The notes under the pieces: generated by a model
The model's database searches: none
The model's input: only the letters and a program-made list of their open reading frames with translations
Told to the model about the DNA's origin: nothing
Shown here: positions 1-64,000 of the stretch, in pieces
How the letters are laid out: the number at the start of each line of letters is the position of its first letter
Position numbering within the stretch: the stretch's first letter is position 1
Sequence record: OQ718158.1
Reading direction: 5' to 3' (one strand)
Length of the DNA: 64,000 nucleotides
Translations under genes and position numbers: made by a program

Positions 1-553
<553 letters not shown>

Positions 554-630
554 AATCTTATTGTTATTTTTATAAAGTATTTACCCAAATTTACGTTTTT
601 TTGATAGTTTATATGGAGTTAAAGTAATAA

Positions 631-1939
<1,309 letters not shown>

Positions 1940-1961
1940 AGTGTAATAATCAGTCGAGGGA

Positions 1962-3305
1962 ATGATGAGTAAAATCAAGCTTACGGATAAGCAACAAGAA
2001 ATTTTTGATAATTTTGTAGATCGTGTTTATAATTATGCAGGTAAAACTATATCTGTACTGTCAGCACCAGCGGGTACAGGTAAAACTTTCACTACTGCTG
2101 AGATTGTTAAAGCACTGTGTAAAAATTACAATATTGCAGTAACATCGCCAACACACAAGGCAAACTCTGTTATTCGCAATATGCTAATCAACAATGCTGG
2201 GTTAACTAAAGAAGATGCACAGGTTAGTACTATTCACTCATTTCTAGGTTTAAAACTAGTATATGAAAAGAATCGTCAAGTACTGAAGCATGACCCACAA
2301 AGTAAAGTTAGTAATACTAATGTTGATATTCTAATTGTCGATGAATGTAGTATGATTTCAGAAGAACTGTTTCAACACATTCAGGATCAATTGTGGCGTG
2401 TTCGCCGAGCGGTTTTATTCATCGGTGATCGCTGTCAGTTGCCTCCAGTTGAATCAGAAGGAACAATAGGAGAAACTAAGCTTTCCCCTGCTTTTGATGT
2501 TCCAGTACAATATGAATTAACAGAAGTTTTACGTCAAGCGTTGGATAACCCTATACTTGCAATTGCAACTGCAATCCGCGAGTGTATAGGTACTTCCAAG
2601 AACCCGTTTGATATTATGCACCAGACACATGGTCTGAGTACTATTACACCAATTGAAGATGAAGATCTTTTCTTGGAAGTTTACCGTGAATTCATTATGG
2701 AGAACAAAGGTTCAGCGAAGAAGATATTTGATTTTGTTAATGAAAATAAAATCTTGGCATACACCAACTACCGTGTGAACTTGGCTAACATCTACATTCG
2801 TAGCCAATTGTTTGAAGTACCAGAGGAATTCACAAAAGGTGAACCGATTGTCTTTGAAAGCATCACTGAGAACAGTCCATATGTGGTTCAACAAATCATC
2901 CAATGTCCTGATGTGAAAACCGAAAGTTTCATGGGTATTGATTGTTGGCAATTCCGTTTACCAAATGGTAGCTACATCTTAGGTGTAGGACCAGAAACGA
3001 GAATTGCAATGGAAGCTAAACTCGATGAACTAGTTAAAAACATTGAGAAAAAAGAAATCAACCCATTGACAAAGAAACCATATATGTGGCAAGATTACTA
3101 TGTGATTAAAAACAAATTACATATTATCAATTATCCTTATGCAACAACTGTTCACAAATCACAAGGAAGTACATTCGATAACATCTGGTTTGATACTGAT
3201 TTTATTGAGCGTATCGGAACTAACGATACAAAATGCAGAATCCTATACACTGCTATGACACGACCGCGTTACAATGTTATGTTGCGTCAGAATGCACGAT
3301 TCTAA
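1962..3305 (+). CDS. dda: Dda-like SF1B DNA helicase
   Basis: Walker A APAGTGKT, DECSMI, GDRCQLPPV, YATTVHKSQGSTF, LYTAMTR. Confidence 0.92.
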   Translation: MMSKIKLTDKQQEIFDNFVDRVYNYAGKTISVLSAPAGTGKTFTTAEIVKALCKNYNIAVTSPTHKANSVIRNMLINNAGLTKEDAQVSTIHSFLGLKLVYEKNRQVLKHDPQSKVSNTNVDILIVDECSMISEELFQHIQDQLWRVRRAVLFIGDRCQLPPVESEGTIGETKLSPAFDVPVQYELTEVLRQALDNPILAIATAIRECIGTSKNPFDIMHQTHGLSTITPIEDEDLFLEVYREFIMENKGSAKKIFDFVNENKILAYTNYRVNLANIYIRSQLFEVPEEFTKGEPIVFESITENSPYVVQQIIQCPDVKTESFMGIDCWQFRLPNGSYILGVGPETRIAMEAKLDELVKNIEKKEINPLTKKPYMWQDYYVIKNKLHIINYPYATTVHKSQGSTFDNIWFDTDFIERIGTNDTKCRILYTAMTRPRYNVMLRQNARF

Positions 3306-3388
3306 TAGACTAAATGATATACACAAATAATTTTGATTCTTAACAATAAATAATCAAAAGTGTTTTGTATTATGGAGAAGAATATACA

Positions 3389-3955
3389 ATGAACAATTTA
3401 CTACAAGTATTCAAAATTGAAGTTGCAGGGACAAATCTAGATAATATTCCTTATTATATGTATGAAGATTATGATTCATCTTCCCCAACAACTGCACCAA
3501 CCGACCAACAAACAATTGACAAGTCTGTAGCACTACTACGTTACCTACAGGTTACACGTCTACTATCAACTTATTCTGTCCCAGTGTATTGTACTGTTGA
3601 ATTTGCTACCCCAGGCACAGCAGCAACTATTCCAACTGGTGCAACCATCAATGTTGGTTATATCAGCTACGAGCCATTCCTAAGCACTCTAAGTGTTGAA
3701 GAACAAGCTGCACTAACCACTGTTGATCTTAAAACTGCTAAAGCAGCAGAAGTTATTCAAGAGTTGCTAAACGAATCCCTAAAAGGTGACGGTACTAACG
3801 CAATTGAGAATGAAGAAATTTCTGTACAGAAAACAATCCAACGTGATAAAGATGCACTATCTACCACCACTGTTGATTTCATTGAGTACGAGAATGTGTA
3901 CCTAAACGTACCTTCTATTACTGATGCTTCTGTAGTTTCTTACGTAAAATTATAA
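3389..3955 (+). CDS. Hypothetical protein, probably late/virion
   Basis: ORF with GGAG RBS, preceded by ATAAATA late-type motif near 3347; T/A/V-rich. Confidence 0.55.
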   Translation: MNNLLQVFKIEVAGTNLDNIPYYMYEDYDSSSPTTAPTDQQTIDKSVALLRYLQVTRLLSTYSVPVYCTVEFATPGTAATIPTGATINVGYISYEPFLSTLSVEEQAALTTVDLKTAKAAEVIQELLNESLKGDGTNAIENEEISVQKTIQRDKDALSTTTVDFIEYENVYLNVPSITDASVVSYVKL

Positions 3956-3978
3956 TTTAACCACATGGAGTTCTTGAC

Positions 3979-4173
3979 ATGACTGACAAAACCTTTTATG
4001 ATCGTATTATTGAAGACAAGGGTGTTTTCGATAAAGTAGTTTATGACTTAGAACTTATGATCAAAGATGCACCAAATCCACGCGTGCGTACTCAAGCAGA
4101 GTTTGCTAAAACTTATCTAGTGCAAGTTCAAGCAATCTGTGAAGCAATTAAAAAACATAATGATAGTGCTTGA
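3979..4173 (+). CDS. Hypothetical protein
   Basis: 64 aa ORF with GGAG RBS. Confidence 0.6.
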   Translation: MTDKTFYDRIIEDKGVFDKVVYDLELMIKDAPNPRVRTQAEFAKTYLVQVQAICEAIKKHNDSA

Positions 4174-4198
4174 CAGAACATTAGTTCTTAGCTATAAT
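4170..4198 (+). promoter_or_regulatory. Sigma70-type promoter
   Basis: TTGACA-N17-TATAAT upstream of infC. Confidence 0.85.
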
Positions 4199-4242
4199 TA
4201 CTATCGAATTAAACATTAAAACCATATCGGAGCTTTTATTAC

Positions 4243-5305
<1,063 letters not shown>

Positions 5306-5319
5306 CAGTATATAACCTA

Positions 5320-7485
<2,166 letters not shown>

Positions 7486-7486
<1 letters not shown>

Positions 7487-8280
7487 TGCCAAGTAAAAGT
7501 AAAAGCCAAGCGAAATTCTTCGCTGCTGCTGCCCATAATCCTGAATTCGCCAAAAAAGCAGGGATTTCACAAAGTGCAGCAAAAGAGTGGAATGCAGCCG
7601 ATGAAAAAGAGGGAAATCTTAAGAAAGGTTCAAAACTCCCTAATAAAGTAAAAGAATCTAGTATGCGTGGTTTGGTTGATATTGTACAAGATGCAGAATT
7701 AGCTGATACAGAAGACAGAACTAGTGATATAATGGATTCATGTGAAGAAGACCATAAAGAGAAATTGGAAGAAATGCCACAACGTTTCGATAGTTTCCAA
7801 GGCCAAGACCGTGACGAGTTCGTTGACAAAACTGCCGAGATGACAGGTAAGCACAACATGGTTAAGTTCGCAGAACACAAAGATTATGATGTGTTTATGA
7901 ATAAGAATGGTACTGGGTTTATTGCCTATGATAAAGCGGGTAAACAGCTTGCTATCGTTAGTGGACATTTGTCGAATGATGCAGTGGTTGGTGTACCACA
8001 AGTGTTTGAGATTTCTGCTACGGCCTCTAAAACTGGTACTAAAGGTATCATCTATAATATCTTTATGGATATGGTTTCTCATGGTATTAAAGTACTAAGT
8101 GACAGTCTTCACACAGATGATGCAATTAAATTCTGGACCCGATTGATTGGTTCACACCAAGTCTACATTGTGGGTGGTGGTGAAGTATTGGCTAAGGCTA
8201 GTCCAGAGAAGGTTCACAAGTACTGGAGTGATGATGAATTTAGTCCTAGTGCTGAATTACAATTACTTCTGGTAAAATAA
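7486..8280 (+). CDS. Hypothetical phage protein; C-terminal part possibly GNAT-like
   Basis: N-terminal MPSKSKSQAKFFAAAAHNPEFAKK phage motif; C-terminal LSDSLHTDDAIKFW. Confidence 0.55.
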
Positions 8281-8284
8281 TAAT

Positions 8285-8316
8285 TGTCGGGGCATTTAAT
8301 GTCCCGATATTTTTTT
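8285..8316 (+). terminator. Rho-independent terminator
   Basis: TCGGGGCAT-TTA-ATGTCCCGA plus T-run. Confidence 0.8.
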
Positions 8317-8344
8317 GAGACAAACAAAGCATTGATGATACAAT
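8317..8344 (+). promoter_or_regulatory. Class-II promoter GRRACA-N16-TAYAAT with TG extension
   Basis: GAGACA-N13-TGA-TACAAT upstream of the topoisomerase; same geometry at 38978, 43385, 59237. Confidence 0.6.
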
Positions 8345-8379
8345 GTTGCATGACAAAGAGACATTAAAAAGGAATTCAA

Positions 8380-10344
8380 ATGGCTAAGAAAGAAAGTGCT
8401 GTTCTTCAGGAACATGATGTACAACGTCTAAACGATTATCAACATGCTCGCTTACGTACTGAGATGTATCTGGGTTCACGTTCTGTTCACGAAAGTCAAG
8501 TACTGATCTTTGGTGAGTCTGGATATGAAGTTAAAAACGTTGAGTGGGTTCCTGCAATTCTAACTGCTACTCGTGAAATTATCGATAACAGCTTAGATGA
8601 ATTTAAAAAAGCTGGAACAAAAGAGCCAGTACTCAAAGTTGATTTCAATGAAGAAGAGTTATCCTTTGAGATCAGTGATAATGGTCGTGGTATTCCAATT
8701 GACTATGTTCCTGAGTATCAGAAAAATCTATGTACAATGGTAATGACTGAAACTAAAACTGGTCGCAACTTTGATGACTCGAAGCGTGATGAAACAATCG
8801 GTCAGAATGGATTGGGTGGTTCAGTTGCAATGATTGTAAGTTCTAAAGCTGAACTTGAAATCCATCGCCAAGGTCGCCCGTATAAAACACAAAGTAGCAA
8901 TGACGGATATGACGGTTTTTATAAGTTCAATCAGAAGTTCGAAGAAGGAACTATTATGTTTCCTGAACTTCATGTACATGAACCAACTATTCGTAAGGTT
9001 CAAGCAGATAAGACTGGAACAACAATTCGCTTCACTCTGAGTTCTGAGGTATTTCCGAACCGTAAACTACCAACCGAATTGCTATACAGTATTTTGAAAG
9101 AAATGTCTGCTGCTAACCCTACCTATAAGATTTTCCTTAACGGTAAGCGTATTGCAATTAAAGGAACTACTGAAAAAGCACTATTCAACGCATCTAAACT
9201 GATGCAATTGAACGTTAAAGATGAATCATTCAACTTTAACAGTACTTTCTACATTGTTCCTAATGCAGTATCGGGTATGAACACTAACTTCCATATGCAT
9301 GGTTTGGTTAACAATGCCCCAGCATTTGATGGTGGTACACATCTTGATACATTCAAGAAATTCTTCTCATTAGGAGTAGGAACTGCTCTAGAGAAAGAAT
9401 CAAAGAAACGCAAGATGAAACCTAACCGCTCTGATATTGAAGAAGGTCTGTTGATTTATAACGTAACAACGATGAAAGCACCATCATTCAACTCACAGAT
9501 TAAATCAAAACTAACTAACGAAAACGTTATTCGTCCAATTCAACAAGCGATGAATTCTGAATGGTTCGATGAATTAGTCAAGAAGAACAAAGAGTGGATT
9601 GATGAAATTTTTGAACGCTGTGCTGCTCGTACCAACAAGAAAGATGCAGAAGAAGATCGCCGTCTAGCTAAAAAACTACTGAAAGGTAAAGTTGCAAAAC
9701 TACTTGACAGTACTGGCACAGATCGTTCCACCTGCATCCTACTAATTGCTGAGGGTGATTCTGCTATTTCCAACATGGCAAGTGCTCGTGATCCTAAAGT
9801 TCATGGTATTCTACCATTGCGTGGTAAGATTATGAACGTCAGTGGTAATGAGAAAACCAAAGAATTAATGGATTCAATGGCATTGCATGATATAATGGCG
9901 AGTATCAACCTGATTCCTGGTGTAAAAGCGGAAAGAGCAGACCTTAACTATGGTAAGCTTTATATCTGTGCCGATGAAGATGAGGATGGAAAGAACATTG
10001 GTGCTTTAGTATGTAACTTCCTATACAAATTCTGGCCTGAACTATTCCAAGACCCAGAGAATCCATTTGTGTATATATTCAAAACACCATTCATCATTCT
10101 AGAGAAAGGCAAGGAATCCAAGTACTACTATGGTCATGATGTACATGAATACAACCCAGATGATTGGAAAGGTTGGAAAGCAACCCGTGCGAAAGGATTG
10201 GGTACGTTAGAAAAAGCAAACTTCCGTGATGCATTCACTAACAGTGTTGCAGTAGCGATTACTGATGATGGACGTCTTGGTGAAACACTTGATTTGATTT
10301 TCAACAAGAAACGTGCAGATGATCGTAAGAACTGGATGGAATAA
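8380..10344 (+). CDS. Type II DNA topoisomerase large ATPase/TOPRIM subunit (T4 gp39+gp60-like, fused)
   Basis: HARLRTEMYLGS, EIIDNSLDE, DNGRGIP, GQNGLGG, IAEGDSA, PLRGKIMNV, DEDEDG, KGLGT. Confidence 0.95.
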   Translation: MAKKESAVLQEHDVQRLNDYQHARLRTEMYLGSRSVHESQVLIFGESGYEVKNVEWVPAILTATREIIDNSLDEFKKAGTKEPVLKVDFNEEELSFEISDNGRGIPIDYVPEYQKNLCTMVMTETKTGRNFDDSKRDETIGQNGLGGSVAMIVSSKAELEIHRQGRPYKTQSSNDGYDGFYKFNQKFEEGTIMFPELHVHEPTIRKVQADKTGTTIRFTLSSEVFPNRKLPTELLYSILKEMSAANPTYKIFLNGKRIAIKGTTEKALFNASKLMQLNVKDESFNFNSTFYIVPNAVSGMNTNFHMHGLVNNAPAFDGGTHLDTFKKFFSLGVGTALEKESKKRKMKPNRSDIEEGLLIYNVTTMKAPSFNSQIKSKLTNENVIRPIQQAMNSEWFDELVKKNKEWIDEIFERCAARTNKKDAEEDRRLAKKLLKGKVAKLLDSTGTDRSTCILLIAEGDSAISNMASARDPKVHGILPLRGKIMNVSGNEKTKELMDSMALHDIMASINLIPGVKAERADLNYGKLYICADEDEDGKNIGALVCNFLYKFWPELFQDPENPFVYIFKTPFIILEKGKESKYYYGHDVHEYNPDDWKGWKATRAKGLGTLEKANFRDAFTNSVAVAITDDGRLGETLDLIFNKKRADDRKNWME

Positions 10345-10355
10345 TATAGATTAAT

Positions 10356-10378
10356 GGGGAACATGGTGTTCCCCTTTT
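10356..10378 (+). terminator. Hairpin/terminator between the topoisomerase genes
   Basis: GGGGAACA-TGG-TGTTCCCC-TTTT. Confidence 0.7.
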
Positions 10379-10394
10379 ACAAAGAGACAATGGA

Positions 10395-11807
10395 ATGGCT
10401 AAAAGTAAAAAAACCGAAAATCAAAGCATCGATAACCAAACACTAACTCTACTAGATTATAACAGTTCTGATTATGTGAATACCACATCACTAGAATATT
10501 CAATGTACACACTAGACCGTGCAATCCCTGGGATTGATGGCCTTAAGAGTTCACAGCGTAAAGCAATCTTCACCCTCTCAAAAGTTAGTGGTGAAATCAA
10601 AACTGTATCATGTGCTGGTAAAATGATTAGTGATGGTATCTATCTACACGGTGATACATCTGCATCTGGTACTCTTCAGAACCTAGCATCACCAGTCGTA
10701 AACAACTACCCACTCATTGGTAAACGTGGTGGTTTTGGTACACAAGTAAACAGTACTCCAGCTTCTGCTCGTTATACTTATGTTAAAAAGAATAAAAGTA
10801 CTGAAATGTTAGTACTACGTGACTCTGACATTATTCCAATGAAAGAGAACTATGATGGTACTACAATGGAACCAAGTTTCTTTTTACCTATTATCCCACT
10901 ATCTTTGTTTGGTAACGATAGTATGTCAGTAGGTTATAAGAGTACAATTCTACCACATAAGATTGAAGATGTTATTGATAACTGTATTCGTGCTATTGAT
11001 AAAAAACCATTAAAAGAAATGACTCCATACTATGTTTCATGTGGTGCAAGTGATATAGTAACTAAGCTTGATGAAAACAAATATGAGTTCTATGGTAAAG
11101 CACAAGTAATTGATGCAAGTACTGTTAAAGTAACAGGTCTACCACCTAACTACAGTATTGAGAAATTCATCGAGAAACTCATTAAGATGAGCGATGATGG
11201 TGATATTCGTGATTATGATAATGATAGTACTGATGTTATTGATATTACAATCAAATTACCACGCGGAACATCTGCTAAATGGGTGGAGAAAGATGTAATT
11301 GAATACTTTGGCATTCATAAGAAGATGACACAAATCCTAACTGTTCTAGGTGAGAATGGTAAGGTTAAAGTCTATGATAACACAATGGATTTGATTAAGG
11401 ACTTTGTTGAATTCCGTTTCAAATACTATGTGAAACGCTATGAGAAGAAACTTGATGATTGTGCTGCTGAAGTACGTTATAAGATTCTAATCAAAGAATG
11501 TTTTGATAATGATATGATTGCTAAGGTTAAGGGTTTTGCTAACCGTTCAGAAATGGTTGAGTTTGTTAAATCATTAAACACTGAAATCGAAGCAACCGAT
11601 GAGAATATTCAAAGCATCGTAAACTTCCCATCATATCGTTGGACCCAAGACAATTATCAATCAGTACTAGCTGATATTCAACATAACTTGGATTTAATGG
11701 ATGAATATAACAATCTCCTGTCGAATCATGATTTGATTTGGAACATCTATAAAGATGAGTTGAAAGAACTACGTAAGATTGACTTCACGCCAAAAACTGA
11801 AGATTGA
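10395..11807 (+). CDS. Type II DNA topoisomerase breakage-reunion subunit (T4 gp52/GyrA-like)
   Basis: RAIPGIDGLKSSQRK, YLHGDTS, GGFGT, ASARYT with catalytic Tyr, YDGTTMEP. Confidence 0.95.
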   Translation: MAKSKKTENQSIDNQTLTLLDYNSSDYVNTTSLEYSMYTLDRAIPGIDGLKSSQRKAIFTLSKVSGEIKTVSCAGKMISDGIYLHGDTSASGTLQNLASPVVNNYPLIGKRGGFGTQVNSTPASARYTYVKKNKSTEMLVLRDSDIIPMKENYDGTTMEPSFFLPIIPLSLFGNDSMSVGYKSTILPHKIEDVIDNCIRAIDKKPLKEMTPYYVSCGASDIVTKLDENKYEFYGKAQVIDASTVKVTGLPPNYSIEKFIEKLIKMSDDGDIRDYDNDSTDVIDITIKLPRGTSAKWVEKDVIEYFGIHKKMTQILTVLGENGKVKVYDNTMDLIKDFVEFRFKYYVKRYEKKLDDCAAEVRYKILIKECFDNDMIAKVKGFANRSEMVEFVKSLNTEIEATDENIQSIVNFPSYRWTQDNYQSVLADIQHNLDLMDEYNNLLSNHDLIWNIYKDELKELRKIDFTPKTED

Positions 11808-11814
11808 TTATAAA

Positions 11815-11848
11815 CAGGGAAGACCTTTATGGGTCTTCCTTGTCCTTT
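11815..11848 (+). terminator. Rho-independent terminator
   Basis: CAGGGAAGACC...GGTCTTCCTTG. Confidence 0.7.
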
Positions 11849-11849
11849 A

Positions 11850-11857
11850 TATAAATA
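11850..11857 (+). promoter_or_regulatory. T4-type late promoter
   Basis: TATAAATA ahead of a probable structural gene; ATAAATA variants near 3347, 5344 and at 53489-53495 on the minus strand. Confidence 0.6.
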
Positions 11858-11895
11858 ATCTATAGATAATGGTAGCTTGGCTATGGAGAATTATA

Positions 11896-14292
11896 ATGAC
11901 AACTTTTACCCCTAGATGGGATATAAAAGCCGATGCTCGATATATACAAGAAGGACAAGACATTCTTGTGCGTTTGAGTATCAACAAAGAAACCACAACG
12001 GATGATAGTTATATACTTAATGAAAACGAATACTTAGAGATGATTCTAACTATTCAGGGTTTGGACAGTTCTGATGCAGTATTTCAACCAGAAGATCACT
12101 ACGCAGTGTATGTTGGTAATGATGAATCTAATCTCACACCTATATCATCAGGTATTACTGGTAACAAGTTGATTAATGGTAAGCACAAATGTAAAATTGA
12201 TAAAACTCAATTTGATCTATCGGCAAGCACTAATACCGAAGATGTTTATTTTATTAAATTGCATTGTAAAGATGATGGTACATTTAACAACTCTGAACAG
12301 ATTAACTTCTATCTTCAAGCAGTAAATGTTATGTACTATGGTAACATTTCCCCTAGTGGTGAAATTGGTTCAAATGAAGTAACAATTGAATATGATAGTC
12401 AGGAAGTGTGGGTTACTCCTGGAATCGAAATCGGTGATGATGACAAATTATATTGTATTGGTGATATTGAATACGGTTCCAACAGTACTTTATTTGTACA
12501 GGGATTTGGTCGTCGTCGTCCATTTATTTTAGGAACTGATACATCAACTGACCTATCTCCTAGAGTATTTTATCCAGCGTATCGTCTACTCGATATGACC
12601 CCAGCAGAAGTTCCTGTACGCCACATCACTGATGATTATGCAATCCTACGTCCTATTGATAATATATGGCCTGTATTTGGTATTAATAAAGAAATTAAGG
12701 TTAATATTCAAACTAGCTCTGGAGAGTTACTAGATTCAGGATTGGTTTTCAACCCAAATGGACAATTTCTGCAAACATTCCTATATGACTCTGATGCATG
12801 TGATGCATATTTCAAAGTTGAAATTGTTGATATTTTGAGTACATATAGTTATGACACTGACCGCTTCGCTATAAACCAACGTTTCAAAGCATATCAAATG
12901 TGGGTATGTCCAGACAATGTAGATGGTATATACGCTGATGGTGATAAACCTTTACCTAATCATTTGTATCAGTTGAAAGATAACGTTGTATATCCATATG
13001 TAATCTCTGGTGAATATGATCTAGGTGAAACAAAGCCAGTGTTTAAAAGTTCAGATTGGATTGATTTAGGATATTATGATTCAAGCTTAGGTGAGAATAT
13101 TATAGGTGAAGAGAAGATGTTCCGTGTTCTAGTGAACGCAGAAGAAGGAAACTCAATAGACTTCACAACTGATAGTGATTTAGGTAGTATTCATGTGGGT
13201 GAATATTTCGGTCACAGTACTTATCCACAAATACAAACTACCAGTACTAATCAGGTATCTTATGTATTAGATGGTGGACCTGATGATATTCGCAAATATG
13301 GTTTGGACCTCACCGCAGATGGGTTCTTGGTCGGGACGGCATATGCAAAAAGTTTAGATTTCAGTGCAAATGATGATATAAATTTAGAATTCAACATCAA
13401 AGCATATGACACTGAAGGTGGTGTTGCGTCCAAGTTATTTAAACTTAAAATTGTACGTGGTTTTGGACAAAACTACTTAAGTGCACATATTGTACCTTCT
13501 GTTTATTTTGAACGTGAATGGTTTAAGTGTATTAGTACACCATCATTTACAAATCAAGCTTTCCATCGCCAATCAGATGATAGATACGGGTTACAAAAAG
13601 TACCACGTATTTTATTAAAAGAAAACTTTTTGAGTCAGAACTATACTTACACTACGTTGAGTGATATTAAAAAAGTACTTAGGGAAAATATCATAAACCA
13701 AACTGGTGCAACTATACCTGATGGAAAATTTAGAATGGTAATGGGCAACTATAAAGTAATGTCAGCACTTGACAACCAAGGTAACTTGCAGTATGATATA
13801 TTATACCGTGAAGTTTTACCAGCAGGTTCATTGGTGTCAGTTTCTAAGAATCCAAGAAGTTACACGCAAATTGATAACGGAACACTCGGTGAAATATTTG
13901 GCTTGCGTCAAAATATTTTTGCAGCAATTGGCGAAGACACAACTAACCTTGTGAAAGACCCAACTGATTTACAGAACCGTGGTTTGTATGTAGATGCTAT
14001 ACCTGGAATTTCTGATGAGATGCTAGATACTGTTCCTCGCTTCATGAATCACCCATACGAAGAAGATGGAGTTAAAAAGAAATTCATGCCAATCATTCCA
14101 GTTGCATACTGTGCACCAGGAAAGGGTGAAGCATTCTTTAACACTTTACTTCAGAACAATGAACATGGTAAGATGGTTGGTGTTGAGTTTGAAATCACAG
14201 GAGTTGAATTTGGATTCTTTGCACATGAATTCGAAAACTACGTTCATGATACATTTTTGATTTCATTACAAAACAGCAATTTAGGAGGATGA
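11896..14292 (+). CDS. Large putative virion structural protein (baseplate/tail-like)
   Basis: About 800 aa, beta-rich composition, late promoter upstream; no catalytic motif seen. Confidence 0.5.
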   Translation: MTTFTPRWDIKADARYIQEGQDILVRLSINKETTTDDSYILNENEYLEMILTIQGLDSSDAVFQPEDHYAVYVGNDESNLTPISSGITGNKLINGKHKCKIDKTQFDLSASTNTEDVYFIKLHCKDDGTFNNSEQINFYLQAVNVMYYGNISPSGEIGSNEVTIEYDSQEVWVTPGIEIGDDDKLYCIGDIEYGSNSTLFVQGFGRRRPFILGTDTSTDLSPRVFYPAYRLLDMTPAEVPVRHITDDYAILRPIDNIWPVFGINKEIKVNIQTSSGELLDSGLVFNPNGQFLQTFLYDSDACDAYFKVEIVDILSTYSYDTDRFAINQRFKAYQMWVCPDNVDGIYADGDKPLPNHLYQLKDNVVYPYVISGEYDLGETKPVFKSSDWIDLGYYDSSLGENIIGEEKMFRVLVNAEEGNSIDFTTDSDLGSIHVGEYFGHSTYPQIQTTSTNQVSYVLDGGPDDIRKYGLDLTADGFLVGTAYAKSLDFSANDDINLEFNIKAYDTEGGVASKLFKLKIVRGFGQNYLSAHIVPSVYFEREWFKCISTPSFTNQAFHRQSDDRYGLQKVPRILLKENFLSQNYTYTTLSDIKKVLRENIINQTGATIPDGKFRMVMGNYKVMSALDNQGNLQYDILYREVLPAGSLVSVSKNPRSYTQIDNGTLGEIFGLRQNIFAAIGEDTTNLVKDPTDLQNRGLYVDAIPGISDEMLDTVPRFMNHPYEEDGVKKKFMPIIPVAYCAPGKGEAFFNTLLQNNEHGKMVGVEFEITGVEFGFFAHEFENYVHDTFLISLQNSNLGG

Positions 14293-14293
14293 T

Positions 14294-14605
14294 ATGTTCA
14301 ATCCATTTTTTGATCCATCAACCATGACCGAGAAAGAGTTACAATTGAAAATTAACGAACAATCGATGCGTATTACGTCTGCTCGTGCAGCAGGTATGAG
14401 TGATATGATTGTTGGTAACATGCAAACCGTTCTGAATCAGTGCTATGCTGAATTAGAGATTCGTCAGGGACAAAAAGAAAAAACCTCCTATGATGAGCAA
14501 GACCCATGTATATTTGACATGAACTCTTACTTAACGGATAACGAAGAGGATCAGAAGAAGAAAAATGAAAGTACAAGGAAACAGATTTATAAGTCCCAAT
14601 GGTGA
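14294..14605 (+). CDS. Hypothetical protein
   Basis: 103 aa, GGAGG RBS. Confidence 0.7.
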   Translation: MFNPFFDPSTMTEKELQLKINEQSMRITSARAAGMSDMIVGNMQTVLNQCYAELEIRQGQKEKTSYDEQDPCIFDMNSYLTDNEEDQKKKNESTRKQIYKSQW

Positions 14606-15083
14606 TGTAAAATGTAACCTTAATGCAGTCGTGTATGCAATCAACTGTGGTGCAGATATTCAGTACTTACAGCTACAGGAGATTGACGAACCGGAACGAT
14701 TGAAATTTAACGATAATTGTAAAAAATTTGGTTTAGAACAGCGTATGCTGGATTATACAATAGAACATGATAAAAACCATGAGCTATGGCGTTATGATCC
14801 AGTGTACGATAACATCAACTTGCGTGAGTACTTTTTACAGAAATGTACATCGGATGAAGCCCGTGAACGTGTAATGTATGAGATTGATTTGTTTGAACAT
14901 TACAACATGACTAAGCTTTTAAGATGTATGATCTGGTTAGTTGATTATATGGAAGAGCACAATATTTTTTGGGGTCTTGGGCGTGGTAGTTCAGTGGCTT
15001 CGTATTGTTTGTTCCTGATTGATTTGCATATGGTTGATTCTTTGAAGTATAAACTAGATGTAAATGAATTTTTGAAATGGTAG
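14565..15083 (+). CDS. Stand-alone fragment of DNA polymerase III alpha (DnaE)-like protein
   Basis: ARERVMYEIDLF...LRCMIWLVDYMEEHNIFWGLGRGSSVASYCLFLIDLHMVDSLKYKLDVNEFL mirrors DnaE [34 protein letters not shown]. Confidence 0.8.
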   Translation: MKVQGNRFISPNGDVKCNLNAVVYAINCGADIQYLQLQEIDEPERLKFNDNCKKFGLEQRMLDYTIEHDKNHELWRYDPVYDNINLREYFLQKCTSDEARERVMYEIDLFEHYNMTKLLRCMIWLVDYMEEHNIFWGLGRGSSVASYCLFLIDLHMVDSLKYKLDVNEFLKW

Positions 15084-15146
15084 AAAAACATGTGATATAA
15101 TGTTGTTTGAGGCGTTATATCACTCACATAGAAAAAGGATTTTTAT

Positions 15147-15491
15147 ATGTCAAAACACACAACTTATCGTGGAACCACCATTGATATGGATATGCTAAAG
15201 TATCAAAACCAGCACCAAGTAGCACTAGGTAATGCAAACCTAAATGCTCGTGGTGATAAGATTGGTTCAGGTGGTACGGTTATTAAAACCCGTGAAGAAC
15301 TAATCCAAGAAAAAGAACGTGAAATGCAAATTCCTGATTTCATTCCTGAACACCAACTTCACAGTGCTGAATATAGTACTGAAGAAGTATGGGATGATGA
15401 AAGCTTTGAAGTTCAACCACAAGAACCAGAAGTTGAAGTATCTGAAGAGAAGAAAGCTCCACGCCGAGCAAAAACTAAAGATCAGGAGTAA
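15147..15491 (+). CDS. Hypothetical protein
   Basis: 114 aa, AAGGA RBS, acidic C-terminus. Confidence 0.7.
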   Translation: MSKHTTYRGTTIDMDMLKYQNQHQVALGNANLNARGDKIGSGGTVIKTREELIQEKEREMQIPDFIPEHQLHSAEYSTEEVWDDESFEVQPQEPEVEVSEEKKAPRRAKTKDQE

Positions 15492-15494
15492 TTC

Positions 15495-15821
15495 ATGACC
15501 AATAAAGTAATGACAGCTTGTAAAGGTAAAGTTATTGTAACTGAACTAGAACATGGTGAGCGTAAAACCGCAGGTGGTATTGTACTTACAAGTGATGATG
15601 GTAAGATTCGTGGTATTCGTTGTCGTTGGGCTAAAGTATATTCTGTTGGTGAAGACATTACCGATATCAAAGAAGGACAATGGATTCTAATTGACCACGG
15701 TCGTTGGTCGAGAACTATTGAGATTGATGGTATTAAAATGAATCTCGTGGATTATCCAGCAGCAGTAAGTTTGGTATCTGACACTGATCCACGCATCTCT
15801 GCTCAAACATTTGGTCGTTAA
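15495..15821 (+). CDS. groES: Co-chaperonin GroES homolog
   Basis: KVIVTELEHGERKTAGGIVL, KVYSVGE...DIKEGQWILI. Confidence 0.85.
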   Translation: MTNKVMTACKGKVIVTELEHGERKTAGGIVLTSDDGKIRGIRCRWAKVYSVGEDITDIKEGQWILIDHGRWSRTIEIDGIKMNLVDYPAAVSLVSDTDPRISAQTFGR

Positions 15822-15832
15822 AACATAAATCT

Positions 15833-15865
15833 AAAGCTCGGATATATTATCTGGGCTTTTTATTT
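15833..15865 (+). terminator. Rho-independent terminator
   Basis: AAAGCTCGGAT...ATCTGGGCTTTT. Confidence 0.75.
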
Positions 15866-15877
15866 GGATGAAAATAC

Positions 15878-16147
15878 ATGATAACTGATGATGGAAAATA
15901 TAGTTTTTCTGACGTTACGTTAGTTTCTAAAAATGGACGATTTATGTTTGAAGATAGAACTAACACGAAGTACGTATATGAAGTTTCTCATGATATGTTT
16001 AAGTACTTACTTATCGTATCAGCCCAGGCCGAAGCAATGGGTGTGAAGAACAAAGCAAACTCATTTAATTTTTTGTTTAATCAACTTGAAATGACAGAAG
16101 ACTTATTCACTGCATTGTTGTATGATTATGCAGATTGGATTTCATAA
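15878..16147 (+). CDS. Hypothetical protein
   Basis: 89 aa ORF. Confidence 0.6.
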   Translation: MITDDGKYSFSDVTLVSKNGRFMFEDRTNTKYVYEVSHDMFKYLLIVSAQAEAMGVKNKANSFNFLFNQLEMTEDLFTALLYDYADWIS

Positions 16148-16173
16148 ACACCTAATATACAAGGAAATAAAAC

Positions 16174-17127
16174 ATGACTACATTATGGACTGAAAAATAC
16201 CGCCCACAAACTATGGAAGATTATGTATCGAAGAACGAAGCCCTACGTCAGAAGATGGAAGAATGGATTCGTACTGGTGATATCCCACATATTGGATTTT
16301 TTGGACCAGCAGGGACAGGTAAAACTTCAGCAATCAAAGTACTACTGAATGGTCTGGAAGCTAACGGACACCTTGACCCTAGTGATGTAACAACACTGAA
16401 TATGTCAGATGAAGGTATCGATGCTGTTCGTGACAAAATTGATGCAGCAGCAAAACTATCATGTTTTGGTCGTTATCGTGTATTTGTTCTGGAAGAAATG
16501 GAACAAATGAACCACAAAGCACAGGGTAGCTTGAAACGTGTCATGGAAGATTACCATGAAAATGCTCGTTTCATTCTTACCAGTAATGAACCACATAAGA
16601 TTCAGAAACCTATTATCTCTCGTGTCCAGGTCATCACCATTGAGAAGCATGATATGGAACAATTCATGTCACGCATCTACAACGTACTATTGGCAGAAGG
16701 AGTAGATCTAAGCACTGATGAAAGTATTGAACAAGTACAAAAATACATCAATGCTTCATATCCTGATTTCCGCAAAACGCTAAACGTATTGCAAAGTTCA
16801 GTAGTCGATGGTAAACTTGTAAAACTTGAAGACAGTATTGAGAACTCTGCTGGGTATCGTACTGCCATTGTTGATGCACTAAAAGCTGGTAACATTCGTC
16901 AAATGCGTGAGCAGATCGTGCAAAACATTCCTGATGATGAGATGGATGCATTCTTCTCTTATCTGTATCGTAATGCAGAAATGTTCAGTACTGATGAAAT
17001 TACTCTAATGAAAATTAAGGTTAAGATTCGTGACGCTGTTGTTAAACAAGCTACCGTGTCTGACCGTGAAATGAATCTCAGTGCATTACTGTGTGAGATT
17101 GACCTAATCTGTTCGGGGAACATGTAA
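16174..17127 (+). CDS. Clamp loader AAA+ subunit (gp44/RFC small subunit-like)
   Basis: LWTEKYRPQT, GPAGTGKT, RFILTSNEPHKIQKPIISR, YPDFRKTLNVLQ. Confidence 0.92.
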   Translation: MTTLWTEKYRPQTMEDYVSKNEALRQKMEEWIRTGDIPHIGFFGPAGTGKTSAIKVLLNGLEANGHLDPSDVTTLNMSDEGIDAVRDKIDAAAKLSCFGRYRVFVLEEMEQMNHKAQGSLKRVMEDYHENARFILTSNEPHKIQKPIISRVQVITIEKHDMEQFMSRIYNVLLAEGVDLSTDESIEQVQKYINASYPDFRKTLNVLQSSVVDGKLVKLEDSIENSAGYRTAIVDALKAGNIRQMREQIVQNIPDDEMDAFFSYLYRNAEMFSTDEITLMKIKVKIRDAVVKQATVSDREMNLSALLCEIDLICSGNM

Positions 17128-17753
17128 TGAAAGACCGTTGTATTGTATTCGACTGTGATGAAGTACTACTAGATCACATTGGTTCATTAGGAGAATACGC
17201 AAAACTCCAATATGATATCAACCCAACAACACCATACCCACTCGCATACGATTTATCCGAATGGTTTGGTGTTTCACGAGAAAAAGTTCAAGAGATCATT
17301 ACTGAATTCAATCAACGTTCGTATATGTTTGGATTACTAAAACCTGTAGAAACTAACACTGTAAGTATTATGCATGAACTGCGTGATCGTTTTTACAAGG
17401 AAAAATTCATAGTACTGACTAAGTGTGGTAAGAAAGGTTATAGCGAGGTACTTCGCAATACTAATCTTATGCATGTATTTGGTGAGACATGTTTTGATGA
17501 AATCATCATTGTTGAAATGAATGAATCTAAGCATGAAGCACTAGTAGAATTAAAAGAACGATATGACGTAAAACTGATGATTGATGATTATATCAATAAT
17601 ATTGAAACATCAATGGAATTGGGTATCCCATCAGTTATGATGCGAGCGTCCCACAATCATATGTATAAAAATGGTTATGGGTATGACTATGTTAACAACT
17701 GGGATGAACTACGTTTAAAAATCTATTCAGTACTGTCGAAATATTACCAATAA
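17127..17753 (+). CDS. HAD-superfamily 5(3)-deoxyribonucleotidase-like protein
   Basis: IVFDCDEVLLD motif I, SKHEAL, MIDDYINN motif IV, RASHN. Confidence 0.75.
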   Translation: MKDRCIVFDCDEVLLDHIGSLGEYAKLQYDINPTTPYPLAYDLSEWFGVSREKVQEIITEFNQRSYMFGLLKPVETNTVSIMHELRDRFYKEKFIVLTKCGKKGYSEVLRNTNLMHVFGETCFDEIIIVEMNESKHEALVELKERYDVKLMIDDYINNIETSMELGIPSVMMRASHNHMYKNGYGYDYVNNWDELRLKIYSVLSKYYQ

Positions 17754-17760
17754 TATAGTA

Positions 17761-17800
17761 AAAACAATGGGGATTATTTAATCCCCTTTTATTGTTTTTT
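17761..17800 (+). terminator. Rho-independent terminator
   Basis: AAAACAAT-GGGGATT-ATTT-AATCCCC-..ATTGTTTTTT. Confidence 0.7.
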
Positions 17801-17852
17801 AAAAGTAGTAAATAGTATTATATGTGCTAGTTTTTTAAGGATAATATAAAAC

Positions 17853-18419
17853 ATGGATGATTTAGATTATACAGATAATGCAGTCCAGCAGTTGTATGAT
17901 AACAGCGGTATGCTAGATATACTTCTGGCTGTTGAAAAATATTTTGATGATAATGATTTGTACGCATATCATGGTATCATCGAAGGTGAACTCGTTGAAG
18001 GTCCGATTGTTAGTAAGTACTGGTGTACTGTGACATTCAAATACTATCGTGAGAATTTCCCTGATCCTACTGCATTCTCAATTCTTGAGAAGCACGGGAC
18101 TAAGGTATATGTGAAAGCAGATTATGAAATTACACCTATTCAAGAACCTAACCGTCAGGCTGATATGAAGAGTGTTGCAACGCAATCTGGTTCTGTTCGT
18201 ATTCCGAAAAATGAACGAATTCCAGTTCTATTGGTTCGTGTACAAATTCCTAGAAACCTAATCAACCCTGAAAGTTTTGATGAATACAAACTAATGGCTT
18301 CCGAGTTCAATAGTAATCCTATGAATGCACAAGAACCATCAGATGAACCAATTACTGGTGAAGATGTTGATTTAGATGTAGAAGTATCTGATGATGTACA
18401 ACAAGGTGGTATGCAATGA
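17853..18419 (+). CDS. Hypothetical protein
   Basis: 188 aa, AAGGA RBS, host-like codon use. Confidence 0.7.
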   Translation: MDDLDYTDNAVQQLYDNSGMLDILLAVEKYFDDNDLYAYHGIIEGELVEGPIVSKYWCTVTFKYYRENFPDPTAFSILEKHGTKVYVKADYEITPIQEPNRQADMKSVATQSGSVRIPKNERIPVLLVRVQIPRNLINPESFDEYKLMASEFNSNPMNAQEPSDEPITGEDVDLDVEVSDDVQQGGMQ

Positions 18420-19096
18420 AAAAGAAACTAAATGAACAAGGTTTACGTCCACAAGTACTAAAGGATTTGATTCATCCTATTATTAGTGTAGATGAATATA
18501 CTCCTAAGATTGAAGATAGTAATATCGTTGTTATGTTTCAAGTACTAAACAACTTTGATGCTGCATATGACCTGTCATCTTTTATTGAGAAGTCACCAAT
18601 TGATGCAGTTGATACGGAAGCTGCTGAAACACCTAATCTGGATGGTCGTTATCAGGTATTCGTTGAAATGGAACGTGATGCGGAATTTCCAGAAAACCTA
18701 CTTCGTCTTATCAAAACTATTGAAAACATTTGCCCAAATCCTGGCTGGAAGATTCAGCTTTATGGTGTGAATGATCCGATTGATGTTGATTTTGATGAAA
18801 TTCAACAACGTATCGATTTGGGTATTCCTAAATCCATCAGTGAATTTTTAGACTTTGCTGGTGTATCTGTTGTTAAAGAAGGTCACATGCTTGCATTAAA
18901 CACTGCATATGGTAAACTACATTACAGTACTGGTAGTGGCTTTGTGTCAGAAGCATACGTAAAACAGCTTCTATCGAACGATACGCAGGTAGATACATCT
19001 CGTTTAAGTTCGGTACTAGGTGAAAGTTATAGCGTCCTACGAAGCGGCAATCAGTATGTAGTAGGCAAAGATGGGAAGTATTTGGTGTTACGATGA
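18416..19096 (+). CDS. Hypothetical protein
   Basis: 226 aa, ATGA-coupled. Confidence 0.7.
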   Translation: MKKKLNEQGLRPQVLKDLIHPIISVDEYTPKIEDSNIVVMFQVLNNFDAAYDLSSFIEKSPIDAVDTEAAETPNLDGRYQVFVEMERDAEFPENLLRLIKTIENICPNPGWKIQLYGVNDPIDVDFDEIQQRIDLGIPKSISEFLDFAGVSVVKEGHMLALNTAYGKLHYSTGSGFVSEAYVKQLLSNDTQVDTSRLSSVLGESYSVLRSGNQYVVGKDGKYLVLR

Positions 19097-19911
19097 GAAT
19101 TTTAAACATGCTTAAATCTCTCCATGAGACTACCAAACTTCACCAAGACGACAAGTATCATCGTAGTACAACTAAAGATTTGGCATGTAGGATGTATATG
19201 AGACGATTCGAAATTTCTCGAATCGGTAAAGGATGGGACGATATCAAACGTGAAGATATCGACCCTGATGCGGTATTCAAAGCATACATGGCACGAAAAG
19301 TTTTTATCAATGAGAAAACTTTTTATATTGACAGCGATAAAGAACTTGAAGTAAAATTTACGAAAGGCTTGTGGAAGATTTGGTGCTTAGAGACGTTCGG
19401 TGAAGTTTTACCAGAGCCACCAGTACCAGAAACTTACAAAGATCTAAAAGCTATATTTGACAATGAACATATACATACAAATTACTCACTATATGAAACT
19501 GTTTCCGAAGCGGTATTTTATGGAGAGTTGAACGGTCATAACAAGTACTTTGATAGTATGGTGAGTTTTGATTTATTCTGTCATCTCCCTGGTATCTCTA
19601 GTTGGACATGTGACCAGCATCGAGCTAGTAAGGTAGACAAGCGTAAGTTCTCTGCTCAACGCTTTATGCAAGCTGCTATGGGTATGTACAAATTGGATTA
19701 TCTTGGGTGTCCAGAACCATATAAACATTTTTGGAAAGAACGTGCACAAAAGTGCATGAACTATTGTATAATTCGTTTAATGGATTCATACATTTTAAAA
19801 TTCAGAAATGCAACTGTGTATGATATGCCGGAACCACCAAAGAATGAAAAGTACCCACCAGTAAAAACATTTGTGTGGTACAAGGACAAGAGTAACAAAA
19901 GGATGCACTAA
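19093..19911 (+). CDS. Hypothetical protein
   Basis: 272 aa, ATGA-coupled. Confidence 0.7.
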   Translation: MRILNMLKSLHETTKLHQDDKYHRSTTKDLACRMYMRRFEISRIGKGWDDIKREDIDPDAVFKAYMARKVFINEKTFYIDSDKELEVKFTKGLWKIWCLETFGEVLPEPPVPETYKDLKAIFDNEHIHTNYSLYETVSEAVFYGELNGHNKYFDSMVSFDLFCHLPGISSWTCDQHRASKVDKRKFSAQRFMQAAMGMYKLDYLGCPEPYKHFWKERAQKCMNYCIIRLMDSYILKFRNATVYDMPEPPKNEKYPPVKTFVWYKDKSNKRMH

Positions 19912-19927
19912 GGTGCGTCCTTTTTTT
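19897..19927 (+). terminator. Rho-independent terminator
   Basis: GGATGCAC-TAAG-GTGCGTCC-T7. Confidence 0.85.
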
Positions 19928-19941
19928 CTTTAAAAAATGGT

Positions 19942-19970
19942 TTGACAAATACATCGTGTGTATGTAGAAT
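19942..19970 (+). promoter_or_regulatory. Sigma70-type promoter
   Basis: TTGACA-N17-TAGAAT. Confidence 0.85.
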
Positions 19971-20010
19971 GTACGTATCGTATCAATTTTAATTAATTAA
20001 GAGGTTAGTA

Positions 20011-21138
20011 ATGAAAGGAAAATATTTTTTCATTGACAACGGAAAAGAAGTTGAAATCAAAGAATTTAACTTCAACTACGTTCTTAACTCACTGTTAAAA
20101 CAGTATGATCGTTCATCGAATCGAAAATATATGTATACCATTGTTGTGGACAGAACATACGATTCATTGGGAAATCCACATTTCGACACCCGTTCACTTT
20201 CACTCGACGAGATCTATTTTGATAATCGCCGTTTGAAGGTAATGGATTTGATGAAAGATAAAATTCATTTCTCAAATGTGAGAATCGTTCCAGATCTCCC
20301 AATTCCTCCGTTAGAGAAGGAGTACCGAGACTGGAAGGAAGGCAAACTTCGTCCAAACATGGCAGCAGTAGCTACTTCACCAGAAGTTCCGGCTCCTATT
20401 GTTCTTAAGAAGAAACCTATCGATCCTGAATGTGATATGGTTGCTGACATTGAACGTTGGATGGAATTCCCAGATACAATTAAAAAAGATTCAGTAAAAG
20501 TACTGGATTGGTATGTTAACCTCCCAGTATGTGCACAAGAAGTTGGTATGAAGATTCAGAAGATCTCTGAGCGACAATTGGATTTGAACGCAGCACTACA
20601 ACAACACAGTGATTATATCCGTTTATTAATGGGTAACCTTACAACAGCACTGGAAAAGTTATTCCCGTTGAAGCCTACCTTTGCACAGAAGTTGTTTGGG
20701 AAAGCAGATATCAAAGTTCAACCATCTGATTTACCAAAAGTAATGAAAGCATTGAATGAGGCCGTGAAGTACGATACTAACAAGTTTAGTGGTATTACGT
20801 CTTTATTCACTGAAATTCGTGAGGAAGTTCGTGAAATCAAAAATGAACTTGAGTATGGTAAGATTGGGTGTGAATATGCAATTCGTCGTTTGGAAGATCC
20901 ATTTGAATATGAACTAACGCTTGAACGTATTATGAAAATGGGTATTTCAACAGCAATGACTGAAACTAGTATTGTTGGTGTTAGTAAGCAGTATCAGATT
21001 GATATGAGCCGAATGATTGATATTCAAACTATCACTATCCCATTGATTATAGGTCGTTTACAAGCTCAAACTGGTAAAGCAGTCGATGAAGATACTGCCA
21101 ATATCATTCGCAACCTAGCGTATGGAAATAAAGAGTAA
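20011..21138 (+). CDS. Coiled-coil protein; C-terminal half resembles a divergent TelA-type domain
   Basis: KPTFAQKLFGK and IQTITIPLII resemble TelA segments; adjacent to a TelA gene. Confidence 0.45.
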   Translation: MKGKYFFIDNGKEVEIKEFNFNYVLNSLLKQYDRSSNRKYMYTIVVDRTYDSLGNPHFDTRSLSLDEIYFDNRRLKVMDLMKDKIHFSNVRIVPDLPIPPLEKEYRDWKEGKLRPNMAAVATSPEVPAPIVLKKKPIDPECDMVADIERWMEFPDTIKKDSVKVLDWYVNLPVCAQEVGMKIQKISERQLDLNAALQQHSDYIRLLMGNLTTALEKLFPLKPTFAQKLFGKADIKVQPSDLPKVMKALNEAVKYDTNKFSGITSLFTEIREEVREIKNELEYGKIGCEYAIRRLEDPFEYELTLERIMKMGISTAMTETSIVGVSKQYQIDMSRMIDIQTITIPLIIGRLQAQTGKAVDEDTANIIRNLAYGNKE

Positions 21139-21145
21139 AAAGTAG

Positions 21146-21174
21146 TTGACAGTACTGAGTGTTGCCTGTAGAAT
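21146..21174 (+). promoter_or_regulatory. Sigma70-type promoter with AGTACT abutting the -35
   Basis: TTGACAGTACTG...TAGAAT, 17-nt spacer. Confidence 0.85.
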
Positions 21175-21220
21175 GTTTATCACTGAGCAACACTATCTTA
21201 AATTAACTGAGGAATACACA

Positions 21221-22363
21221 ATGTCCGAGAAAGAAATCAATCCGAAAAAAGCAACAGTTAAACAAGCCAAAGCAACCAAAACTGCCAAACGTACTACCAA
21301 AACAGCAGCACACACAATTGACGCAACTGATATCTTCGAACAACAGTCCAAGTCACTTCCAGTACTGAAAGATACTAAAGGCAACAGTATGGCTTTAACT
21401 GTGCAGAATATTAATACCATCGGAACCACTGCTGGGGCAGGTGTAGGACGTTTGGCTGATGAAATCATGTCAAAAGTTAACGTCACTGATGATAATACCG
21501 AATTCGGTAAGTCTATTACTACTATCTTGACATTGACTCGTGCAGTTGATATTGATAGTCTACAGGATGATAAATCAATCGTAGGCTGGGTCAAAAAACT
21601 TTTTGTTAATGCTAAACAGAAAGTTGGCGATCAGTACAAAAACAGTAAAGAACAAATTGATGAAATCATGAACACTCTTCAGGTTGGTATTAACCGCCAG
21701 CATGGGGAATGTGCATGGCTAGACACTGCTTACAACGAAAACAAAAACTATCTCTTTGAACTGCGTGATACGTTAGTTGAGTTGGAAGAAGTTACCAAAG
21801 CACAAGATGCTGAATTGGTAGCAATGCAAGCGAACCCTGACGTTGATTCTTTTGCAATCCAGGAGCAAAAGATGATTTGTGAAGCTCTTTCTAAACAGGA
21901 AGATAAGATTCGTCGTCTTATCATGATGTGTGAACTGAGCGGTCCTCGCCTGATGAGTATGAAGAAAGTAAACCTCAACACTGTTTCTAAGTTTGAGGAT
22001 TTGAAATCAGTTGTTATTCCAGCATGGAAATCACAATTGGCTGAACAGTTGATTTCCGAACGTCAACGTAAAGACAATGAGTTGGGTAATCTGATTGACA
22101 ATGAAACTAACCGTTTACTCGAAGTAAACTCTAAAATGGTAGCAACTAACATGTTGGATGCTGCTAAGGCAAATAATCGTGGTATCGTGGATATTAAAAC
22201 ATTGCGTAATGTACACAAAACAATGATCGATAGCATCGAAGCAGTACTGATTGAAGAGAAGAAAGGTAAAGAAGAGCGTGAGCGAGCTAAGATTGAAATC
22301 GCAAAACTCTCTCATGAACTTGAAGATACTCTTCGTGAAATTGCTGAAAAAGCTAACAAGTAA
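21221..22363 (+). CDS. telA: Toxic anion resistance protein TelA/KlaA family
   Basis: INTIGTTA..GVGRLADEIMSKV, SIVGWVKKLF, ELSGPRLMSMKKVN, VVIPAWKSQLA, VDIKTLRNVHK; start at ATG 21221 with GAGGA RBS. Confidence 0.75.
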   Translation: MSEKEINPKKATVKQAKATKTAKRTTKTAAHTIDATDIFEQQSKSLPVLKDTKGNSMALTVQNINTIGTTAGAGVGRLADEIMSKVNVTDDNTEFGKSITTILTLTRAVDIDSLQDDKSIVGWVKKLFVNAKQKVGDQYKNSKEQIDEIMNTLQVGINRQHGECAWLDTAYNENKNYLFELRDTLVELEEVTKAQDAELVAMQANPDVDSFAIQEQKMICEALSKQEDKIRRLIMMCELSGPRLMSMKKVNLNTVSKFEDLKSVVIPAWKSQLAEQLISERQRKDNELGNLIDNETNRLLEVNSKMVATNMLDAAKANNRGIVDIKTLRNVHKTMIDSIEAVLIEEKKGKEERERAKIEIAKLSHELEDTLREIAEKANK

Positions 22364-22366
22364 TAG

Positions 22367-22395
22367 TTGACACAAGAGTGCGTTTTCAATATAAT
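22367..22395 (+). promoter_or_regulatory. Sigma70-type promoter
   Basis: TTGACA-N17-TATAAT. Confidence 0.85.
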
Positions 22396-22445
22396 GTTCT
22401 TATTGAAACGCACTCTTTTTTTAATATACTGATAAGGAACGAAAT

Positions 22446-23135
22446 ATGAAACGTCGTCATGTTAGTGTTGATATTGAATCTCTCGGTACTCCTGAAAACT
22501 CTGGCTATGATATTATTATTCCAAATTATGCAGCAGTAGTTGTTCCAAGTAAACCTGAACATGATATCAGACAATTTGTATATGTTAAGTTACCATACCA
22601 AGCACAAGTCAACGCTGGGCTGAAATCAGATGCAGGTGCAATGGATTTCTGGATGAATACATGTCAGAAGGAATATCCTAATGCATATGCTGAAGTTGCC
22701 AGTACTATGGCACTTGTTGCACCAGAATTGTACGGTCCTAATGGTAAATCCAAACAAATCTTTACTTCTAATGGTATTGTCGATTTCTGGAAAGATATCC
22801 GTTTTGATTGTTATGGTAAAGAGGTTGAGCATTCAATTTGGGGAAATGGCTGCAACTTCGACTGTAGTATTTTACAAGCTAATCACTTAAAACTATTGAA
22901 TGTTGGTGATTTGTGGAAATATGATGCTCCTGAAAACGCACGAACCCTGAAGCGTTTATTGAATGAAGAAGCTCGTACTGAAATGGATGAGATTGTGTCA
23001 GTGCAGTTAGCTAAATTCGTGAAGTATGCAGAAAAATGTGGTATTAATGGTTTGGAATTACATCACCCTCTGTATGATGCAGCACGTGAAGCTATCCAAA
23101 TCTCCTATTGTCTCAATAAACTTAAACTGGACTAA
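22446..23135 (+). CDS. DEDDh 3-5 exo(ribo)nuclease, phage type
   Basis: VSVDIESLG, WGNGCNFDCSIL, HHPLYDAARE. Confidence 0.8.
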   Translation: MKRRHVSVDIESLGTPENSGYDIIIPNYAAVVVPSKPEHDIRQFVYVKLPYQAQVNAGLKSDAGAMDFWMNTCQKEYPNAYAEVASTMALVAPELYGPNGKSKQIFTSNGIVDFWKDIRFDCYGKEVEHSIWGNGCNFDCSILQANHLKLLNVGDLWKYDAPENARTLKRLLNEEARTEMDEIVSVQLAKFVKYAEKCGINGLELHHPLYDAAREAIQISYCLNKLKLD

Positions 23136-23138
23136 TAC

Positions 23139-24233
23139 ATGAATTTTATTATTCTGTTGATTCCTTCACTTATCGTTGTATTTGTTATGAAATACATGTA
23201 TGATAAGCATATCAGTACTAAAGAACTGTTGATTCATATTGGTTGTTGTATAGTTGGTGCTGCTCTTGTGCTTGGTATCTCATATGCAATCAACTACAGC
23301 CAATTGTACGATGTAGAGATTCTAAATGGGCAGGTAACATCCAAATATAATCACAAGGAGTTTTGTACACAATCAAGCTCATGTAAGCATTACACGTGGC
23401 ACGAAAAATGCAGAACTCGTTATGATAGTAAGGGGAAATCCCATCGTGAATGTGAGTCCTATAAGGTATTTGATTATTCATACGAAGTTGACTGGTATGT
23501 AAAAAGTACTGTAGGGAAGTTTGAGATTGAGCGAGTAAACCGTCAGGGTACAATGACCCCTCCACGCTGGCAACAGGTTAACATTGGGGATTATGCTGCC
23601 GCAGAAAGTTCTTATATTAACTATCTGTTCGCTGATAAAAACTCATTGTTCAGTCCTGATGAATTACATGAAATGTATGATGAGAAATATCTTAGTACTT
23701 TACCAGAATACCCAAGTGTGGTAGACTATTATAAAACACACCATGTAATCAACACTACTAATTATAATGTAGATGGTTATGATGAGTATCTGCGTGAAGA
23801 ACTAAAAACTATGGGTGCACGTAAACAAGTCAACATCCAAGTTTTGGTTTATGATTATAAAAACGTAGATTTTGTTGAGGCAACACTCGCTTCGTGGCGT
23901 GGTGGTAAGAAGAATGATGTTATTATGTTCTTTGGAATTGATAATGATGGGAAGATTGTTAAATTTGATAGCACATCATTTGCACAAGGTATGAAGAATG
24001 AAGAACTACATGCTAAGATGCGAATGGATGCATTAAATGAAAAATTAACTCTTGACTTACTGACCAAAGAAGTGCATAATATTGACACAAAGTTTGAAAG
24101 ACTCTCTAACAAAGAGTTCGAGTACTTGTCTGTAAAAATGGAACCACGTAAAGATGTTCTCATCGGTGCTTCTATTTTGTTACTGATTGTATCTATTTTC
24201 ATTGGCCTTTATATGAGGGATAACAAGTTATGA
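23139..24233 (+). CDS. Membrane protein with N- and C-terminal TM helices and a large periplasmic TPM-like region
   Basis: Two N-terminal TM, one C-terminal TM; KQVNIQVLV..WRGGKKNDVIMFFGID. Confidence 0.6.
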   Translation: MNFIILLIPSLIVVFVMKYMYDKHISTKELLIHIGCCIVGAALVLGISYAINYSQLYDVEILNGQVTSKYNHKEFCTQSSSCKHYTWHEKCRTRYDSKGKSHRECESYKVFDYSYEVDWYVKSTVGKFEIERVNRQGTMTPPRWQQVNIGDYAAAESSYINYLFADKNSLFSPDELHEMYDEKYLSTLPEYPSVVDYYKTHHVINTTNYNVDGYDEYLREELKTMGARKQVNIQVLVYDYKNVDFVEATLASWRGGKKNDVIMFFGIDNDGKIVKFDSTSFAQGMKNEELHAKMRMDALNEKLTLDLLTKEVHNIDTKFERLSNKEFEYLSVKMEPRKDVLIGASILLLIVSIFIGLYMRDNKL

Positions 24234-24784
24234 ATGGTAAAATTATTGCATTGATTGGTGTTGTTGTTGTATTCGGTCTTATGGCAATTGGATCAGTTAG
24301 TATGTATGTAGATGCACATGACCGTGCTGTTGAATTTGAAGGTAATATTAAAAAGTACTATGATGCATCAGAAAGCCAACTAAGTAAATACACTCTTGTC
24401 ATTCAAGAAAAAGTACAAGTTTCTGATAAGTATAAGGATGCATTGAAAGAAACCATCGAAACATACTTTAAAGGTCGTGAAGGTGTTGACCAGAAGTTTG
24501 TGATGTCACAGATTCAACAACAGGTTCCAAATCTCGATCCTAAGATTTATCAAGAACTTATGGTAACTATCGAGTCAGGACGTACACAGTTCAACAATCT
24601 TCAGAAAATGAAAATTGACCAGTGTACTGATTATGCTAAGTTCCGTAAAGGTTTCTGGAACTCCAAAATTCTTGATACTAACACATTCCCAAGTGAAAAT
24701 ATTGAACATTTATGTACAGTAGTTTCTGATACACGCACTAAGAAAGCAATGGATACTGGTATCCAAGAAGTAATTAAACTATAA
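24230..24784 (+). CDS. LemA-like membrane-anchored protein
   Basis: N-terminal TM, helical domain PNLDPKIYQELMVTIESGRTQFNNLQ. Confidence 0.55.
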   Translation: MNGKIIALIGVVVVFGLMAIGSVSMYVDAHDRAVEFEGNIKKYYDASESQLSKYTLVIQEKVQVSDKYKDALKETIETYFKGREGVDQKFVMSQIQQQVPNLDPKIYQELMVTIESGRTQFNNLQKMKIDQCTDYAKFRKGFWNSKILDTNTFPSENIEHLCTVVSDTRTKKAMDTGIQEVIKL

Positions 24785-24792
24785 TCTAAATC

Positions 24793-24817
24793 TGGGAGTA
24801 CATTGTACTCCCATTTT
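24793..24817 (+). terminator. Rho-independent terminator
   Basis: TGGGAGTACA-T-TGTACTCCCA-TTTT. Confidence 0.8.
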
Positions 24818-24831
24818 CTATAGGATTTATT

Positions 24832-27800
24832 ATGTTTTTAAAAAATACTTATGAATTAATTAAAATGCTTCAAAATATGAATTTCGGTGGTCTATTCCCG
24901 TATCACTCTGAGGATAAAACTCATCGTTTAGTTTTGAAATTGGATGAAACTGGGCGTATTGCATCACTAAGAACGGCTGTTCCAAATATGGATCAAGTAA
25001 TTATGCCAACAACTCCAAATTCAGGAACTGCTGTTAATACACCACAAACATATAACTCAAACTACCAACACCCACAGATGTATACGATTAGTACTCCATC
25101 TATTACAAGAGTTGCTTGTATTGTTACTATAAAAGTATCAAAAGACTATCGTGATTTAATATCAGTTGAATGGTCAGAACTAACATCAGCATTTGCAAAC
25201 AATGGGCTTGTTGTAACAAATGCTGGTATAGCAGTCAATGCAAAAGAAGGACAACAGATAATGAGTGCGTTGTATCTTAGCAATGGTTATGTTATCATTA
25301 ATGGGAAGTTGTATTGTAACACCGAACCAGAAGCACTCACTGAAGATTTGATTAGTGAAAAAGAATATAGTCTTCTTGAAATTATGAATTTAAAAAAGGT
25401 ATATGAAAACTGTGATTAGATTTGATCAAGACGATTTGCCATTTATCCAAGAACTAGAAGAACTAGTTACGGTAACGATGCAAGAAATTAGTTCATGGGA
25501 TATAACAGTTTTTAGGAACGTATATGATAAAATCACAAACTTTAAAACTGTTAATATTGAGGTAAAACACAATAACTTTTACTTAACAAAAGAATTCATT
25601 CTAAAAAGACCAGGAACGATCCAACCGAAACGTAATTTGTCTTTTGCTCAAGTTCTCGGTTCTAAGACAAGGGATGATGATGATTTGAATGAATCAATAT
25701 ATTCGTATATTAAAGAGCGTTCCCCTGATGTTAAGAAGAGATATTACCTTTGTGTTACATTTGATGAACAAGGAAAACTAAATTCGTATTCCATAAATTC
25801 ATCATCACACGTTCCATTACATTCAACGTCAATTGGTGATAAACAATTACTAATCGATTCATCAACCTGGCACAATAGGGAAAGTTTCTCCACTGAAACT
25901 TTTCAGTACTCGGTATCTGAACCAAAGTCTCCATTTGATTTTGTGTTTGTTAATAACATCCTTTTACGTTTTGGTGTAGGAGTCTAATTATGCTAATTTA
26001 TTTGAGTGTTCTTGTTATTTCATTACTGGTATCATTAGCAGTACTGAAAGTTGTTGCCATCGGTCGTAGTAAAATGGATAGTACTGAAACCAGTTCTGTG
26101 TTGGACCTAATTATGGATCATCCAAAGATCTGTACTGGTATTGTTGTGTTTGTTCTTCTTATAGGAACATTCATTGTACGTACACATTTATACAATATGT
26201 ATGACTGTAGTGTTCGTTCAATTTCCCAGGGTGTTGAAACCGACTATAGCTGGTACTATGAGAAATGCCGATTCAAAAACCAGCATGGTATTTGGGTTGA
26301 TTTTGATAAACTACGTGGTACACCATCAGGCGAAGAAGAGTAATTATGTTTGAATTTCCTGAAGAGTCATTTAACTATATTGACCCTACTGATGACGGAT
26401 ACAGACATATTAATATCTATAGTAAAGCTAAGACTAAGTTAGGTAGGGATCTATCTAACTTTTCGTCACATAGTTTTACCTTAGAACTATACGGTTGGTT
26501 CCCATCGGTAGAAACTTTTTATTTTTGGTTTTTAACAGGCCAGAAACATGATGATCTTAGAAAAGTGTCGGGTGCTGCTGCAAAAGCAGCGGCGAACAAG
26601 TATATGCACGACCGTATTGAAATGACACCCGAATGCATTTCTTGTATCCAGGATGCAATATGTGCTAAGATATTTCAAAACCCAGAACTTGCTGAACGAT
26701 TGAGGAAAAGTAAGTTACCCTTCTATCATTACTATGTTTATGGTGGGAAGGTGGTTGATGTATCTGATGAACATGACTGGTTTGTTAAAACATTCGAAGA
26801 TATAAGAATTGTTTTGAAGGAGAACCACAATGAGTAAATGTTGGGTATGTTGTAAGCAATTCGATGAAGATTATATTATTTCTTTGGATGTATTACCACA
26901 ACAATACATGATATCTTCAGGGAAATATAAACTAGATACAGTTCCAACACCTAAGTATATGGGGATTTGTCCATTGTGTAATGGGAATGGTGTATCGAAT
27001 GAAGTTGTTGCATTCACAAATACACAAACTACTGATTGTGTCGCCGAATATATAAGAAAGAATCTGGCTTTTTTCACTAGGAGATTATATGAACGAGAGA
27101 ATCTTTAATTCATATGATATGGAAGATTTACTAATACCATCTGATAACAGTACTGTTAAAATGCAAATGTATTGGTTAGTAAAAGATGGCAAGGTATTCC
27201 AGCACAAAGTTACAAAAGTATGGCAATGTAATAAAAACAAATCTATAGTTGATGCACTCGCAACTGCATTTCCTGGGGTAGAGGTTGTATTTTTACCATT
27301 TGCCTACATTAAGGAAATAAAATGAAAAAAACATGGACAATATTCGTAATACCTACTATAATGTTGTTATTGTCACTTACGGTCCCACAAGGGCATGTTG
27401 TGGCACTGAATGTAGTAGAAATTATTCTTCTTGTAATTCACTGCATTGTATGTTACTATTATGTAAAATCGGATGATAAAAAAATATGAAGTACTATCGA
27501 ATTCGAGTTGGTGTAAGCTCTGGTTTTAGTAATTGGGTATATTATGATTTACCTGATAGCTATACAGTAGAAGATGTAATTGACTTATATTATGAAGAAG
27601 AGTCATGGGTATCCAGTACTGAAACGCACAGTGTTGTGTGTGAAGAACTGAGTGCAGAAGATTACAAGCACTGTACCCAAGCAATGAAGTATTACAGTAA
27701 AGATGTGAAGATGTTATCTGAAAACGTTTTTCCTGTAAAAGAATGGGCAATTTTGCTTGCAAATCCTAACAAACCTGTTAGAATAGGTTATCCAAACAAT

Positions 27801-28431
27801 CATATGGTTTATCGAATGAATGATAAACGTGAGCTAAGTTATCAGTATGATTACAGTGCTTCTAAGTTTGGAGTTCTAAAACAATTTATGAAGGCTTATC
27901 CAGTATGAGCAAAGACAGCAAAGAATTTATAGTACGTTGTAGTTGTGGCGATAATACGGAACATTGTGTTCACATTTCACAATTTGACTTGACACAAGAA
28001 CATGGAGATGATAAACTTGGTCAATGTCTGGTGAGTATGCGTTTGAATCCTTTCTTAAAATGGTACAAACGTGTATGGGTTGCATTGAAGTATATTTTCG
28101 GCGTAAACGACTTTCAATACAAAGAAGCAATGATTGATGTTGACATTCTGAAAGAAGTTGTGTTACAATTAGAAGATACCCGCTCTGATGAGGTAAAGAA
28201 AGAAGAAAGAGATAAACGTAGTGATGTGAAGGTTTTATGAGTACTGAACTTTATGAAAAAAAGTACTGTACAAATTGTTCAACCGAGTATACAATACAGG
28301 GTATGTTGATTTGTACAATATGCCAATCAAAACAGTCTGCCACTTTTATCGTTGATGATAGATTTGGTGATTTAAAACAGTTTAAAGCAAACCGTAATCT
28401 TCGTAACTTTAGCAATCTATATAAGGAATAA
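24832..28431 (+). other. Run of small hypothetical CDSs (24832-25419, 25403-25987, 25990-26343, 26830-27108, 27089-27325, 27486-27908, 27905-28240, 28237-28431)
   Basis: Co-oriented, mostly overlapping or coupled ORFs; no recognised domains. Confidence 0.65.
26346..26837 (+). CDS. NADAR-like phage protein
   Basis: DGYRHINIYSKAKTKLGRDLSNF...FPSVETFYFW...AKIFQNPELAERL. Confidence 0.5.
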   Translation: MFEFPEESFNYIDPTDDGYRHINIYSKAKTKLGRDLSNFSSHSFTLELYGWFPSVETFYFWFLTGQKHDDLRKVSGAAAKAAANKYMHDRIEMTPECISCIQDAICAKIFQNPELAERLRKSKLPFYHYYVYGGKVVDVSDEHDWFVKTFEDIRIVLKENHNE

Positions 28432-28434
28432 CAC

Positions 28435-28863
28435 ATGAATATCGAACAAACTATCCGTAACCACTCTTTCTTCGCTGCTGAAACTGGTCGTGTAATCGAG
28501 AGCGTCAAAATTGAAGAACTGATGATTAACGTTAAATATAAAGAACTGAATGATGAGATTAGCAGCACCATTTGTGCACTACGTGCTCCATTCCGTTCTG
28601 AAGCAGCTAAGAAACCTGCCTATGTACTGGCGATTGCATTGGGTTGTGTAGTGAAATTGGTCGTTGATGAAAATCAACTAAATATCAAAGTTGCTCCAAC
28701 CAACGATGAAGAAAACATCGACCTGAACTTTGAAGGTAATCTGGCTGAAGACGTATTCTTCCAACAATCACTGGTTTATGATTTCCGTACCGTAACTCAT
28801 GACCATATCAACTTTGTCAATGAGATGGTTGACATTGTAGCTGAATACGAAGCTTCCCTATAA
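28435..28863 (+). CDS. EExxFQxSTVxD paralog family member 1
   Basis: AEDVFFQQSLVYDF. Confidence 0.7.
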   Translation: MNIEQTIRNHSFFAAETGRVIESVKIEELMINVKYKELNDEISSTICALRAPFRSEAAKKPAYVLAIALGCVVKLVVDENQLNIKVAPTNDEENIDLNFEGNLAEDVFFQQSLVYDFRTVTHDHINFVNEMVDIVAEYEASL

Positions 28864-28873
28864 TTAGATTAAC

Positions 28874-28899
28874 AAAAGCCTCCGTAATGGGGGCTTTTT
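28874..28899 (+). terminator. Rho-independent terminator
   Basis: AAAAGCCTCC-GTAAT-GGGGGCTTTT. Confidence 0.8.
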
Positions 28900-28919
28900 C
28901 CAACATAAGGATATGTATA

Positions 28920-29471
28920 ATGATTGACCAAATTAAAATCCTAACTGAACAAATCACTGATTTTCTAGCAGATAAAGATGGATTCAGTACTGAAGTTAAA
29001 ATGCATGGTGTTAGTCTCGATGTAACTGCACCAAATGGCGAAACAACCAATTATGATATGTATGAAATCCTACTTTATACATTGGCTGTTCGTAAACTTG
29101 GTAGTGATATTGAACTAAACATTAACAAAACCGAGAACGGTGACCAAGTGTTTGCAATCAACACTGGTGCACAAATGGACGTAGTAGCTGAAATCAACAA
29201 GATCAACCAATCTTTTGTGGGTTTCAAGCATGATACAATCCAATCTGTGTTCCTGGGTAAACAAACCGGAAACAGCCACTGTCCTTATTGTGTAATGACA
29301 ACCTATAAGAATGGTAACTGGATGCGTCAGGATCTAGTACTTGCTGAAATGCTTTATGCAATCACACACGGCCTAGAACTTGAACTTGATGATAGCGTGT
29401 ACTGTTTCAAGAAAATCCGTAAACTTTCTGGTGATATACAAGCTCAATTAAAAGAATTAAATGATAAATAA
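28920..29471 (+). CDS. Hypothetical protein
   Basis: AAGGA RBS before ATG 28920; host-like codon use. Confidence 0.7.
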   Translation: MIDQIKILTEQITDFLADKDGFSTEVKMHGVSLDVTAPNGETTNYDMYEILLYTLAVRKLGSDIELNINKTENGDQVFAINTGAQMDVVAEINKINQSFVGFKHDTIQSVFLGKQTGNSHCPYCVMTTYKNGNWMRQDLVLAEMLYAITHGLELELDDSVYCFKKIRKLSGDIQAQLKELNDK

Positions 29472-29479
29472 TTATACCA

Positions 29480-29605
29480 GTAATGGTTAACATTATCATG
29501 TTACTTTCCTCCCTTACATAATAATGATGCGTTATTATTTTATTGTATTATTCCCCTTTTTGTACAAAATCTTTTTCGTACTGCCCCGACCTTCGGGGCA
29601 TTTTT
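29480..29605 (+). ncRNA. Candidate sRNA with anti-Shine-Dalgarno-like C-rich tracts ending in a terminator
   Basis: ORF-free gap; hairpins AACAT/ATGTT and ATAATAA/TTATTAT; TTCCTCCCTT and TTCCCCTTT; GCCCCGA-CCT-TCGGGGC-T5. Confidence 0.4.
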
Positions 29606-29627
29606 CTTGTCTAAATTTTGAGGTTCT

Positions 29628-30023
29628 ATGAATAATACTATTGGTAGTACAATATCTAAACCACTCTCTTATTACCTTGAAAAATTCAGAAGTACAAATG
29701 GTAAAAAATTTAATGGTATATACCAATTCTCACATAAAGAATATATTACAGTTGATTGTTATTCAAATAAACTTATGTACGTAGATGATACTGAATACTG
29801 TATGAAATTGTCATTGGATGTAGAATTAGATAAGTTAACATTTATTGAATATACATCCAAAAGAACATCATTTCTTGGGAAATGTAATCGAAAAGTATAT
29901 AAAAATATTTCAATGTACTTAAATGAAGATTACCACTTCCAACAAACAACGATTGAAGATGTTCTATTCAGTACTGAAGAATTGAAAGAACTATATTATT
30001 GGTATAAGAAATTTACAACTTGA
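29628..30023 (+). CDS. EExxFQxSTVxD paralog family member 2
   Basis: NEDYHFQQTTIEDV. Confidence 0.7.
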   Translation: MNNTIGSTISKPLSYYLEKFRSTNGKKFNGIYQFSHKEYITVDCYSNKLMYVDDTEYCMKLSLDVELDKLTFIEYTSKRTSFLGKCNRKVYKNISMYLNEDYHFQQTTIEDVLFSTEELKELYYWYKKFTT

Positions 30024-30048
30024 CATTATCGTGGATTTATCCTACACT
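30020..30048 (+). promoter_or_regulatory. Sigma70-type promoter
   Basis: TTGACA-N17-TACACT. Confidence 0.7.
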
Positions 30049-30078
30049 GTAAGATAATGATGAATAGAGGATAAATTT

Positions 30079-30489
30079 ATGAGTTTAGATTTACACAATG
30101 AACTAAAATATTATTTCGATTTGGATATATCACATTTGAACCAACACGTCAATTATATGACTAGTACTATTTGGTGGTCTGATGAGTTTGATGAACCAAA
30201 AATCCAACTTTGTGGTGATTTGTCCGTTTTGAGGTTGTATGCCCTTGATTCGGAAATGAATATCAAGATCACATACATACCATACACAAACAAACTTATT
30301 GTAAACACCCTAAACCCAGTTACAGTATTGAAAATTTCTGATTTGGACACGATACAGTCAGATGAATCACTATTCCAACGTTCTTTGATTGATGATATGG
30401 GTGGTATTTTATATGAAGATATTGTACAATTGAAGAAGATGTATAGTGAATTGTTAGAAATTAAAAACACAGTAATTGTGGGGAGTTGA
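30079..30489 (+). CDS. EExxFQxSTVxD paralog family member 3
   Basis: SDESLFQRSLIDDM. Confidence 0.7.
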   Translation: MSLDLHNELKYYFDLDISHLNQHVNYMTSTIWWSDEFDEPKIQLCGDLSVLRLYALDSEMNIKITYIPYTNKLIVNTLNPVTVLKISDLDTIQSDESLFQRSLIDDMGGILYEDIVQLKKMYSELLEIKNTVIVGS

Positions 30490-30490
30490 T

Positions 30491-30895
30491 ATGGTAAGTT
30501 TACTTGATATTGATAATACCAGTCTAGTACTGGCAAAAAAAGGTGTAATTCCCAATTCTACAAAAATTGATTATGCAGTTATTGAAACAAATATTGGAAA
30601 TATCTGGTATGACTCCGAAAGGGATATTGTGATTAGCTGCGTAGACAGTGACCGTGCTGAGTGTTGTAGGGTTGGTCATGACGGGCAATTTATTTTCGAA
30701 TTCCGTTACTGGAAAGATGCTAAATTCCATCATGAGCATGTTTCAATTACAGGTGTGTATTGCACCGAAGAATCGTTCTTCATGGATAGTACTGTTAATG
30801 ATTTTGGTTCAGTTACATTTGAGTACTATAAAAAAGTATACAACGTATCCAGAGAAGTAATGCGAATCATCAGAAATGCTGAGGGCCAAGATTAA
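30491..30895 (+). CDS. EExxFQxSTVxD paralog family member 4
   Basis: TEESFFMDSTVNDF. Confidence 0.7.
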   Translation: MVSLLDIDNTSLVLAKKGVIPNSTKIDYAVIETNIGNIWYDSERDIVISCVDSDRAECCRVGHDGQFIFEFRYWKDAKFHHEHVSITGVYCTEESFFMDSTVNDFGSVTFEYYKKVYNVSREVMRIIRNAEGQD

Positions 30896-30896
30896 C

Positions 30897-31271
30897 ATGA
30901 CTACTATATATGACATTCTAGGTGACTTGAATAAAAATATAGATAATGATTTTGTTATTGTTGGAACTACACAAAATATAATCCATCTTCCATTGGGTAC
31001 ACCAGATAGGTTAATTTTTAATATATACGGAAAAACACTGACATACCTACACAATGGTATGGTTATATTGGTACTTGATATTAAAGAAAATACAATACGA
31101 TATGCATATGACTTCAACGATTATTGGTCAAGAACCCATAGTATTGATATTGAGGAAGATGAACTATTTCAATTGTCGTTAATCGAGAAAAATGTAATAG
31201 GAGTTACCGAAATTGGCATTGTTAAAAAAGCATTAGAATATGTAAATAGCAAATTAAATGGTGAGCTATGA
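30897..31271 (+). CDS. EExxFQxSTVxD paralog family member 5
   Basis: EEDELFQLSLIEKN. Confidence 0.65.
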   Translation: MTTIYDILGDLNKNIDNDFVIVGTTQNIIHLPLGTPDRLIFNIYGKTLTYLHNGMVILVLDIKENTIRYAYDFNDYWSRTHSIDIEEDELFQLSLIEKNVIGVTEIGIVKKALEYVNSKLNGEL

Positions 31272-31723
31272 TGAAAATTGATGAAATAAAAAATCATTTT
31301 GAAATTGCATTGTCTTGTAAATTTGATGGCTCTTATGTTCCTGATCCAGAAGAGATAATTAGAATTTCCACATCGTTTTCGGAAGAGTACAATGTTCTTA
31401 TTGAGAAAACATATGACAGTACTGAACTCGCATTTTACAATAAGAATTCACGAACAACAACATTTATATTATTATATAACACAACATCGGATATAATAGA
31501 AATTATAACATGTAAAACAAGCAAAGATATACATTATGAGACTATCTCAAATGTGAGTTATTGCTCAACTGAAGAAGGATACTTTCAGGAATCTCTTATT
31601 AAAAATTTAACAGTTAGTTATTCTGATTTAAGCACTATAATCAATTGTGTTGAAAAGCTAAATGATTTCGTTCTATCTATGTTTGATATCACAGAGCAAA
31701 ACCCGAAGGTAATCAAATGCTAA
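31268..31723 (+). CDS. EExxFQxSTVxD paralog family member 6
   Basis: TEEGYFQESLIKNL. Confidence 0.7.
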   Translation: MMKIDEIKNHFEIALSCKFDGSYVPDPEEIIRISTSFSEEYNVLIEKTYDSTELAFYNKNSRTTTFILLYNTTSDIIEIITCKTSKDIHYETISNVSYCSTEEGYFQESLIKNLTVSYSDLSTIINCVEKLNDFVLSMFDITEQNPKVIKC

Positions 31724-32172
31724 ATCCAGGACAGTTTTTTCATTTACTTGGTATTACACCTATACCGGATTTAATCAGTGAAGCGAATCAATATCGTGAT
31801 ATAGGAATTGTATCTATGGAATACGATTCACCTGACTTTAAATGTTACGTAACATATGATTTGGTAGCCTATGAGTCAGAAACTGAGATAAAAAAACCAT
31901 CATACATTTTTGTGTTCATATATAATGATTATAGTGGTGATCTACTCAATGATGTTCATATTGACACATTTGAAATATGTGATAATATTATAACAGATGA
32001 TTCATCATGTACATTTGATTTATCAGAAAACAGTACTGAAGAGGCACTTTTTCAGTTGAGTACTGTTAGTGACACTGTACTAACTCTTGATGACATTGAG
32101 AAATTTAAAGAACAGCTTGACGCAGTACGTGAGATGTTCTATAATCATTATCCAGAAATCGAGTTCAATTAA
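31717..32172 (+). CDS. EExxFQxSTVxD paralog family member 7
   Basis: TEEALFQLSTVSDT. Confidence 0.7.
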   Translation: MLNPGQFFHLLGITPIPDLISEANQYRDIGIVSMEYDSPDFKCYVTYDLVAYESETEIKKPSYIFVFIYNDYSGDLLNDVHIDTFEICDNIITDDSSCTFDLSENSTEEALFQLSTVSDTVLTLDDIEKFKEQLDAVREMFYNHYPEIEFN

Positions 32173-32186
32173 CTAAAGGTATCAAA

Positions 32187-32777
32187 ATGACTAAAGTAGT
32201 TCGTAAACGCCACATGATGAACATGGATGAATTTCGCACCTTTGACAAATACCGTACTATGTTTCGTATGCTGTCACAGGGCCGTCCAATCGTCATTGTA
32301 ACGGAGAATTACATGTCACCTGAGATGATGTTCGGTAATTATGAAAAGGTCTTCATGTTGTACGTGAAGCGTGAATTGCTAACGATTAAGACCTTAGCTG
32401 AAGCTACAGATGAAGATATGGATGGTGATAATACATTTACCATGTGAGGAAATATATGGCAGAAAAACCAAAAGAACCATTGGACCGTGATGATGATTTT
32501 TACGACGAACGATATGGGGAATCAGATGAGTGAACATCGTGCAGTACTTAAAAAGATTTTAAATGAACTTGGTGATGAGTTTAATGTTACTGAAGAAGAA
32601 TATCAATGTTGGAAGAAGGATTTTGAACTCCTTGCTGAGTATGATAAAGTCTTCAATATGATTGGTGTCATTAGCCAGTACTTACTTGGTGGTGGTCGAG
32701 CCAGTGCTTCAATTCTTGCATCTGCGATCATCTGTACTTCTCGATGGTGCGATGAAAAAAGTCTGGAAGATTTCTAA
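32187..32777 (+). other. Two small hypothetical CDSs (32187-32447 and about 32455/32487-32777)
   Basis: ORF track plus RBS motifs. Confidence 0.55.
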
Positions 32778-32829
32778 ATAAGATGCTATAATGTATTATA
32801 GTACCTTAACAATATAAAAAGGATTTTAT

Positions 32830-33690
32830 ATGAAACCTATCAGAGTACTGTCACTTTTTAATGGAATGAGCGTTGGATATATGGCATTGGCAGATGCAGG
32901 TATTCCAGTTGAAAAATATTACTCATCTGAAATTGACAAGTACGCAATTGCTGAATCTTCCGAGAATTTTCCTGATATTATCCAGTTAGGTGATGTGACT
33001 AAGTGGAAAGAATGGGATATTGAGTGGGATAAGATAGATTTACTCATGGGAGGATTCCCATGTCAAGCCTGGTCTGTTGCTGGTAAGCAAGGTGGCTTGA
33101 ATGATATACGTGGACAGTTATTTTTGGTTATGGTTGACATTTTTGAGCACATCAAAAGTGTAAATCCAAACTTGCAATTTCTGTTCGAGAATGTTAAAAT
33201 GAAGGAAGATTTCAAAGAATACATTAATAGTATTTTAGGAATCACACCAGTACTGATAAATTCCCAGCATTATACGCCTCACTTCAGGCAGAGATACTAC
33301 TGGTGCAGTACTGATAAGCTTTTTATACCACCTGCATTATCAAATGCCCCTAAACTTCAAGATATCATTGAAGATGGTTGGTACACTGACAGAACCGCTT
33401 CGTACTGTATAGATGCTAACTATTTTAAGGGTGGTGATTGTAACCAGTACTTTAATAAATCAAGACGACAGTTGGTGTTTCGTGACCCAACGATTAATCG
33501 TCAATATCTATTGGAGAATGGTAAAAGAAATATTGACTATAGACACTTAAGTGTAGTAGAATGTTGTAAATTACAGGGTATTCCTGTAGATTTCTTTAAA
33601 GTGTCTAGTAAGACACAAGCATACAAAATGCTTGGAAATGGATGGACTATGCCAGTTATATCACACTTACTAAGAGAGATATTCTTTTGA
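32830..33690 (+). CDS. DNA (cytosine-5)-methyltransferase, orphan
   Basis: Motif I VLSLFNG, motif IV GGFPCQ, motif VI FENV, motif VIII RQRYY, motif X YKMLGNGW. Confidence 0.9.
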   Translation: MKPIRVLSLFNGMSVGYMALADAGIPVEKYYSSEIDKYAIAESSENFPDIIQLGDVTKWKEWDIEWDKIDLLMGGFPCQAWSVAGKQGGLNDIRGQLFLVMVDIFEHIKSVNPNLQFLFENVKMKEDFKEYINSILGITPVLINSQHYTPHFRQRYYWCSTDKLFIPPALSNAPKLQDIIEDGWYTDRTASYCIDANYFKGGDCNQYFNKSRRQLVFRDPTINRQYLLENGKRNIDYRHLSVVECCKLQGIPVDFFKVSSKTQAYKMLGNGWTMPVISHLLREIFF

Positions 33691-33692
33691 AC

Positions 33693-34172
33693 ATGAAGAA
33701 CTACCCCACCTATACTGAACGTGTAATGAAATTTCAACGTCAGTCATCAAAGGAAGAATTAGAATTTAATTTGTACTATCCTAATATTGGTGATGAGGTA
33801 TTCTATTGTTCTCATACAAAGAATGGAACTTTACTTAAATCTGGTAAAGGTATTATTGTTGATATGATTAGCACTTTCAAAGGTAAACTTAATGTAATGT
33901 ACAAAGTACAAGATTCAAGTACTGAGTGCATTCATGAAGTGATGCATAATATACCTGCATATCCAAAGGATTTTGTTGAGCTAATATCTCGAAGGGAGAA
34001 ACCTATGTTTTATTGTGGTTATGACAAACTAACCAAACAAATTATTCCTAATACTATGGGAAAATTTAAAAGTGATGTTAAAACTGAACTTAATAAGAAA
34101 TTAGGTTCATCATGGGAAACTGAAAACGAATTCATCGAAATTCGTTTGATTGAAGTTACTATACTCGATTAA
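33693..34172 (+). CDS. Hypothetical protein
   Basis: ORF from ATG 33693. Confidence 0.65.
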   Translation: MKNYPTYTERVMKFQRQSSKEELEFNLYYPNIGDEVFYCSHTKNGTLLKSGKGIIVDMISTFKGKLNVMYKVQDSSTECIHEVMHNIPAYPKDFVELISRREKPMFYCGYDKLTKQIIPNTMGKFKSDVKTELNKKLGSSWETENEFIEIRLIEVTILD

Positions 34173-34178
34173 TTACAG

Positions 34179-34201
34179 ATCCACGCTATGCGTGGATTTT
34201 T
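34179..34201 (+). terminator. Rho-independent terminator
   Basis: ATCCACGC-TAT-GCGTGGAT-TTTT. Confidence 0.8.
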
Positions 34202-34216
34202 CATAGGTGCATATAT

Positions 34217-34729
34217 ATGACAGTTCCTTATGTTAAAATTATTAATAATATCCTTGATTCGTGGGAAGATGTTATTACTGGTAAAAAGAAACCAATGCCA
34301 GTATACGCACTAACCGGAAGACTACAATTCAGAATGTCAAACCAAACTGAAACTTTTAATAATCATGATGTTCACATTACTATAACACCTGTACGTATTG
34401 TAATTAAAAAAAATCAAGATGATGAATTGACATTATCTATTGGTAGTGATAAAATCATTTTAAGTAATTTATCCGAAGAAGAATTCTTTCAACGTAGTAC
34501 TATCATCGATATGAAAGATTTCACATATGAATCATTGGTTGAAGTCAATGCACGTTTCAACGATATTCAGGAACGATTGCGACCAATCCTCCGCAAAGAA
34601 GAAGAAGCATGGAATGAAAGTGTGAGAAAAATGCAAGAAATGTTGAAAGAAAATATTAACAATCTGGGTAAAGCTACAATGGAATTTGGTAAATCTTTTA
34701 AACTGAACTTTTCAAAGGATCGTAAATGA
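34217..34729 (+). CDS. EExxFQxSTVxD paralog family member 8, with C-terminal coiled extension
   Basis: SEEEFFQRSTIIDM. Confidence 0.7.
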   Translation: MTVPYVKIINNILDSWEDVITGKKKPMPVYALTGRLQFRMSNQTETFNNHDVHITITPVRIVIKKNQDDELTLSIGSDKIILSNLSEEEFFQRSTIIDMKDFTYESLVEVNARFNDIQERLRPILRKEEEAWNESVRKMQEMLKENINNLGKATMEFGKSFKLNFSKDRK

Positions 34730-35181
34730 AAATTGATAATTTGATTCATGTCTTAGGGACTTTACATAAAATATTATTACATCTTAACGAGATGAATAAA
34801 CTAGGTTATAATGTCCATAATGTATTTGAACCTACATTTAAATATAACTCAATCACTGGAGATGGTAATTACATAATCGAATATACATATGAAACCGATC
34901 CAGACTTCTATCCTCTTACGTTGCGAATTTATCCAACAAGTCCGATAGGCATTCACGATATATCATCAATTTCACTTGATCCAGATGGTGAAACGAGTAT
35001 TGAATACAATAATGATTCAAAACCAGAATTTTACATTGATGATATTAAAAAGTTGTTCAATGATGAATATGTTTTCCAACAAAGTACTGTGCATGATGTT
35101 GGTAGTACTAATGGGCAATTTTGGAATACATGTTATTATCATATGATTGAAATTTGTAAATTACTAAAAGGTGTTGAATAA
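34726..35181 (+). CDS. EExxFQxSTVxD paralog family member 9
   Basis: NDEYVFQQSTVHDV. Confidence 0.7.
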   Translation: MKIDNLIHVLGTLHKILLHLNEMNKLGYNVHNVFEPTFKYNSITGDGNYIIEYTYETDPDFYPLTLRIYPTSPIGIHDISSISLDPDGETSIEYNNDSKPEFYIDDIKKLFNDEYVFQQSTVHDVGSTNGQFWNTCYYHMIEICKLLKGVE

Positions 35182-35564
35182 TGAAATACTGCATTGAAGT
35201 ACATTACACTACAGGTGATACTGAAAATTGTTATGACGTTCTTAATACAATTGATATTCAATGGTCTTCTAAAGAGGAAGCAGTTGCTGCTTTACAGTGC
35301 CTAAAAGAGCATTGGGTGTTTTATATGAAGCAAGATAATTGCTATACAAAAGAACACGAAACCATCGTCGAAAATGCTAAACAAAAAGAGTGGTTTGACC
35401 CAATATCACCAGCATATTCATTCTTGGTTAAAGTTGGTGATGTGACAGTTCCATTACGAACACCGTGGAACGGCTACTTTGAAACTCTTCATAATGCACG
35501 AGTTGTCGCTGTTGATAACCCTGAACAAATCGATTTCGATTCATTGGACTGGAAAAAACTATGA
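35181..35564 (+). CDS. Hypothetical protein
   Basis: 127 aa coupled ORF. Confidence 0.65.
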   Translation: MKYCIEVHYTTGDTENCYDVLNTIDIQWSSKEEAVAALQCLKEHWVFYMKQDNCYTKEHETIVENAKQKEWFDPISPAYSFLVKVGDVTVPLRTPWNGYFETLHNARVVAVDNPEQIDFDSLDWKKL

Positions 35565-36004
35565 CAGTACTGCACCGATTGAAGAAGGTTAAGCATCCAG
35601 TTGTATATGAGGACTGGAAACGACAGAAGTTGCTGGGTGATTTTTATTACCCAAAATCTAAAGTTCTTGCGAATTCAAGATGTACATATTGCACACATAA
35701 TCATAAAGATACAGTATTTGTTGAAATGGGTTTCCATCCATCAAACACAATGTTCACTACTAACCAAACGTTTTACAAATTTCATATACAAAAAGATTCA
35801 TTTACTGTTATGATTATAAAACATTTAGTTGAAGATCTGGCATTCAGTGAAGAACGAGTACCTTTATCATTAGTGGATATTCCTTATAATAATTTAGAGG
35901 AAATGTACTTCCAACAGTTGACAGTACAAGAAAACTTTGGTATGATAGGACTTCAAGAGTTAGAGATGATTAAGCAAATTCGTGATATCTACTTTAAGGA
36001 GTAA
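35561..36004 (+). CDS. EExxFQxSTVxD paralog family member 10
   Basis: LEEMYFQQLTVQEN. Confidence 0.65.
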   Translation: MTVLHRLKKVKHPVVYEDWKRQKLLGDFYYPKSKVLANSRCTYCTHNHKDTVFVEMGFHPSNTMFTTNQTFYKFHIQKDSFTVMIIKHLVEDLAFSEERVPLSLVDIPYNNLEEMYFQQLTVQENFGMIGLQELEMIKQIRDIYFKE

Positions 36005-36476
36005 CTATGCCAGTACGTAACAGTACTTCACGCTTTACGCTTCAACAGAAAGCAGATCTTTTGAATATGGCAAACAAAGATTCTAATTTTCACTATCTAG
36101 TACTCGGTGGTTCAGTTGAAAAGATTGACCTACGTGAGTGTATGAAATAACAAAAAGGGGACTAAAATGAGTCTACGTGAATCATGGGAACAATTTAAAG
36201 AAGAGATTGGTTATCGTGGTGTCAAAATCGAACCAATCAATCGCACCGAAAGCATCAAAGCTAGTACTAATGGCACTACCTATGATCGTTATGATGAAAA
36301 GTATGGTTTACATTCTAAACCAAAGGATACTGAGTAATGGTGTATACTAATATTTTTACTGGTATTATGCGTAAGTTTGTTAATGGTATTGGATATGTAT
36401 CCAATGACAACGGTAGTACATGGGTAAAAAATAATACGTCAGAATCTTTAGTGAAAAGTCTTCCGTATTATAAAGC

Positions 36477-36505
36477 TTGACACATGAAAATGGAGTATGT
36501 ATAAT
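36477..36505 (+). promoter_or_regulatory. Sigma70-type promoter
   Basis: TTGACA-N17-TATAAT. Confidence 0.85.
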
Positions 36506-36522
36506 ACTCCTATATTAATCAA

Positions 36523-38972
36523 ATGAGGATATACGAAATGGCTGGTGTTGATAAAATTTGTGAATTCAGTGGCGATTATGAAGGTTACGAAATGTACAAG
36601 TCCAAGCGTAATCACATTCAAGTTCTGTCAAAGTACCGTAAAGAATTCCGAGGACACAAAGCAACATTGTATGTTTTTGAGAATGGATATTCTGAAGTTT
36701 TCACAAGTGGTGGGTATAGTACAGCTAACATGGCACATATCAACCCAAACCCAACTGAAGATGATTGGAATAGTGGTAACGCTTTTCGTATTTCAATTTT
36801 GAATAAAATGAATCGTTACGACCGTTATTGTACATTCTTTGAAAATATTTCAGAATACAAGCAAGCATTAAAGAAATATAATCAACGCTTACTAATGAAT
36901 TATGATTACATTCTTCATGTTCCTACTGTTCCAGGTCAGGTTAATGGTCTGTATACGAACAGTACACATGATTTAACTGCGGTGAAGCGTCGCCTCAAAC
37001 GTATGTTGGGTTGTGGTAATTTAACAATCAAGGTTATGCGTAATGAATCAATGTATAACTTTTTAAATGTACTACACTACACATTGAAGGATAATAATGG
37101 AAACGATTAAGTTTATGTTTGAGGTGTTTGTTGCATTCATCTTATGTGCTGTATCTATTGCTATTGCTTTAATCCCAGTAATCGTTTACCAAGTTAATGG
37201 TGGTACAGACCCAACAGTTGATCTGTTTCTTCGTTGCGTGGGATTCTGCATATGGTTGGCGATGTTTATGTACTATATGCATCGTGAGGATTGATTATGT
37301 CATTGGAAAAAGTAATTATTTCTGAATTCCGAAAGTACATCATTGATTGTGATAGAGATACCCAGCGTAAGTTCAATGAGTATCTTGACAAATATCCATA
37401 TTTGATGTTTAATCCATTTGAAACTCAATCCGATGTTAATCTTGGATTTTACATTGGGTTTACACAACGAATTCTACAACAATATGAGATGAAACAGCCA
37501 GAGGTTTGGGTAGAAACTGATTCGAATGAGACGAATGTTTTTTATCTGTACTCTTATTATGCGGAAATTGTTAGTTCAATGACGCTAGAAGGGTATCTAT
37601 TCGTCAAAACATCTGATATTGAAAAAATATACATAGAACCTGTATCTTTGGATATGGTTGCCCAGCTTCCAACAGTTCAATATTTGGATGCAAATGAGTT
37701 GACATATTCGGTGTTTGAGTACCTTAACCGAGACGATTTAACTCAAGAAATTGAGAATATGGTTTCAAAATATACCACAACTCTTATATCTAATGGTTCA
37801 CTTAGAATAGAACTGATTTACGACGATACTAGTACTAATGCAGTACGAGGAACTCGAATTGGAAAAGTTACTATACGTGTTGTCCACAATGATGTAGTAC
37901 TTGGTTATATTTCGAAACGTGGTCATGACTTGTGTTTGATTAACACATATGTTATTGAACGAAAAGAATGGAACGATTTAATGCAAAAAATCGTAGACGG
38001 AAGTGGAATTCGTGATATAATGTGTAATGAGGTAGTGACAATGAATCCTGACATTGACTGTGATGTATATTTCCCAGTTCCTGGATTTACTCTACGTAAT
38101 TTTGGTACATTAAAGGGTACAAAATGAAAATTTTAGAAGTCTTACTTGAAAAGGATGCATCTGGTACACTTTATGTTGGTAATGAGTTTAGTCCTGATCC
38201 AATTGATATGATGCAGCGTATTCAAACACTGACCCAATCAATTTCAGTTAAACAACCTTTCCTAAAAGAATTGGAAATTCACTGCGATAAAGATATGGAA
38301 CAACATGATAATGTTATTTCTGATATCAAAAGTCTATTGACAAAGAATGGATATGTGGAATATAATCCTTCTATCGTAATCGTTATCCCTGACTTTATGA
38401 AAGGAACATTGTAATGACTAAAGAAGAAATGAAATCTCGCCTAAGCGAACTTAAGAAAGAACGAAAACTAGTCCGTTTGGACTGGGACATTCTTAACAAA
38501 AAAGATGAGCAATCATATGCTAACTGGAGTTCCGATAAAGTTCGCAATGACCGTTCCAAAGAAGACGCTAAACAGTTTATGGCATTGACCAAACGTTTAT
38601 CTTCACTGAATAGTGAAATTACAGGTCTTCAAAAGGAAATTATTTCAATTCTTCAAGTGGAGATCAACTCACTGTATGAATAAACATGAAGTGATTCATT
38701 TTGATGGTAAGATTTATGTACCAAACAATGATAGTACTGAATCTTATTATCTAATCAATGCAATTATGTCAGAAACACAAACATGTTGCCGTCAGCGTCC
38801 AGGTGAGTATGAGTTCAGTCAGACCATTGGTTATTATCGTTATACTGAACTTGATAAATTTACAATCGATTCTAAAAAAGTTATTGACGTTCTCACGAAG
38901 AACGGATATAATGAATCCGAATCAAACGAAACAGAGTTACCAGTCGTGAAATTTGTTCTAAAAAATAATTAA
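36523..38972 (+). other. Run of hypothetical CDSs (36523-37110, 37097-37294, 37291-38127, 38124-38414, 38414-38683, about 38676-38972)
   Basis: Coupled co-oriented ORFs, no recognised domain. Confidence 0.65.
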
Positions 38973-38977
38973 TTTTT

Positions 38978-39005
38978 GGGACAACGCTGAAAAGCATGAT
39001 ATAAT
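38978..39005 (+). promoter_or_regulatory. Class-II promoter GRRACA-N16-TAYAAT
   Basis: GGGACA-N13-TGA-TATAAT. Confidence 0.6.
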
Positions 39006-39089
39006 GTATATTATCGGCAGATGTAAAAATGCAAACCATTCCTCAATGATGAGGGTTTTTCATAAAAAAGAAATAAAAGGGTATTAAAA

Positions 39090-40348
39090 ATGGCTAAAGA
39101 AACTAACGCACAAGTACTAGATATCACCGACTTCGACCGCACTGTGAACTACATTCAGTTCCAGATTCATCAAGCTGAAGAAGCTCTCGCAGTATTCCAC
39201 GGTACTGGTGCAAGGCCAATCCGTTTTGCTCATCTAATTGCATGGAAGAAAAGTCTACAAGAAGAACTTTCTGAACTGCGTAAAGCAAACCGTAAGTAAT
39301 TGATTTCCCGCCTCATCAATGTTGATGGGGCTTTTTTAATAAAATACAAACTGAGGATATATTAATGAGTGTTGAATATTGGTTTTTGTTTATATGTCTT
39401 GGTACACTAGTACTGATTACATTGGGCTTAATCTTCAATACGGTAATCAGTGGTAGTAATTACTTCAAGTCCTTTCAACTTCTAATGTCAGCTATGCAGT
39501 ACAGTGACGAGGCAGAAGAAACCACTACGTTGATTTTGAATAAACTTGAAGCTAACTTACTGGTTGCTAAAATTTCTTCGTGTAATACAAATATTGTATT
39601 TTATGCATCACCCGTGGACATTAATGGGTACGAAATGAGTTACCAACCAGCCGTTGCTGAAATTTTTATTGGTTCTAAGTATTATGCATATGGATATATC
39701 CGAAAGTATTATACTGAAGCAAAAGCCGAGCTAACAAAGAAACGACCGTCAATTAAGACATTAAAGCGTATCATCGCACTAGAAAAGAAACTACGAGGTG
39801 ATGTGACAAAAAATGATTCACCCACTGTAGTAAATACAAAGAAAAAAAATAACGTAGTGGAGTTGGATTAATGGACGCAGATAAATCAAACAGTATTCTT
39901 ATTGATGTACAAACGAAGTTATTAGATGTTATGGAAATCATCAAAGATTTACCACAAGGATATCAGTTTAAAGTTCGTGAAATGTTATCTTGTGCAGAAA
40001 CGGTTGTGTCTATGTACAATGATGTGCAGCATGGAATTATCCCTGAAATTCTTCAAGATGGTCTAAATATTAACACAAAGATTCCAGCACAAGAGCCTGA
40101 AGAGGTTGTTCAGCCTGAACCAGAACCTCCTATACGTAAAGTACTGGATCTGTCTGGCATCAAAATTAACATCTAAAATACATTCAATAGGAGAAGTAAT
40201 GAGTAATCAAAAAATCGACTTAGTAGTAAAACTTCAAGAGATTCAAGCACTAGCTAAAGAACTTGATGAAAAACGTGCAGCAGCAGTTGATTCACTGTGT
40301 GCAACAATTCTGACTGTTTTTGCAGATTACGAAAAGAAATCTGATTAA
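39090..40348 (+). other. Hypothetical CDSs (39090-39299, 39365-39871 TM-anchored, 39871-40176, about 40199-40348)
   Basis: ORF track plus RBS motifs. Confidence 0.65.
39310..39337 (+). terminator. Rho-independent terminator
   Basis: GCCTCATCAA-TG-TTGATGGGGC-T6. Confidence 0.8.
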
Positions 40349-40358
40349 ACATTACTTT

Positions 40359-40387
40359 ATACCCAGTCTAGTACTGGGTATTTTTTT
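40359..40387 (+). terminator. Rho-independent terminator containing AGTACT
   Basis: ATACCCAGT-CTAGT-ACTGGGTAT plus T-run. Confidence 0.8.
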
Positions 40388-40398
40388 AAGGAAATAAA

Positions 40399-40791
40399 AT
40401 GACTGAATCAGAACTACATGAAATGATAGATTTCATTTATGAAATGATACAAGATAAAAATAACATCAATACAATTATTTCTGGTCCAAGACAAATTGGT
40501 AATCAAATGACATATTCTTTATCTTTATGGATAAAACAGAACTACAAAGTTGATTGTTTGTATTTCCGTCCTGATATTGATGCTTATTATTTTGTCAATC
40601 ATGATGCATTAATGAAACCAAATAAGCGTCCAGTTGATGATACCTTTGTGACACACCCATTTTACCTGGCTGATTCCGAAGAAGATGAGTTTCAAAAGAA
40701 CACAACGTTAAGCCCAGGTGAAATTTGCATCCCTTACACACTAAAAGATAAAATGATTTACATCACAGAAGTTATGAAAACATGCTGGTAA
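40399..40791 (+). CDS. EExxFQxSTVxD paralog family member 11
   Basis: SEEDEFQKNTTLS. Confidence 0.6.
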   Translation: MTESELHEMIDFIYEMIQDKNNINTIISGPRQIGNQMTYSLSLWIKQNYKVDCLYFRPDIDAYYFVNHDALMKPNKRPVDDTFVTHPFYLADSEEDEFQKNTTLSPGEICIPYTLKDKMIYITEVMKTCW

Positions 40792-41059
40792 GTGCAATGA
40801 AACTCTGATATAATACAAATAATGATAATAGGAGGATATATGAAATTTATTAATTTTGATATTTCTAAGGTCAAAGAATTATTTGTAAGAAATGCAGTTT
40901 ATGATATCATGTTACATAACGGTACTGTACAAGAAGATGTTGTATTGTTTTCGTTTGATGGTGAAAATCTCGAAACTATATATAAATTCAGCAACTTAGA
41001 TGGTGACTTTTGGGAAACCAGTGCTGTTAAAATGTATAGAATTAAAAAGGAGCAGTAAT

Positions 41060-41548
41060 ATGCCAATTCGTGGTGTACCAGAACCATTAATGGAAGTTAT
41101 TAAGCATGTTCGCATTGGAGATCGAGAAGTTAATCTTCGCCGTAATAACATTTTTTACTTTAAAACTTCAGAAATGAGTTCTGTACAGATTGTCATTGGT
41201 ACATCTATTAAGATTACTCGTGTACTTGATGGTAGTACTGACTTCGTTGAATATAATGTACTTACTAATAAAGTAACGCATATATATAAATGGAGTGGGT
41301 ATAAAACTATTAAGTATGAATTTGACTTAGCTAGAACTGAAGAAGAACGATTTATGCTGAGTACTATCAATCCAGCAAACTATCCTGACCTTGATGCATT
41401 TTTGCTAATTTTAAAATTGTATAATGAAGCAAATCAGAAAGCCAAAGATTATGATAGAATCATGTATGAACGCCGAAAAGAACGTGCACAAAAAAGTTAT
41501 GATCTGTATGATAGCCCATACGTGAAATATAGTAAGGGGTCGAAATGA
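41060..41548 (+). CDS. EExxFQxSTVxD paralog family member 12
   Basis: TEEERFMLSTINPA. Confidence 0.65.
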   Translation: MPIRGVPEPLMEVIKHVRIGDREVNLRRNNIFYFKTSEMSSVQIVIGTSIKITRVLDGSTDFVEYNVLTNKVTHIYKWSGYKTIKYEFDLARTEEERFMLSTINPANYPDLDAFLLILKLYNEANQKAKDYDRIMYERRKERAQKSYDLYDSPYVKYSKGSK

Positions 41549-41949
41549 ATAAAGAAGTTCAAATTATCATAACTCCACCTATACAAAGTCTGGATGTATC
41601 CATTAGTGATTTTTTGGAAAAATACTATGAATGGTTTAATGAAGATTCAGTAATTTATAACCATTCATTACCTGATGGTTTCGTTGAGCTTATTGAATTA
41701 AATGCCAAATCACTATACTTCTGTGTTGAATACAATGATTATATGACAGATGAAGCATATCGTTTTCGTTGTACATTGTATCCTAACCATTTTTCCATTG
41801 GTTATAAAGACTATCAGTACTGCACCACAAACTATAGTGTAGAGGAAGAATTTCAGTACAATTTACTTTATCCTGATTTGGATTATACGATTGCAGTACT
41901 GTTGACTAAAATCATGGATTTTTATAAAGATAAATATAATGCAGCCTAA
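41545..41949 (+). CDS. EExxFQxSTVxD paralog family member 13
   Basis: VEEEFQYNLLYPDL. Confidence 0.6.
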   Translation: MNKEVQIIITPPIQSLDVSISDFLEKYYEWFNEDSVIYNHSLPDGFVELIELNAKSLYFCVEYNDYMTDEAYRFRCTLYPNHFSIGYKDYQYCTTNYSVEEEFQYNLLYPDLDYTIAVLLTKIMDFYKDKYNAA

Positions 41950-42124
41950 GACATTTGATGAGTGGTTTAATCTACACTATAATATAAATGCAGCAGATAT
42001 ATACTATTTTAAGCTTGAATTGTATATATCATTGCGTAACCCAATTGAGTACTATAACAACATTATCAATTGTGATGATTTTGGTACATATTTTAGTATA
42101 GCAGTCATGGACAAAATAAGATGA
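41939..42124 (+). CDS. Microprotein, divergent MTxxEW-family member
   Basis: MQPKTFDEWFNLHYN..., 61 aa, ATGA-coupled to the next ORF. Confidence 0.5.
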   Translation: MQPKTFDEWFNLHYNINAADIYYFKLELYISLRNPIEYYNNIINCDDFGTYFSIAVMDKIR

Positions 42125-42291
42125 CACACAAAGAATGGTTAGATGAACTAAAATTTAAACATAATCCTTTTGGTTTTGGTATACGCCAAGGTCATTATGA
42201 TGTGTTAAAAGATAAACAACTTTTCAAATCATTTGTACTTGATGAGGATAGTAATCACTGGTACATCTATGAGCTTGCAATTAGGAAATAG
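42121..42291 (+). CDS. 56-aa MTHKEW microprotein (not in ORF track)
   Basis: Manual translation MTHKEWLDELKFKHNPFGFGIRQGHYDVLKDKQLFKSFVLDEDSNHWYIYELAIRK. Confidence 0.65.
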   Translation: MTHKEWLDELKFKHNPFGFGIRQGHYDVLKDKQLFKSFVLDEDSNHWYIYELAIRK

Positions 42292-42482
42292 AAGATATAG
42301 TATGAGAGTAATTATTAATCCTACAAAAAGTTTTATGTCATCAGTGTACGGTGCTGATGATATTATCCGCATGTTACCACGTATTGGAATTGATGGAATT
42401 GAAGTGAGAAAATACGGTGATTTATATTATGTGGTAGATTCCAATGGTAAAAGGATCAGTGATAGCTTATTCTTCAGTACTA

Positions 42483-42651
<169 letters not shown>

Positions 42652-42664
42652 CGAGGAATCCAAA

Positions 42665-43379
42665 GTGACTAAAGCAGAACTTGTAGCATTATTGGAATCA
42701 TATCCCGATGATGCATGTATTGAAGTTGTTCATAGTGCGAGACATTTTGACATTGAAGATGTAGTACGTTATAATGATAAAGGTGTACTCATCATGGAAC
42801 TATGTATTGGTGAAATGAAAACTGTACCCGAATCAGAAAAACGTAAAAATAGTAAACCGTAAGGAAAATAAAATGGAATCTACTCTATTAGAAGTTATTA
42901 ACTCATTAAACGCTGGCGACAATGTTCAAGTACTCCTACAGGGATACCGTGTAAAAGGTTCAGTAGTTTTAGTTAATGACACCACTGTTGTTGTAACTGA
43001 AACTAACCCGTTTGACAGTAATGAACTTGCTAATATCCATATTGATATTAAAAGTATTATTGGTGTTGGTGTAACTAAACCACAAGAATAACAATTGTTA
43101 TTGGGGATTACTATGCATTTTGAAAAATTCAATACAAATCGTAACACACGCATTGACGTTCTTTATGAAACACAAGACTCAATAAGCATTCGTACACGTA
43201 GTGGTGATGTATATCATGACTGTACTATTGGTTGGGAACAGGGAAGAACACGTAGTGCAGAATTCGATAACTATCGCTTCTACCAAGGGGACACCACAAT
43301 CTGGCCTGAAGACGTAGAAGATATTGCGTTTGAAGATGAACATAAAGATGAATTTATAAAATTTAATCCCGAATCATAA
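42665..43379 (+). other. Three small hypothetical CDSs (42665-42862, 42873-43091, 43113-43379)
   Basis: GAGGA/AAGGA/GGGGA RBS motifs. Confidence 0.65.
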
Positions 43380-43384
43380 ATATT

Positions 43385-43512
<128 letters not shown>

Positions 43513-43516
43513 AAAT

Positions 43517-43602
<86 letters not shown>

Positions 43603-43619
43603 CAATTAAAGGTTAAACC

Positions 43620-43780
<161 letters not shown>

Positions 43781-43784
<4 letters not shown>

Positions 43785-43941
43785 CACATGAAGAATGGAT
43801 GAATGACATTAATTTTAGATATTCGGGTATCGGTAAATGGCTAAAGTATCATTGGGAATTCATTTCAGAGCCACATCTGTATGATAAACTTATCAACGAT
43901 CCAGCATATGAAATGTACTTAATTGAACTACTGGTACGAAT

Positions 43942-43945
<4 letters not shown>
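43781..43945 (+). CDS. 54-aa MTHEEW microprotein, array unit 2
   Basis: MTHEEWMNDINFRYSGIGKWLKYHWEFISEPHLYDKLINDPAYEMYLIELLVRI; ATGA-coupled. Confidence 0.75.
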
Positions 43946-44113
<168 letters not shown>

Positions 44114-44114
44114 G

Positions 44115-44535
<421 letters not shown>

Positions 44536-44540
<5 letters not shown>

Positions 44541-44565
44541 CTAAATAGTTCAGTACTGATATAAT
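44536..44565 (+). promoter_or_regulatory. Repeated promoter cassette copy 2, drives the ncRNA
   Basis: CTTGACTAAATAGTTCAGTACTG-A-TATAAT. Confidence 0.9.
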
Positions 44566-44571
44566 GAATTC

Positions 44572-44912
44572 CACAATCAGACGTATATGGTGTAAGTTAC
44601 GTCGATGTAATCCAGAACAAGATCTCTGGTACTCTAGGAAGTGGTGAATGTTAACCTAGACGGGTTTGATAATTGGACGATAGGCAATTATTACTTGACT
44701 AGCAGGTTTAAACTAGAGGTGACAGTCCTTTACCAAACTGGAAAACCGGATGGACTTTTATTTAAAAGGGTAAGGCGTGGAAATATGTTTACAGTAGTTG
44801 CTTTTAGTAGCCTGTACGCCCCACGTCAAGGTAGCCGAAAGGCAAGTTAAAACGGGTGGTTATAAAGCTGAATTAACAGCGGCGTTTAAAAGCGTCACCA
44901 TCCATTTTTTTT
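44572..44912 (+). ncRNA. About 340-nt highly structured ncRNA of unrecognised family
   Basis: Own promoter; GC-richer than flanks; helices GACGTA/TACGTC, CCAGA/TCTGG, CTAGG/CCTAG, GATAATTG/CAATTATT, GGCGTGG/CCACGTC, GCC-GAAA-GGC, GGGTGGT/ACCATCC followed by T8. Confidence 0.75.
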
Positions 44913-44928
44913 AATTAAAGTTGGTGAT

Positions 44929-45570
<642 letters not shown>

Positions 45571-45572
45571 AA

Positions 45573-45730
<158 letters not shown>

Positions 45731-45755
45731 CAAAAAAAAACAATGAGAGGTATAA

Positions 45756-46508
<753 letters not shown>

Positions 46509-46510
46509 AA

Positions 46511-46539
46511 TTGACATATCATTGGATGAGGTGTAATAT
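46511..46539 (+). promoter_or_regulatory. Sigma70-type promoter
   Basis: TTGACA-N17-TAATAT. Confidence 0.65.
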
Positions 46540-46582
46540 GGTTCAAGAAGAAAACTGGGGTTTTTAACACAAAGAGGCCAAT

Positions 46583-46629
<47 letters not shown>

Positions 46630-46654
46630 TGCTGCACCTATGCCTACTCTTGGC

Positions 46655-46725
<71 letters not shown>

Positions 46726-46726
46726 A

Positions 46727-46766
<40 letters not shown>

Positions 46767-46769
46767 TCA

Positions 46770-46841
46770 GGTCGATTAGTTAAAAGAGTATAACACGGAC
46801 CTTGTAAGTCTGAATAATCAGTGCAATTCTGATATTGACCT
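46770..46841 (+). tRNA. tRNA-Thr(TGT), no encoded CCA
   Basis: GGTCGAT/ATTGACC, D arm GTTA/TAAC, CGGAC-CTTGTAA-GTCTG, ATCAG-TGCAATT-CTGAT; ends T-CAA. Confidence 0.8.
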
Positions 46842-46882
46842 CAAAAATGATATTTTTCTTACATATAAATACTCCATAATAT

Positions 46883-47290
46883 ATGGAGAACTATATGAAA
46901 GAAAAACGTTATTGTACATGTTGTAAAATTGAATTGGTTCGAAAGGGCCAAACAAAATATTGTAGTGTTGCATGTCAACAAGAGCTACAATATCAACAGA
47001 AAGTTGATAAATGGCTTAACGGTGAACATCCTGGATATAAAGGTATTACCATACAGTTATGTCCATTTGTGAGAAGATATCTACATGAAACACGCGGAAC
47101 TGCATGTGAAGAATGTGGATGGGATAAACGTCATCCAATAGATGGTGCAGTACTGACAGAAGTTGAGCACATTGATGGTGATGCTACAAATAATGACCTA
47201 CCAAATTTAAAAATCCTTTGCCCTAATTGTCATTCGATGACACCAACATTCAGAGCAAGGAACAAGAACTCCGCAAGGAATCGTAAATAA
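46883..47290 (+). CDS. HNH endonuclease (tRNA-adjacent, homing-type); start may be 46895
   Basis: CTCC..YCSVACQ zinc motif; CEECGW..EVEHIDGDATNNDLPNLKILCPNCHS. Confidence 0.9.
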   Translation: MENYMKEKRYCTCCKIELVRKGQTKYCSVACQQELQYQQKVDKWLNGEHPGYKGITIQLCPFVRRYLHETRGTACEECGWDKRHPIDGAVLTEVEHIDGDATNNDLPNLKILCPNCHSMTPTFRARNKNSARNRK

Positions 47291-47306
47291 TTTTTTAAGG
47301 TACAAT

Positions 47307-47726
47307 ATGACATACAACATTGTTAAAATGGTGAACTACGTATTAAAAAACAACGCATGGTCACTGCATGATGTACAATTAGAAGATATTGGTGAAGTTA
47401 GAGTTTTTTGCTATGATGACGATTTGAACGAAACCACAGATTTGAGTAAATGTTTTAATATTTTTCTTGGTTATGAAATCGATAATCATTTTTATTCATT
47501 TGATGTGTATGTTGAACGAGTTAAAATCAGAATTTCTAATGTAAATAGTGATTATTTTGACACTATTATGATTGAATTGAATTTTGACGATATTGATACT
47601 GAAGAAAAATTCTTTCAGTACTGTCTCGTAAACGATCTAAATGGATTGACATTTGAGGACATTAAAGCTATACTTATAGTTCAAAGATTAATTCCAGAAG
47701 AGGTTATAAATCCCTTTAATGACTAG
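47307..47726 (+). CDS. EExxFQxSTVxD paralog family member 16
   Basis: TEEKFFQYCLVNDL. Confidence 0.7.
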   Translation: MTYNIVKMVNYVLKNNAWSLHDVQLEDIGEVRVFCYDDDLNETTDLSKCFNIFLGYEIDNHFYSFDVYVERVKIRISNVNSDYFDTIMIELNFDDIDTEEKFFQYCLVNDLNGLTFEDIKAILIVQRLIPEEVINPFND

Positions 47727-48078
47727 TTTAATAACTCGTATAATGCAAGATGTTCGTAAGAATCTTCATACTGGTAATTTTGATGATCCTAACATAAAAA
47801 TATTATGTTATGATGTATTCACACTGGTACACCCATCTGAATCTAATAATATATACATAGCATATACTTCTCCTAATATTTTGTATCAATTTGACTTATA
47901 TAGTACAATGGCTAAGATAACATTAGATGTTTCTAAGGAGCCATTTTTTATAGCAGTACGTGATTTTGAGTACACAGAAGAGTCATTATTCCAGTACTCA
48001 ATGATAAATGACATTGGTGACTTGACATTAGAAGAGATAAATGTTATAGTTGGTATGTGTCGTTTGATTAATCCATAA
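47719..48078 (+). CDS. EExxFQxSTVxD paralog family member 17
   Basis: TEESLFQYSMINDI. Confidence 0.7.
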   Translation: MTSLITRIMQDVRKNLHTGNFDDPNIKILCYDVFTLVHPSESNNIYIAYTSPNILYQFDLYSTMAKITLDVSKEPFFIAVRDFEYTEESLFQYSMINDIGDLTLEEINVIVGMCRLINP

Positions 48079-48091
48079 CTCGGAGCTTAAT

Positions 48092-48567
48092 ATGTTTTTG
48101 AATTTGTTATGCTTATTTGGTCGTACATTGGTTCTTGCTATTATTCATACACCTGGTATTCGTAATTATGTTTCTTATGAATTTAAGAAAAATTACCACA
48201 ACAATACTGAAGTTCGTGCAACTAAGATGTGCAAAGACTTCAATGGAGATGTTCCACCATTCAAGAAGTACGAGGATGAATAATGGAATTTATTGTTGCA
48301 CCTGATGAACTAAAAACATTCACGTTCCGAGACAATAACAATTATCCTTATACAAATCATTCATTGAATTCATTGCATGTTATTTCAATCATTGCATCTG
48401 AATACAGAGACAATCCATGTATTGATTTTAAAACCACTGATGGTGAATATACATGGGTAGTTCCGAACGATAAATACAGTTATCAGGGTGCAGTAGAGAT
48501 CCGCGACTCGATTCTAAAGCAAATCGAAGATGGACATACTCATCCTAAACTAAACATTCAGTACTGA
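48092..48567 (+). other. Two small hypothetical CDSs (48092-48283, 48283-48567)
   Basis: GGAG RBS; coupled. Confidence 0.55.
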
Positions 48568-48580
48568 AATCGTTTAACCG

Positions 48581-48716
48581 GATAGCTTCTAGTCGGTACT
48601 GAATTCCTCCTTTTGTCTAGAAGCTATCACTCTTTTAAAGTATAATGATATCACCCTCATGGTTCATTATATTCGTTACCCTCTAACAGTATCTTTTTAT
48701 TCCTCTTTGATACTGT
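48581..48716. ncRNA. Three-hairpin candidate sRNA with CCTCC-type loops (GGA loops on the minus strand)
   Basis: GATAGCTTCTAG/CTAGAAGCTATC, TATAATGA/TCATTATA, ACAGTATC/GATACTGT; loops TTCCTCCTT, CACCCTCA, TTCCTCTTT. Confidence 0.55.
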
Positions 48717-48726
48717 ATTTTAGAAG

Positions 48727-48756
48727 TTGACATTTTTACTTCTACTGTGTTATACT
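48727..48756 (+). promoter_or_regulatory. Sigma70-type promoter
   Basis: TTGACA-N18-TATACT. Confidence 0.7.
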
Positions 48757-48806
48757 TAAGGCTGATTCATTATGAATCGGCCTTTTTTCTTGTGGGGATT
48801 AATGTA

Positions 48807-49223
48807 ATGAATAAAGAAGTTATTAGTTTAATGGATGAGTATATCAACCAAACATATCGTTTTATATTTTTTAATGCATTTGAGTCCAGGACAACGTATC
48901 ATTCTGGTGAATATGAGATAATAACTGGATCATTTCTTAACGGATACATGGAGTTTTTAGAACAAAGCGATAATGTTTTCATTTCCATATCTGAAAAACA
49001 TGGTGATGATTATGTTATTGATGTATGGCCTAATAAAGTAGAGATTGACACTACAAAGAAAATTGTAATTGATGTGGACGAATCATTGTATGATTTAACT
49101 GAAGATATGTATATGCAACTAAATTTCGTATACGATCTAACTAACATAAGTTATTCTAATCTAAGTAAATTATTTTATATTTGTGGTGTACTACATAAAA
49201 ACGTACAACAAAATAAAGGATAA
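48807..49223 (+). CDS. EExxFQxSTVxD paralog family member 18 (divergent)
   Basis: TEDMYMQLNFVYDL. Confidence 0.6.
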   Translation: MNKEVISLMDEYINQTYRFIFFNAFESRTTYHSGEYEIITGSFLNGYMEFLEQSDNVFISISEKHGDDYVIDVWPNKVEIDTTKKIVIDVDESLYDLTEDMYMQLNFVYDLTNISYSNLSKLFYICGVLHKNVQQNKG

Positions 49224-49295
49224 ACATTTAAATGTTGACAATTGACAACATAAATGGTATCTTTGAAATTGCCAGAAACCTACGAGGAATATGAT

Positions 49296-49703
49296 ATGGT
49301 CAAAATTTTAAGTGACAATGCGGTTGATATTGTCATTGATGTACTTGAAAACAGTAATACATTTGAGAAGAAACACAGTACTGTATACTTCGGTAAAGAT
49401 TGTTGGCTGAACTATACATCTGATAGTTCATTTATAATTCGTGTTGAGAAGGGTGATATTGGATTAACGATACATGCTTCCTATACTAAAACAATCACTG
49501 TTATTGCCAACAAGCCAAGTACTTCTGATTTCTGGGATAGAATTGATGATTGTGACCATTTCATGTCAACATTCTATAAAACAGAAGAAGAACATTTCAT
49601 GGATAGTACTGTCAAAGAATTAGCTATTCCATTTAAACTTATGAAAGCAGCAAGAGATTTTATTTTAAAATACAAAAAAATAGGAGTTGATGATGCAATT
49701 TAA
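49296..49703 (+). CDS. EExxFQxSTVxD paralog family member 19
   Basis: TEEEHFMDSTVKEL; GAGGA RBS before ATG 49296. Confidence 0.7.
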   Translation: MVKILSDNAVDIVIDVLENSNTFEKKHSTVYFGKDCWLNYTSDSSFIIRVEKGDIGLTIHASYTKTITVIANKPSTSDFWDRIDDCDHFMSTFYKTEEEHFMDSTVKELAIPFKLMKAARDFILKYKKIGVDDAI

Positions 49704-52255
49704 TGGTAAGGTTTCTAAAGTAGGTTTAGTTTTTGAAAATTGTGAGTTCATTGAGATTGATGTAAAGAATGTTTTATGGATGCATATTGCTGACGTGAAA
49801 ACTCTTTGTAGTCGTTTTTCCAACGGTCTAACTATTAGTACTGGTATTGGTGAGTTCGGTATTGCATTGCGTAGTGATACTCCATCGGATTTCATGGATA
49901 ACTCTACACTGTTAGACCGTTTAAAAATGCGTGATGTTACACACGTTTATCTTTATGATACTAATGGTGTTGAACAGCGTTATGTAGTTGAATGGGCTAA
50001 TTATAACCTTAGTGATCAATATTCAGTAAACCAGCGTGTTCAACTCACCCCTGGTGGTAATATTGTGTTTGTTAGTTCAACTGGTAAATTAATCAGTGTA
50101 GATGATGAAAGTATTGATCTATTCACTTCATATAACTAATACGAGATAATATGAAAACAATCAAAACACATTTCAAAGATACATGGACAGAAGTAAGTAC
50201 TGGTAATATTCAAGATATTTTATACAGTACTGAAACTATTCATGTATATGATGAAGAGACAGCAGCCGAGCAGTTAAAGGTATTGCATCGTAGTGTAGGT
50301 GAACACACCGAGTACGGTGTCAAACATACTCGTGAATTGGTAAGTACTGATCATATTGACACCCGCACTGTAAATCTATCAAAAGAAGAAATGTTTGATT
50401 TTATTCTAAACAATACTTTAGCAATTCAACCAGATGGTTCACTATACAGTAAAACAGATGGTACACAAGTTCGTAAAAAGTACAATGTGACCATCAATGA
50501 TACGGTGATGTCTGGATATGATTTAGTTGATGCAATCAACGAGTACGTTTCTATGCAGAGGTTGAAATGATTAATCTGATATATTTTACAATTATTTGTT
50601 GCATTACTATTGTACTTTGTCGTCTAATTCATGTATACTCATATCATAAAGCGTTGAGAATCGAACAAGAGATTTACAACGAAAACCGTGAGCCAGAGCC
50701 AGAGAAGCTACCCCGCTCACCATATGCATTGAAGCGTGAGATGCATTCGGAGAGTAAGAAGTGGGGTTATGCAATAACCAAGCATGGTTATATCTACACT
50801 GCTGCAAATGGCTATTTTCAAATTCACCATGATCTTTCAGTTGCGATTGGAATTTTATGGGAAATGGAGGATATAGGTGGTTATGAGCGTACTAAATTCC
50901 CAAACTTACAAAATGATCCAGGAACTTCATGAAGAACATGATATAATTGTAGATGTAGAAAAGAAGGAAGTTGTTATGAAGAAGCAAGCATACCGCATCT
51001 TAGACAACTTCTATCTTAAGGCATTTATAATGAAGTTCTGTGCAGACGAGCACTTAACAGGACGTGTTATACGCAAGGAGTCGTAGATGGACATGAGTTC
51101 AACAATTCAGTACTTGAGCGAGAATTTTGTCAAAATCATTTCACGTGGTGGTATGATTGTGCATCCTGAAACTGAAGATATGTATATCATTCGTTTTGAT
51201 GCAAATTCTTATGATCAAGTACTTGTTGTTTCGAAATTAGTAGGTTATAATGAAGTCGTTCAGTTCTGCTGTACCGAGTTCGGTATCTATATTAAAGATG
51301 CAGAAACCAATGAGATTTCACATTATTTTTATCACACACTGATGGGTACTAAAGATTTTGGATTGAAATTCAATGATTTAGTACAATGTCACTATATGTT
51401 TAAAACATACCCAGCATCTGGGAAATAAGGAGTAACAATATGAGCAACATTTTCTTCAAAACCATTTCCTTCAAAAAAGAATCTTACTCTTACGCTTATG
51501 TAGATGGTAAAGTACTCAATATCGTTCTAGATGGTGTTGATGTGCCTGTTCAATTTACCAGTCATCAAGAAGCGATTGAGGGTGCTCAAGAGCTTAACAG
51601 CTTACTAAATGGTATTGAGAAGAAACCTGAAGTTAAATCTGACCTTGATTTATTGGTTGACAAAATTAAAAGTGGTGAACTATTATCAATTCTAGACCAG
51701 TGTAATGAAAAATTACGTGGTGTTGTTGGTGATGTACGTACTACAGTTCAAGATCGTCTACTTGAGCAAGCATTCAAAGAAGTTACTAAGAAAACTGAAG
51801 AACGTGTTGAAGGTATGATTAAAAACATTGATGACGTTCTCACTCATATGTTCACCAAGCCATACGAATCAAGTACTGATTCTGAAGAGAAACAAGAAGA
51901 ACCAGTAGAACGCACCAAGCCATCTATTGTTACTAAAGTTAAACATAGTTTTGGTTCACTGGATGATGTATTTGGCTTTACAAATGTACGTGTTAGTACT
52001 GATGAAAAACCAGAAGTTGATGAAATGCTAATTGGTGACATGACAACTGGACAACTCAAAAAAGAGATTGATACCTTTGTTAATGAACTAATTAGTTCTG
52101 AACGTGCTGAAAATATGTTTAGCAGTATTTCAGCAAACTTCGGTAAAGAAGCAACTGAGCAAGCAGTACAGGCATTCAAAGATTTGATTTACACTGTTGC
52201 AATTGCTAATCCAGAACAAACACTGGAAGAAGTTCTACGTAAAAACTTCAAATAA
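49687..52255 (+). other. Run of hypothetical CDSs (49687-50139, 50151-50570, 50567-50932 TM-anchored, small ORF to 51086, 51087-51428, 51440-52255)
   Basis: Co-oriented ORFs with RBS motifs. Confidence 0.65.
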
Positions 52256-52269
52256 GATATAGATAAAAG

Positions 52270-52298
52270 AAAAGCCACTACAATGTAGTGGCTTTTTT
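52270..52298. terminator. Bidirectional terminator between convergent genes
   Basis: AAAAGCCACTACA-A-TGTAGTGGCTTTT. Confidence 0.9.
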
Positions 52299-52299
52299 G

Positions 52300-53457
52300 T
52301 TATGCGTTATAACCAACAATGACTACAGTACAGCCAAATGGTTCAACAACTTTTAATACAACATTATCATCTGCATCGAGTTCAACTTCACTTAGAACAA
52401 CATGATTGTCTTCAGCATATACTTGAACTTGTGGGAGGATTTTACCATGTTCACTGACAGGAATGGACAGTGTGTACATAGAATCACCATCAACTACCCA
52501 ATCACTATCGGTATACGTGTTGTGATATGGAGTGGTGTGTAAGGTTTTACCAATAATACTCAATGAGATTGGAGCGTCATCAGTTTGGTACACAGTAATA
52601 TTACCGCTAGGATCTACAATGAGGTCTACTCCAATTTGGAATAAATCACCACTGTATGCTTGTAGAGCAAGATACTCACCACGCTCATGCACAGTAGCTG
52701 GTACAGTTGCCATGTACATACCATCGGACGTGTACTCAAACTGAGATAGAAGTACTGAAGTAACGAAGTCAATATCTTCGCCGCTTTCTAGTATATCAAA
52801 TTCAATAGTTTTGGTATTATATATGTCAGAAGTGAGTATGATGGTTCCTTTACCGGATTGAGTAATTGGATCAACTGGAATACTAAAAACATCATCAATT
52901 ATTTCAGTTGTGAAGTACTCGGTTCCGTCAGGAAGTATAACGGTAATACGCATTCCAGTTGTATCAATGGCTGAACCTGCGTTGAATAGGCGACCACCTA
53001 CCAAATCATCACCTACGAACGTTGGGAACATAAGGATGTTGTCTATATCTCTATCTATAATCCCGCATTCAGGGGTGTACATATTATATAGTGTTTGTGA
53101 ACTACCTAGAATTGTTTTGTGCAAAAGAAACTTATAAACAAACCCAGTAGGATCTGATTCAAGTTTAGCATCTGAGTATCCTCTTACGAAAAAAGAGTTC
53201 TTTCTTATTTCACTTAGGATTTGGTCATTAGTTTTGTTGTAGTTTAATTGATATCCTTGTATATCCTTTGTTGTAATTTGTACTTTACGATAAATTACAT
53301 TACTTACAGGATCAAGTAAATCATATAATCTATGGCTTCTCTGACGATAGATTCGAACATTTTTGAGTTTAGTCCCATCGTTGAGAATTGCACCATCGAC
53401 TACATATCCACATTCACCGAACTTATATCGTCCAGCAGCAGCAATCGATCTTGACAT
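52300..53457 (-). CDS. Reverse-strand, probably late/structural beta-rich protein with C-terminal repeats
   Basis: 385 aa; GGAGG RBS; ATAAATA upstream on the minus strand; two similar C-terminal modules (YMATVPATVHERG / YTLSIPVSEHGK). Confidence 0.7.
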   Translation of the reverse strand: MSRSIAAAGRYKFGECGYVVDGAILNDGTKLKNVRIYRQRSHRLYDLLDPVSNVIYRKVQITTKDIQGYQLNYNKTNDQILSEIRKNSFFVRGYSDAKLESDPTGFVYKFLLHKTILGSSQTLYNMYTPECGIIDRDIDNILMFPTFVGDDLVGGRLFNAGSAIDTTGMRITVILPDGTEYFTTEIIDDVFSIPVDPITQSGKGTIILTSDIYNTKTIEFDILESGEDIDFVTSVLLSQFEYTSDGMYMATVPATVHERGEYLALQAYSGDLFQIGVDLIVDPSGNITVYQTDDAPISLSIIGKTLHTTPYHNTYTDSDWVVDGDSMYTLSIPVSEHGKILPQVQVYAEDNHVVLSEVELDADDNVVLKVVEPFGCTVVIVGYNA

Positions 53458-53517
53458 TCATCCCTCCATTGGTATAATTATTATAACGTATTTATTCTAG
53501 ATAGGTAAAAAAGCACC

Positions 53518-53546
53518 TTGACTGAGTTGTGTTTTTGACGTATACT
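53518..53546 (+). promoter_or_regulatory. Sigma70-type promoter, divergent from the minus-strand gene
   Basis: TTGACT-N17-TATACT. Confidence 0.8.
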
Positions 53547-53573
53547 TAAATGGAATATCAATAAGGGGATTTT

Positions 53574-54158
53574 ATGAGTGTTGTAGAAAAACGTTTAGTA
53601 CTGAAAAATGGTAAAATGACTGTTAAGCTATACAAAGATGAAGCTGATTCTTTTATGGCTAAAGCAATTGAGAAATCCGAACGATATAAAATTCTTGCAC
53701 CTGCAAGTAAATCGCCGTATGGGTTTAATCACGCTCACAGTCATTTTGTTGGTATGGTATGTGAACATGCTTCATTTGTACTTTTTAATGAAATTGAAAA
53801 CTATTCAGGTATTGCACTTAACATCGATCCAGCGTTCCAAAGTGATGGACGTGATGGGGAATGTGATATCAAAGTAAACAACTTAAGAATTGAAGTGAAA
53901 GGTATCAAGTACAAATCGTGGACCGACTTTGGACCATGTGTTAGTACTCGACAGTTAAAAAATATACAGAAAAAAGCTGACGTTATTCTGTGGGTATTGT
54001 ATAATGAGAAAAAGCAAGAATTCACATTTGAGGGATTCAACTATGTAAAAGACATTAGTTCGATTCCAGTTGTGCTAACAGGTGTACCAGGGCGACCAAT
54101 GATTGAAAATCACCCAGTACTGAGTATTATTAAACCACTTCAGGAGTTACCATTATGA
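53574..54158 (+). CDS. Putative PD-(D/E)XK nuclease
   Basis: GMVCEHAS helix, GECDIKV...IEVKG catalytic-like signature. Confidence 0.55.
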   Translation: MSVVEKRLVLKNGKMTVKLYKDEADSFMAKAIEKSERYKILAPASKSPYGFNHAHSHFVGMVCEHASFVLFNEIENYSGIALNIDPAFQSDGRDGECDIKVNNLRIEVKGIKYKSWTDFGPCVSTRQLKNIQKKADVILWVLYNEKKQEFTFEGFNYVKDISSIPVVLTGVPGRPMIENHPVLSIIKPLQELPL

Positions 54159-57100
54159 TTACTGCCACTGTATATCAAGATATTAATGAAGAATTTAATT
54201 CTAAAATTGCATTTTTATCCTTTCCCGTATTGCCAGCTATTGGTGCTACGTTGAATCTTACAATCTGTGGCTTTGAAAAATACTATGAAGTACTAGATAT
54301 TGAGTACTGTGCAGATGTTTATTCATGCAACAGTGAGATTGCTATTCCTGTGCAAATCGACATTATTGTAAAAGAGGTTTGATTATGTTTAAACACTTTC
54401 TAGTAATCACTGCTGTTGTATTCAGTACTTCCTGCTTTGTTGCACCAGTACATGCGGAAGACCAGCGTCAAACAATCAAGACGATTGGAACAGGGAAAGC
54501 CCAACCAAAACGTACTGCTGAAGAATACATGCCTGAGATGCGTGAACGTTACCGCCAGCAATACCGTGAAAAACATGCTAATGATAAGCCTATCAAAAAG
54601 CATAAATGGAATGTAGTCAAATCGCCATCGTTTTGTGCTGGGTATGCTAAGGTTAAGGATGAACAGCACAACAAACAGTACTATAAAGATATGTACACAT
54701 TCTATGATTCGAGGATCTCGGATGATGACATGATGGCTGCTAAGGTTGATAAAGAAGAATTTCTTCAGGGTTATGACATGACCGATGATGACAAGATCAT
54801 GGAATGTGTTGAAGTATATGAAAAATACAGAGGTTTTGAATGACACTTTTGCTGATTCTAGGTTTATTAGTGTCATATTTCATTTTTCTTAACATCTTCT
54901 CTGATGCATCACATTTTGCATATGCTTCAGCTATTGCAAAACACGAAGGGATAAAGAAGTATATTCCTGCATTGTTATTCTCATATATGTACCATCCAAG
55001 GTACTTTACACTAGGTGTGTTTGACAAGTATGTATACGACGAAAAAGCACTCAATGAAATTGAATACTTTGTAAGAACTCATGCTAATAACAATCCAAAA
55101 TCATTAATTAACTTTACTGATAATCGCAAACGTGTTAGTATTAGAAGTGACTTGTATCCTACCAGTCACTTTCATCTAGGCGATTGTAGTGTGTACAGGG
55201 TTAGATACGAAAACTTACTGTTACCACCATCACATATAAGATACATAGAAAAATACTTGTTGAAATGTGTTGACTCCAAATAGTAAATGGCAGTATAATA
55301 GCTTCGTACCGCAATAACTGACAAGAGGATTTAACGATGGACGTATTAGCTACTCAATTCAAACGCAACGCAGAAGAACGTGAAGGTTACCTAAGTATCA
55401 GTGAAGTGGTTGAAGATGGATTCAAGCAGTACATTTTCAACAGTGCAATTAAACTGAAGCCAACAAAAGATTCACCGGACCGCAGCTTCACCAAGTGGAT
55501 TGCATTCTGGGAAGAGTCACCAATTGCAATCGAAATGACTGTCATCACTACAGTACTGGAAACTGGTTACATCAAAGCAATTGTAGTTGATAAGAAAGTT
55601 CGTACTCTTGATGAAATCGGGACATACCCAGCACGTAACTCTAAAGTATTTGGGTGTTTAGTTGATGGTAAGTTTATGATTGAAAAAGATGCTAAGAACT
55701 ATGTAATTGATAAACTACAAACCAGTGCTACTAAACAGGAAGTCGTAGACCAGAACGCAGTGGATGCTATTAAAAAGGCATGGGGTCTGAAATAATGTTC
55801 ACACTTAGCAATGCAAAGTATCTATTTCTTATTGCTATTATTGGTTGGGTGATGGCTCCAGTGCTTAATGCACTGGGGTTTCCAGACGGACATAAACTTG
55901 TAAATGTTTCAGGTGTAATCCAGGGCATTTCATGGTATTCATTGATTATATTTTCTATATGTATTCATACATTTGCACGTGATCACCGCCGTCTGCTTTT
56001 TGTTAAAGTATTCGGTACTAAGAGATATAGTTTTGTGTTTACATTTATTTTAATACCATGTATTATCTATGCTTTTGTATTTGATTACTATACTTATCTG
56101 TGGGTGTGTGGTTCTATGTTTGTTATGTTGGAATATACAAGAACTGTTCAAAACTCATATGCTGATGAGTATTATGATCTTGAAGTTAAACGAAAATTAA
56201 CGGAGCTAAACAAATGAGGGGATACAATAAGATTTGTATTTTTGTATTTTTAGTTTGTGCAATCAATACATTTGGATATTACTGTACTGAAAACAACATT
56301 TCATATGGTTTAAATCCTTTGTGGTTTACAATTGCCAATGTAGCACAAATTGGTATTGCTGTTATGTCTGCACTTATGTTCTGTCCAATTGTCACTATGG
56401 ATACTGATCATGAAAGGCTTGGATTTATCCGTGATACTGGAGACGAACCTTACAGTAGATTGATTGTGTTGTATCCATTTATTGTTATTTTAGGTACTAA
56501 CATCCAACTTGGGTCTTTATCTAATAGTGTTACTTCAGCAGCCATTACAGTCTTTGCATTCACATTTTTTATGGTACACAAATCAGTACTCAAATGGCAC
56601 ATCACCAAAATGGCAGAGAAAGGTACGGAAAACAGTTGACGTGAGTTATTGAGAGATATATAATTATTACATCAAAACTGGGAAATGGTAAGGAACTTAT
56701 GAACATCGATAAGGTCAAAGAACTTAGTGAAGCACTAATTAAGAACGAAGAAGCTTGTGAAGAACTTCGCAGTACTATCAAAGTTGAGTACGCACGTCTT
56801 CAAGCTATGCTTCAGGAATCCGAATGGGTTGTAACTAAATCTATCGAAGCAATCTATAAGGATATCGAATCCCTTTTCAACAAGAAAAGTAAGATTGAAT
56901 CTGATTCATATAACAAACGTAAAGAGTTATCTACTGCACTTGGTATCTAAAAGTATTTGACTTAACCAATAACATGGAGTACAATGTGCTCCTAATTTAA
57001 TTATCAGCTAAAAAGGAAAACATTATGAAATCTATTCTCGTTGCAGTTAACCTGGTTGCTTCCCCATCTTTTAACTTCAAACAAGTTGTTGCTGATAATC

Positions 57101-58209
57101 TGAAGAAGATCTGTCCAAACGCTGAATTGACTTTCTGTGTGTTTGATTCAGAAAAAGTAACTAAAGTTGATCTAAACTATCTTTTGAACGAAGTACAAAG
57201 TATTTCTGGTGAAAGTAGTTTGGAAGTACTGAATACGGTTGCTGATGACTATGATGATACACTGGTAATTTCGGAGAAATTCTAAATCCAATGCTTAGAT
57301 TTATACATTACTTAATCAGTAAGTTCTTTGGTTATTATACTATTGAAGGTAAAGCTACGCTTGCACATAAAATCTTTGTAGCATTATGTGTGGGTGATTA
57401 TGACGTATTGAATAAGCACTGTAAATCTAAAGCATGTATTGACATAATGGCACTTCGTATCTATGAGTGTCAGTTCAATAGATATAATTTTTACCAGTAC
57501 AGATATGATAAAGATGATTTTGATAGCATTAAAATGCTAAAGAATTTATGTAATAATAAAAAGAATATGCATATATCTGAATTTGTTGCATTGTATTTTT
57601 ATTTAAAAAGTTCATTATACATGAATACACTACAACGCTTCGATACTAGAATTAATGTATTCAACGATAAAGAATTTTATATCTATGATAAATTTTTAGA
57701 TAAGGTTTAATATGACAACTGTTTATATTGATAAACGCTTGGGAGTATTACTTACTGATTCAAAAGTGACATCAACTGAGCAACGTTCATTTTTGAACCT
57801 ATTCCCGTTGAAGCCAAAACTTAGTTATGGTGTAGTTTCACAAAAAACATTGTATGTACACGACCGACTGTTTAGTGCTTGCGGTGAGGTTAGTGAAATT
57901 AACAAAGTACTGAGATACTTGATTTCACAAGAGACTGTGATACCAGACCGCAAGGCGAGTTGTCACTGTGTTCTTGTGTCAAAAGATTACATCATTCACT
58001 TAATCGTTAATAAGGGTAAGTTTACCAAGAAGATTGATTATCTCCATAATGATTATACATTCTTTATGGGTAGTGGTGGTGAATACATGCTTGATGCAGC
58101 AGTACATGAAGAGTATAATACTCTTCTTGATAAGGTATTTGATACCTTCATGGATGTTCATAACCATGATATCTATACCGATGATAATATTAATGTATAC
58201 CGTTTTTGA
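54155..58209 (+). other. Run of hypothetical CDSs (54155-54382, 54379-54843 signal peptide, 54840-55283, 55337-55795, 55795-56217 and 56214-56639 multi-TM, 56699-56950, 57025-57285, 57291-57710)
   Basis: Co-oriented ORFs; sigma70 promoters at 55270-55299, 56636-56664, 56957-56985. Confidence 0.65.
57712..58209 (+). CDS. Ntn-hydrolase / HslV-proteasome-beta-like peptidase
   Basis: N-terminal M-TT, LTDSKVT, and FMGSGGEY resembling the GSG motif. Confidence 0.5.
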   Translation: MTTVYIDKRLGVLLTDSKVTSTEQRSFLNLFPLKPKLSYGVVSQKTLYVHDRLFSACGEVSEINKVLRYLISQETVIPDRKASCHCVLVSKDYIIHLIVNKGKFTKKIDYLHNDYTFFMGSGGEYMLDAAVHEEYNTLLDKVFDTFMDVHNHDIYTDDNINVYRF

Positions 58210-58231
58210 TTTCATTCATTAGGAGAAGTAA

Positions 58232-59200
58232 GTGAAAAAGCTTGATTTAAATGCAATTTCTGAAGAAGTACTGGATGAGTGTTTTGCTAGTGAAGAAGTC
58301 AACGTATTAGAGGCTCTTGATTCCGTAGAAGAAGAAGAAGAACATGACGGTCACAAGTTTGAGAAACCAAAAACAGGTATCAGCTTAACTCGCCCTAAAG
58401 GGATAACGAATGAAATGCTCATCCAAGCAGTGCGTGATGGCATAGACGTTAAAAAGAACATTGACCTTTTGGTTCGCTACAACTATCCAATGGTAGTAAG
58501 TGTTGCACGTAAGTGTACATGTTTTATCCCATTTGAAGATAAGATTTCTTATGGTGTTGAAGGTTTAATGCGAGCAATTCATACGTTCGACACTACCAAA
58601 AATGTTAAGTTCATTACATATGCAACAACAACTGTGTACATGACAATCTATAACGAAAGTGCAGATGCTAATTATCTAGTGCATTTCCCACGTTATATGA
58701 GTGTTAATAACATTTATGTGAAACGTTGTGTTGAAGAGTATCAAAGGAAACATGGTAAATACCCAACTCCTGAGATGGTGTCAAAAGAGACTGGTATTGA
58801 GATTCAACACGTTAAGAATTGTCTAACTTACAATAACACTTATGTAGCATTGAATATGAAAATGAGTAATGATTCAGAAAGTACATTATCTGACATTGTT
58901 ACTTCAGTTGAACCTGATTACAACTTAGGTGTAGAAACTGTCAGTACCCCACTGGTACAAAGTATTGCAGAAATGATGAGTAACCTATCTACCAAAGACC
59001 GTGAATTGATTGAACGTGTACATGGTATTGGTTCTTATTCTGAACCAGAAACGCTACGAGAAATCATTGAGAGTGGTTTTGAAGATGAGAAGGGTAAGGT
59101 CATGACTGCTCGTTCTTCATTGCACCGTAAGTACTCTGAAGCAATGGAACGACTGCGTAAGATGGTTAAGACAAAAGGTTATGAGTTCGAAGATTTTTAA
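58232..59200 (+). CDS. Phage-encoded sigma70-family RNA polymerase sigma factor (GTG start)
   Basis: Region 2 LVRYNYPMVVSVARK..EDKISYGVEGLMRAIHTFD..KFITYAT; region 3 PTPEMVSKETG; region 4 LSTKDRELIERVHG. Confidence 0.9.
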   Translation: MKKLDLNAISEEVLDECFASEEVNVLEALDSVEEEEEHDGHKFEKPKTGISLTRPKGITNEMLIQAVRDGIDVKKNIDLLVRYNYPMVVSVARKCTCFIPFEDKISYGVEGLMRAIHTFDTTKNVKFITYATTTVYMTIYNESADANYLVHFPRYMSVNNIYVKRCVEEYQRKHGKYPTPEMVSKETGIEIQHVKNCLTYNNTYVALNMKMSNDSESTLSDIVTSVEPDYNLGVETVSTPLVQSIAEMMSNLSTKDRELIERVHGIGSYSEPETLREIIESGFEDEKGKVMTARSSLHRKYSEAMERLRKMVKTKGYEFEDF

Positions 59201-59204
59201 GATT

Positions 59205-59234
59205 AAAGGGTTGACTTCGGTCAGCCCTTTTTTT
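59205..59234 (+). terminator. Rho-independent terminator with UUCG loop
   Basis: AAAGGGTTGAC-TTCG-GTCAGCCCTTT. Confidence 0.9.
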
Positions 59235-59236
59235 AT

Positions 59237-59264
59237 GGGACAAATTTATTAATGGTGATACAAT
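59237..59264 (+). promoter_or_regulatory. Class-II promoter driving the large ncRNA
   Basis: GGGACA-N13-TGA-TACAAT. Confidence 0.6.
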
Positions 59265-59270
59265 GATCTA

Positions 59271-59745
59271 TGTACAATCACAATGACAGTACTGGTACTG
59301 ACAATCTTCCCCTACTTCACTTGAAAATGTAAAGGATAGATGAGCTTTTCATTGTAGCGAACAGCAAAAGAAACCCGTTAGATGTGGGCATAGTTTGAAC
59401 CCCTCACGGCAATGCGGCTGTATAAAGAACCACGTTAGGATAGCTGGTGGTTCCTCGATAGACATATAAGGATAACACCTTACGAATTATCTAAGGGAGA
59501 GTTATCGAATTTTGTACAGGAAAGTTGCGTCCAAAATTTGAGTACTCACATTAAGTATTTGATTGCATAGATACTTAATGAAGATACACTATGTTTAAAA
59601 GTGTAGACCGTCATATGAAACTGAAGTAGAGAGAAACAGGATGACCCGCTTTCGCACTCGTTATGAGTAATCTTCAATGCAATAGCTCTGATACCATTAG
59701 CGTCAAATTTCCCTCCGTGCGGGGGGGAAGAAAAATCCCTTCCTC
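59271..59745 (+). ncRNA. About 430-470-nt highly structured ncRNA of unrecognised family
   Basis: No ORF of 60 aa or more; GC-rich; end pairing TCTTCCCC(59305)/GGGGAAGA(59724); helices GAACCAC/GTGGTTC, GATAAC/GTTATC with CCTTA/TAAGG, AATTTTG/CAAAATT, CATTAAGTAT/ATACTTAATG, TACACT/AGTGTA, GTCAT/ATGAC. Confidence 0.75.
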
Positions 59746-59769
59746 AAATCCCGTCAATATTAAAAGTCC

Positions 59770-59798
59770 TTGACAGTTATGATTCATTCGCGTAGAAT
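59770..59798 (+). promoter_or_regulatory. Sigma70-type promoter
   Basis: TTGACA-N17-TAGAAT. Confidence 0.85.
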
Positions 59799-59862
59799 AC
59801 GTAGTATTAGAAGCGAACAGACATCTCGAAGAGATGGATGATTAACCACTAAGGAATATCTA

Positions 59863-60296
59863 ATGAATTCAGTAATCTTTTTAATTATTGCTCTTTCACC
59901 ACAATCTGGTGTACAAATCACCCCAATGAATTCAATGAATCAATGCATTGCAGTACGTGACAGTACGTATGAACAAGTAAACAGCGTTTCACTTAGAACA
60001 GTTGGTGAAGAATTAATGTGGTGTTACAATAGTAATACTAAAGAAAAACTAATTGTTGGACAAACAGAATGAGTTATGGTGTTCGTTTTGAGATTCGTTC
60101 TATTGTTATCAATGACGAGAAACAAGCATCGTTGGATGACGATATACGAGAACTATATCTATCATGTATCCGTGCAAAATCTGAAGCAGATGCATTATCA
60201 CAAATGATTGGTTTTAATTTCTTTCATGGATACTATTTGGTACGAGTTATCGAAGTTAAAAAAGTCACTTTTGAGTGTCTTGCTGGAGAAATATAA
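59863..60296 (+). other. Two small hypothetical CDSs (59863-60072, 60069-60296)
   Basis: AAGGA RBS; coupled. Confidence 0.6.
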
Positions 60297-60297
60297 A

Positions 60298-61092
60298 ATG
60301 AGCACTATAGATGAATTGATTCGCCGGAATTCAAAATACTACGAACCATCAGAAATTGTCGGCAACATTACTAAATCTGAGTTCGGACCAAATACTCGAA
60401 AACTCATTCATGTAATGTCACGTGATGGCTTTAAATGTGATTGTTGTGGTGAATCCAATGTGGTATTCACTTTACATAAGCACAGTACTAAAGACCGTTA
60501 TAAATTCAGACCTTATGTACTTAAAGGGAAACGCCTTGTACGCATGACGTTAGACCATAATGTACTAGACTGTCTTCAGGGCGGTAATGATAAAGAGAAC
60601 ATGACTGCATTGTGTGAGGATTGTAACGCATTACGCCAGCATAAGTTTGCTGAGTACAGTGAGTTTAAGTACTGGTATCATAACGCAGATCGTTCCATCG
60701 AGCCTGACGTTAACTACTGCTTCATTGAGTACATTAAGAATGCAAAAGATACATACATTCTAAAATCAATGTCACCTATTACAGTGTTCCCTGAGAATCT
60801 ATTCAGTACTATGCAGCGTGATTTTAAACGTGGTATCATTAATGCATTCAAACACTTAGACAAAGGTATCAAGCACTTTGAGGTGCAATGCTTAAATGAA
60901 GGAATGAATCGTTTAGTACAAATTTACATGAAATCATTTATAGGTGTTGACACCGCACGTCTACCAGTATATAATTACTTTATTGAAAGCGAAGAAGGTG
61001 AATCACTTCGTGATTATGGTGAAAGATTTAATAATAAAGTTTTCACTGCAATCGCAAACGAGATTCATTACTATAAACCATATGTAATTTAA
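60298..61092 (+). CDS. HNH endonuclease with C-terminal extension
   Basis: RDGFKCDCCG..MTLDHNV..GGNDKENMTALCEDCNALR; GGAG RBS before ATG 60298. Confidence 0.8.
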   Translation: MSTIDELIRRNSKYYEPSEIVGNITKSEFGPNTRKLIHVMSRDGFKCDCCGESNVVFTLHKHSTKDRYKFRPYVLKGKRLVRMTLDHNVLDCLQGGNDKENMTALCEDCNALRQHKFAEYSEFKYWYHNADRSIEPDVNYCFIEYIKNAKDTYILKSMSPITVFPENLFSTMQRDFKRGIINAFKHLDKGIKHFEVQCLNEGMNRLVQIYMKSFIGVDTARLPVYNYFIESEEGESLRDYGERFNNKVFTAIANEIHYYKPYVI

Positions 61093-61595
61093 TTAGAGGA
61101 TATATCATGCAAATCATCATTCTTATCGTAGGTATCATTCTTGGTGTATATGGTCACTCCTGGATGAACGAGAAGTTCCCTAATACCCGTCCTGAGTATT
61201 GCAGTACTAATGTATTCCAGAATAGTGATAAACCAAAGGATAGTATTGGTAAGAAACTGGACAAAGTACTTGACGTAATCAACGAATAAGGGTAAAGTAT
61301 GTTTAAATCAAATACAAATGTTGGTAAGAAGGTTCAATTACTTGAGGATGTATCCACTATGAGTGGAACCTTCACTAAAGGTCACATCATGACTATTATT
61401 GCCGAAACATCCCGTGGGTGGGATTTGGAAGATGCTGATGGTAATCGCATCCTTGAGGCTGGATTCTATGGTCATCGTGAATATAAAATCATTGATTAAG
61501 GATGCAACATGACTTTAGAGATTGTCTTTGGTATTGTTAGCTTAGTCGTCTGTGTGGGTTGGTTTGGGTATCTGATGATTTTTGGTGATTAATAC

Positions 61596-61623
61596 TTGAC
61601 ATAAGATATCAGTACTGTATAAT
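61596..61623 (+). promoter_or_regulatory. Sigma70-type promoter with AGTACT next to the -10
   Basis: TTGACA-TAAGATATC-AGTACT-G-TATAAT. Confidence 0.85.
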
Positions 61624-61943
61624 GTTTATATCAAACGACACCCACTTTAACAAATAATAGGAAATATTATGTCTTTTACCAAAGAAGAACGTGACCTTAT
61701 TAAAAAAGCAATCTGGTTTTATGCTAATGAAGGGGAGTGCGATGAAGAAAAAGCACGTGAACTGTGTAATATCCTTGAGCAGAAACAAGAACTGAAAGTT
61801 TATCGTATCCGTGTTTTGGATGACGGGGATCGTATTGTCCTAGCTGAAACAAAAGAAGAAGCAGAACAAATCTTCACTGATAAAAACGAAAATCCACATT
61901 GGATGGAAGAAGTCTGTGAAGTAAAAAAAGGTACTTATATCGA

Positions 61944-61972
61944 TTGACTGTACTGAATAATAGCAGTATAAT
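61944..61972 (+). promoter_or_regulatory. Sigma70-type promoter
   Basis: TTGACT-N17-TATAAT; shares the downstream GTTTATATCAAA with the 61596 promoter. Confidence 0.85.
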
Positions 61973-64000
61973 GTTTATATCAAAGGGAATGCAGTGAAAG
62001 GAAAGACAGCATAATCGTACTCGTCACTGCGTTTCCACCCTTTTAAATTAAATGAGGAATTAACTATGTTTCAAACTAACACTCAAGGTTTTGTAATCAT
62101 CGATTTGAATCAAAACAGCGGTTATTGGATGAAACCTACTGACGCATGTATGCAGTTTGATTTTTTAGGTTACAGGATTAGTGTAAGTACTGGTGCTTCT
62201 GTACTGCGTGGTGGTTGTATCGTTGAACATCTGGTAACTGATCCAGAAGGTCGTGAGTATGAAATCGCAGGTTCAGTACAAGATGCCATTATGTTTGTAT
62301 GTCAGCGTGAAATGAATAGTTCGAATTCAAATGCACTGACTCATGCTCTTTCTCAAGAAGTGGAGGTTCGTTAATGAAATATATCGTAGCAGTACTCGTT
62401 GCATTTTTACTCACTGCATGTGACGCTTCAACCAAAGAACGCACAAGTGATTTTATTCTCCCTATTGAATTACAAGAAGCAGGATGTAAGATTTATCGTA
62501 TGCAAAAGGATGGTGCTGGCGTAACCTTGTATACAGTTTATTGCCCTAATGCAAATACCAGTACTGGATACAGCAGCGGTAAAACACGAATCAATACTTC
62601 AGTGATTAATGGAGTACAACAATGAGCCTTGATACAACCCGTGCAACAGATTTATTAACTCGTATGAATAATGAAGAATTTCTTGCTGAAATAAAGTACA
62701 AGCTTGAAAAACTGGCACGAAGTGCTGAAGTAATTGAAGTTGAAGGTCACTTACCAATGGACCAATTCCATACGTTCAACGAAGATATGGTTTATTATCC
62801 AAATGAAATTTGGATTGAGTGGGAGTCATGGACTAACAAAACTCTACGCATTGAAGGTTATTGTGTGAATTATGAATCTGAACCTGGTGATGTTACAAAA
62901 ACTCTCTCCATTTGGTGTACAAAAACACATGAACTCGTTGAGGTGAATTTGAATTATATGAAAGGTTTCCGTTGGGGTGATGTTCAATGATTAAAAAACT
63001 ATTGACAGTTGTCTTTGTATTCTGTACAATGTTTCTTACAGCATGTAATGATGACGGCAGGTTTAGTGCAAAAGACTTAGTTCGTCAGGATTGTACATTC
63101 ACAGGTAAGTCTTTTATTAACGAGTATGAAATATGTACACAATCAGGTCGTATCTGTGGTGGTTGGGAAAAACGTCAGGAGCGATTGTATGTATATGAAT
63201 GCCCTGGTCATCTCAACAAAGTACTAAGCACACACAAACTTGTTTATGATAAGGTTGAATAATGACTACCAATGAAATGATGCAGGTTATTTGGGATAAA
63301 GGTTGCGATCTTAAAATCACCAGTACTGATGTTCGTGTATTCAAAACTGAATATATGGAGTACTTGGACCTTGATACTTATAATAATATTGTATCAATTG
63401 AACACAAAGGTGCAGTACTGGAAACAATTGACGTAGTACTGAAGAAAGCTACCGACCTATTAGGAGCGGCAGTGTGAATAACAAAGAGTGGGAAGAGTAC
63501 CGTAAGAAGTGCAGGGAGTTTGATAAAGAACTAACTGGTACAGTGAATGCAGTAATGTGGGTATCTGTAATTATTGCAGTTCTTGCGTTGGGTGCTATTA
63601 TTATTAATAAATTATTCTAAGGCGAATATCATGTTTACTTTATATCTCGCAGTAGTTCTCACCAATGGTGAAATCACTCGTACTATTGGTGAAGGTGTAT
63701 ATAAAACACCAGACCAGTGCTACTCTGCTACTCATTGGCCTCGCGATAGTGGGGATGAAACTCGCACTGAATTCAAATGCATGAAAGTAAAAGGTGATTT
63801 TGTTAACCTTAAGGTTATCGAGGCGAAATAATGGATATTAATGAGTTGTTGATCTTATTGTTTAATCGTGGAAATGATGTAAGACGTTCTGAATATCAAG
63901 ACAAAATTCACATTGAAACTGATAAATGTTATGGTAAAACAACTCATGAGATTTTGAAGCCAAATGGCAAACGATATGCCGATGTATGTTTTCATGAACG

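Follow-up and report, generated by a model that had tools for sequence, protein, structure and literature searches.

A lineage-specific family of small proteins sharing a conserved helical motif in Rak2-like jumbo phages

In a 64,000-nt window of DNA (OQ718158.1; the whole stretch that was analysed), many small open reading frames (ORFs) with very different N-terminal parts carry the same short acidic motif near their C-termini. Do these ORFs belong to one gene family and, if so, what might their products do? The window was found to share 100% identity with Escherichia jumbo phage vB_Ec-M-J, a 378-kb Asteriusvirus (121Q/PBECO4 group) that infects E. coli. A preliminary description, made from the sequence alone, had counted at least 19 such ORFs between 28.4 and 49.7 kb and had suggested that a variable head is joined in them to a constant dock.

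The motif and the genes that carry it

A strict pattern, [ED][ED]xxF[QM]x[ST][TLM][VI]x[DE], matched 10 times, on the + strand only. When the residues of the + strand ORFs were shuffled 500 times, matches averaged 0.002 with a maximum of 1, so that the motif is indeed commoner than in shuffled ORFs. A looser pattern gave 17 matches (0.1 expected), and two further ORFs, starting at 41545 and 44929, contain the motif with a one-residue deletion; thus, the previous count of 19 was recovered, together with the tandem blocks and all nine of the quoted motif strings at their respective ORFs. The consensus is T-E-E-x-[YFL]-F-Q-x-S-[TL]-[VI]-x-D, which opens with a helix cap. It starts at residue 86-118 in all members and is followed by 20-32 residues up to the C-terminus in most of them (59-74 in two). 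Synonymous codons vary within the motif, with TTC:TTT at 8:8 for Phe and both TCN and AGY in use for Ser, which indicates conservation at the protein and not the DNA level.

To evaluate membership, each ORF was compared with a profile built from 82 database representatives using hhalign. Seventeen of the 19 reached a probability of at least 80%, the ORFs at 41545 (22%) and 40399 (6.7%) came next in rank, and no non-member ORF of the window scored above 3%. Judged by these profile scores, 17 members are firm and two divergent. Among the N-terminal parts, BLASTP similarity was absent with the sole exception of the pair 47307/47719 (members 16 and 17); no other two members are similar by BLAST over their full length.

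All of these genes, and the promoters and hairpins described with them, lie on the + strand. The brackets below give, after each motif, the hhalign probability and the dN/dS ratio against the syntenic orthologue in phage phAPEC6. Member 1 (EcMJ_432, 142 aa, 28435..28863; strict motif EDVFFQQSLVYD; 96.7%, 0.08) has a sigma-70-like promoter (11/12) upstream, at 28140..28169. A terminator-like hairpin (29582..29600) directly precedes the block of members 2 (EcMJ_434, 131 aa, 29628..30023; EDYHFQQTTIED; 96.4%, 0.17), 3 (EcMJ_435, 136 aa, 30079..30489; DESLFQRSLIDD; 97.9%, 0.29), 4 (EcMJ_436, 30491..30895, longest ORF from TTG 30476; EESFFMDSTVND; 97.5%, 0.17), 5 (EcMJ_437, 30897..31271, longest ORF from 30876; EDELFQLSLIEK; 95.6%, 0.46), 6 (EcMJ_438, 31271..31723; EEGYFQESLIKN; 98.4%, 0.30) and 7 (EcMJ_439, 151 aa, 31717..32172; EEALFQLSTVSD; 97.4%, 0.21). 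Member 8 (EcMJ_445, 170 aa, 34217..34729; EEEFFQRSTIID; 98.1%, 0.20), which has an extra C-terminal helical tail, is followed by members 9 (EcMJ_446, 151 aa, 34726..35181; DEYVFQQSTVHD; 95.3%, 0.26) and 10 (EcMJ_448, 147 aa, 35561..36004; EEMYFQQLTVQE; 97.0%, 0.26).

A second terminator-like hairpin (40359..40381) is located directly 5' of the block of members 11-13. Here, the divergent member 11 (EcMJ_462, 130 aa, 40399..40791; 6.7%, 0.40) has the loose motif EEDEFQKNTTLS, and its orthologues carry EEDEFQK[SR]TV. Member 12 (EcMJ_464, 41060..41548, longest ORF from 41000; EEERFMLSTINP; 90.5%, 0.18) is basic (pI 9.4) with a long C-terminal tail, and the divergent member 13 (EcMJ_465, 134 aa, 41545..41949; 22%, 0.08) contains the shortened motif EEEFQYNLLYPD. 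Member 14 (EcMJ_475, 121 aa, 44175..44540; EEEYFQTSTVQE; 98.3%, 0.45) starts 32 nt after the end of a sigma-70-like promoter (11/12; 44116..44143) and precedes member 15 (EcMJ_476, 123 aa, 44929..45300; 80%, 0.35), whose motif EDEFQKSTVYEN is also one residue shorter. Member 16 (EcMJ_481, 139 aa, 47307..47726; EEKFFQYCLVND; hhalign 98.5%) harbors within its coding region a sigma-70-like promoter (11/12; 47646..47674) upstream of member 17 (EcMJ_482, 119 aa, 47719..48078; EESLFQYSMIND), and another (11/12; 48727..48756) precedes the annotated start of member 18 (EcMJ_485, 48807..49223, longest ORF from GTG 48747; EDMYMQLNFVYD; 95.8%, 0.26), which is followed by member 19 (EcMJ_486, 149 aa, 49254..49703; EEEHFMDSTVKE). 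Members 17 and 19 were used for structure models 1 and 2, respectively.

Extent and evolution of the family

The members between 28.4 and 49.7 kb are real, although the family is not confined to that interval. A 20th member (EcMJ_519, + strand) begins at 63831 and is represented only by its N-terminal part (63831..64000), as the window ends before its motif EESVFQQSLI, and about 44 further copies were found elsewhere in the vB_Ec-M-J genome. This phage contains approximately 64 motif-bearing ORFs, on the + strand without exception: 38 in an array adjoining the left terminal repeat, 19 in the window and 7 scattered. The family thereby accounts for about a tenth of the gene content. In phAPEC6 the arrays hold 41 and 19-20 copies. 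In public data, the family forms 91 clusters at 50% identity, and every named cluster is a "hypothetical protein" from a Rak2-like jumbo phage. Every named member belongs either to a Rak2-like Enterobacterales jumbo phage or to an isolate assembly, where it lies on a contig of ~350 kb; the others are on metagenomic contigs, which reach 350 kb in length. Member 14 is present in 44 phage records, and the block 28435-36004 is covered to at least 80% in 31 of 37 related records.

Database searches agreed with the earlier view of one paralogous family lacking a named domain. Pfam returned no match above threshold (none to MAM33 at E<=1 for 10 members, and none to ClpS), NCBIfam gave nothing above threshold (ClpS included), PADLOC reported 0 families for all 19 members, and a profile of alignment A2 had 0 matches at E<=10 among PDB sequences. 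In PHROGs the members are spread over about 20 groups, all of 'unknown function' (17453, 24941, 23322, 30548, 38573, 21500, 34619, 24027, 23719, 13866, 12674, 9317, 33987, 34636 and 36582 among them), which are linked just by weak cross-matches via the motif region. PHROGs does not record that these groups form one family, or how large it is. We conclude that the motif genes are real genes of one lineage-specific, previously undescribed family of Rak2-like jumbo phages.

All 19 window members have a 1:1 syntenic orthologue in phAPEC6, and no copy-number turnover was seen between these close relatives. Against phAPEC6, dN/dS of the members is 0.08-0.49 (median 0.26), as against 0.14 (p=0.012) in a set of 51 ORFs nearby, and amino-acid identity is 72.7% versus 87.5%. 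All 19 are therefore under purifying selection, yet evolve faster than their neighbours. Since gene-wide dN/dS is far under 1, these values offer no evidence of an arms race, and the stable gene content within the genus differs from that of many anti-defence loci, which typically gain and lose genes rapidly.

Large eukaryotic DNA viruses carry multigene families at their genome ends. Lineage-specific viral families of this kind resemble the present one in having dozens of diverged paralogues in tandem co-oriented arrays (here 38 + 19, in a single virus lineage) near a genome end or early region, with small products and one short signature. On the other hand, the phage family has a different, unmatched fold and makes up about 10% of the phage genes, and its copies are stable orthologues rather than variable in number. 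A ~35-copy zinc-ribbon expansion has been described in Bacillus phage G (PMC7824862). Another similar region is CBB_390-546 of Pectobacterium phage CBB, in which short hypothetical genes lie behind clustered RpoD-type promoters, along with a phage sigma factor, tRNAs and HNH endonucleases (PMC5259590). In that study the genes were treated as unrelated ORFs and only 22 paralogous ORFs were reported in CBB (PMC5259590), whereas in vB_Ec-M-J most of the ~120-190-aa genes of the two arrays belong to one family.

Predicted fold and conservation

The AF2 model of member 17 has a mean pLDDT of 90.9 and a pTM of 0.85, with helix 4-15, strands within 26-79, helix 87-96 (the motif) and helix 104-114. 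That of member 19, at moderate confidence only (mean pLDDT 67.3), comprises helix 21-33, seven strands, helix 111-120 (the motif) and helix 127-141. Thus, two paralogues whose N-termini lack sequence similarity are predicted to share the same order of helix, 6-7 strands, motif helix and final helix, which is what the suggested check for a shared fold had looked for. In both models, as previously proposed, the motif is followed by a helical segment, which is predicted to be amphipathic and separated from the motif helix by a short loop. The statement that members share only the motif therefore holds for sequence, apart from the pair 47307/47719, and fails for predicted structure. Because the same single-domain architecture was obtained in both paralogues, the models indicate that the "heads" are diverged copies of one fold, with the motif built into a compact domain as one of its helices instead of being attached to it as a docking peptide; the division into a variable head and a constant dock as two modules was not upheld.

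No membrane segment was found in the members, and 15 of the 19 have a pI <5 (31% of other ORFs), the other four being neutral or basic. Each member is predicted to be a single small, soluble, usually acidic alpha+beta domain. In a comparison of 82 clusters sharing <50% identity, the conserved columns are T (63%), E (95%), E (92%), F (98%), Q (87%), S (87%) and D (79%); beyond these and the hydrophobic positions nothing is strongly conserved, and the strand region retains an alternating hydrophobic pattern alone. In one orthologue group, the motif is near-invariant (11/13 columns) and the most variable parts are the final helix, the final strands and the loop that leads into the motif.

Possible roles of the family

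Sigma-70 sites scoring at least 11/12 are found 34 times on the + strand and 0 times on the - strand (~2 expected), and their density in the genome peaks at 280-330 kb and in the terminal repeat. The family genes are thus placed where such near-consensus, host-type promoters are most concentrated. The homologous region of CBB has been read as early host-takeover genes (PMC5259590). Promoter consensus and this analogy suggest that the family genes are expressed early. The products are absent from the phAPEC6 virion: none of the 62 proteins identified by mass spectrometry falls in gp079c-gp148c or gp348-gp548 (PMC7247149 Table 1), the ranges that hold both arrays with about 60 members. Early sigma-70-type promoters, virion absence and faster non-synonymous evolution would all be compatible with a role in host takeover or anti-defence. 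Our leading reading, still a tentative one, is an early cytoplasmic family of host-takeover or anti-defence binders on a new scaffold.

It is also conceivable, if unlikely, that the motif serves only as a folding nucleus (helix cap plus core) for heterogeneous, weak or dispensable copies without a common mechanism. The start of the motif helix, where T/S is followed by acidic residues, is consistent with a capping box, and the last helix opens with another pattern of this type, [TS]-x-E-[DE]. F, [TL], [VI] and [FLM] are hydrophobic core-type positions, and the remainder of the protein lacks conservation. However, such retention of Q, S, D and both E (the latter >90%) across clusters this diverged is unusually strict for structure alone, and every copy has an orthologue and is maintained by purifying selection, which argues against dispensable filler.

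Somewhat less likely is that the motif helix binds one partner, so that the paralogues would be adaptors or decoys linking many targets to it. The conserved polar E, E, Q, S and D (79-95%) do exceed what a hydrophobic core needs, and the paralogues may have a common partner. The most concrete candidate is the ClpA-like double-AAA+ unfoldase of the phage, EcMJ_316 (762 aa; AAA, AAA_lid_9, AAA_2 and ClpB_D2-small domains), whose first ~198 residues show no Pfam domain among the best 25 matches listed. Full-length conservation of this protein extends to RaK2, GAP32, fHe-Yen9-04 and Erwinia relatives, which make up the clade in which the family occurs, and CBB has a ClpP-type subunit (PMC5259590). 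However, this co-distribution is only clade-wide and hence not independent evidence. ClpS-type AAA+ unfoldase adaptors are likewise small alpha/beta proteins with conserved acidic residues, but their fold order differs and no ClpS or other adaptor was matched in Pfam; moreover, typical docking peptides are flexible tails, not structured helices of a compact domain.

We consider it improbable that the proteins assemble via the conserved helices into homo- or hetero-oligomers similar to the acidic doughnut of p32/MAM33, a homotrimeric ring, and that these would mimic DNA or another polyanion and titrate out basic proteins of the host, for example nucleoid proteins or nucleases. p32 structures have the order helix, about 7 antiparallel strands and two C-terminal helices, an order also seen in the predicted secondary structure of both models, and most members are acidic like p32. 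In the Foldseek comparisons, p32/C1QBP/p22 chains appeared among the weak matches ranked highest for one model (1p32, 3jv1, 6szw, 7te3) and again for the other (3rpx, 7te3, 1yqf). Nevertheless, these matches are non-significant (E 0.24-1.5, TM 0.19-0.35, rmsd 10-17 A), solved structures and the MAM33 Pfam family gave no sequence match, p32 proteins are about 60 residues longer than those of the phage, and four members are not acidic.

The motif might also be a targeting or cleavage signal in proteins that the capsid takes up and later ejects into the host, as phAPEC6 has a capsid inner body (PMC7247149) and phages of this kind encode prohead proteases; this is largely refuted by the 0 of about 60 members in the virion, the position of the motif inside a folded domain and the early-type, not late-type, promoters. 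Chance, or a translated DNA-level repeat such as a regulatory or recombination signal, has nothing but the recurrence itself in its favour and is refuted by the shuffle statistics, the one frame context and position in similar-sized ORFs, the conservation in 82 diverged clusters and the free codon variation.

We return here to the proposed early host-takeover or anti-defence family. Its members would be made in the host cytoplasm as early effectors that are not redundant with one another. The invariant helix would keep the common fold together and may display one conserved polar/acidic patch for self-association or for a shared partner, while the diverged sheet and loops would make every copy specific for a binding target of its own in the host or a rival element. 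Most likely, the products of this family represent an arsenal of host-manipulating proteins.

Membership and genomic setting of the family

The preliminary description listed 19 small paralogous proteins encoded at 28435-49703 that share only a near-C-terminal motif, and this family was confirmed. The strict form of the motif, [ED][ED]xxF[QM]x[ST][TLM][VI]x[DE], was matched 10 times in the window, always on the plus strand, with only 0.002 matches expected from residue shuffles, so that the motif is not as frequent in shuffled ORFs. A looser pattern gave 17 matches against 0.1 expected, and together with two further ORFs whose motif is one residue shorter these account for the total of 19. In all of them the first motif residue lies between positions 86 and 118, and the distance from there to the C-terminus is 32-44 residues in most. 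When each single window protein was compared with a profile of 82 database representatives using hhalign, the probability was at least 80% for 17 of the 19, and the next-ranked ORFs were 41545 (22%) and 40399 (6.7%). All other ORFs of the window stayed below 3%, and no additional members were found among the neighbouring ones (35181, 28887, 49687, 51087 and others; hhalign never above 3%). Thus, the window family consists of 17 firm and two divergent members.

The N-terminal parts had been described as lacking shared sequence; indeed, BLASTP among the parts preceding the motif detected similarity only in the adjacent pair 47307/47719. Within the motif, Phe is encoded equally by TTC and TTT (8:8) and Ser by both TCN and AGY codons. 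Because these codons vary, the conservation is at the protein level; a DNA-level repeat was rejected for the same reason, and chance or DNA repetition is refuted as an explanation of the motif.

Window coordinates equal OQ718158.1 coordinates minus 248,000. Over the segment 28435-36004, the window matches Escherichia phage vB_Ec-M-J (OQ718158.1, 378,573 bp, genus Asteriusvirus) at 100% identity, and 36 further records of jumbo coliphages and Salmonella phages from the 121Q/PBECO4/phAPEC6 group match it at 81-99%. The window has a G+C content of ~35% and is coded nearly entirely on the plus strand, and every motif-family gene of 28435-49703 is annotated as 'hypothetical protein' in the record.

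Several other genes were observed in or near the array. A Dcm-type cytosine methyltransferase (32830-33690) and an unrelated 127-aa ORF (35181-35564) lie inside it and are not members. Five annotated tRNA genes (Ser-TGA, Ser-GCT, Met, Asn and Thr; 43423-46842) are interspersed with family members, and an HNH endonuclease (46895-47290) follows this stretch. The same mixture is present in Yersinia phage fHe-Yen9-04, whose homologous 40-kb region carries eight members among tRNA and HNH genes in a context like that of the window. The plus strand also carries a second, very small family of paralogues, ORFs of 54-56 aa (42121-42291, 43620-43784, 43781-43945 and 43942-44106), three of them in direct tandem immediately upstream of family member 14 and one pair 70% identical. 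Some further ORFs overlap real genes in other frames, both on the minus strand (28251-28571, 30153-30536 and 30809-31117) and on the plus strand (30648-30860, 36545-36802 and 54416-54616); the latter, with dN/dS of 0.8-2.5 against the related phage phAPEC6, are probably not genes.

Copy number, distribution and selection

The rest of the phage record was read in separate pieces, on each of which the family profile and the motif were scanned. A second array, with 38 members, occupies genome positions 27.3-55.9 kb, immediately internal to the left terminal repeat of 21.5 kb, and seven members are scattered at ~107.8, 120.4, 121.0, 311.8, 317.7, 334.4 and 353.7 kb, the one at ~311.8 kb being the gene truncated by the window end. 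An iterated profile search within the genome converged at 61 ORFs; 56 ORFs have both profile match and motif, ~64 carry the motif, and ~68 have either. Every copy lies on the plus strand. Given the 654 annotated features of the record, ~64 members imply that about one protein gene in ten belongs to this family. In phAPEC6, the equivalents of the left and right arrays contain 41 and 19-20 members, respectively.

When 1.84 billion representatives were searched exhaustively with the profile, 91 clusters were identified at E<=0.001, so that profile searching of genome and databases extended the family well beyond the copies first noticed. The motif is present in 82 full-length representatives that are pairwise less than 50% identical, with successive column shares of T (63%), E (95%), E (92%), a variable position, Y/F/L (35/29/24%), F (98%), Q (87%; M 12%), a variable position, S (87%), T or L (60% or 36%), V/I/L (50/35/13%), a variable position and D (79%). 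All named database members are annotated as 'hypothetical protein'. Their sources are Asteriusvirus phages, Salmonella phages Munch, 7t3 and SE_PL, Klebsiella phages fENko-Kae01, RaK2 and phiKp_21, and E. coli or Salmonella isolate assemblies with ~350-kb contigs. All other members stem from metagenomic contigs, the longest of which reach 350 kb. A structure search of viral models returned only uncharacterised proteins of PBECO4, CBB, GAP32, RaK2, fHe-Yen9-03/04 and an Erwinia relative. Judging from these source phages and structural relatives, the family is old and specific to Rak2-like jumbo phages. In many NCBI assemblies of E. coli and Salmonella enterica isolates, contigs of 110-352 kb carry family proteins, implying that whole jumbo-phage genomes sit inside bacterial assemblies, either in a carrier state or as contamination.

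Large paralogue expansions in big viruses are a known phenomenon; what is new is this fold and motif, and an expansion of such size in a cultured coliphage. The family is not mentioned in the papers on RaK2, CBB, phAPEC6, Sharanji, UE-S1 and fEgEco12 or in a jumbo-phage comparative survey. The RaK2 paper goes no further than noting that paralogues make up ~10% of the gene products; for CBB, 22 paralogous ORFs were counted (PMC5259590). A paper on Avs5/JADA concerns nucleus-forming phages and was set aside as unrelated.

Syntenic 1:1 orthologues were found in phAPEC6 for all 19 members, with dN/dS values of 0.08-0.49 (median 0.26), which identifies the members as genes subject to purifying selection. 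The neighbouring ORFs evolve more slowly (n=51; median dN/dS 0.14; Mann-Whitney p=0.012), and the amino-acid identity of the members to phAPEC6 is 72.7% against 87.5% for the neighbours (p=0.013). Taken together, 1:1 orthology and purifying selection imply that each copy is individually maintained and that gene content is stable in the genus.

Another large paralogue array in this genome consists of 14 tandem genes annotated as 'regulator of chromosome condensation' (RCC1-like; genome 333206-350767, minus strand). It may correspond to the phAPEC6 'DNA condensation protein' entries gp003-gp010, gp549 and gp551, which are present in the virion proteome. The left direct terminal repeat (genome 1-21525, 21.5 kb) is densely packed with ~50 very small ORFs.

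Predicted structure and comparison with known families

For member 47719-48078, AlphaFold2 with an alignment of orthologues and paralogues gave a model with mean pLDDT of 90.9 and pTM of 0.85, comprising a helix (4-15), strands within 26-79, a helix at 87-96 that coincides exactly with the motif and a last helix (104-114). The model of member 49254-49703 was of moderate confidence (pLDDT 67.3), with a helix (21-33), seven strands, the motif helix (111-120) and a last helix (127-141). No N-terminal similarity was detected between the two proteins, and the order of predicted elements is the same, as expected for a shared fold. This common order implies that the 'variable heads' are diverged versions of one sheet and that the motif helix forms an integral part of a single domain. 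The proposal of a variable head and a constant dock as two modules is therefore not borne out by the models. In the 82-cluster profile, the strand region retains only alternating hydrophobic residues, strongly conserved columns are confined to the motif, and a second, weaker helix-start pattern precedes the last helix. In one orthologue group, hardly any variation was seen in the motif (11 of 13 columns invariant), and the pre-motif loop, the last strands and the last helix are the most variable.

The impression that this is not a named domain held. No family match was obtained in Pfam, NCBIfam or PADLOC, nor any match at E<=10 when the family profile was compared with all PDB chains, and the family does not map to a well-characterised one in these resources. 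Pfam matches at E 0.01-0.16 were different for each member and far under the cut-offs, and were rejected. PHROGs divides the members among ~20 groups, all of unknown function, between which the only links are weak cross-hits via the motif. Foldseek against PDB yielded nothing significant for either model (best E 0.24 and 0.012, TM <=0.35); the match at E 0.012, a retinoic-acid-binding protein mutant, had a TM of 0.24 and was taken as noise.

Expression signals and possible function

Matches to the sigma-70 consensus of at least 11/12 numbered 34 on the plus strand of the window and none on the minus strand, with ~2 expected. Eight are perfect 12/12 matches (4170, 22367, 36477, 38337, 42602, 42747, 53451, 60947, 61596 region), and plus-strand sites of at least 11/12 lie directly upstream of members at 28140, 44116, 47646 and 48727. 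Along the genome, site density peaks at 280-330 kb, which includes the window array, and in the terminal repeat, which has the genome's highest sigma-70-like density (14 in 10-20 kb) and its only minus-strand sites. The homologous CBB region, including a phage sigma factor, has been considered a probable early host-takeover region (PMC5259590). A literature search for Asteriusvirus transcriptomics returned nothing relevant.

None of the 62 proteins of the phAPEC6 virion proteome (PMC7247149 Table 1) comes from gp079c-gp148c or gp348-gp548, and the right (gp083c-gp134c) and left (gp407c-gp466c) arrays both lie inside these ranges. A reading of the motif as a protease-cleavage site was dropped, given that the motif forms a helix and that the products are absent from virions. 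The pI is below 5 in 15 of the 19 members, against 31% of other ORFs, and no membrane-like segment was detected in the 19 (on the scale used, two of the window's annotated membrane proteins reach 2.5-3.0).

We tentatively favour a reading in which the proteins are small binders sharing one new scaffold, made early, located in the cytoplasm and absent from the virion; confidence is slightly less than even for this mechanism and much higher for the descriptive part. Through divergence of the sheet and loops, each copy would bind a target of its own, with the invariant helix as a core for both structure and function. Drawn as a helix, the motif has its variable positions 2, 6 and 10 on one face and conserved residues over the remainder, which suggests either packing of the helix on more than one of its sides or a role in an interface. 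That the motif is purely structural and the functions of the copies heterogeneous is unlikely, yet it is the strongest of the alternatives.

Somewhat less probable is a true common dock, for which the most concrete candidate partner is a phage ClpA/ClpB-like double-AAA+ unfoldase (762 aa, genome 168677-170965, outside the window) with AAA, AAA_lid_9, AAA_2 and ClpB_D2-small domains; no Pfam domain covers its residues 1-~198 among the best 25 matches listed. The unfoldase is conserved in the clade that carries the family (60-75% identity in RaK2, GAP32, fHe-Yen9-04 and Erwinia relatives), and a PA5oct-like Pseudomonas phage has a counterpart with 41% identity. More speculatively, and with little probability, the ~64 paralogues could form a phage targeting system, in which the variable sheet of each copy would recognise a different host or rival-element protein and the invariant T-E-E...F-Q..S...D helix, common to all copies, would deliver it to the ClpA-like unfoldase and a Clp-type peptidase. 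If so, this would be the bacterial-virus counterpart of the substrate-receptor families with which large eukaryotic viruses hijack host degradation machinery.

Acidic p32/C1QBP/MAM33 chains were among the top weak Foldseek matches of both models, as the sole recurring lead, and the order of elements predicted for the two phage models would match that of the p32/C1QBP/MAM33 family. Membership is not supported by the Foldseek scores, and p32-like acidic oligomers acting as polyanion mimics appear quite improbable. Packaging as internal proteins is contradicted by the phAPEC6 virion proteome and is hardly credible.

Genomes of coliphages in the 121Q/PBECO4/phAPEC6 group have been determined repeatedly, with over 80% of the genes carrying the label 'hypothetical'. 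Roughly a tenth of the genes can now be assigned to a single family with one predicted fold (unmatched among solved structures), one invariant helix, promoters of the early type and products absent from virions, which reduces a large share of this jumbo-coliphage 'dark matter' to one problem. To our knowledge, it is one of the largest paralogue expansions in any cultured phage. If the copies are specific binders, as in the small-binder reading that we favour, they would represent a natural library of small stable scaffolds against E. coli, Salmonella or Klebsiella proteins, and a route to what nucleus-less jumbo phages must neutralise early in infection. In at least five phage genera, one solved structure and one identified partner would bear on ~60 genes in each genome.

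Follow-up and report, generated by a model that had tools for sequence, protein, structure and literature searches.

What is encoded between positions 44536 and 44912 of a jumbo coliphage genome, within an island of tRNA genes (tRNA-Ser, Ser, Met, Asn and Thr), was examined in a window of 64,000 nucleotides from sequence record OQ718158.1. All coordinates refer to this window and all features described below lie on the + strand. Together with its flanks, the region matches Escherichia phages vB_Ec-M-J and Turkey3 at 100% identity and 121Q, PBECO4 and other Asteriusvirus jumbo coliphages at 97-99%; the source phage is a 121Q/PBECO4-like jumbo coliphage of the genus Asteriusvirus. In the initial annotation the interval was described as one multi-domain non-coding RNA of about 340 nt, located inside the tRNA island and transcribed from a strong promoter of its own. 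The promoter was found as described. It is of the sigma-70 type (44537..44565) and consists of TTGACT (44537), a 17-nt spacer and a TG-extended TATAAT (44560-44565), with 11/12 matches in addition to the TG. Promoter-like sites are not in excess in the promoter region, with 27 found versus 30.7 expected from shuffles, and the weight of this promoter therefore comes from its own score and from its placement at the 5' end of a conserved RNA.

The non-coding, structured and promoter-driven nature of the interval and its place in the tRNA island could all be retained from this description, while the single RNA could not, as the interval is composed of two modules. In a blastn search of 50,697 phage records, only two groups match over the complete interval, the 121Q-like phages and the RaK2/K64-1-like jumbo phages of Klebsiella, the latter at about 81% identity. 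The first 189 nt (module 1) stand alone, without the second small RNA (module 2, about 44774-44912), in Bragavirus and Aeromonas phages, which are T4-like, and in T5-like phages. Module 2 in turn has its own promoter in the RaK2-like phages: RaK2 and the related metagenomic loci L020 and L019 carry a full promoter between the modules, directly before module 2 (TTGAAC-17-TATAAT in RaK2). The metagenomic contig L019 contains four promoters with 11/12 matches, one ahead of each unit, in the order module 1, an unrelated RNA of about 165 nt, tRNA-Arg and module 2. It is thus unlikely that the halves act as a single molecule of about 340 nt, given that they occur apart, that module 2 has a promoter of its own in these three loci and that no covarying pair joins them. 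The single molecule is favoured by the adjacency of the halves in this window and in all 121Q-like phages, with neither a promoter nor a canonical terminator between them. The A/U-rich linker of this window (TTTTATTTAAAAGGGTAA, 44756..44773) gave no hit in the promoter scan or in the scan for canonical terminators, and since nothing separates the two halves here, both modules are probably co-transcribed and a primary transcript of about 340 nt is plausible. The comparison between lineages gives strong support to the two-module architecture. The interval is probably made up of two non-coding RNA genes that are independent of each other and, in this Asteriusvirus, are served by a single promoter, with module 1 being a folded, tRNA-associated RNA that would act in trans.

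A 69-aa open reading frame with a GTG start (44641..44850) overlaps both modules. It is open in the 121Q-like phages and is annotated as a hypothetical protein in several GenBank records; the chance that the interval does encode this protein is nevertheless vanishingly small. No Shine-Dalgarno match could be read ahead of the GTG codon, in agreement with the initial annotation, which had seen no clear ribosome binding site. The frame is broken in most homologues, with stops or frameshifts in PM2, RaK2, the Aeromonas phages and the contigs L019, L023, L024 and L005. Conservation of the frame under purifying selection, which would have spoken for a protein, was checked and was not found: the substitutions show no excess at third positions and no other codon-position bias, and they are compensatory in the RNA helices. 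In addition, the frame bridges the junction of two independently mobile modules.

The family was also not recognised among known RNAs, as had been noted initially. With Rfam 15 at the gathering threshold only the five tRNAs were found in the window, nothing above 15 bits was obtained between 44300 and 45100 at E<=10, and no match was found over the module 1 coordinates in six divergent homologue loci. Rfam 15 and full-text literature searches returned no description of module 1. A tmRNA or tRNA-like gene was rejected, since neither ARAGORN nor Rfam reported one and the acceptor and T-arm are absent, pseudoknots being present. The RNA arrays of UG27 reverse transcriptases were judged unrelated, as they belong to different loci, in prophages of Bacteroidota. 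A number of further resemblances (the P4 region of RNase P, the SRP Alu domain, Y RNA, the preQ1-I pseudoknot, the ToxI antitoxin, the GTPase-centre RNA of 23S rRNA, a CsrA sponge and a Shine-Dalgarno-like GAGGTGA) consist of a short motif only. They were dropped because the motifs either take part in helices here or fail to show the covariation required, and because no Rfam model backs any of them.

Module 1 (44567..44755) is a structured RNA of 189 nt belonging to an undescribed family, with seven hairpins (H1 to H7) and three pseudoknots (A to C). The homologue search and covariation check were performed on 18 distinct sequences, which were drawn from a collection of phages, from IMG/VR and from two scans, one of a metagenome and one of a genome. 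A covariance model (R1) was built from the 13 closest homologues and then used to align all 18; in a second model (R2) pseudoknot A takes the place of H3, and it aligned the most divergent 5' ends no better than R1. Both models give module 1 a score of 234 bits and detect a single copy in the window, and a paralogue search of the window found none for module 1 or module 2.

The pairs of module 1 covary among these homologues. Over 56 pairs and 18 sequences, 95.2% of the cells are paired, compared to 24-41% when the partners are slid by 1-3 columns; 38 of the 56 pairs show changes on both sides, compared to 10-18 in the slid controls, and the covariation score is 0.455, compared to 0.05-0.08. 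None of 500 shuffles reached any of the observed covariation measures. Pseudoknots A, B and C are absent from R1, so the model cannot have biased their paired counts. RNAalifold applied to a plain MAFFT alignment also recovered H3, H5 and H6 with compensatory changes. The folding energy is unpersuasive: the whole RNA gives z = -1.82, its first half -0.75 and its second half -2.5. Thermodynamic folding by itself is weak evidence, and module 1 is not separated from shuffled sequence by it (z = -0.75); the case for structure rests for this reason on covariation, which provides strong support for a real, structured, non-coding RNA family. The initial annotation had missed the true fold of the first half of the interval, in which the three pseudoknots are located.

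Pseudoknot A (44568..44649) is formed by the 5' end of the RNA, ATTCCAC (44568-74), which pairs with GTGG (44641-44) in the loop of H3 and with AAT (44647-49); 84.7% of its cells are paired and 4 of its 7 pairs change on both sides. Its support comes from column counts and from direct reading of the sequences, where the core appears as CCAC/GTGG in this phage, AGCAC/GTGCT in the Aeromonas phages, CCTCA/TGAGG in L024 and CTACA/TGTAG in L005. H1 (44576..44606) pairs ATC-a-GACGT (44576-84) with ACGTCGAT (44599-606), 6 of its 8 pairs change on both sides, and its loop bears the conserved motif G-R-Y-G-Y-R; the helix is replaced by ACTAAAAT/ATTTTAGT in L023 and by AGATTGTGTA/TACATAATCT in L024. H2 (CCAGA/TCTGG, 44612..44629) is a peripheral hairpin of variable length, from 9 to about 30 nt across the homologues, with 4 of 5 pairs changing on both sides. 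It is followed by H3 (TCTAGG/CCTAGA, 44633..44660), the loop of which contains the 3' strand of pseudoknot A; all six of its pairs change on both sides and 99.1% of the cells are paired.

H4 (44668..44692) is formed by GATAATTG/CAATTATT, with 7 of 8 pairs changing on both sides, and closes the loop GACGATA, which is invariant in 18/18 sequences. H5 (ACTTG/CAGGT, 98.9% paired) and pseudoknot B (100% paired) occupy 44693..44716. In pseudoknot B the H5 loop is joined to a site six bases downstream, CTAG (44699-702) pairing with CTAG (44713-16) across an A-rich loop, and this pairing reads CAGG/CTTG in CC2, CTGG/CCAG in L024 and CAAG/CTTG in L023. H6 (GGTGA/TTACC, 100% paired) and pseudoknot C (95.8% paired) occupy 44718..44755, where GTCC in the H6 loop (44725-28) pairs with the 3' tail GGAC (44752-55). 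The pairs of pseudoknot C vary as GC, AU and UA and as UA and CG, and by direct reading the pseudoknot is ACCC/GGGT in PM2, GCCC/GGGC in Proteus phage 1, ATCC/GGAT in Mm5 and TTCC/GGAA in L023. A small hairpin, H7 (44738-44749), lies inside the region of H6 and pseudoknot C. It is the weakest helix and, together with the outer AAT/ATT part of pseudoknot A, the least secure part of the fold. The covarying pairs show both termini to be sequestered in predicted pseudoknots, the 5' end in the H3 loop and the 3' end in the H6 loop. Besides the GACGATA loop of H4, the unpaired stretches GRCGGG (after H3), TTGAC, GAGGT and ACCA are invariant or nearly so in all 18 sequences.

The distribution of module 1 crosses phage lineages. 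Positions 44567-44753 of the window share 85-91% identity with T4-like Bragavirus phages of Proteus, Morganella and Shigella and with the T5-like Novosibvirus Proteus phage 1, and T4-like Aeromonas phages retain a recognisable core. An unannotated gap between tRNA-Gly and tRNA-Asp is taken up by module 1 in PM2 and SdyM_006, as is the gap between tRNA-Leu and tRNA-Ser in Proteus phage 1, and in the Aeromonas phages the module directly follows tRNA-Pro; contig L023 carries two diverged copies flanking tRNA-Arg. No protein gene is a consistent neighbour of module 1 across the homologues. Despite the identity of 85-91%, the flanks of the Asteriusvirus, Bragavirus and Novosibvirus copies are unrelated to each other, which clearly points to horizontal transfer of module 1 across three lineages of unrelated virulent phages.

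The known range of the family comprises phages of Enterobacterales and Aeromonas and a few metagenomic contigs. The family is rare, since scans of IMG/VR with relaxed DNA patterns yielded no further members: the 22 additional loci obtained in this way were all rejected by R1. Two matches to the first pattern, L021 and Pseudomonas L025, were false. None of 5,426 complete E. coli genomes contains module 1, and a plasmid search gave one chance match of 32 nt only, by which an origin from the host or from plasmids was rejected. In Asteriusviruses of the G17/phAPEC6 type the promoter and the first 36 nt are kept and the rest is deleted, including module 2. This remnant indicates that the genus inherited module 1 from its ancestor and that at least some of its phages can do without the RNA.

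Module 2 was analysed in 7 sequences from 3 lineages, in which hairpin A, an inner hairpin and both arms of a Y-shaped junction are supported. Hairpin A (44774..44827) is formed by GGCGTGG (44774-44780) with either ACGCC (44816-20) or CCACGTC (44821-27), and both pairings are kept through sequence changes. In L019 it reads GGTGTGG, ACACC and CCACATC, a C to T change in the 5' strand being accompanied by G to A in both partners. In Kuravirus XT18 it reads GCTGTGG, ACGGC and CCTCAGC, where two positions change and both partners follow. The alternative folds that had been suggested initially for GGCGT are thereby borne out, as both of the mutually exclusive pairings covary in these two sequences. 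The outer pairing is 5-8 kcal/mol more stable than the inner one in every lineage, so that the inner one may form transiently during transcription or represent one state of a switch. The GCC-GAAA-GGC hairpin of the initial annotation is present at 44834..44843. It occurs in 6 jumbo-phage sequences with one-sided changes only, for which reason covariation is neutral on it.

The interval ends in a Y-shaped three-way junction followed by T8 (44854..44912). Its closing stem pairs GGGTGGT (44854-44860) with ACCATCC (44897-44903) over 7 bp and is followed by A and then by T8 (44905-44912), and the two arms, GCTG/CAGC (44867-70/44877-80) and GGCG/CGTC (44881-84/44893-96), both covary. With a G+C-rich stem directly before a U-tract, the element has the make-up of an intrinsic terminator with a branched stem, and it is probably a Rho-independent terminator; the simple terminator scan missed it because its pattern takes loops of 3-8 nt only. 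The junction and the T-tract had thus been placed correctly, although what they form is a recurring terminator/promoter repeat that is not restricted to this RNA. In RaK2-like phages further copies of the Y element lie behind tRNA-Ser, behind tRNA-Arg and immediately ahead of module 1, and all three of its helices covary among these copies through compensatory changes. The copy upstream of module 1 in RaK2 and L020 coincides with an 11/12 promoter, TTGACA-17-TATTAT, with the -35 hexamer in arm 1 and the -10 hexamer in the closing stem. The copy in this window has only TTAACA and CACCAT in the corresponding places.

Two mutually exclusive pairings, both covarying, and a T8 tract located 17 nt ahead of the ORF at 44929-45300 are features that would also be expected of a cis-acting leader of this ORF, a riboswitch-like attenuator in which the module 2 pairings switch the Y terminator. 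As read from the sequence, CCAC, once released, could bind GTGG in the terminator stem, an anti-terminator pairing of only 4 bp. Such a leader is very unlikely: in L019 module 2 has its own promoter, sits downstream of tRNA-Arg and is followed by another tRNA and not by this ORF; the Y element is a generic repeat that is also found after tRNA genes, and module 1 lies between tRNAs elsewhere. The Y element can be compared with the PeSL promoter-terminator cassettes, which mediate modular shuffling in T4-like phages (PMC2839356, PMC4122927). Like these cassettes, the Y element is repeated and flanks small mobile units in a hyperplastic region, and its RaK2 copy appears to join a terminator-like structure with an early-type promoter. 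It differs from them in being a three-way junction and not a simple stem-loop, and in being carried by jumbo phages (Asteriusvirus/Alcyoneusvirus). By analogy, the repeat may explain the movement of RNA and tRNA cassettes.

The ends of module 1 bear on its maturation. In six sequence contexts (PM2, SdyM_006, Proteus phage 1, the Aeromonas phages, L023 and L024) the homology starts 0-1 nt past the CCA of the upstream tRNA. In jumbo phages a promoter takes this place, the -10 hexamer ending 7 nt (RaK2) or 6 nt (L019) before the first base of module 1, so that the same 5' nucleotide is defined in two different ways. On the other side, the homology ends at the last base of pseudoknot C, and the next tRNA follows 6-16 nt further on in the T4-like and T5-like phages. 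In this window, where the RNA stands behind its own promoter and not behind a tRNA, the -10 hexamer ends 1 nt ahead of the conserved 5' end. Transcription starting at the usual 6-8 nt downstream would drop the CC of pseudoknot A, and the mature 5' end may consequently stem from an upstream transcript here, or the copy may be slightly truncated.

In jumbo phages module 1 would be expressed from its own sigma-70 promoter, as the position of the latter shows. In tRNA arrays it would be transcribed within the array and released by the tRNA-processing enzymes of the host, which is a reasonable inference. Its 3' side would be freed by the cut of RNase P at the next tRNA, and its 5' end could be cut by RNase P or by RNase E. 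RNase P is suggested by the coaxial stack of pseudoknot A and H3, of about 13 bp from nucleotide +1, which resembles what we take to be an acceptor/T-arm stack, and RNase E by the A/U-rich AAUU flank, which presumably resembles one of its sites. Exonucleases would then trim the RNA back to its pseudoknots, leaving a stable particle.

The same 5' junctions could be read in another way, with module 1 as a ribozyme that cleaves itself at its 5' edge and frees the 3' CCA of the preceding tRNA. The RNA start at 0-1 nt past the CCA in six contexts fits this reading, as do the entry of the first nucleotides into a pseudoknot, which recalls the HDV-like and glmS ribozymes, and the size, pseudoknots and many invariant unpaired bases, all of which suit a catalytic RNA. 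Self-cleavage is nonetheless improbable. The jumbo-phage copies are promoter-driven at the 5' end and have no tRNA upstream, yet keep every conserved loop; the spacing between the CCA and the pseudoknot core is not constant (2 to 5 nt), and no ribozyme of Rfam was matched. The tRNA arrays of T4, moreover, are matured without ribozymes. The theta ribozymes are minimal HDV-like folds of about 50-70 nt with a nested double pseudoknot, a fold of about 50-90 nt when the HDV-like ribozymes are included. Module 1, with 189 nt and three separate H-type pseudoknots, has another topology, and it matched none of the HDV-family models in Rfam. HDV-like theta ribozymes provide a precedent for such cleavage, as they sit next to tRNAs in gut phages and release the tRNA 3' end (PMC10879173). 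They resemble module 1 in lying directly 3' of a phage tRNA, whereas the module 1 of jumbo phages has a promoter in that place.

Stable RNAs of T4 and T5 offer a more general comparison. The species 1 and species 2 RNAs of T4 (rnaC and rnaD) are, like module 1, small RNAs in the tRNA cluster of a virulent phage that start directly after a tRNA gene, the order in T4 being tRNA-Arg, rnaD and rnaC. Module 1 is larger than both and has three pseudoknots, and it lacks the tRNA-like T-arm (CCGGGTTCGAATCCCGG) in which rnaC ends. Identity with either RNA was rejected: R1 and R2 found no match in T4 positions 69000-75000 at E<=1, neither rnaC nor rnaD had a blastn match in the window or in any of the loci, and MAFFT produced no meaningful alignment. 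In the T5 record, eight genes among the tRNAs are annotated as stable RNAs with unknown functions (rnaI, rnaIII, rnaIV, rna1, rna2, rna2H, rna3 and rnaX), and some of these RNAs have their own promoters, such as P13b, ahead of rna2H (172 nt) and tRNA-Ala. They share the genomic logic of module 1, which is itself present in a T5-like Novosibvirus. None of the eight is module 1, as R1 run with filters off on the T5 tRNA region gave at best 12.6 bits with a partial alignment and blastn found no significant match. GOLLD and ROOL are ornate structured RNAs that are often found in phage or prophage DNA beside tRNA genes. Module 1, of 189 nt and without a match in Rfam, differs from these RNAs, which measure 500-800 nt and form multimeric cages (bioRxiv 10.1101/2024.12.08.627333).

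With regard to function, our best guess is that module 1 is a stable, folded RNA matured by tRNA-processing enzymes and acting in trans, the confidence in the trans role being low. This role is suggested by unpaired nucleotides that are invariant across distant phages, by horizontal movement between unrelated virulent phages and by loss in some close relatives. The full fold is kept where no tRNA precedes the RNA, which together with the invariant unpaired bases argues for a trans-acting binder. The folded RNA would then bind a protein or an RNA of the host translation, tRNA-metabolism or anti-phage apparatus. Strong conservation combined with lateral transfer and occasional clean loss is a pattern typical of accessory genes for host takeover or counter-defence, by analogy with which module 1 may be viewed. 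That it serves as a decoy or binder directed against host translation, tRNA metabolism or an RNA-targeting defence is possible, if tentative. It is somewhat unlikely that module 1 represents a new class of catalytic or decoy RNA exchanged together with tRNA genes among jumbo, T4-like and T5-like phages, either as a ribozyme acting on tRNA-array transcripts or as a mimic that neutralises a host defence targeting RNA or tRNA. A catalytic or decoy role would explain why module 1 is strongly conserved where present and yet cleanly deleted in sister phages.

Stable RNAs encoded together with phage tRNAs are a known kind from T4 and T5, while the module 1 family, its fold and its distribution across lineages are new. 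The stable RNAs of the T4 and T5 tRNA regions have been known for decades and are still unexplained, and module 1 adds a third, unrelated family to them. Its fold is unusually elaborate and well supported, with three pseudoknots and 56 base pairs in 189 nt. The size of this fold, the record of transfer and the natural presence/absence variants make module 1 tractable, as sister phages can be compared and the RNA is small enough for probing or cryo-EM. The annotation in databases is also corrected, several GenBank records having labelled the region as a hypothetical protein. Should module 1 turn out to be a ribozyme or a decoy against host defences, it would represent a new RNA-based tool in the conflict between phages and their hosts.

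In the window copy of module 1, the 189-nt structured RNA at 44567-44755, a single nucleotide lies between the end of the -10 hexamer and the conserved RNA 5' end (44560-44574). The corresponding distance is 6 nt in the metagenomic locus L019 and 7 nt in the Klebsiella jumbo phage RaK2. About 5 nt between the -10 and module 1 seem to have been lost in the 121Q-like phages, and a normal start site in the window copy would cut into pseudoknot A, in which the 5' end pairs with the H3 loop. Two diverged copies of module 1 are found on one metagenomic contig (L023, minus strand, 2105-2284 and 2422-2608), with tRNA-Arg(ACG) located between them; their differences in the helices are compensated, while the loops are conserved. 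In Escherichia phage G17 (L049, 1505-1582) and in phAPEC6 and ECO103 4-12-1, the promoter is retained with only the first 36 nt of module 1; the rest of this module has been lost, as have module 2 and the terminator. These three phages represent a natural deletion variant.

In RaK2-like tRNA islands, the Y-shaped terminator recurs as a dispersed repeat, with copies at 2440-2495 and about 4098-4149 in RaK2 (L009) and at about 370-425 and about 1753-1814 in the metagenomic locus L020. One copy in these islands is predicted to serve as a promoter as well. A third promoter-driven unit is situated in L019 (600-768, minus strand) between module 1 and tRNA-Arg. Its RNA is about 165 nt long (MFE -53.9 kcal/mol), has a 25-bp terminal stem that closes the structure, and is without a counterpart in the window. 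Escherichia phage vB-EcoP-XT18 (Kuravirus, L010) contains an unannotated gap of 790 nt (2014-2802), with a homologue of hairpin A, the first hairpin of module 2, at 2501-2554, followed by the short motifs GACGATAT and CAGATGGA, both also present in module 1. This gap matched neither of the two covariance models of module 1 (R1 and R2), and it may encode undescribed RNAs. In the T5 RefSeq record, eight stable RNAs of unknown function are annotated amid the tRNAs (L050, 10285-21567), including rnaX of 719 nt directly upstream of tRNA-Arg; no relation of these eight RNAs to those of the window was found.

Within the window, the interval of 530 nt that separates an ORF from tRNA-Thr (46238-46769) shows no convincing plus-strand ORF. 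It carries a promoter-like site (TTGACA-17-TAATAT, 46511-46539) and could harbour another RNA gene. Directly 3' of tRNA-Thr, a 135-aa ORF (46883-47290), in which cysteine pairs accompany an HNH-like motif (HIDGD...N...NL..LCPNCH), probably encodes a homing endonuclease; such enzymes are frequent in phage tRNA regions. Two adjacent ORFs of 139 and 119 aa (47307-48078) look like paralogues and are similar towards their C-termini (...LTFEDIKAILIVQRLIPEE versus ...LTLEEINVIVGMCRLINP). Three mutually paralogous 54-aa ORFs, starting with MTHEEWM..., are arranged in tandem with 4-nt overlaps at 43620-44106, and a fourth member of 56 aa, starting with MTHKEWLDELKFKH..., is located 1.3 kb upstream (42121-42291). 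These 54-56-aa ORFs form a small duplicated gene family within the tRNA island.

Follow-up and report, generated by a model that had tools for sequence, protein, structure and literature searches.

A new multi-copy family of large structured RNAs in jumbo phages and some bacterial mobile islands

Large, highly structured RNAs are rare in bacteria and phages, and RNase P, the group I and II introns, OLE, GOLLD and ROOL have each opened a field of their own. In the immunity system of phage P4, an integrative element, a segment of the stable CI RNA (about 70-80 nt) is complementary to two flanking repeats in the same transcription unit, and the pairing controls transcription termination. ColE1 RNA II is a long folded pre-primer in which a G-rich stretch anchors the hybrid. 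Phage T4 has at least five origins, among which oriF and oriG consist of a promoter and an A+T-rich element; some lie at strand-switch regions, and a conserved RNA fold is not needed at them (PMC3016281). ROOL and GOLLD were recently shown to form RNA-only multimers (PMC12286853). In phage PA5oct, RNA-seq defined four ORF-free transcripts of 0.24-0.62 kb, 'putative lncRNA' 001-004, two of which are highly expressed (PMC7318152).

Here we describe a new, multi-copy, deeply conserved family of large RNAs found in jumbo phages and in some bacterial mobile islands. Comparative support for the family is unusually clean, its invariant core is compact, and because it occurs in the culturable coliphages 121Q, PBECO4, Sharanji and phAPEC6, which grow on laboratory E. 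coli, it is directly testable.

The unannotated gap in phage vB_Ec-M-J

The DNA that we analyzed, a stretch of 64,000 nt referred to here as the window, comes from Escherichia phage vB_Ec-M-J (OQ718158.1; 378,573 bp), an Asteriusvirus and a Rak2-like jumbo phage. Window positions equal record positions minus 248,000. Between two annotated genes lies an unannotated gap, which contains the RNA gene. An earlier note, made from this DNA alone, had described the gap as 560 bp, free of ORFs and enriched in GC. Its length is in fact 662 bp (59201-59862); the lack of genuine reading frames stands, as only mechanical ORFs of at most 43 aa lie inside, and the GC content is raised modestly, to 0.425 in two 200-nt windows compared with 0.31-0.40 nearby.

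The gene to the left, which is context and lies outside the RNA, encodes a sigma-70 family factor (58232..59200, + strand; Pfam Sigma70_r2 and Sigma70_r3, and a sigma factor by record annotation). Its transcript would end at an intrinsic terminator with an 11-bp stem followed by a T-run (59205..59230, +). Directly after this, a promoter scan finds an extended -10 promoter for the RNA gene (59237..59264, +), with GGGACA, a 16-nt spacer and TG-n-TACAAT, from which the RNA would start near 59271. Comparison with relatives places the conserved RNA body at about 59272-59767 (+). It is followed by a sigma70 promoter (59770..59798, +; TTGACA-17-TAGAAT, 11 of 12 matches in the promoter scan) for a series of small genes to the right of the gap, the first of which begins at 59863; this promoter is kept in the orthologous copies of 121Q, CBB and BF. 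The consensus scan thereby recovers the upstream terminator and promoter and the downstream sigma70 promoter that the earlier note had placed around the gap.

The second gene after the RNA is annotated in the record as an HNH endonuclease (60298-61092) and has no Pfam match at E up to 0.001. In 121Q, an HNH gene lies two genes upstream of the 247-kb copy, and a consistent HNH association was not seen across the other copies of the RNA.

Covariation and the elements of the RNA

As a single sequence, the window copy folds mildly better than shuffled controls (z = -1.88), so the case for a folded RNA rests on covariation rather than on folding energy. From a 28-sequence alignment (A2), RNAalifold predicts 55 pairs, and double compensatory changes are present in 32 of these. 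Custom scans revealed that one helix, P2, has changed its sequence fully while retaining complementarity in at least six lineages, and added a pseudoknot (59610-14/59641-45) and a loop-to-tail pairing (59559-63/59702-06). Full-length pair statistics were computed with a custom script: for 95 curated pairs in 40 sequences, 77% of cells were canonical versus 63 ± 0.4% after shuffling, and moving the partner of these same 95 pairs by 1-3 columns lowered the figure to 39-49%. Double-change cells numbered 571, compared with 214 ± 14 in shuffled alignments. Lower figures for some 5' helices stem from the sequence-only alignment of length-variable stems.

For the 3' core, we built a covariance model (R1), realigned 36 matches and counted pairs. 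Covariation across related phages, a check that the earlier note had suggested, bears out the RNA in this part: 98.4% of cells are paired versus 77.6 ± 1.1% in shuffles, and 134 cells carry double changes versus 38.6 ± 6.7, with 0 of 500 shuffles as high for either measure; slid controls were 36-66% paired. With R1, family members reach 113-185 bits, and noise does not exceed 15 bits. Our working definition of the family is a 3' core reading GACCGU...ACUG...GAAAC...ACCCGC with the pseudoknot and helices P15, P16 and P17, at an R1 score of at least 100 bits. The window copy (59546-59707) belongs to the family by this definition, at 121.8 bits, and the next-best match in the window scores 14.7 bits.

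G-U is frequently exchanged with A-U or G-C in a way that makes sense on the + strand only, which argues against a purely double-stranded DNA signal. From 59432 to 59831, each 100-nt window of the element shows 93-100% identity between vB_Ec-M-J and phage UE-S1, with 100% at 59532-59631, whereas the adjoining sigma gene is 49-78% and the downstream genes are 59-99% identical; we count this as evidence that the RNA element is under purifying selection. Collectively, the comparisons indicate about 17 helices and at least two pseudoknots in a multi-branched consensus fold; the earlier note, with at least seven helices, had understated the structure. Its central proposal, a new large structured non-coding RNA, is upheld by deep conservation, compensatory changes, + strand G-U pairs, a separate promoter and the lack of an Rfam match. 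In our judgment, the locus is very probably a genuine gene, transcribed independently, for a structured RNA that belongs to a new family. Judged by sequence comparison, it is a stand-alone gene for a non-coding RNA of roughly 0.5 kb, read from left to right, with a predicted start, end and terminator efficiency.

All elements of the window copy described here are on the + strand. The 5' domain (59272..59546), defined by RNAalifold, custom covariation scans and alignment A2, begins with the long-range helix P2 (59280-86 with 59349-55), whose compensations can be read directly from the alignment. It encloses P3 (59287-59300) and P4 (59312-59339), which has a conserved GAAAAUGUA loop. RNAalifold also proposed a T-arm-like local hairpin at GAGUAGUUCAAUCAGUAC, which we rejected since it is displaced by the better supported P2. 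Next come P5 (59361-65 with 59417-21), P6 (59375-78 with 59406-09), P8 (59427-33 with 59447-53) and P9 (59467-82), followed by an invariant AAGGGAG (59493-99) and by P11 with an optional hairpin module (59497-59546). The module, a conserved 17-nt loop closed by CAAAAUUUG (AAUUUUG/CAAAAUU; 59507-59537 in the window), sits on the tip of P11, of P17 or of both, depending on the paralog; the 247-kb copy of 121Q (121Q_247k) and the bacterial copies carry it on both.

The 3' core (59547..59707) is the most conserved and constrained part of the RNA, as judged by R1 and the pair counts. It contains P12 (59550-58 with 59571-79) with its loop L12 (59559-70), P13 (59585-89 with 59601-05), the pseudoknot found by custom scans (59610-14 with 59641-45), P15 (59622-26 with 59672-76), P16 (59629-33 with 59649-53) and P17 (59656-59 with 59665-68). 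At its end lies box B1 (59700-07), part of which would pair with L12 (59559-63 with 59702-06) according to custom scans and duplex energies. Beyond the core, alignments A2 and fam2 place a G-rich hairpin, UUUCCCUCC/GGGGGGGAA (59708..59731), and a table of L12, B1 and B2 in 40 sequences, together with duplex energies, identifies a downstream twin of B1, box B2 (CAAAUCCCGUCAA; 59745..59757). The four strings on which the earlier note had drawn, TCTTCCCC (59305-59312), GGGGAAGA (59724-59731), TTCCCTCC (59709-59716) and TGAGTACTCA (59539-59548), all lie where it had placed them. Of the two alternative pairings it had offered for the G-run, the long-range closing pair of TCTTCCCC with GGGGAAGA is not conserved in relatives, and the local hairpin of TTCCCTCC with GGGGGG occurs in every copy, with the GGGGGG arm invariant throughout the family.

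We compared the RNA with described families using Rfam 15, which covers GOLLD, ROOL, OLE, HEARO, raiA, 6S, RNase P, tmRNA, group I/II introns and small ribozymes. At the gathering threshold, the only matches in the window were five tRNAs elsewhere; at E up to 10, the region, seven other copies and the E. coli copy described below gave chance matches far below threshold. ARAGORN predicted 0 tmRNA or tRNA-like genes in 58800-60200. These scans agree with the earlier note, which had recognized no tmRNA, RNase P or group I/II signature. A five-tRNA cluster (43423-46841) is separate from the RNA gene, lying some 12-16 kb upstream.

Individual candidates were also considered and rejected. Two strings, GAAACCCGU and ACCCGCUUUCG, superficially resemble RNase P RNA, but in the alignment they are not mutually complementary, and no model matched; moreover, RNase P RNA has a P4 helix formed by CR-I and CR-V and is a single essential copy, whereas the present family occurs at 4-5 places per phage record. 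6S RNA is a rod of about 180 nt with a central bubble that mimics an open promoter, unlike the multi-branched consensus fold, and its model gave no match. A group I or II intron would not fit an element that lies between complete genes and has its own promoter, and again no model matched. Hammerhead-like and RNase P-like strings were dismissed by eye because critical positions or pairings are missing, and no known catalytic motif was found in the RNA family. The PA5oct lncRNAs are not detectable homologs (nhmmer best E = 2.3, non-significant; no covariance-model match). A search of the literature found no earlier description of the RNA family. It is the RNA family that we call new; its mechanism may or may not be.

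Copies in phages and bacterial chromosomes

The earlier note had treated the RNA as a lone element, yet it is one member of a multi-copy family. By blastn against 50,697 phage records, the segment 59310-59767 matched 62 records, all of them Rak2-group jumbo phages, with hosts in Escherichia, Salmonella, Erwinia, Yersinia, Pectobacterium, Cronobacter, Serratia, Klebsiella and Xanthomonas. The lowest identities are about 68-70%, and 4-5 places match in each record. A two-block pattern of the invariant core found 26 IMG/VR loci, all but two on contigs of 345-378 kb, and 27 further loci in metagenomes. Three full-length copies each were located in 121Q, CBB and Serratia phage BF; they lie at 90.3, 247.4 and 326.6 kb in 121Q, at 32, 94 and 336 kb in CBB and at 93, 259 and 335 kb in BF. 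In the vB_Ec-M-J genome, we located two copies (record positions 112,040-112,694 and 307,2xx), the second of which is the only one in the 64,000-nt window. Paralogs are about 70% identical to one another, and their positions are conserved between genera, which marks them as old duplicates rather than a recently spreading repeat.

Nearly all copies, including both bacterial ones, are preceded by TGRRAC-N15/16-TGnTATAAT. This layout is that of the 'divergent RpoD-like' promoter class described in CBB, where it precedes DNA-synthesis genes (PMC5259590). Elsewhere in the window, weak profile matches at 1596-1661 and 15074-15139 are confined to the promoter part of the family alignment and are likely other promoters of the TGRRAC / TGnTATAAT class. 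Downstream of B2, many copies keep a leader rich in ACGAAG/ACGAAC (59800-59862 in the window, and equivalents) and a small hairpin, CUAAC-GGA-GUUAG, that contains the ribosome-binding site of the next gene. Both are kept even in front of different genes, so that the unit of duplication may reach as far as the start of the gene that follows.

No conserved neighboring protein gene was found among the phage copies inspected. The 326.6-kb copy of 121Q is on the + strand, antisense between two minus-strand genes, one for endonuclease VII and one that adjoins the baseplate hub, and a very divergent metagenomic copy also adjoins a baseplate-hub gene, in the opposite orientation. Across the RNA gene, the GenBank records of WPEC3, SHEFM2K, E9.1, JP4 and Salmonella SD phages carry three to six annotated 'hypothetical proteins', which are probably over-calls.

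A scan with the 14-base motif CGTCCAAAATTTGNG proved non-specific, and most of the loci that it returned (L006-L119) are unrelated to the RNA family. Separately, a repeat of about 110 nt occurs at least six times in IMGVR_UViG_638275427_000001 (191,100 bp; L010, L056, L061 and L085). Its ends are inverted (TAAATTTCGAGC ... GCTTGAAATTTA), and it has only the 13-mer CGTCCAAAATTTG in common with the RNA family, to which it is otherwise unrelated.

In bacteria, blastn found a 95-nt match in 2 of 5426 complete E. coli genomes. The one inspected, LR-29-1 (NZ_AP027515.1; about 6790-7440 of locus L174), has a full-length member that scores 150 bits with R1 and in which both domains are present along with promoter, terminator, G-hairpin and B2. 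The island around it, between ffs and ybaA, has a tyrosine integrase split by IS3, unknown genes and an mSLOG-DUF4326 / DUF488 / DuOB trio; this island also contains another ORF-free stretch of 700 nt. The strict pattern gave no match in representative genomes, and a relaxed pattern scan of the same set gave one true copy and three chance matches. The true copy, in Citrobacter amalonaticus P55 (about 3480-4130 of locus L176), is full-length and scores 140 bits; the gene directly before it encodes a 520-aa serine recombinase, and a CI/S24-type repressor follows. A recombinase gene therefore adjoins the RNA at both bacterial sites inspected. The two islands also have in common a 118-aa protein of unknown function. 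A search of plasmids found no family match. With identities of about 76-78%, whether between themselves or to the nearest phage paralog, the bacterial copies represent separate lineages rather than recent captures.

Possible roles and relation to known systems

Most copies have a canonical intrinsic terminator, a stem followed by 6-9 U, right after B1. The sequence of the stem varies by lineage, the U-run is always present, and in one lineage B1 itself is the 5' arm. After the terminator come the hairpin with the invariant GGGGGG arm and then B2, and this downstream pair of elements is kept from phages to bacterial islands. The terminator is absent from the window lineage, from the CBB, GAP32 and BF counterparts and from a few others. 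B1 and B2 have about 10 nt in common and change together between lineages, with types CGUCAG, CGUCAA, CUUCAAG and ACGAAG. Box pairs include AUCAUCGUCAG with AUCUCGUCAG, GCGUCAA with CCGUCAA in each of the three Asteriusvirus paralogs, GCUUCAAG with CCUUCAAG in Rak2 and ACCAACGAAG with ACCACGAAG in a divergent metagenomic group. L12 matches the box change: CUUGAA occurs with UUCAAG in Rak2, and UUCGU or UUUGU, UUCGU with ACGAA in the divergent group. Calculated L12:box duplex energies average -6.0 kcal/mol for matched types versus -4.4 kcal/mol for unmatched ones and reach -8 to -11.5 kcal/mol in the two most changed lineages, which is suggestive, not strong, support for the pairing. The predicted pairing is 4-6 bp long and is weak in the BF_259k-type lineage, and B1 can pair also with a nearby upstream segment.

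These features suggest a model in which the RNA would be transcribed by a host-type polymerase from its own extended -10 promoter. In most copies, the transcript would end at the intrinsic terminator, releasing a stable folded RNA. The core loop L12 could pair with B1, just before the terminator, and equally with its twin B2, just past it. Because the two possible partners flank the terminator, folding would set whether transcription stops there or continues into the downstream genes, either in cis or by the action of released RNA on transcripts still being made from all copies. In a copy such as that of the window, which has no terminator, a longer transcript would begin with the RNA, or the RNA would be excised from it. 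A stand-alone RNA, the fold of which also controls whether transcription terminates or reads through, is, as far as the sequences go, our best explanation overall, though we hold it tentatively and as somewhat short of probable. We rank the termination model first on three grounds: twin boxes are present, L12 co-varies with them, and the G-hairpin and B2 are conserved past the terminator. Taken by itself, control of termination and read-through would be a rather doubtful account of the RNA. Its 17 helices far exceed what a switch needs, and the window lineage and four others retain the RNA under strong selection without a terminator, which argues that its main job is something else. In addition, the L12:box pairing is short, its energies separate matched from unmatched types modestly, and the joint change of the two boxes could be due instead to gene conversion or to a protein partner common to both.

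Several of these same observations would suit a trans-acting RNA machine, working alone or with protein partners, as a ribozyme, as the scaffold of an RNP or, in the manner of ROOL and GOLLD, as an RNA-only multimer, for which the terminator would be a plain 3' end and the paralogs would provide dosage or hetero-assemblies. We rank this nearly as likely, while regarding it, too, as possible rather than probable. The size of the RNA, the number of its helices, its pseudoknots and long invariant single-stranded stretches, the extreme conservation of the core, its own promoter and terminator and the antisense syntenic copy all favor such a machine, as do its retention without a terminator in the window lineage and its carriage by phages and mobile islands, as for ROOL and GOLLD (PMC12286853). 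It would leave unexplained why the G-hairpin and B2 are conserved past the terminator and why B1 and B2 change jointly, and neither a conserved neighboring protein gene nor a known catalytic motif was found to go with it. Alternatively, each copy could be a replication origin of the T4 kind, with a promoter and a downstream R-loop region, where the folded RNA with its G-run would be a pre-primer like ColE1 RNA II and the islands would carry a copy in order to be replicated. The scatter of several copies over each genome, all with a middle-type promoter and one at a strand switch beside baseplate genes, would agree with this, as would the twin direct repeats, the invariant G-run, the A+T-rich stretch after B2 in many copies and the recombinase genes adjoining the island copies. 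We nevertheless consider an origin improbable, given that T4 R-loop origins do not need a specific RNA fold, that the primer would be cut short by an intrinsic terminator lying before the G-run, that the GC skew does not change at the RNA site and that no tie of the island proteins to jumbo phages was found.

The earlier note had linked the RNA to the sigma factor and to transcription control through RNA polymerase. A 6S-like RNA with the phage sigma factor or RNA polymerase as its binding partner, functionally tied to the upstream sigma gene, would fit the adjacency of the two genes in the Asteriusvirus lineage and a promoter class possibly read with phage factors. This adjacency, however, is not conserved: the RNA follows the sigma gene in a single paralog lineage, in Asteriusvirus only; the CBB counterpart lies between CBB_523 and CBB_524, ten genes away from the sigma gene CBB_513; and no sigma gene is among the neighboring genes inspected at the bacterial copies. 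With neither a 6S match nor a 6S-like rod, we drop the link as very unlikely. Finally, the gap might hold no RNA gene at all and instead be a decayed or short protein-coding region, or a set of chance hairpins. Mechanical ORFs of 30-43 aa and a frame of 9-17 codons after GGGGGGAUG in many copies could be read in this way, but 21 of 28 copies have no ORF of at least 70 aa, those ORFs that are found are not conserved between lineages, the mini-frame is missing from the window copy and its peptide is not conserved, and substitutions are compensatory in helices rather than placed at third codon positions. We give this explanation hardly any credence.

The copies, the twin-box/terminator layout and the recombinase-linked islands point to phage gene control, replication or phage-host conflict, and the annotated proteins do not explain the role that the layout of the family suggests. 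The 'empty' gaps of roughly 0.6 kb in Rak2-like genomes are genes, sometimes filled with spurious 'hypothetical proteins'. More speculatively, this new large pseudoknotted RNA class might be a natural ribozyme or RNA-only assembly, or else an RNA-guided switch of phage operons acting through termination control; if the latter were true, the loop would be a guide for twin target boxes at every copy.

How, then, does the family compare with described systems? Like ROOL and GOLLD, and also OLE, it consists of RNAs of hundreds of nucleotides with many covarying helices and pseudoknots, and like ROOL and GOLLD it is borne by phages or prophages and has no linked protein gene. It differs in that neither its sequence nor its structure matches the Rfam models of these three families, and it is set apart from ROOL and GOLLD by multiple copies per genome, twin boxes around the terminator and the absence of adjoining tRNA genes. 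PA5oct is a jumbo phage related to the Rak2 group, and its four lncRNAs are non-homologous to the present family. By analogy with T4 oriF and oriG, the family would provide a promoter-driven non-coding transcript at several dispersed sites, and by analogy with ColE1 RNA II, a long folded transcript with a G-rich stretch; in contrast to both, a terminator precedes the G-run. Compared with the P4 CI RNA, the present RNA is longer, at about 450-500 nt, with a complex core, no homology and another order of elements. The likeness to P4 immunity would lie in the pairing itself, in that L12 is complementary to B1 and B2 and all three change together across lineages.
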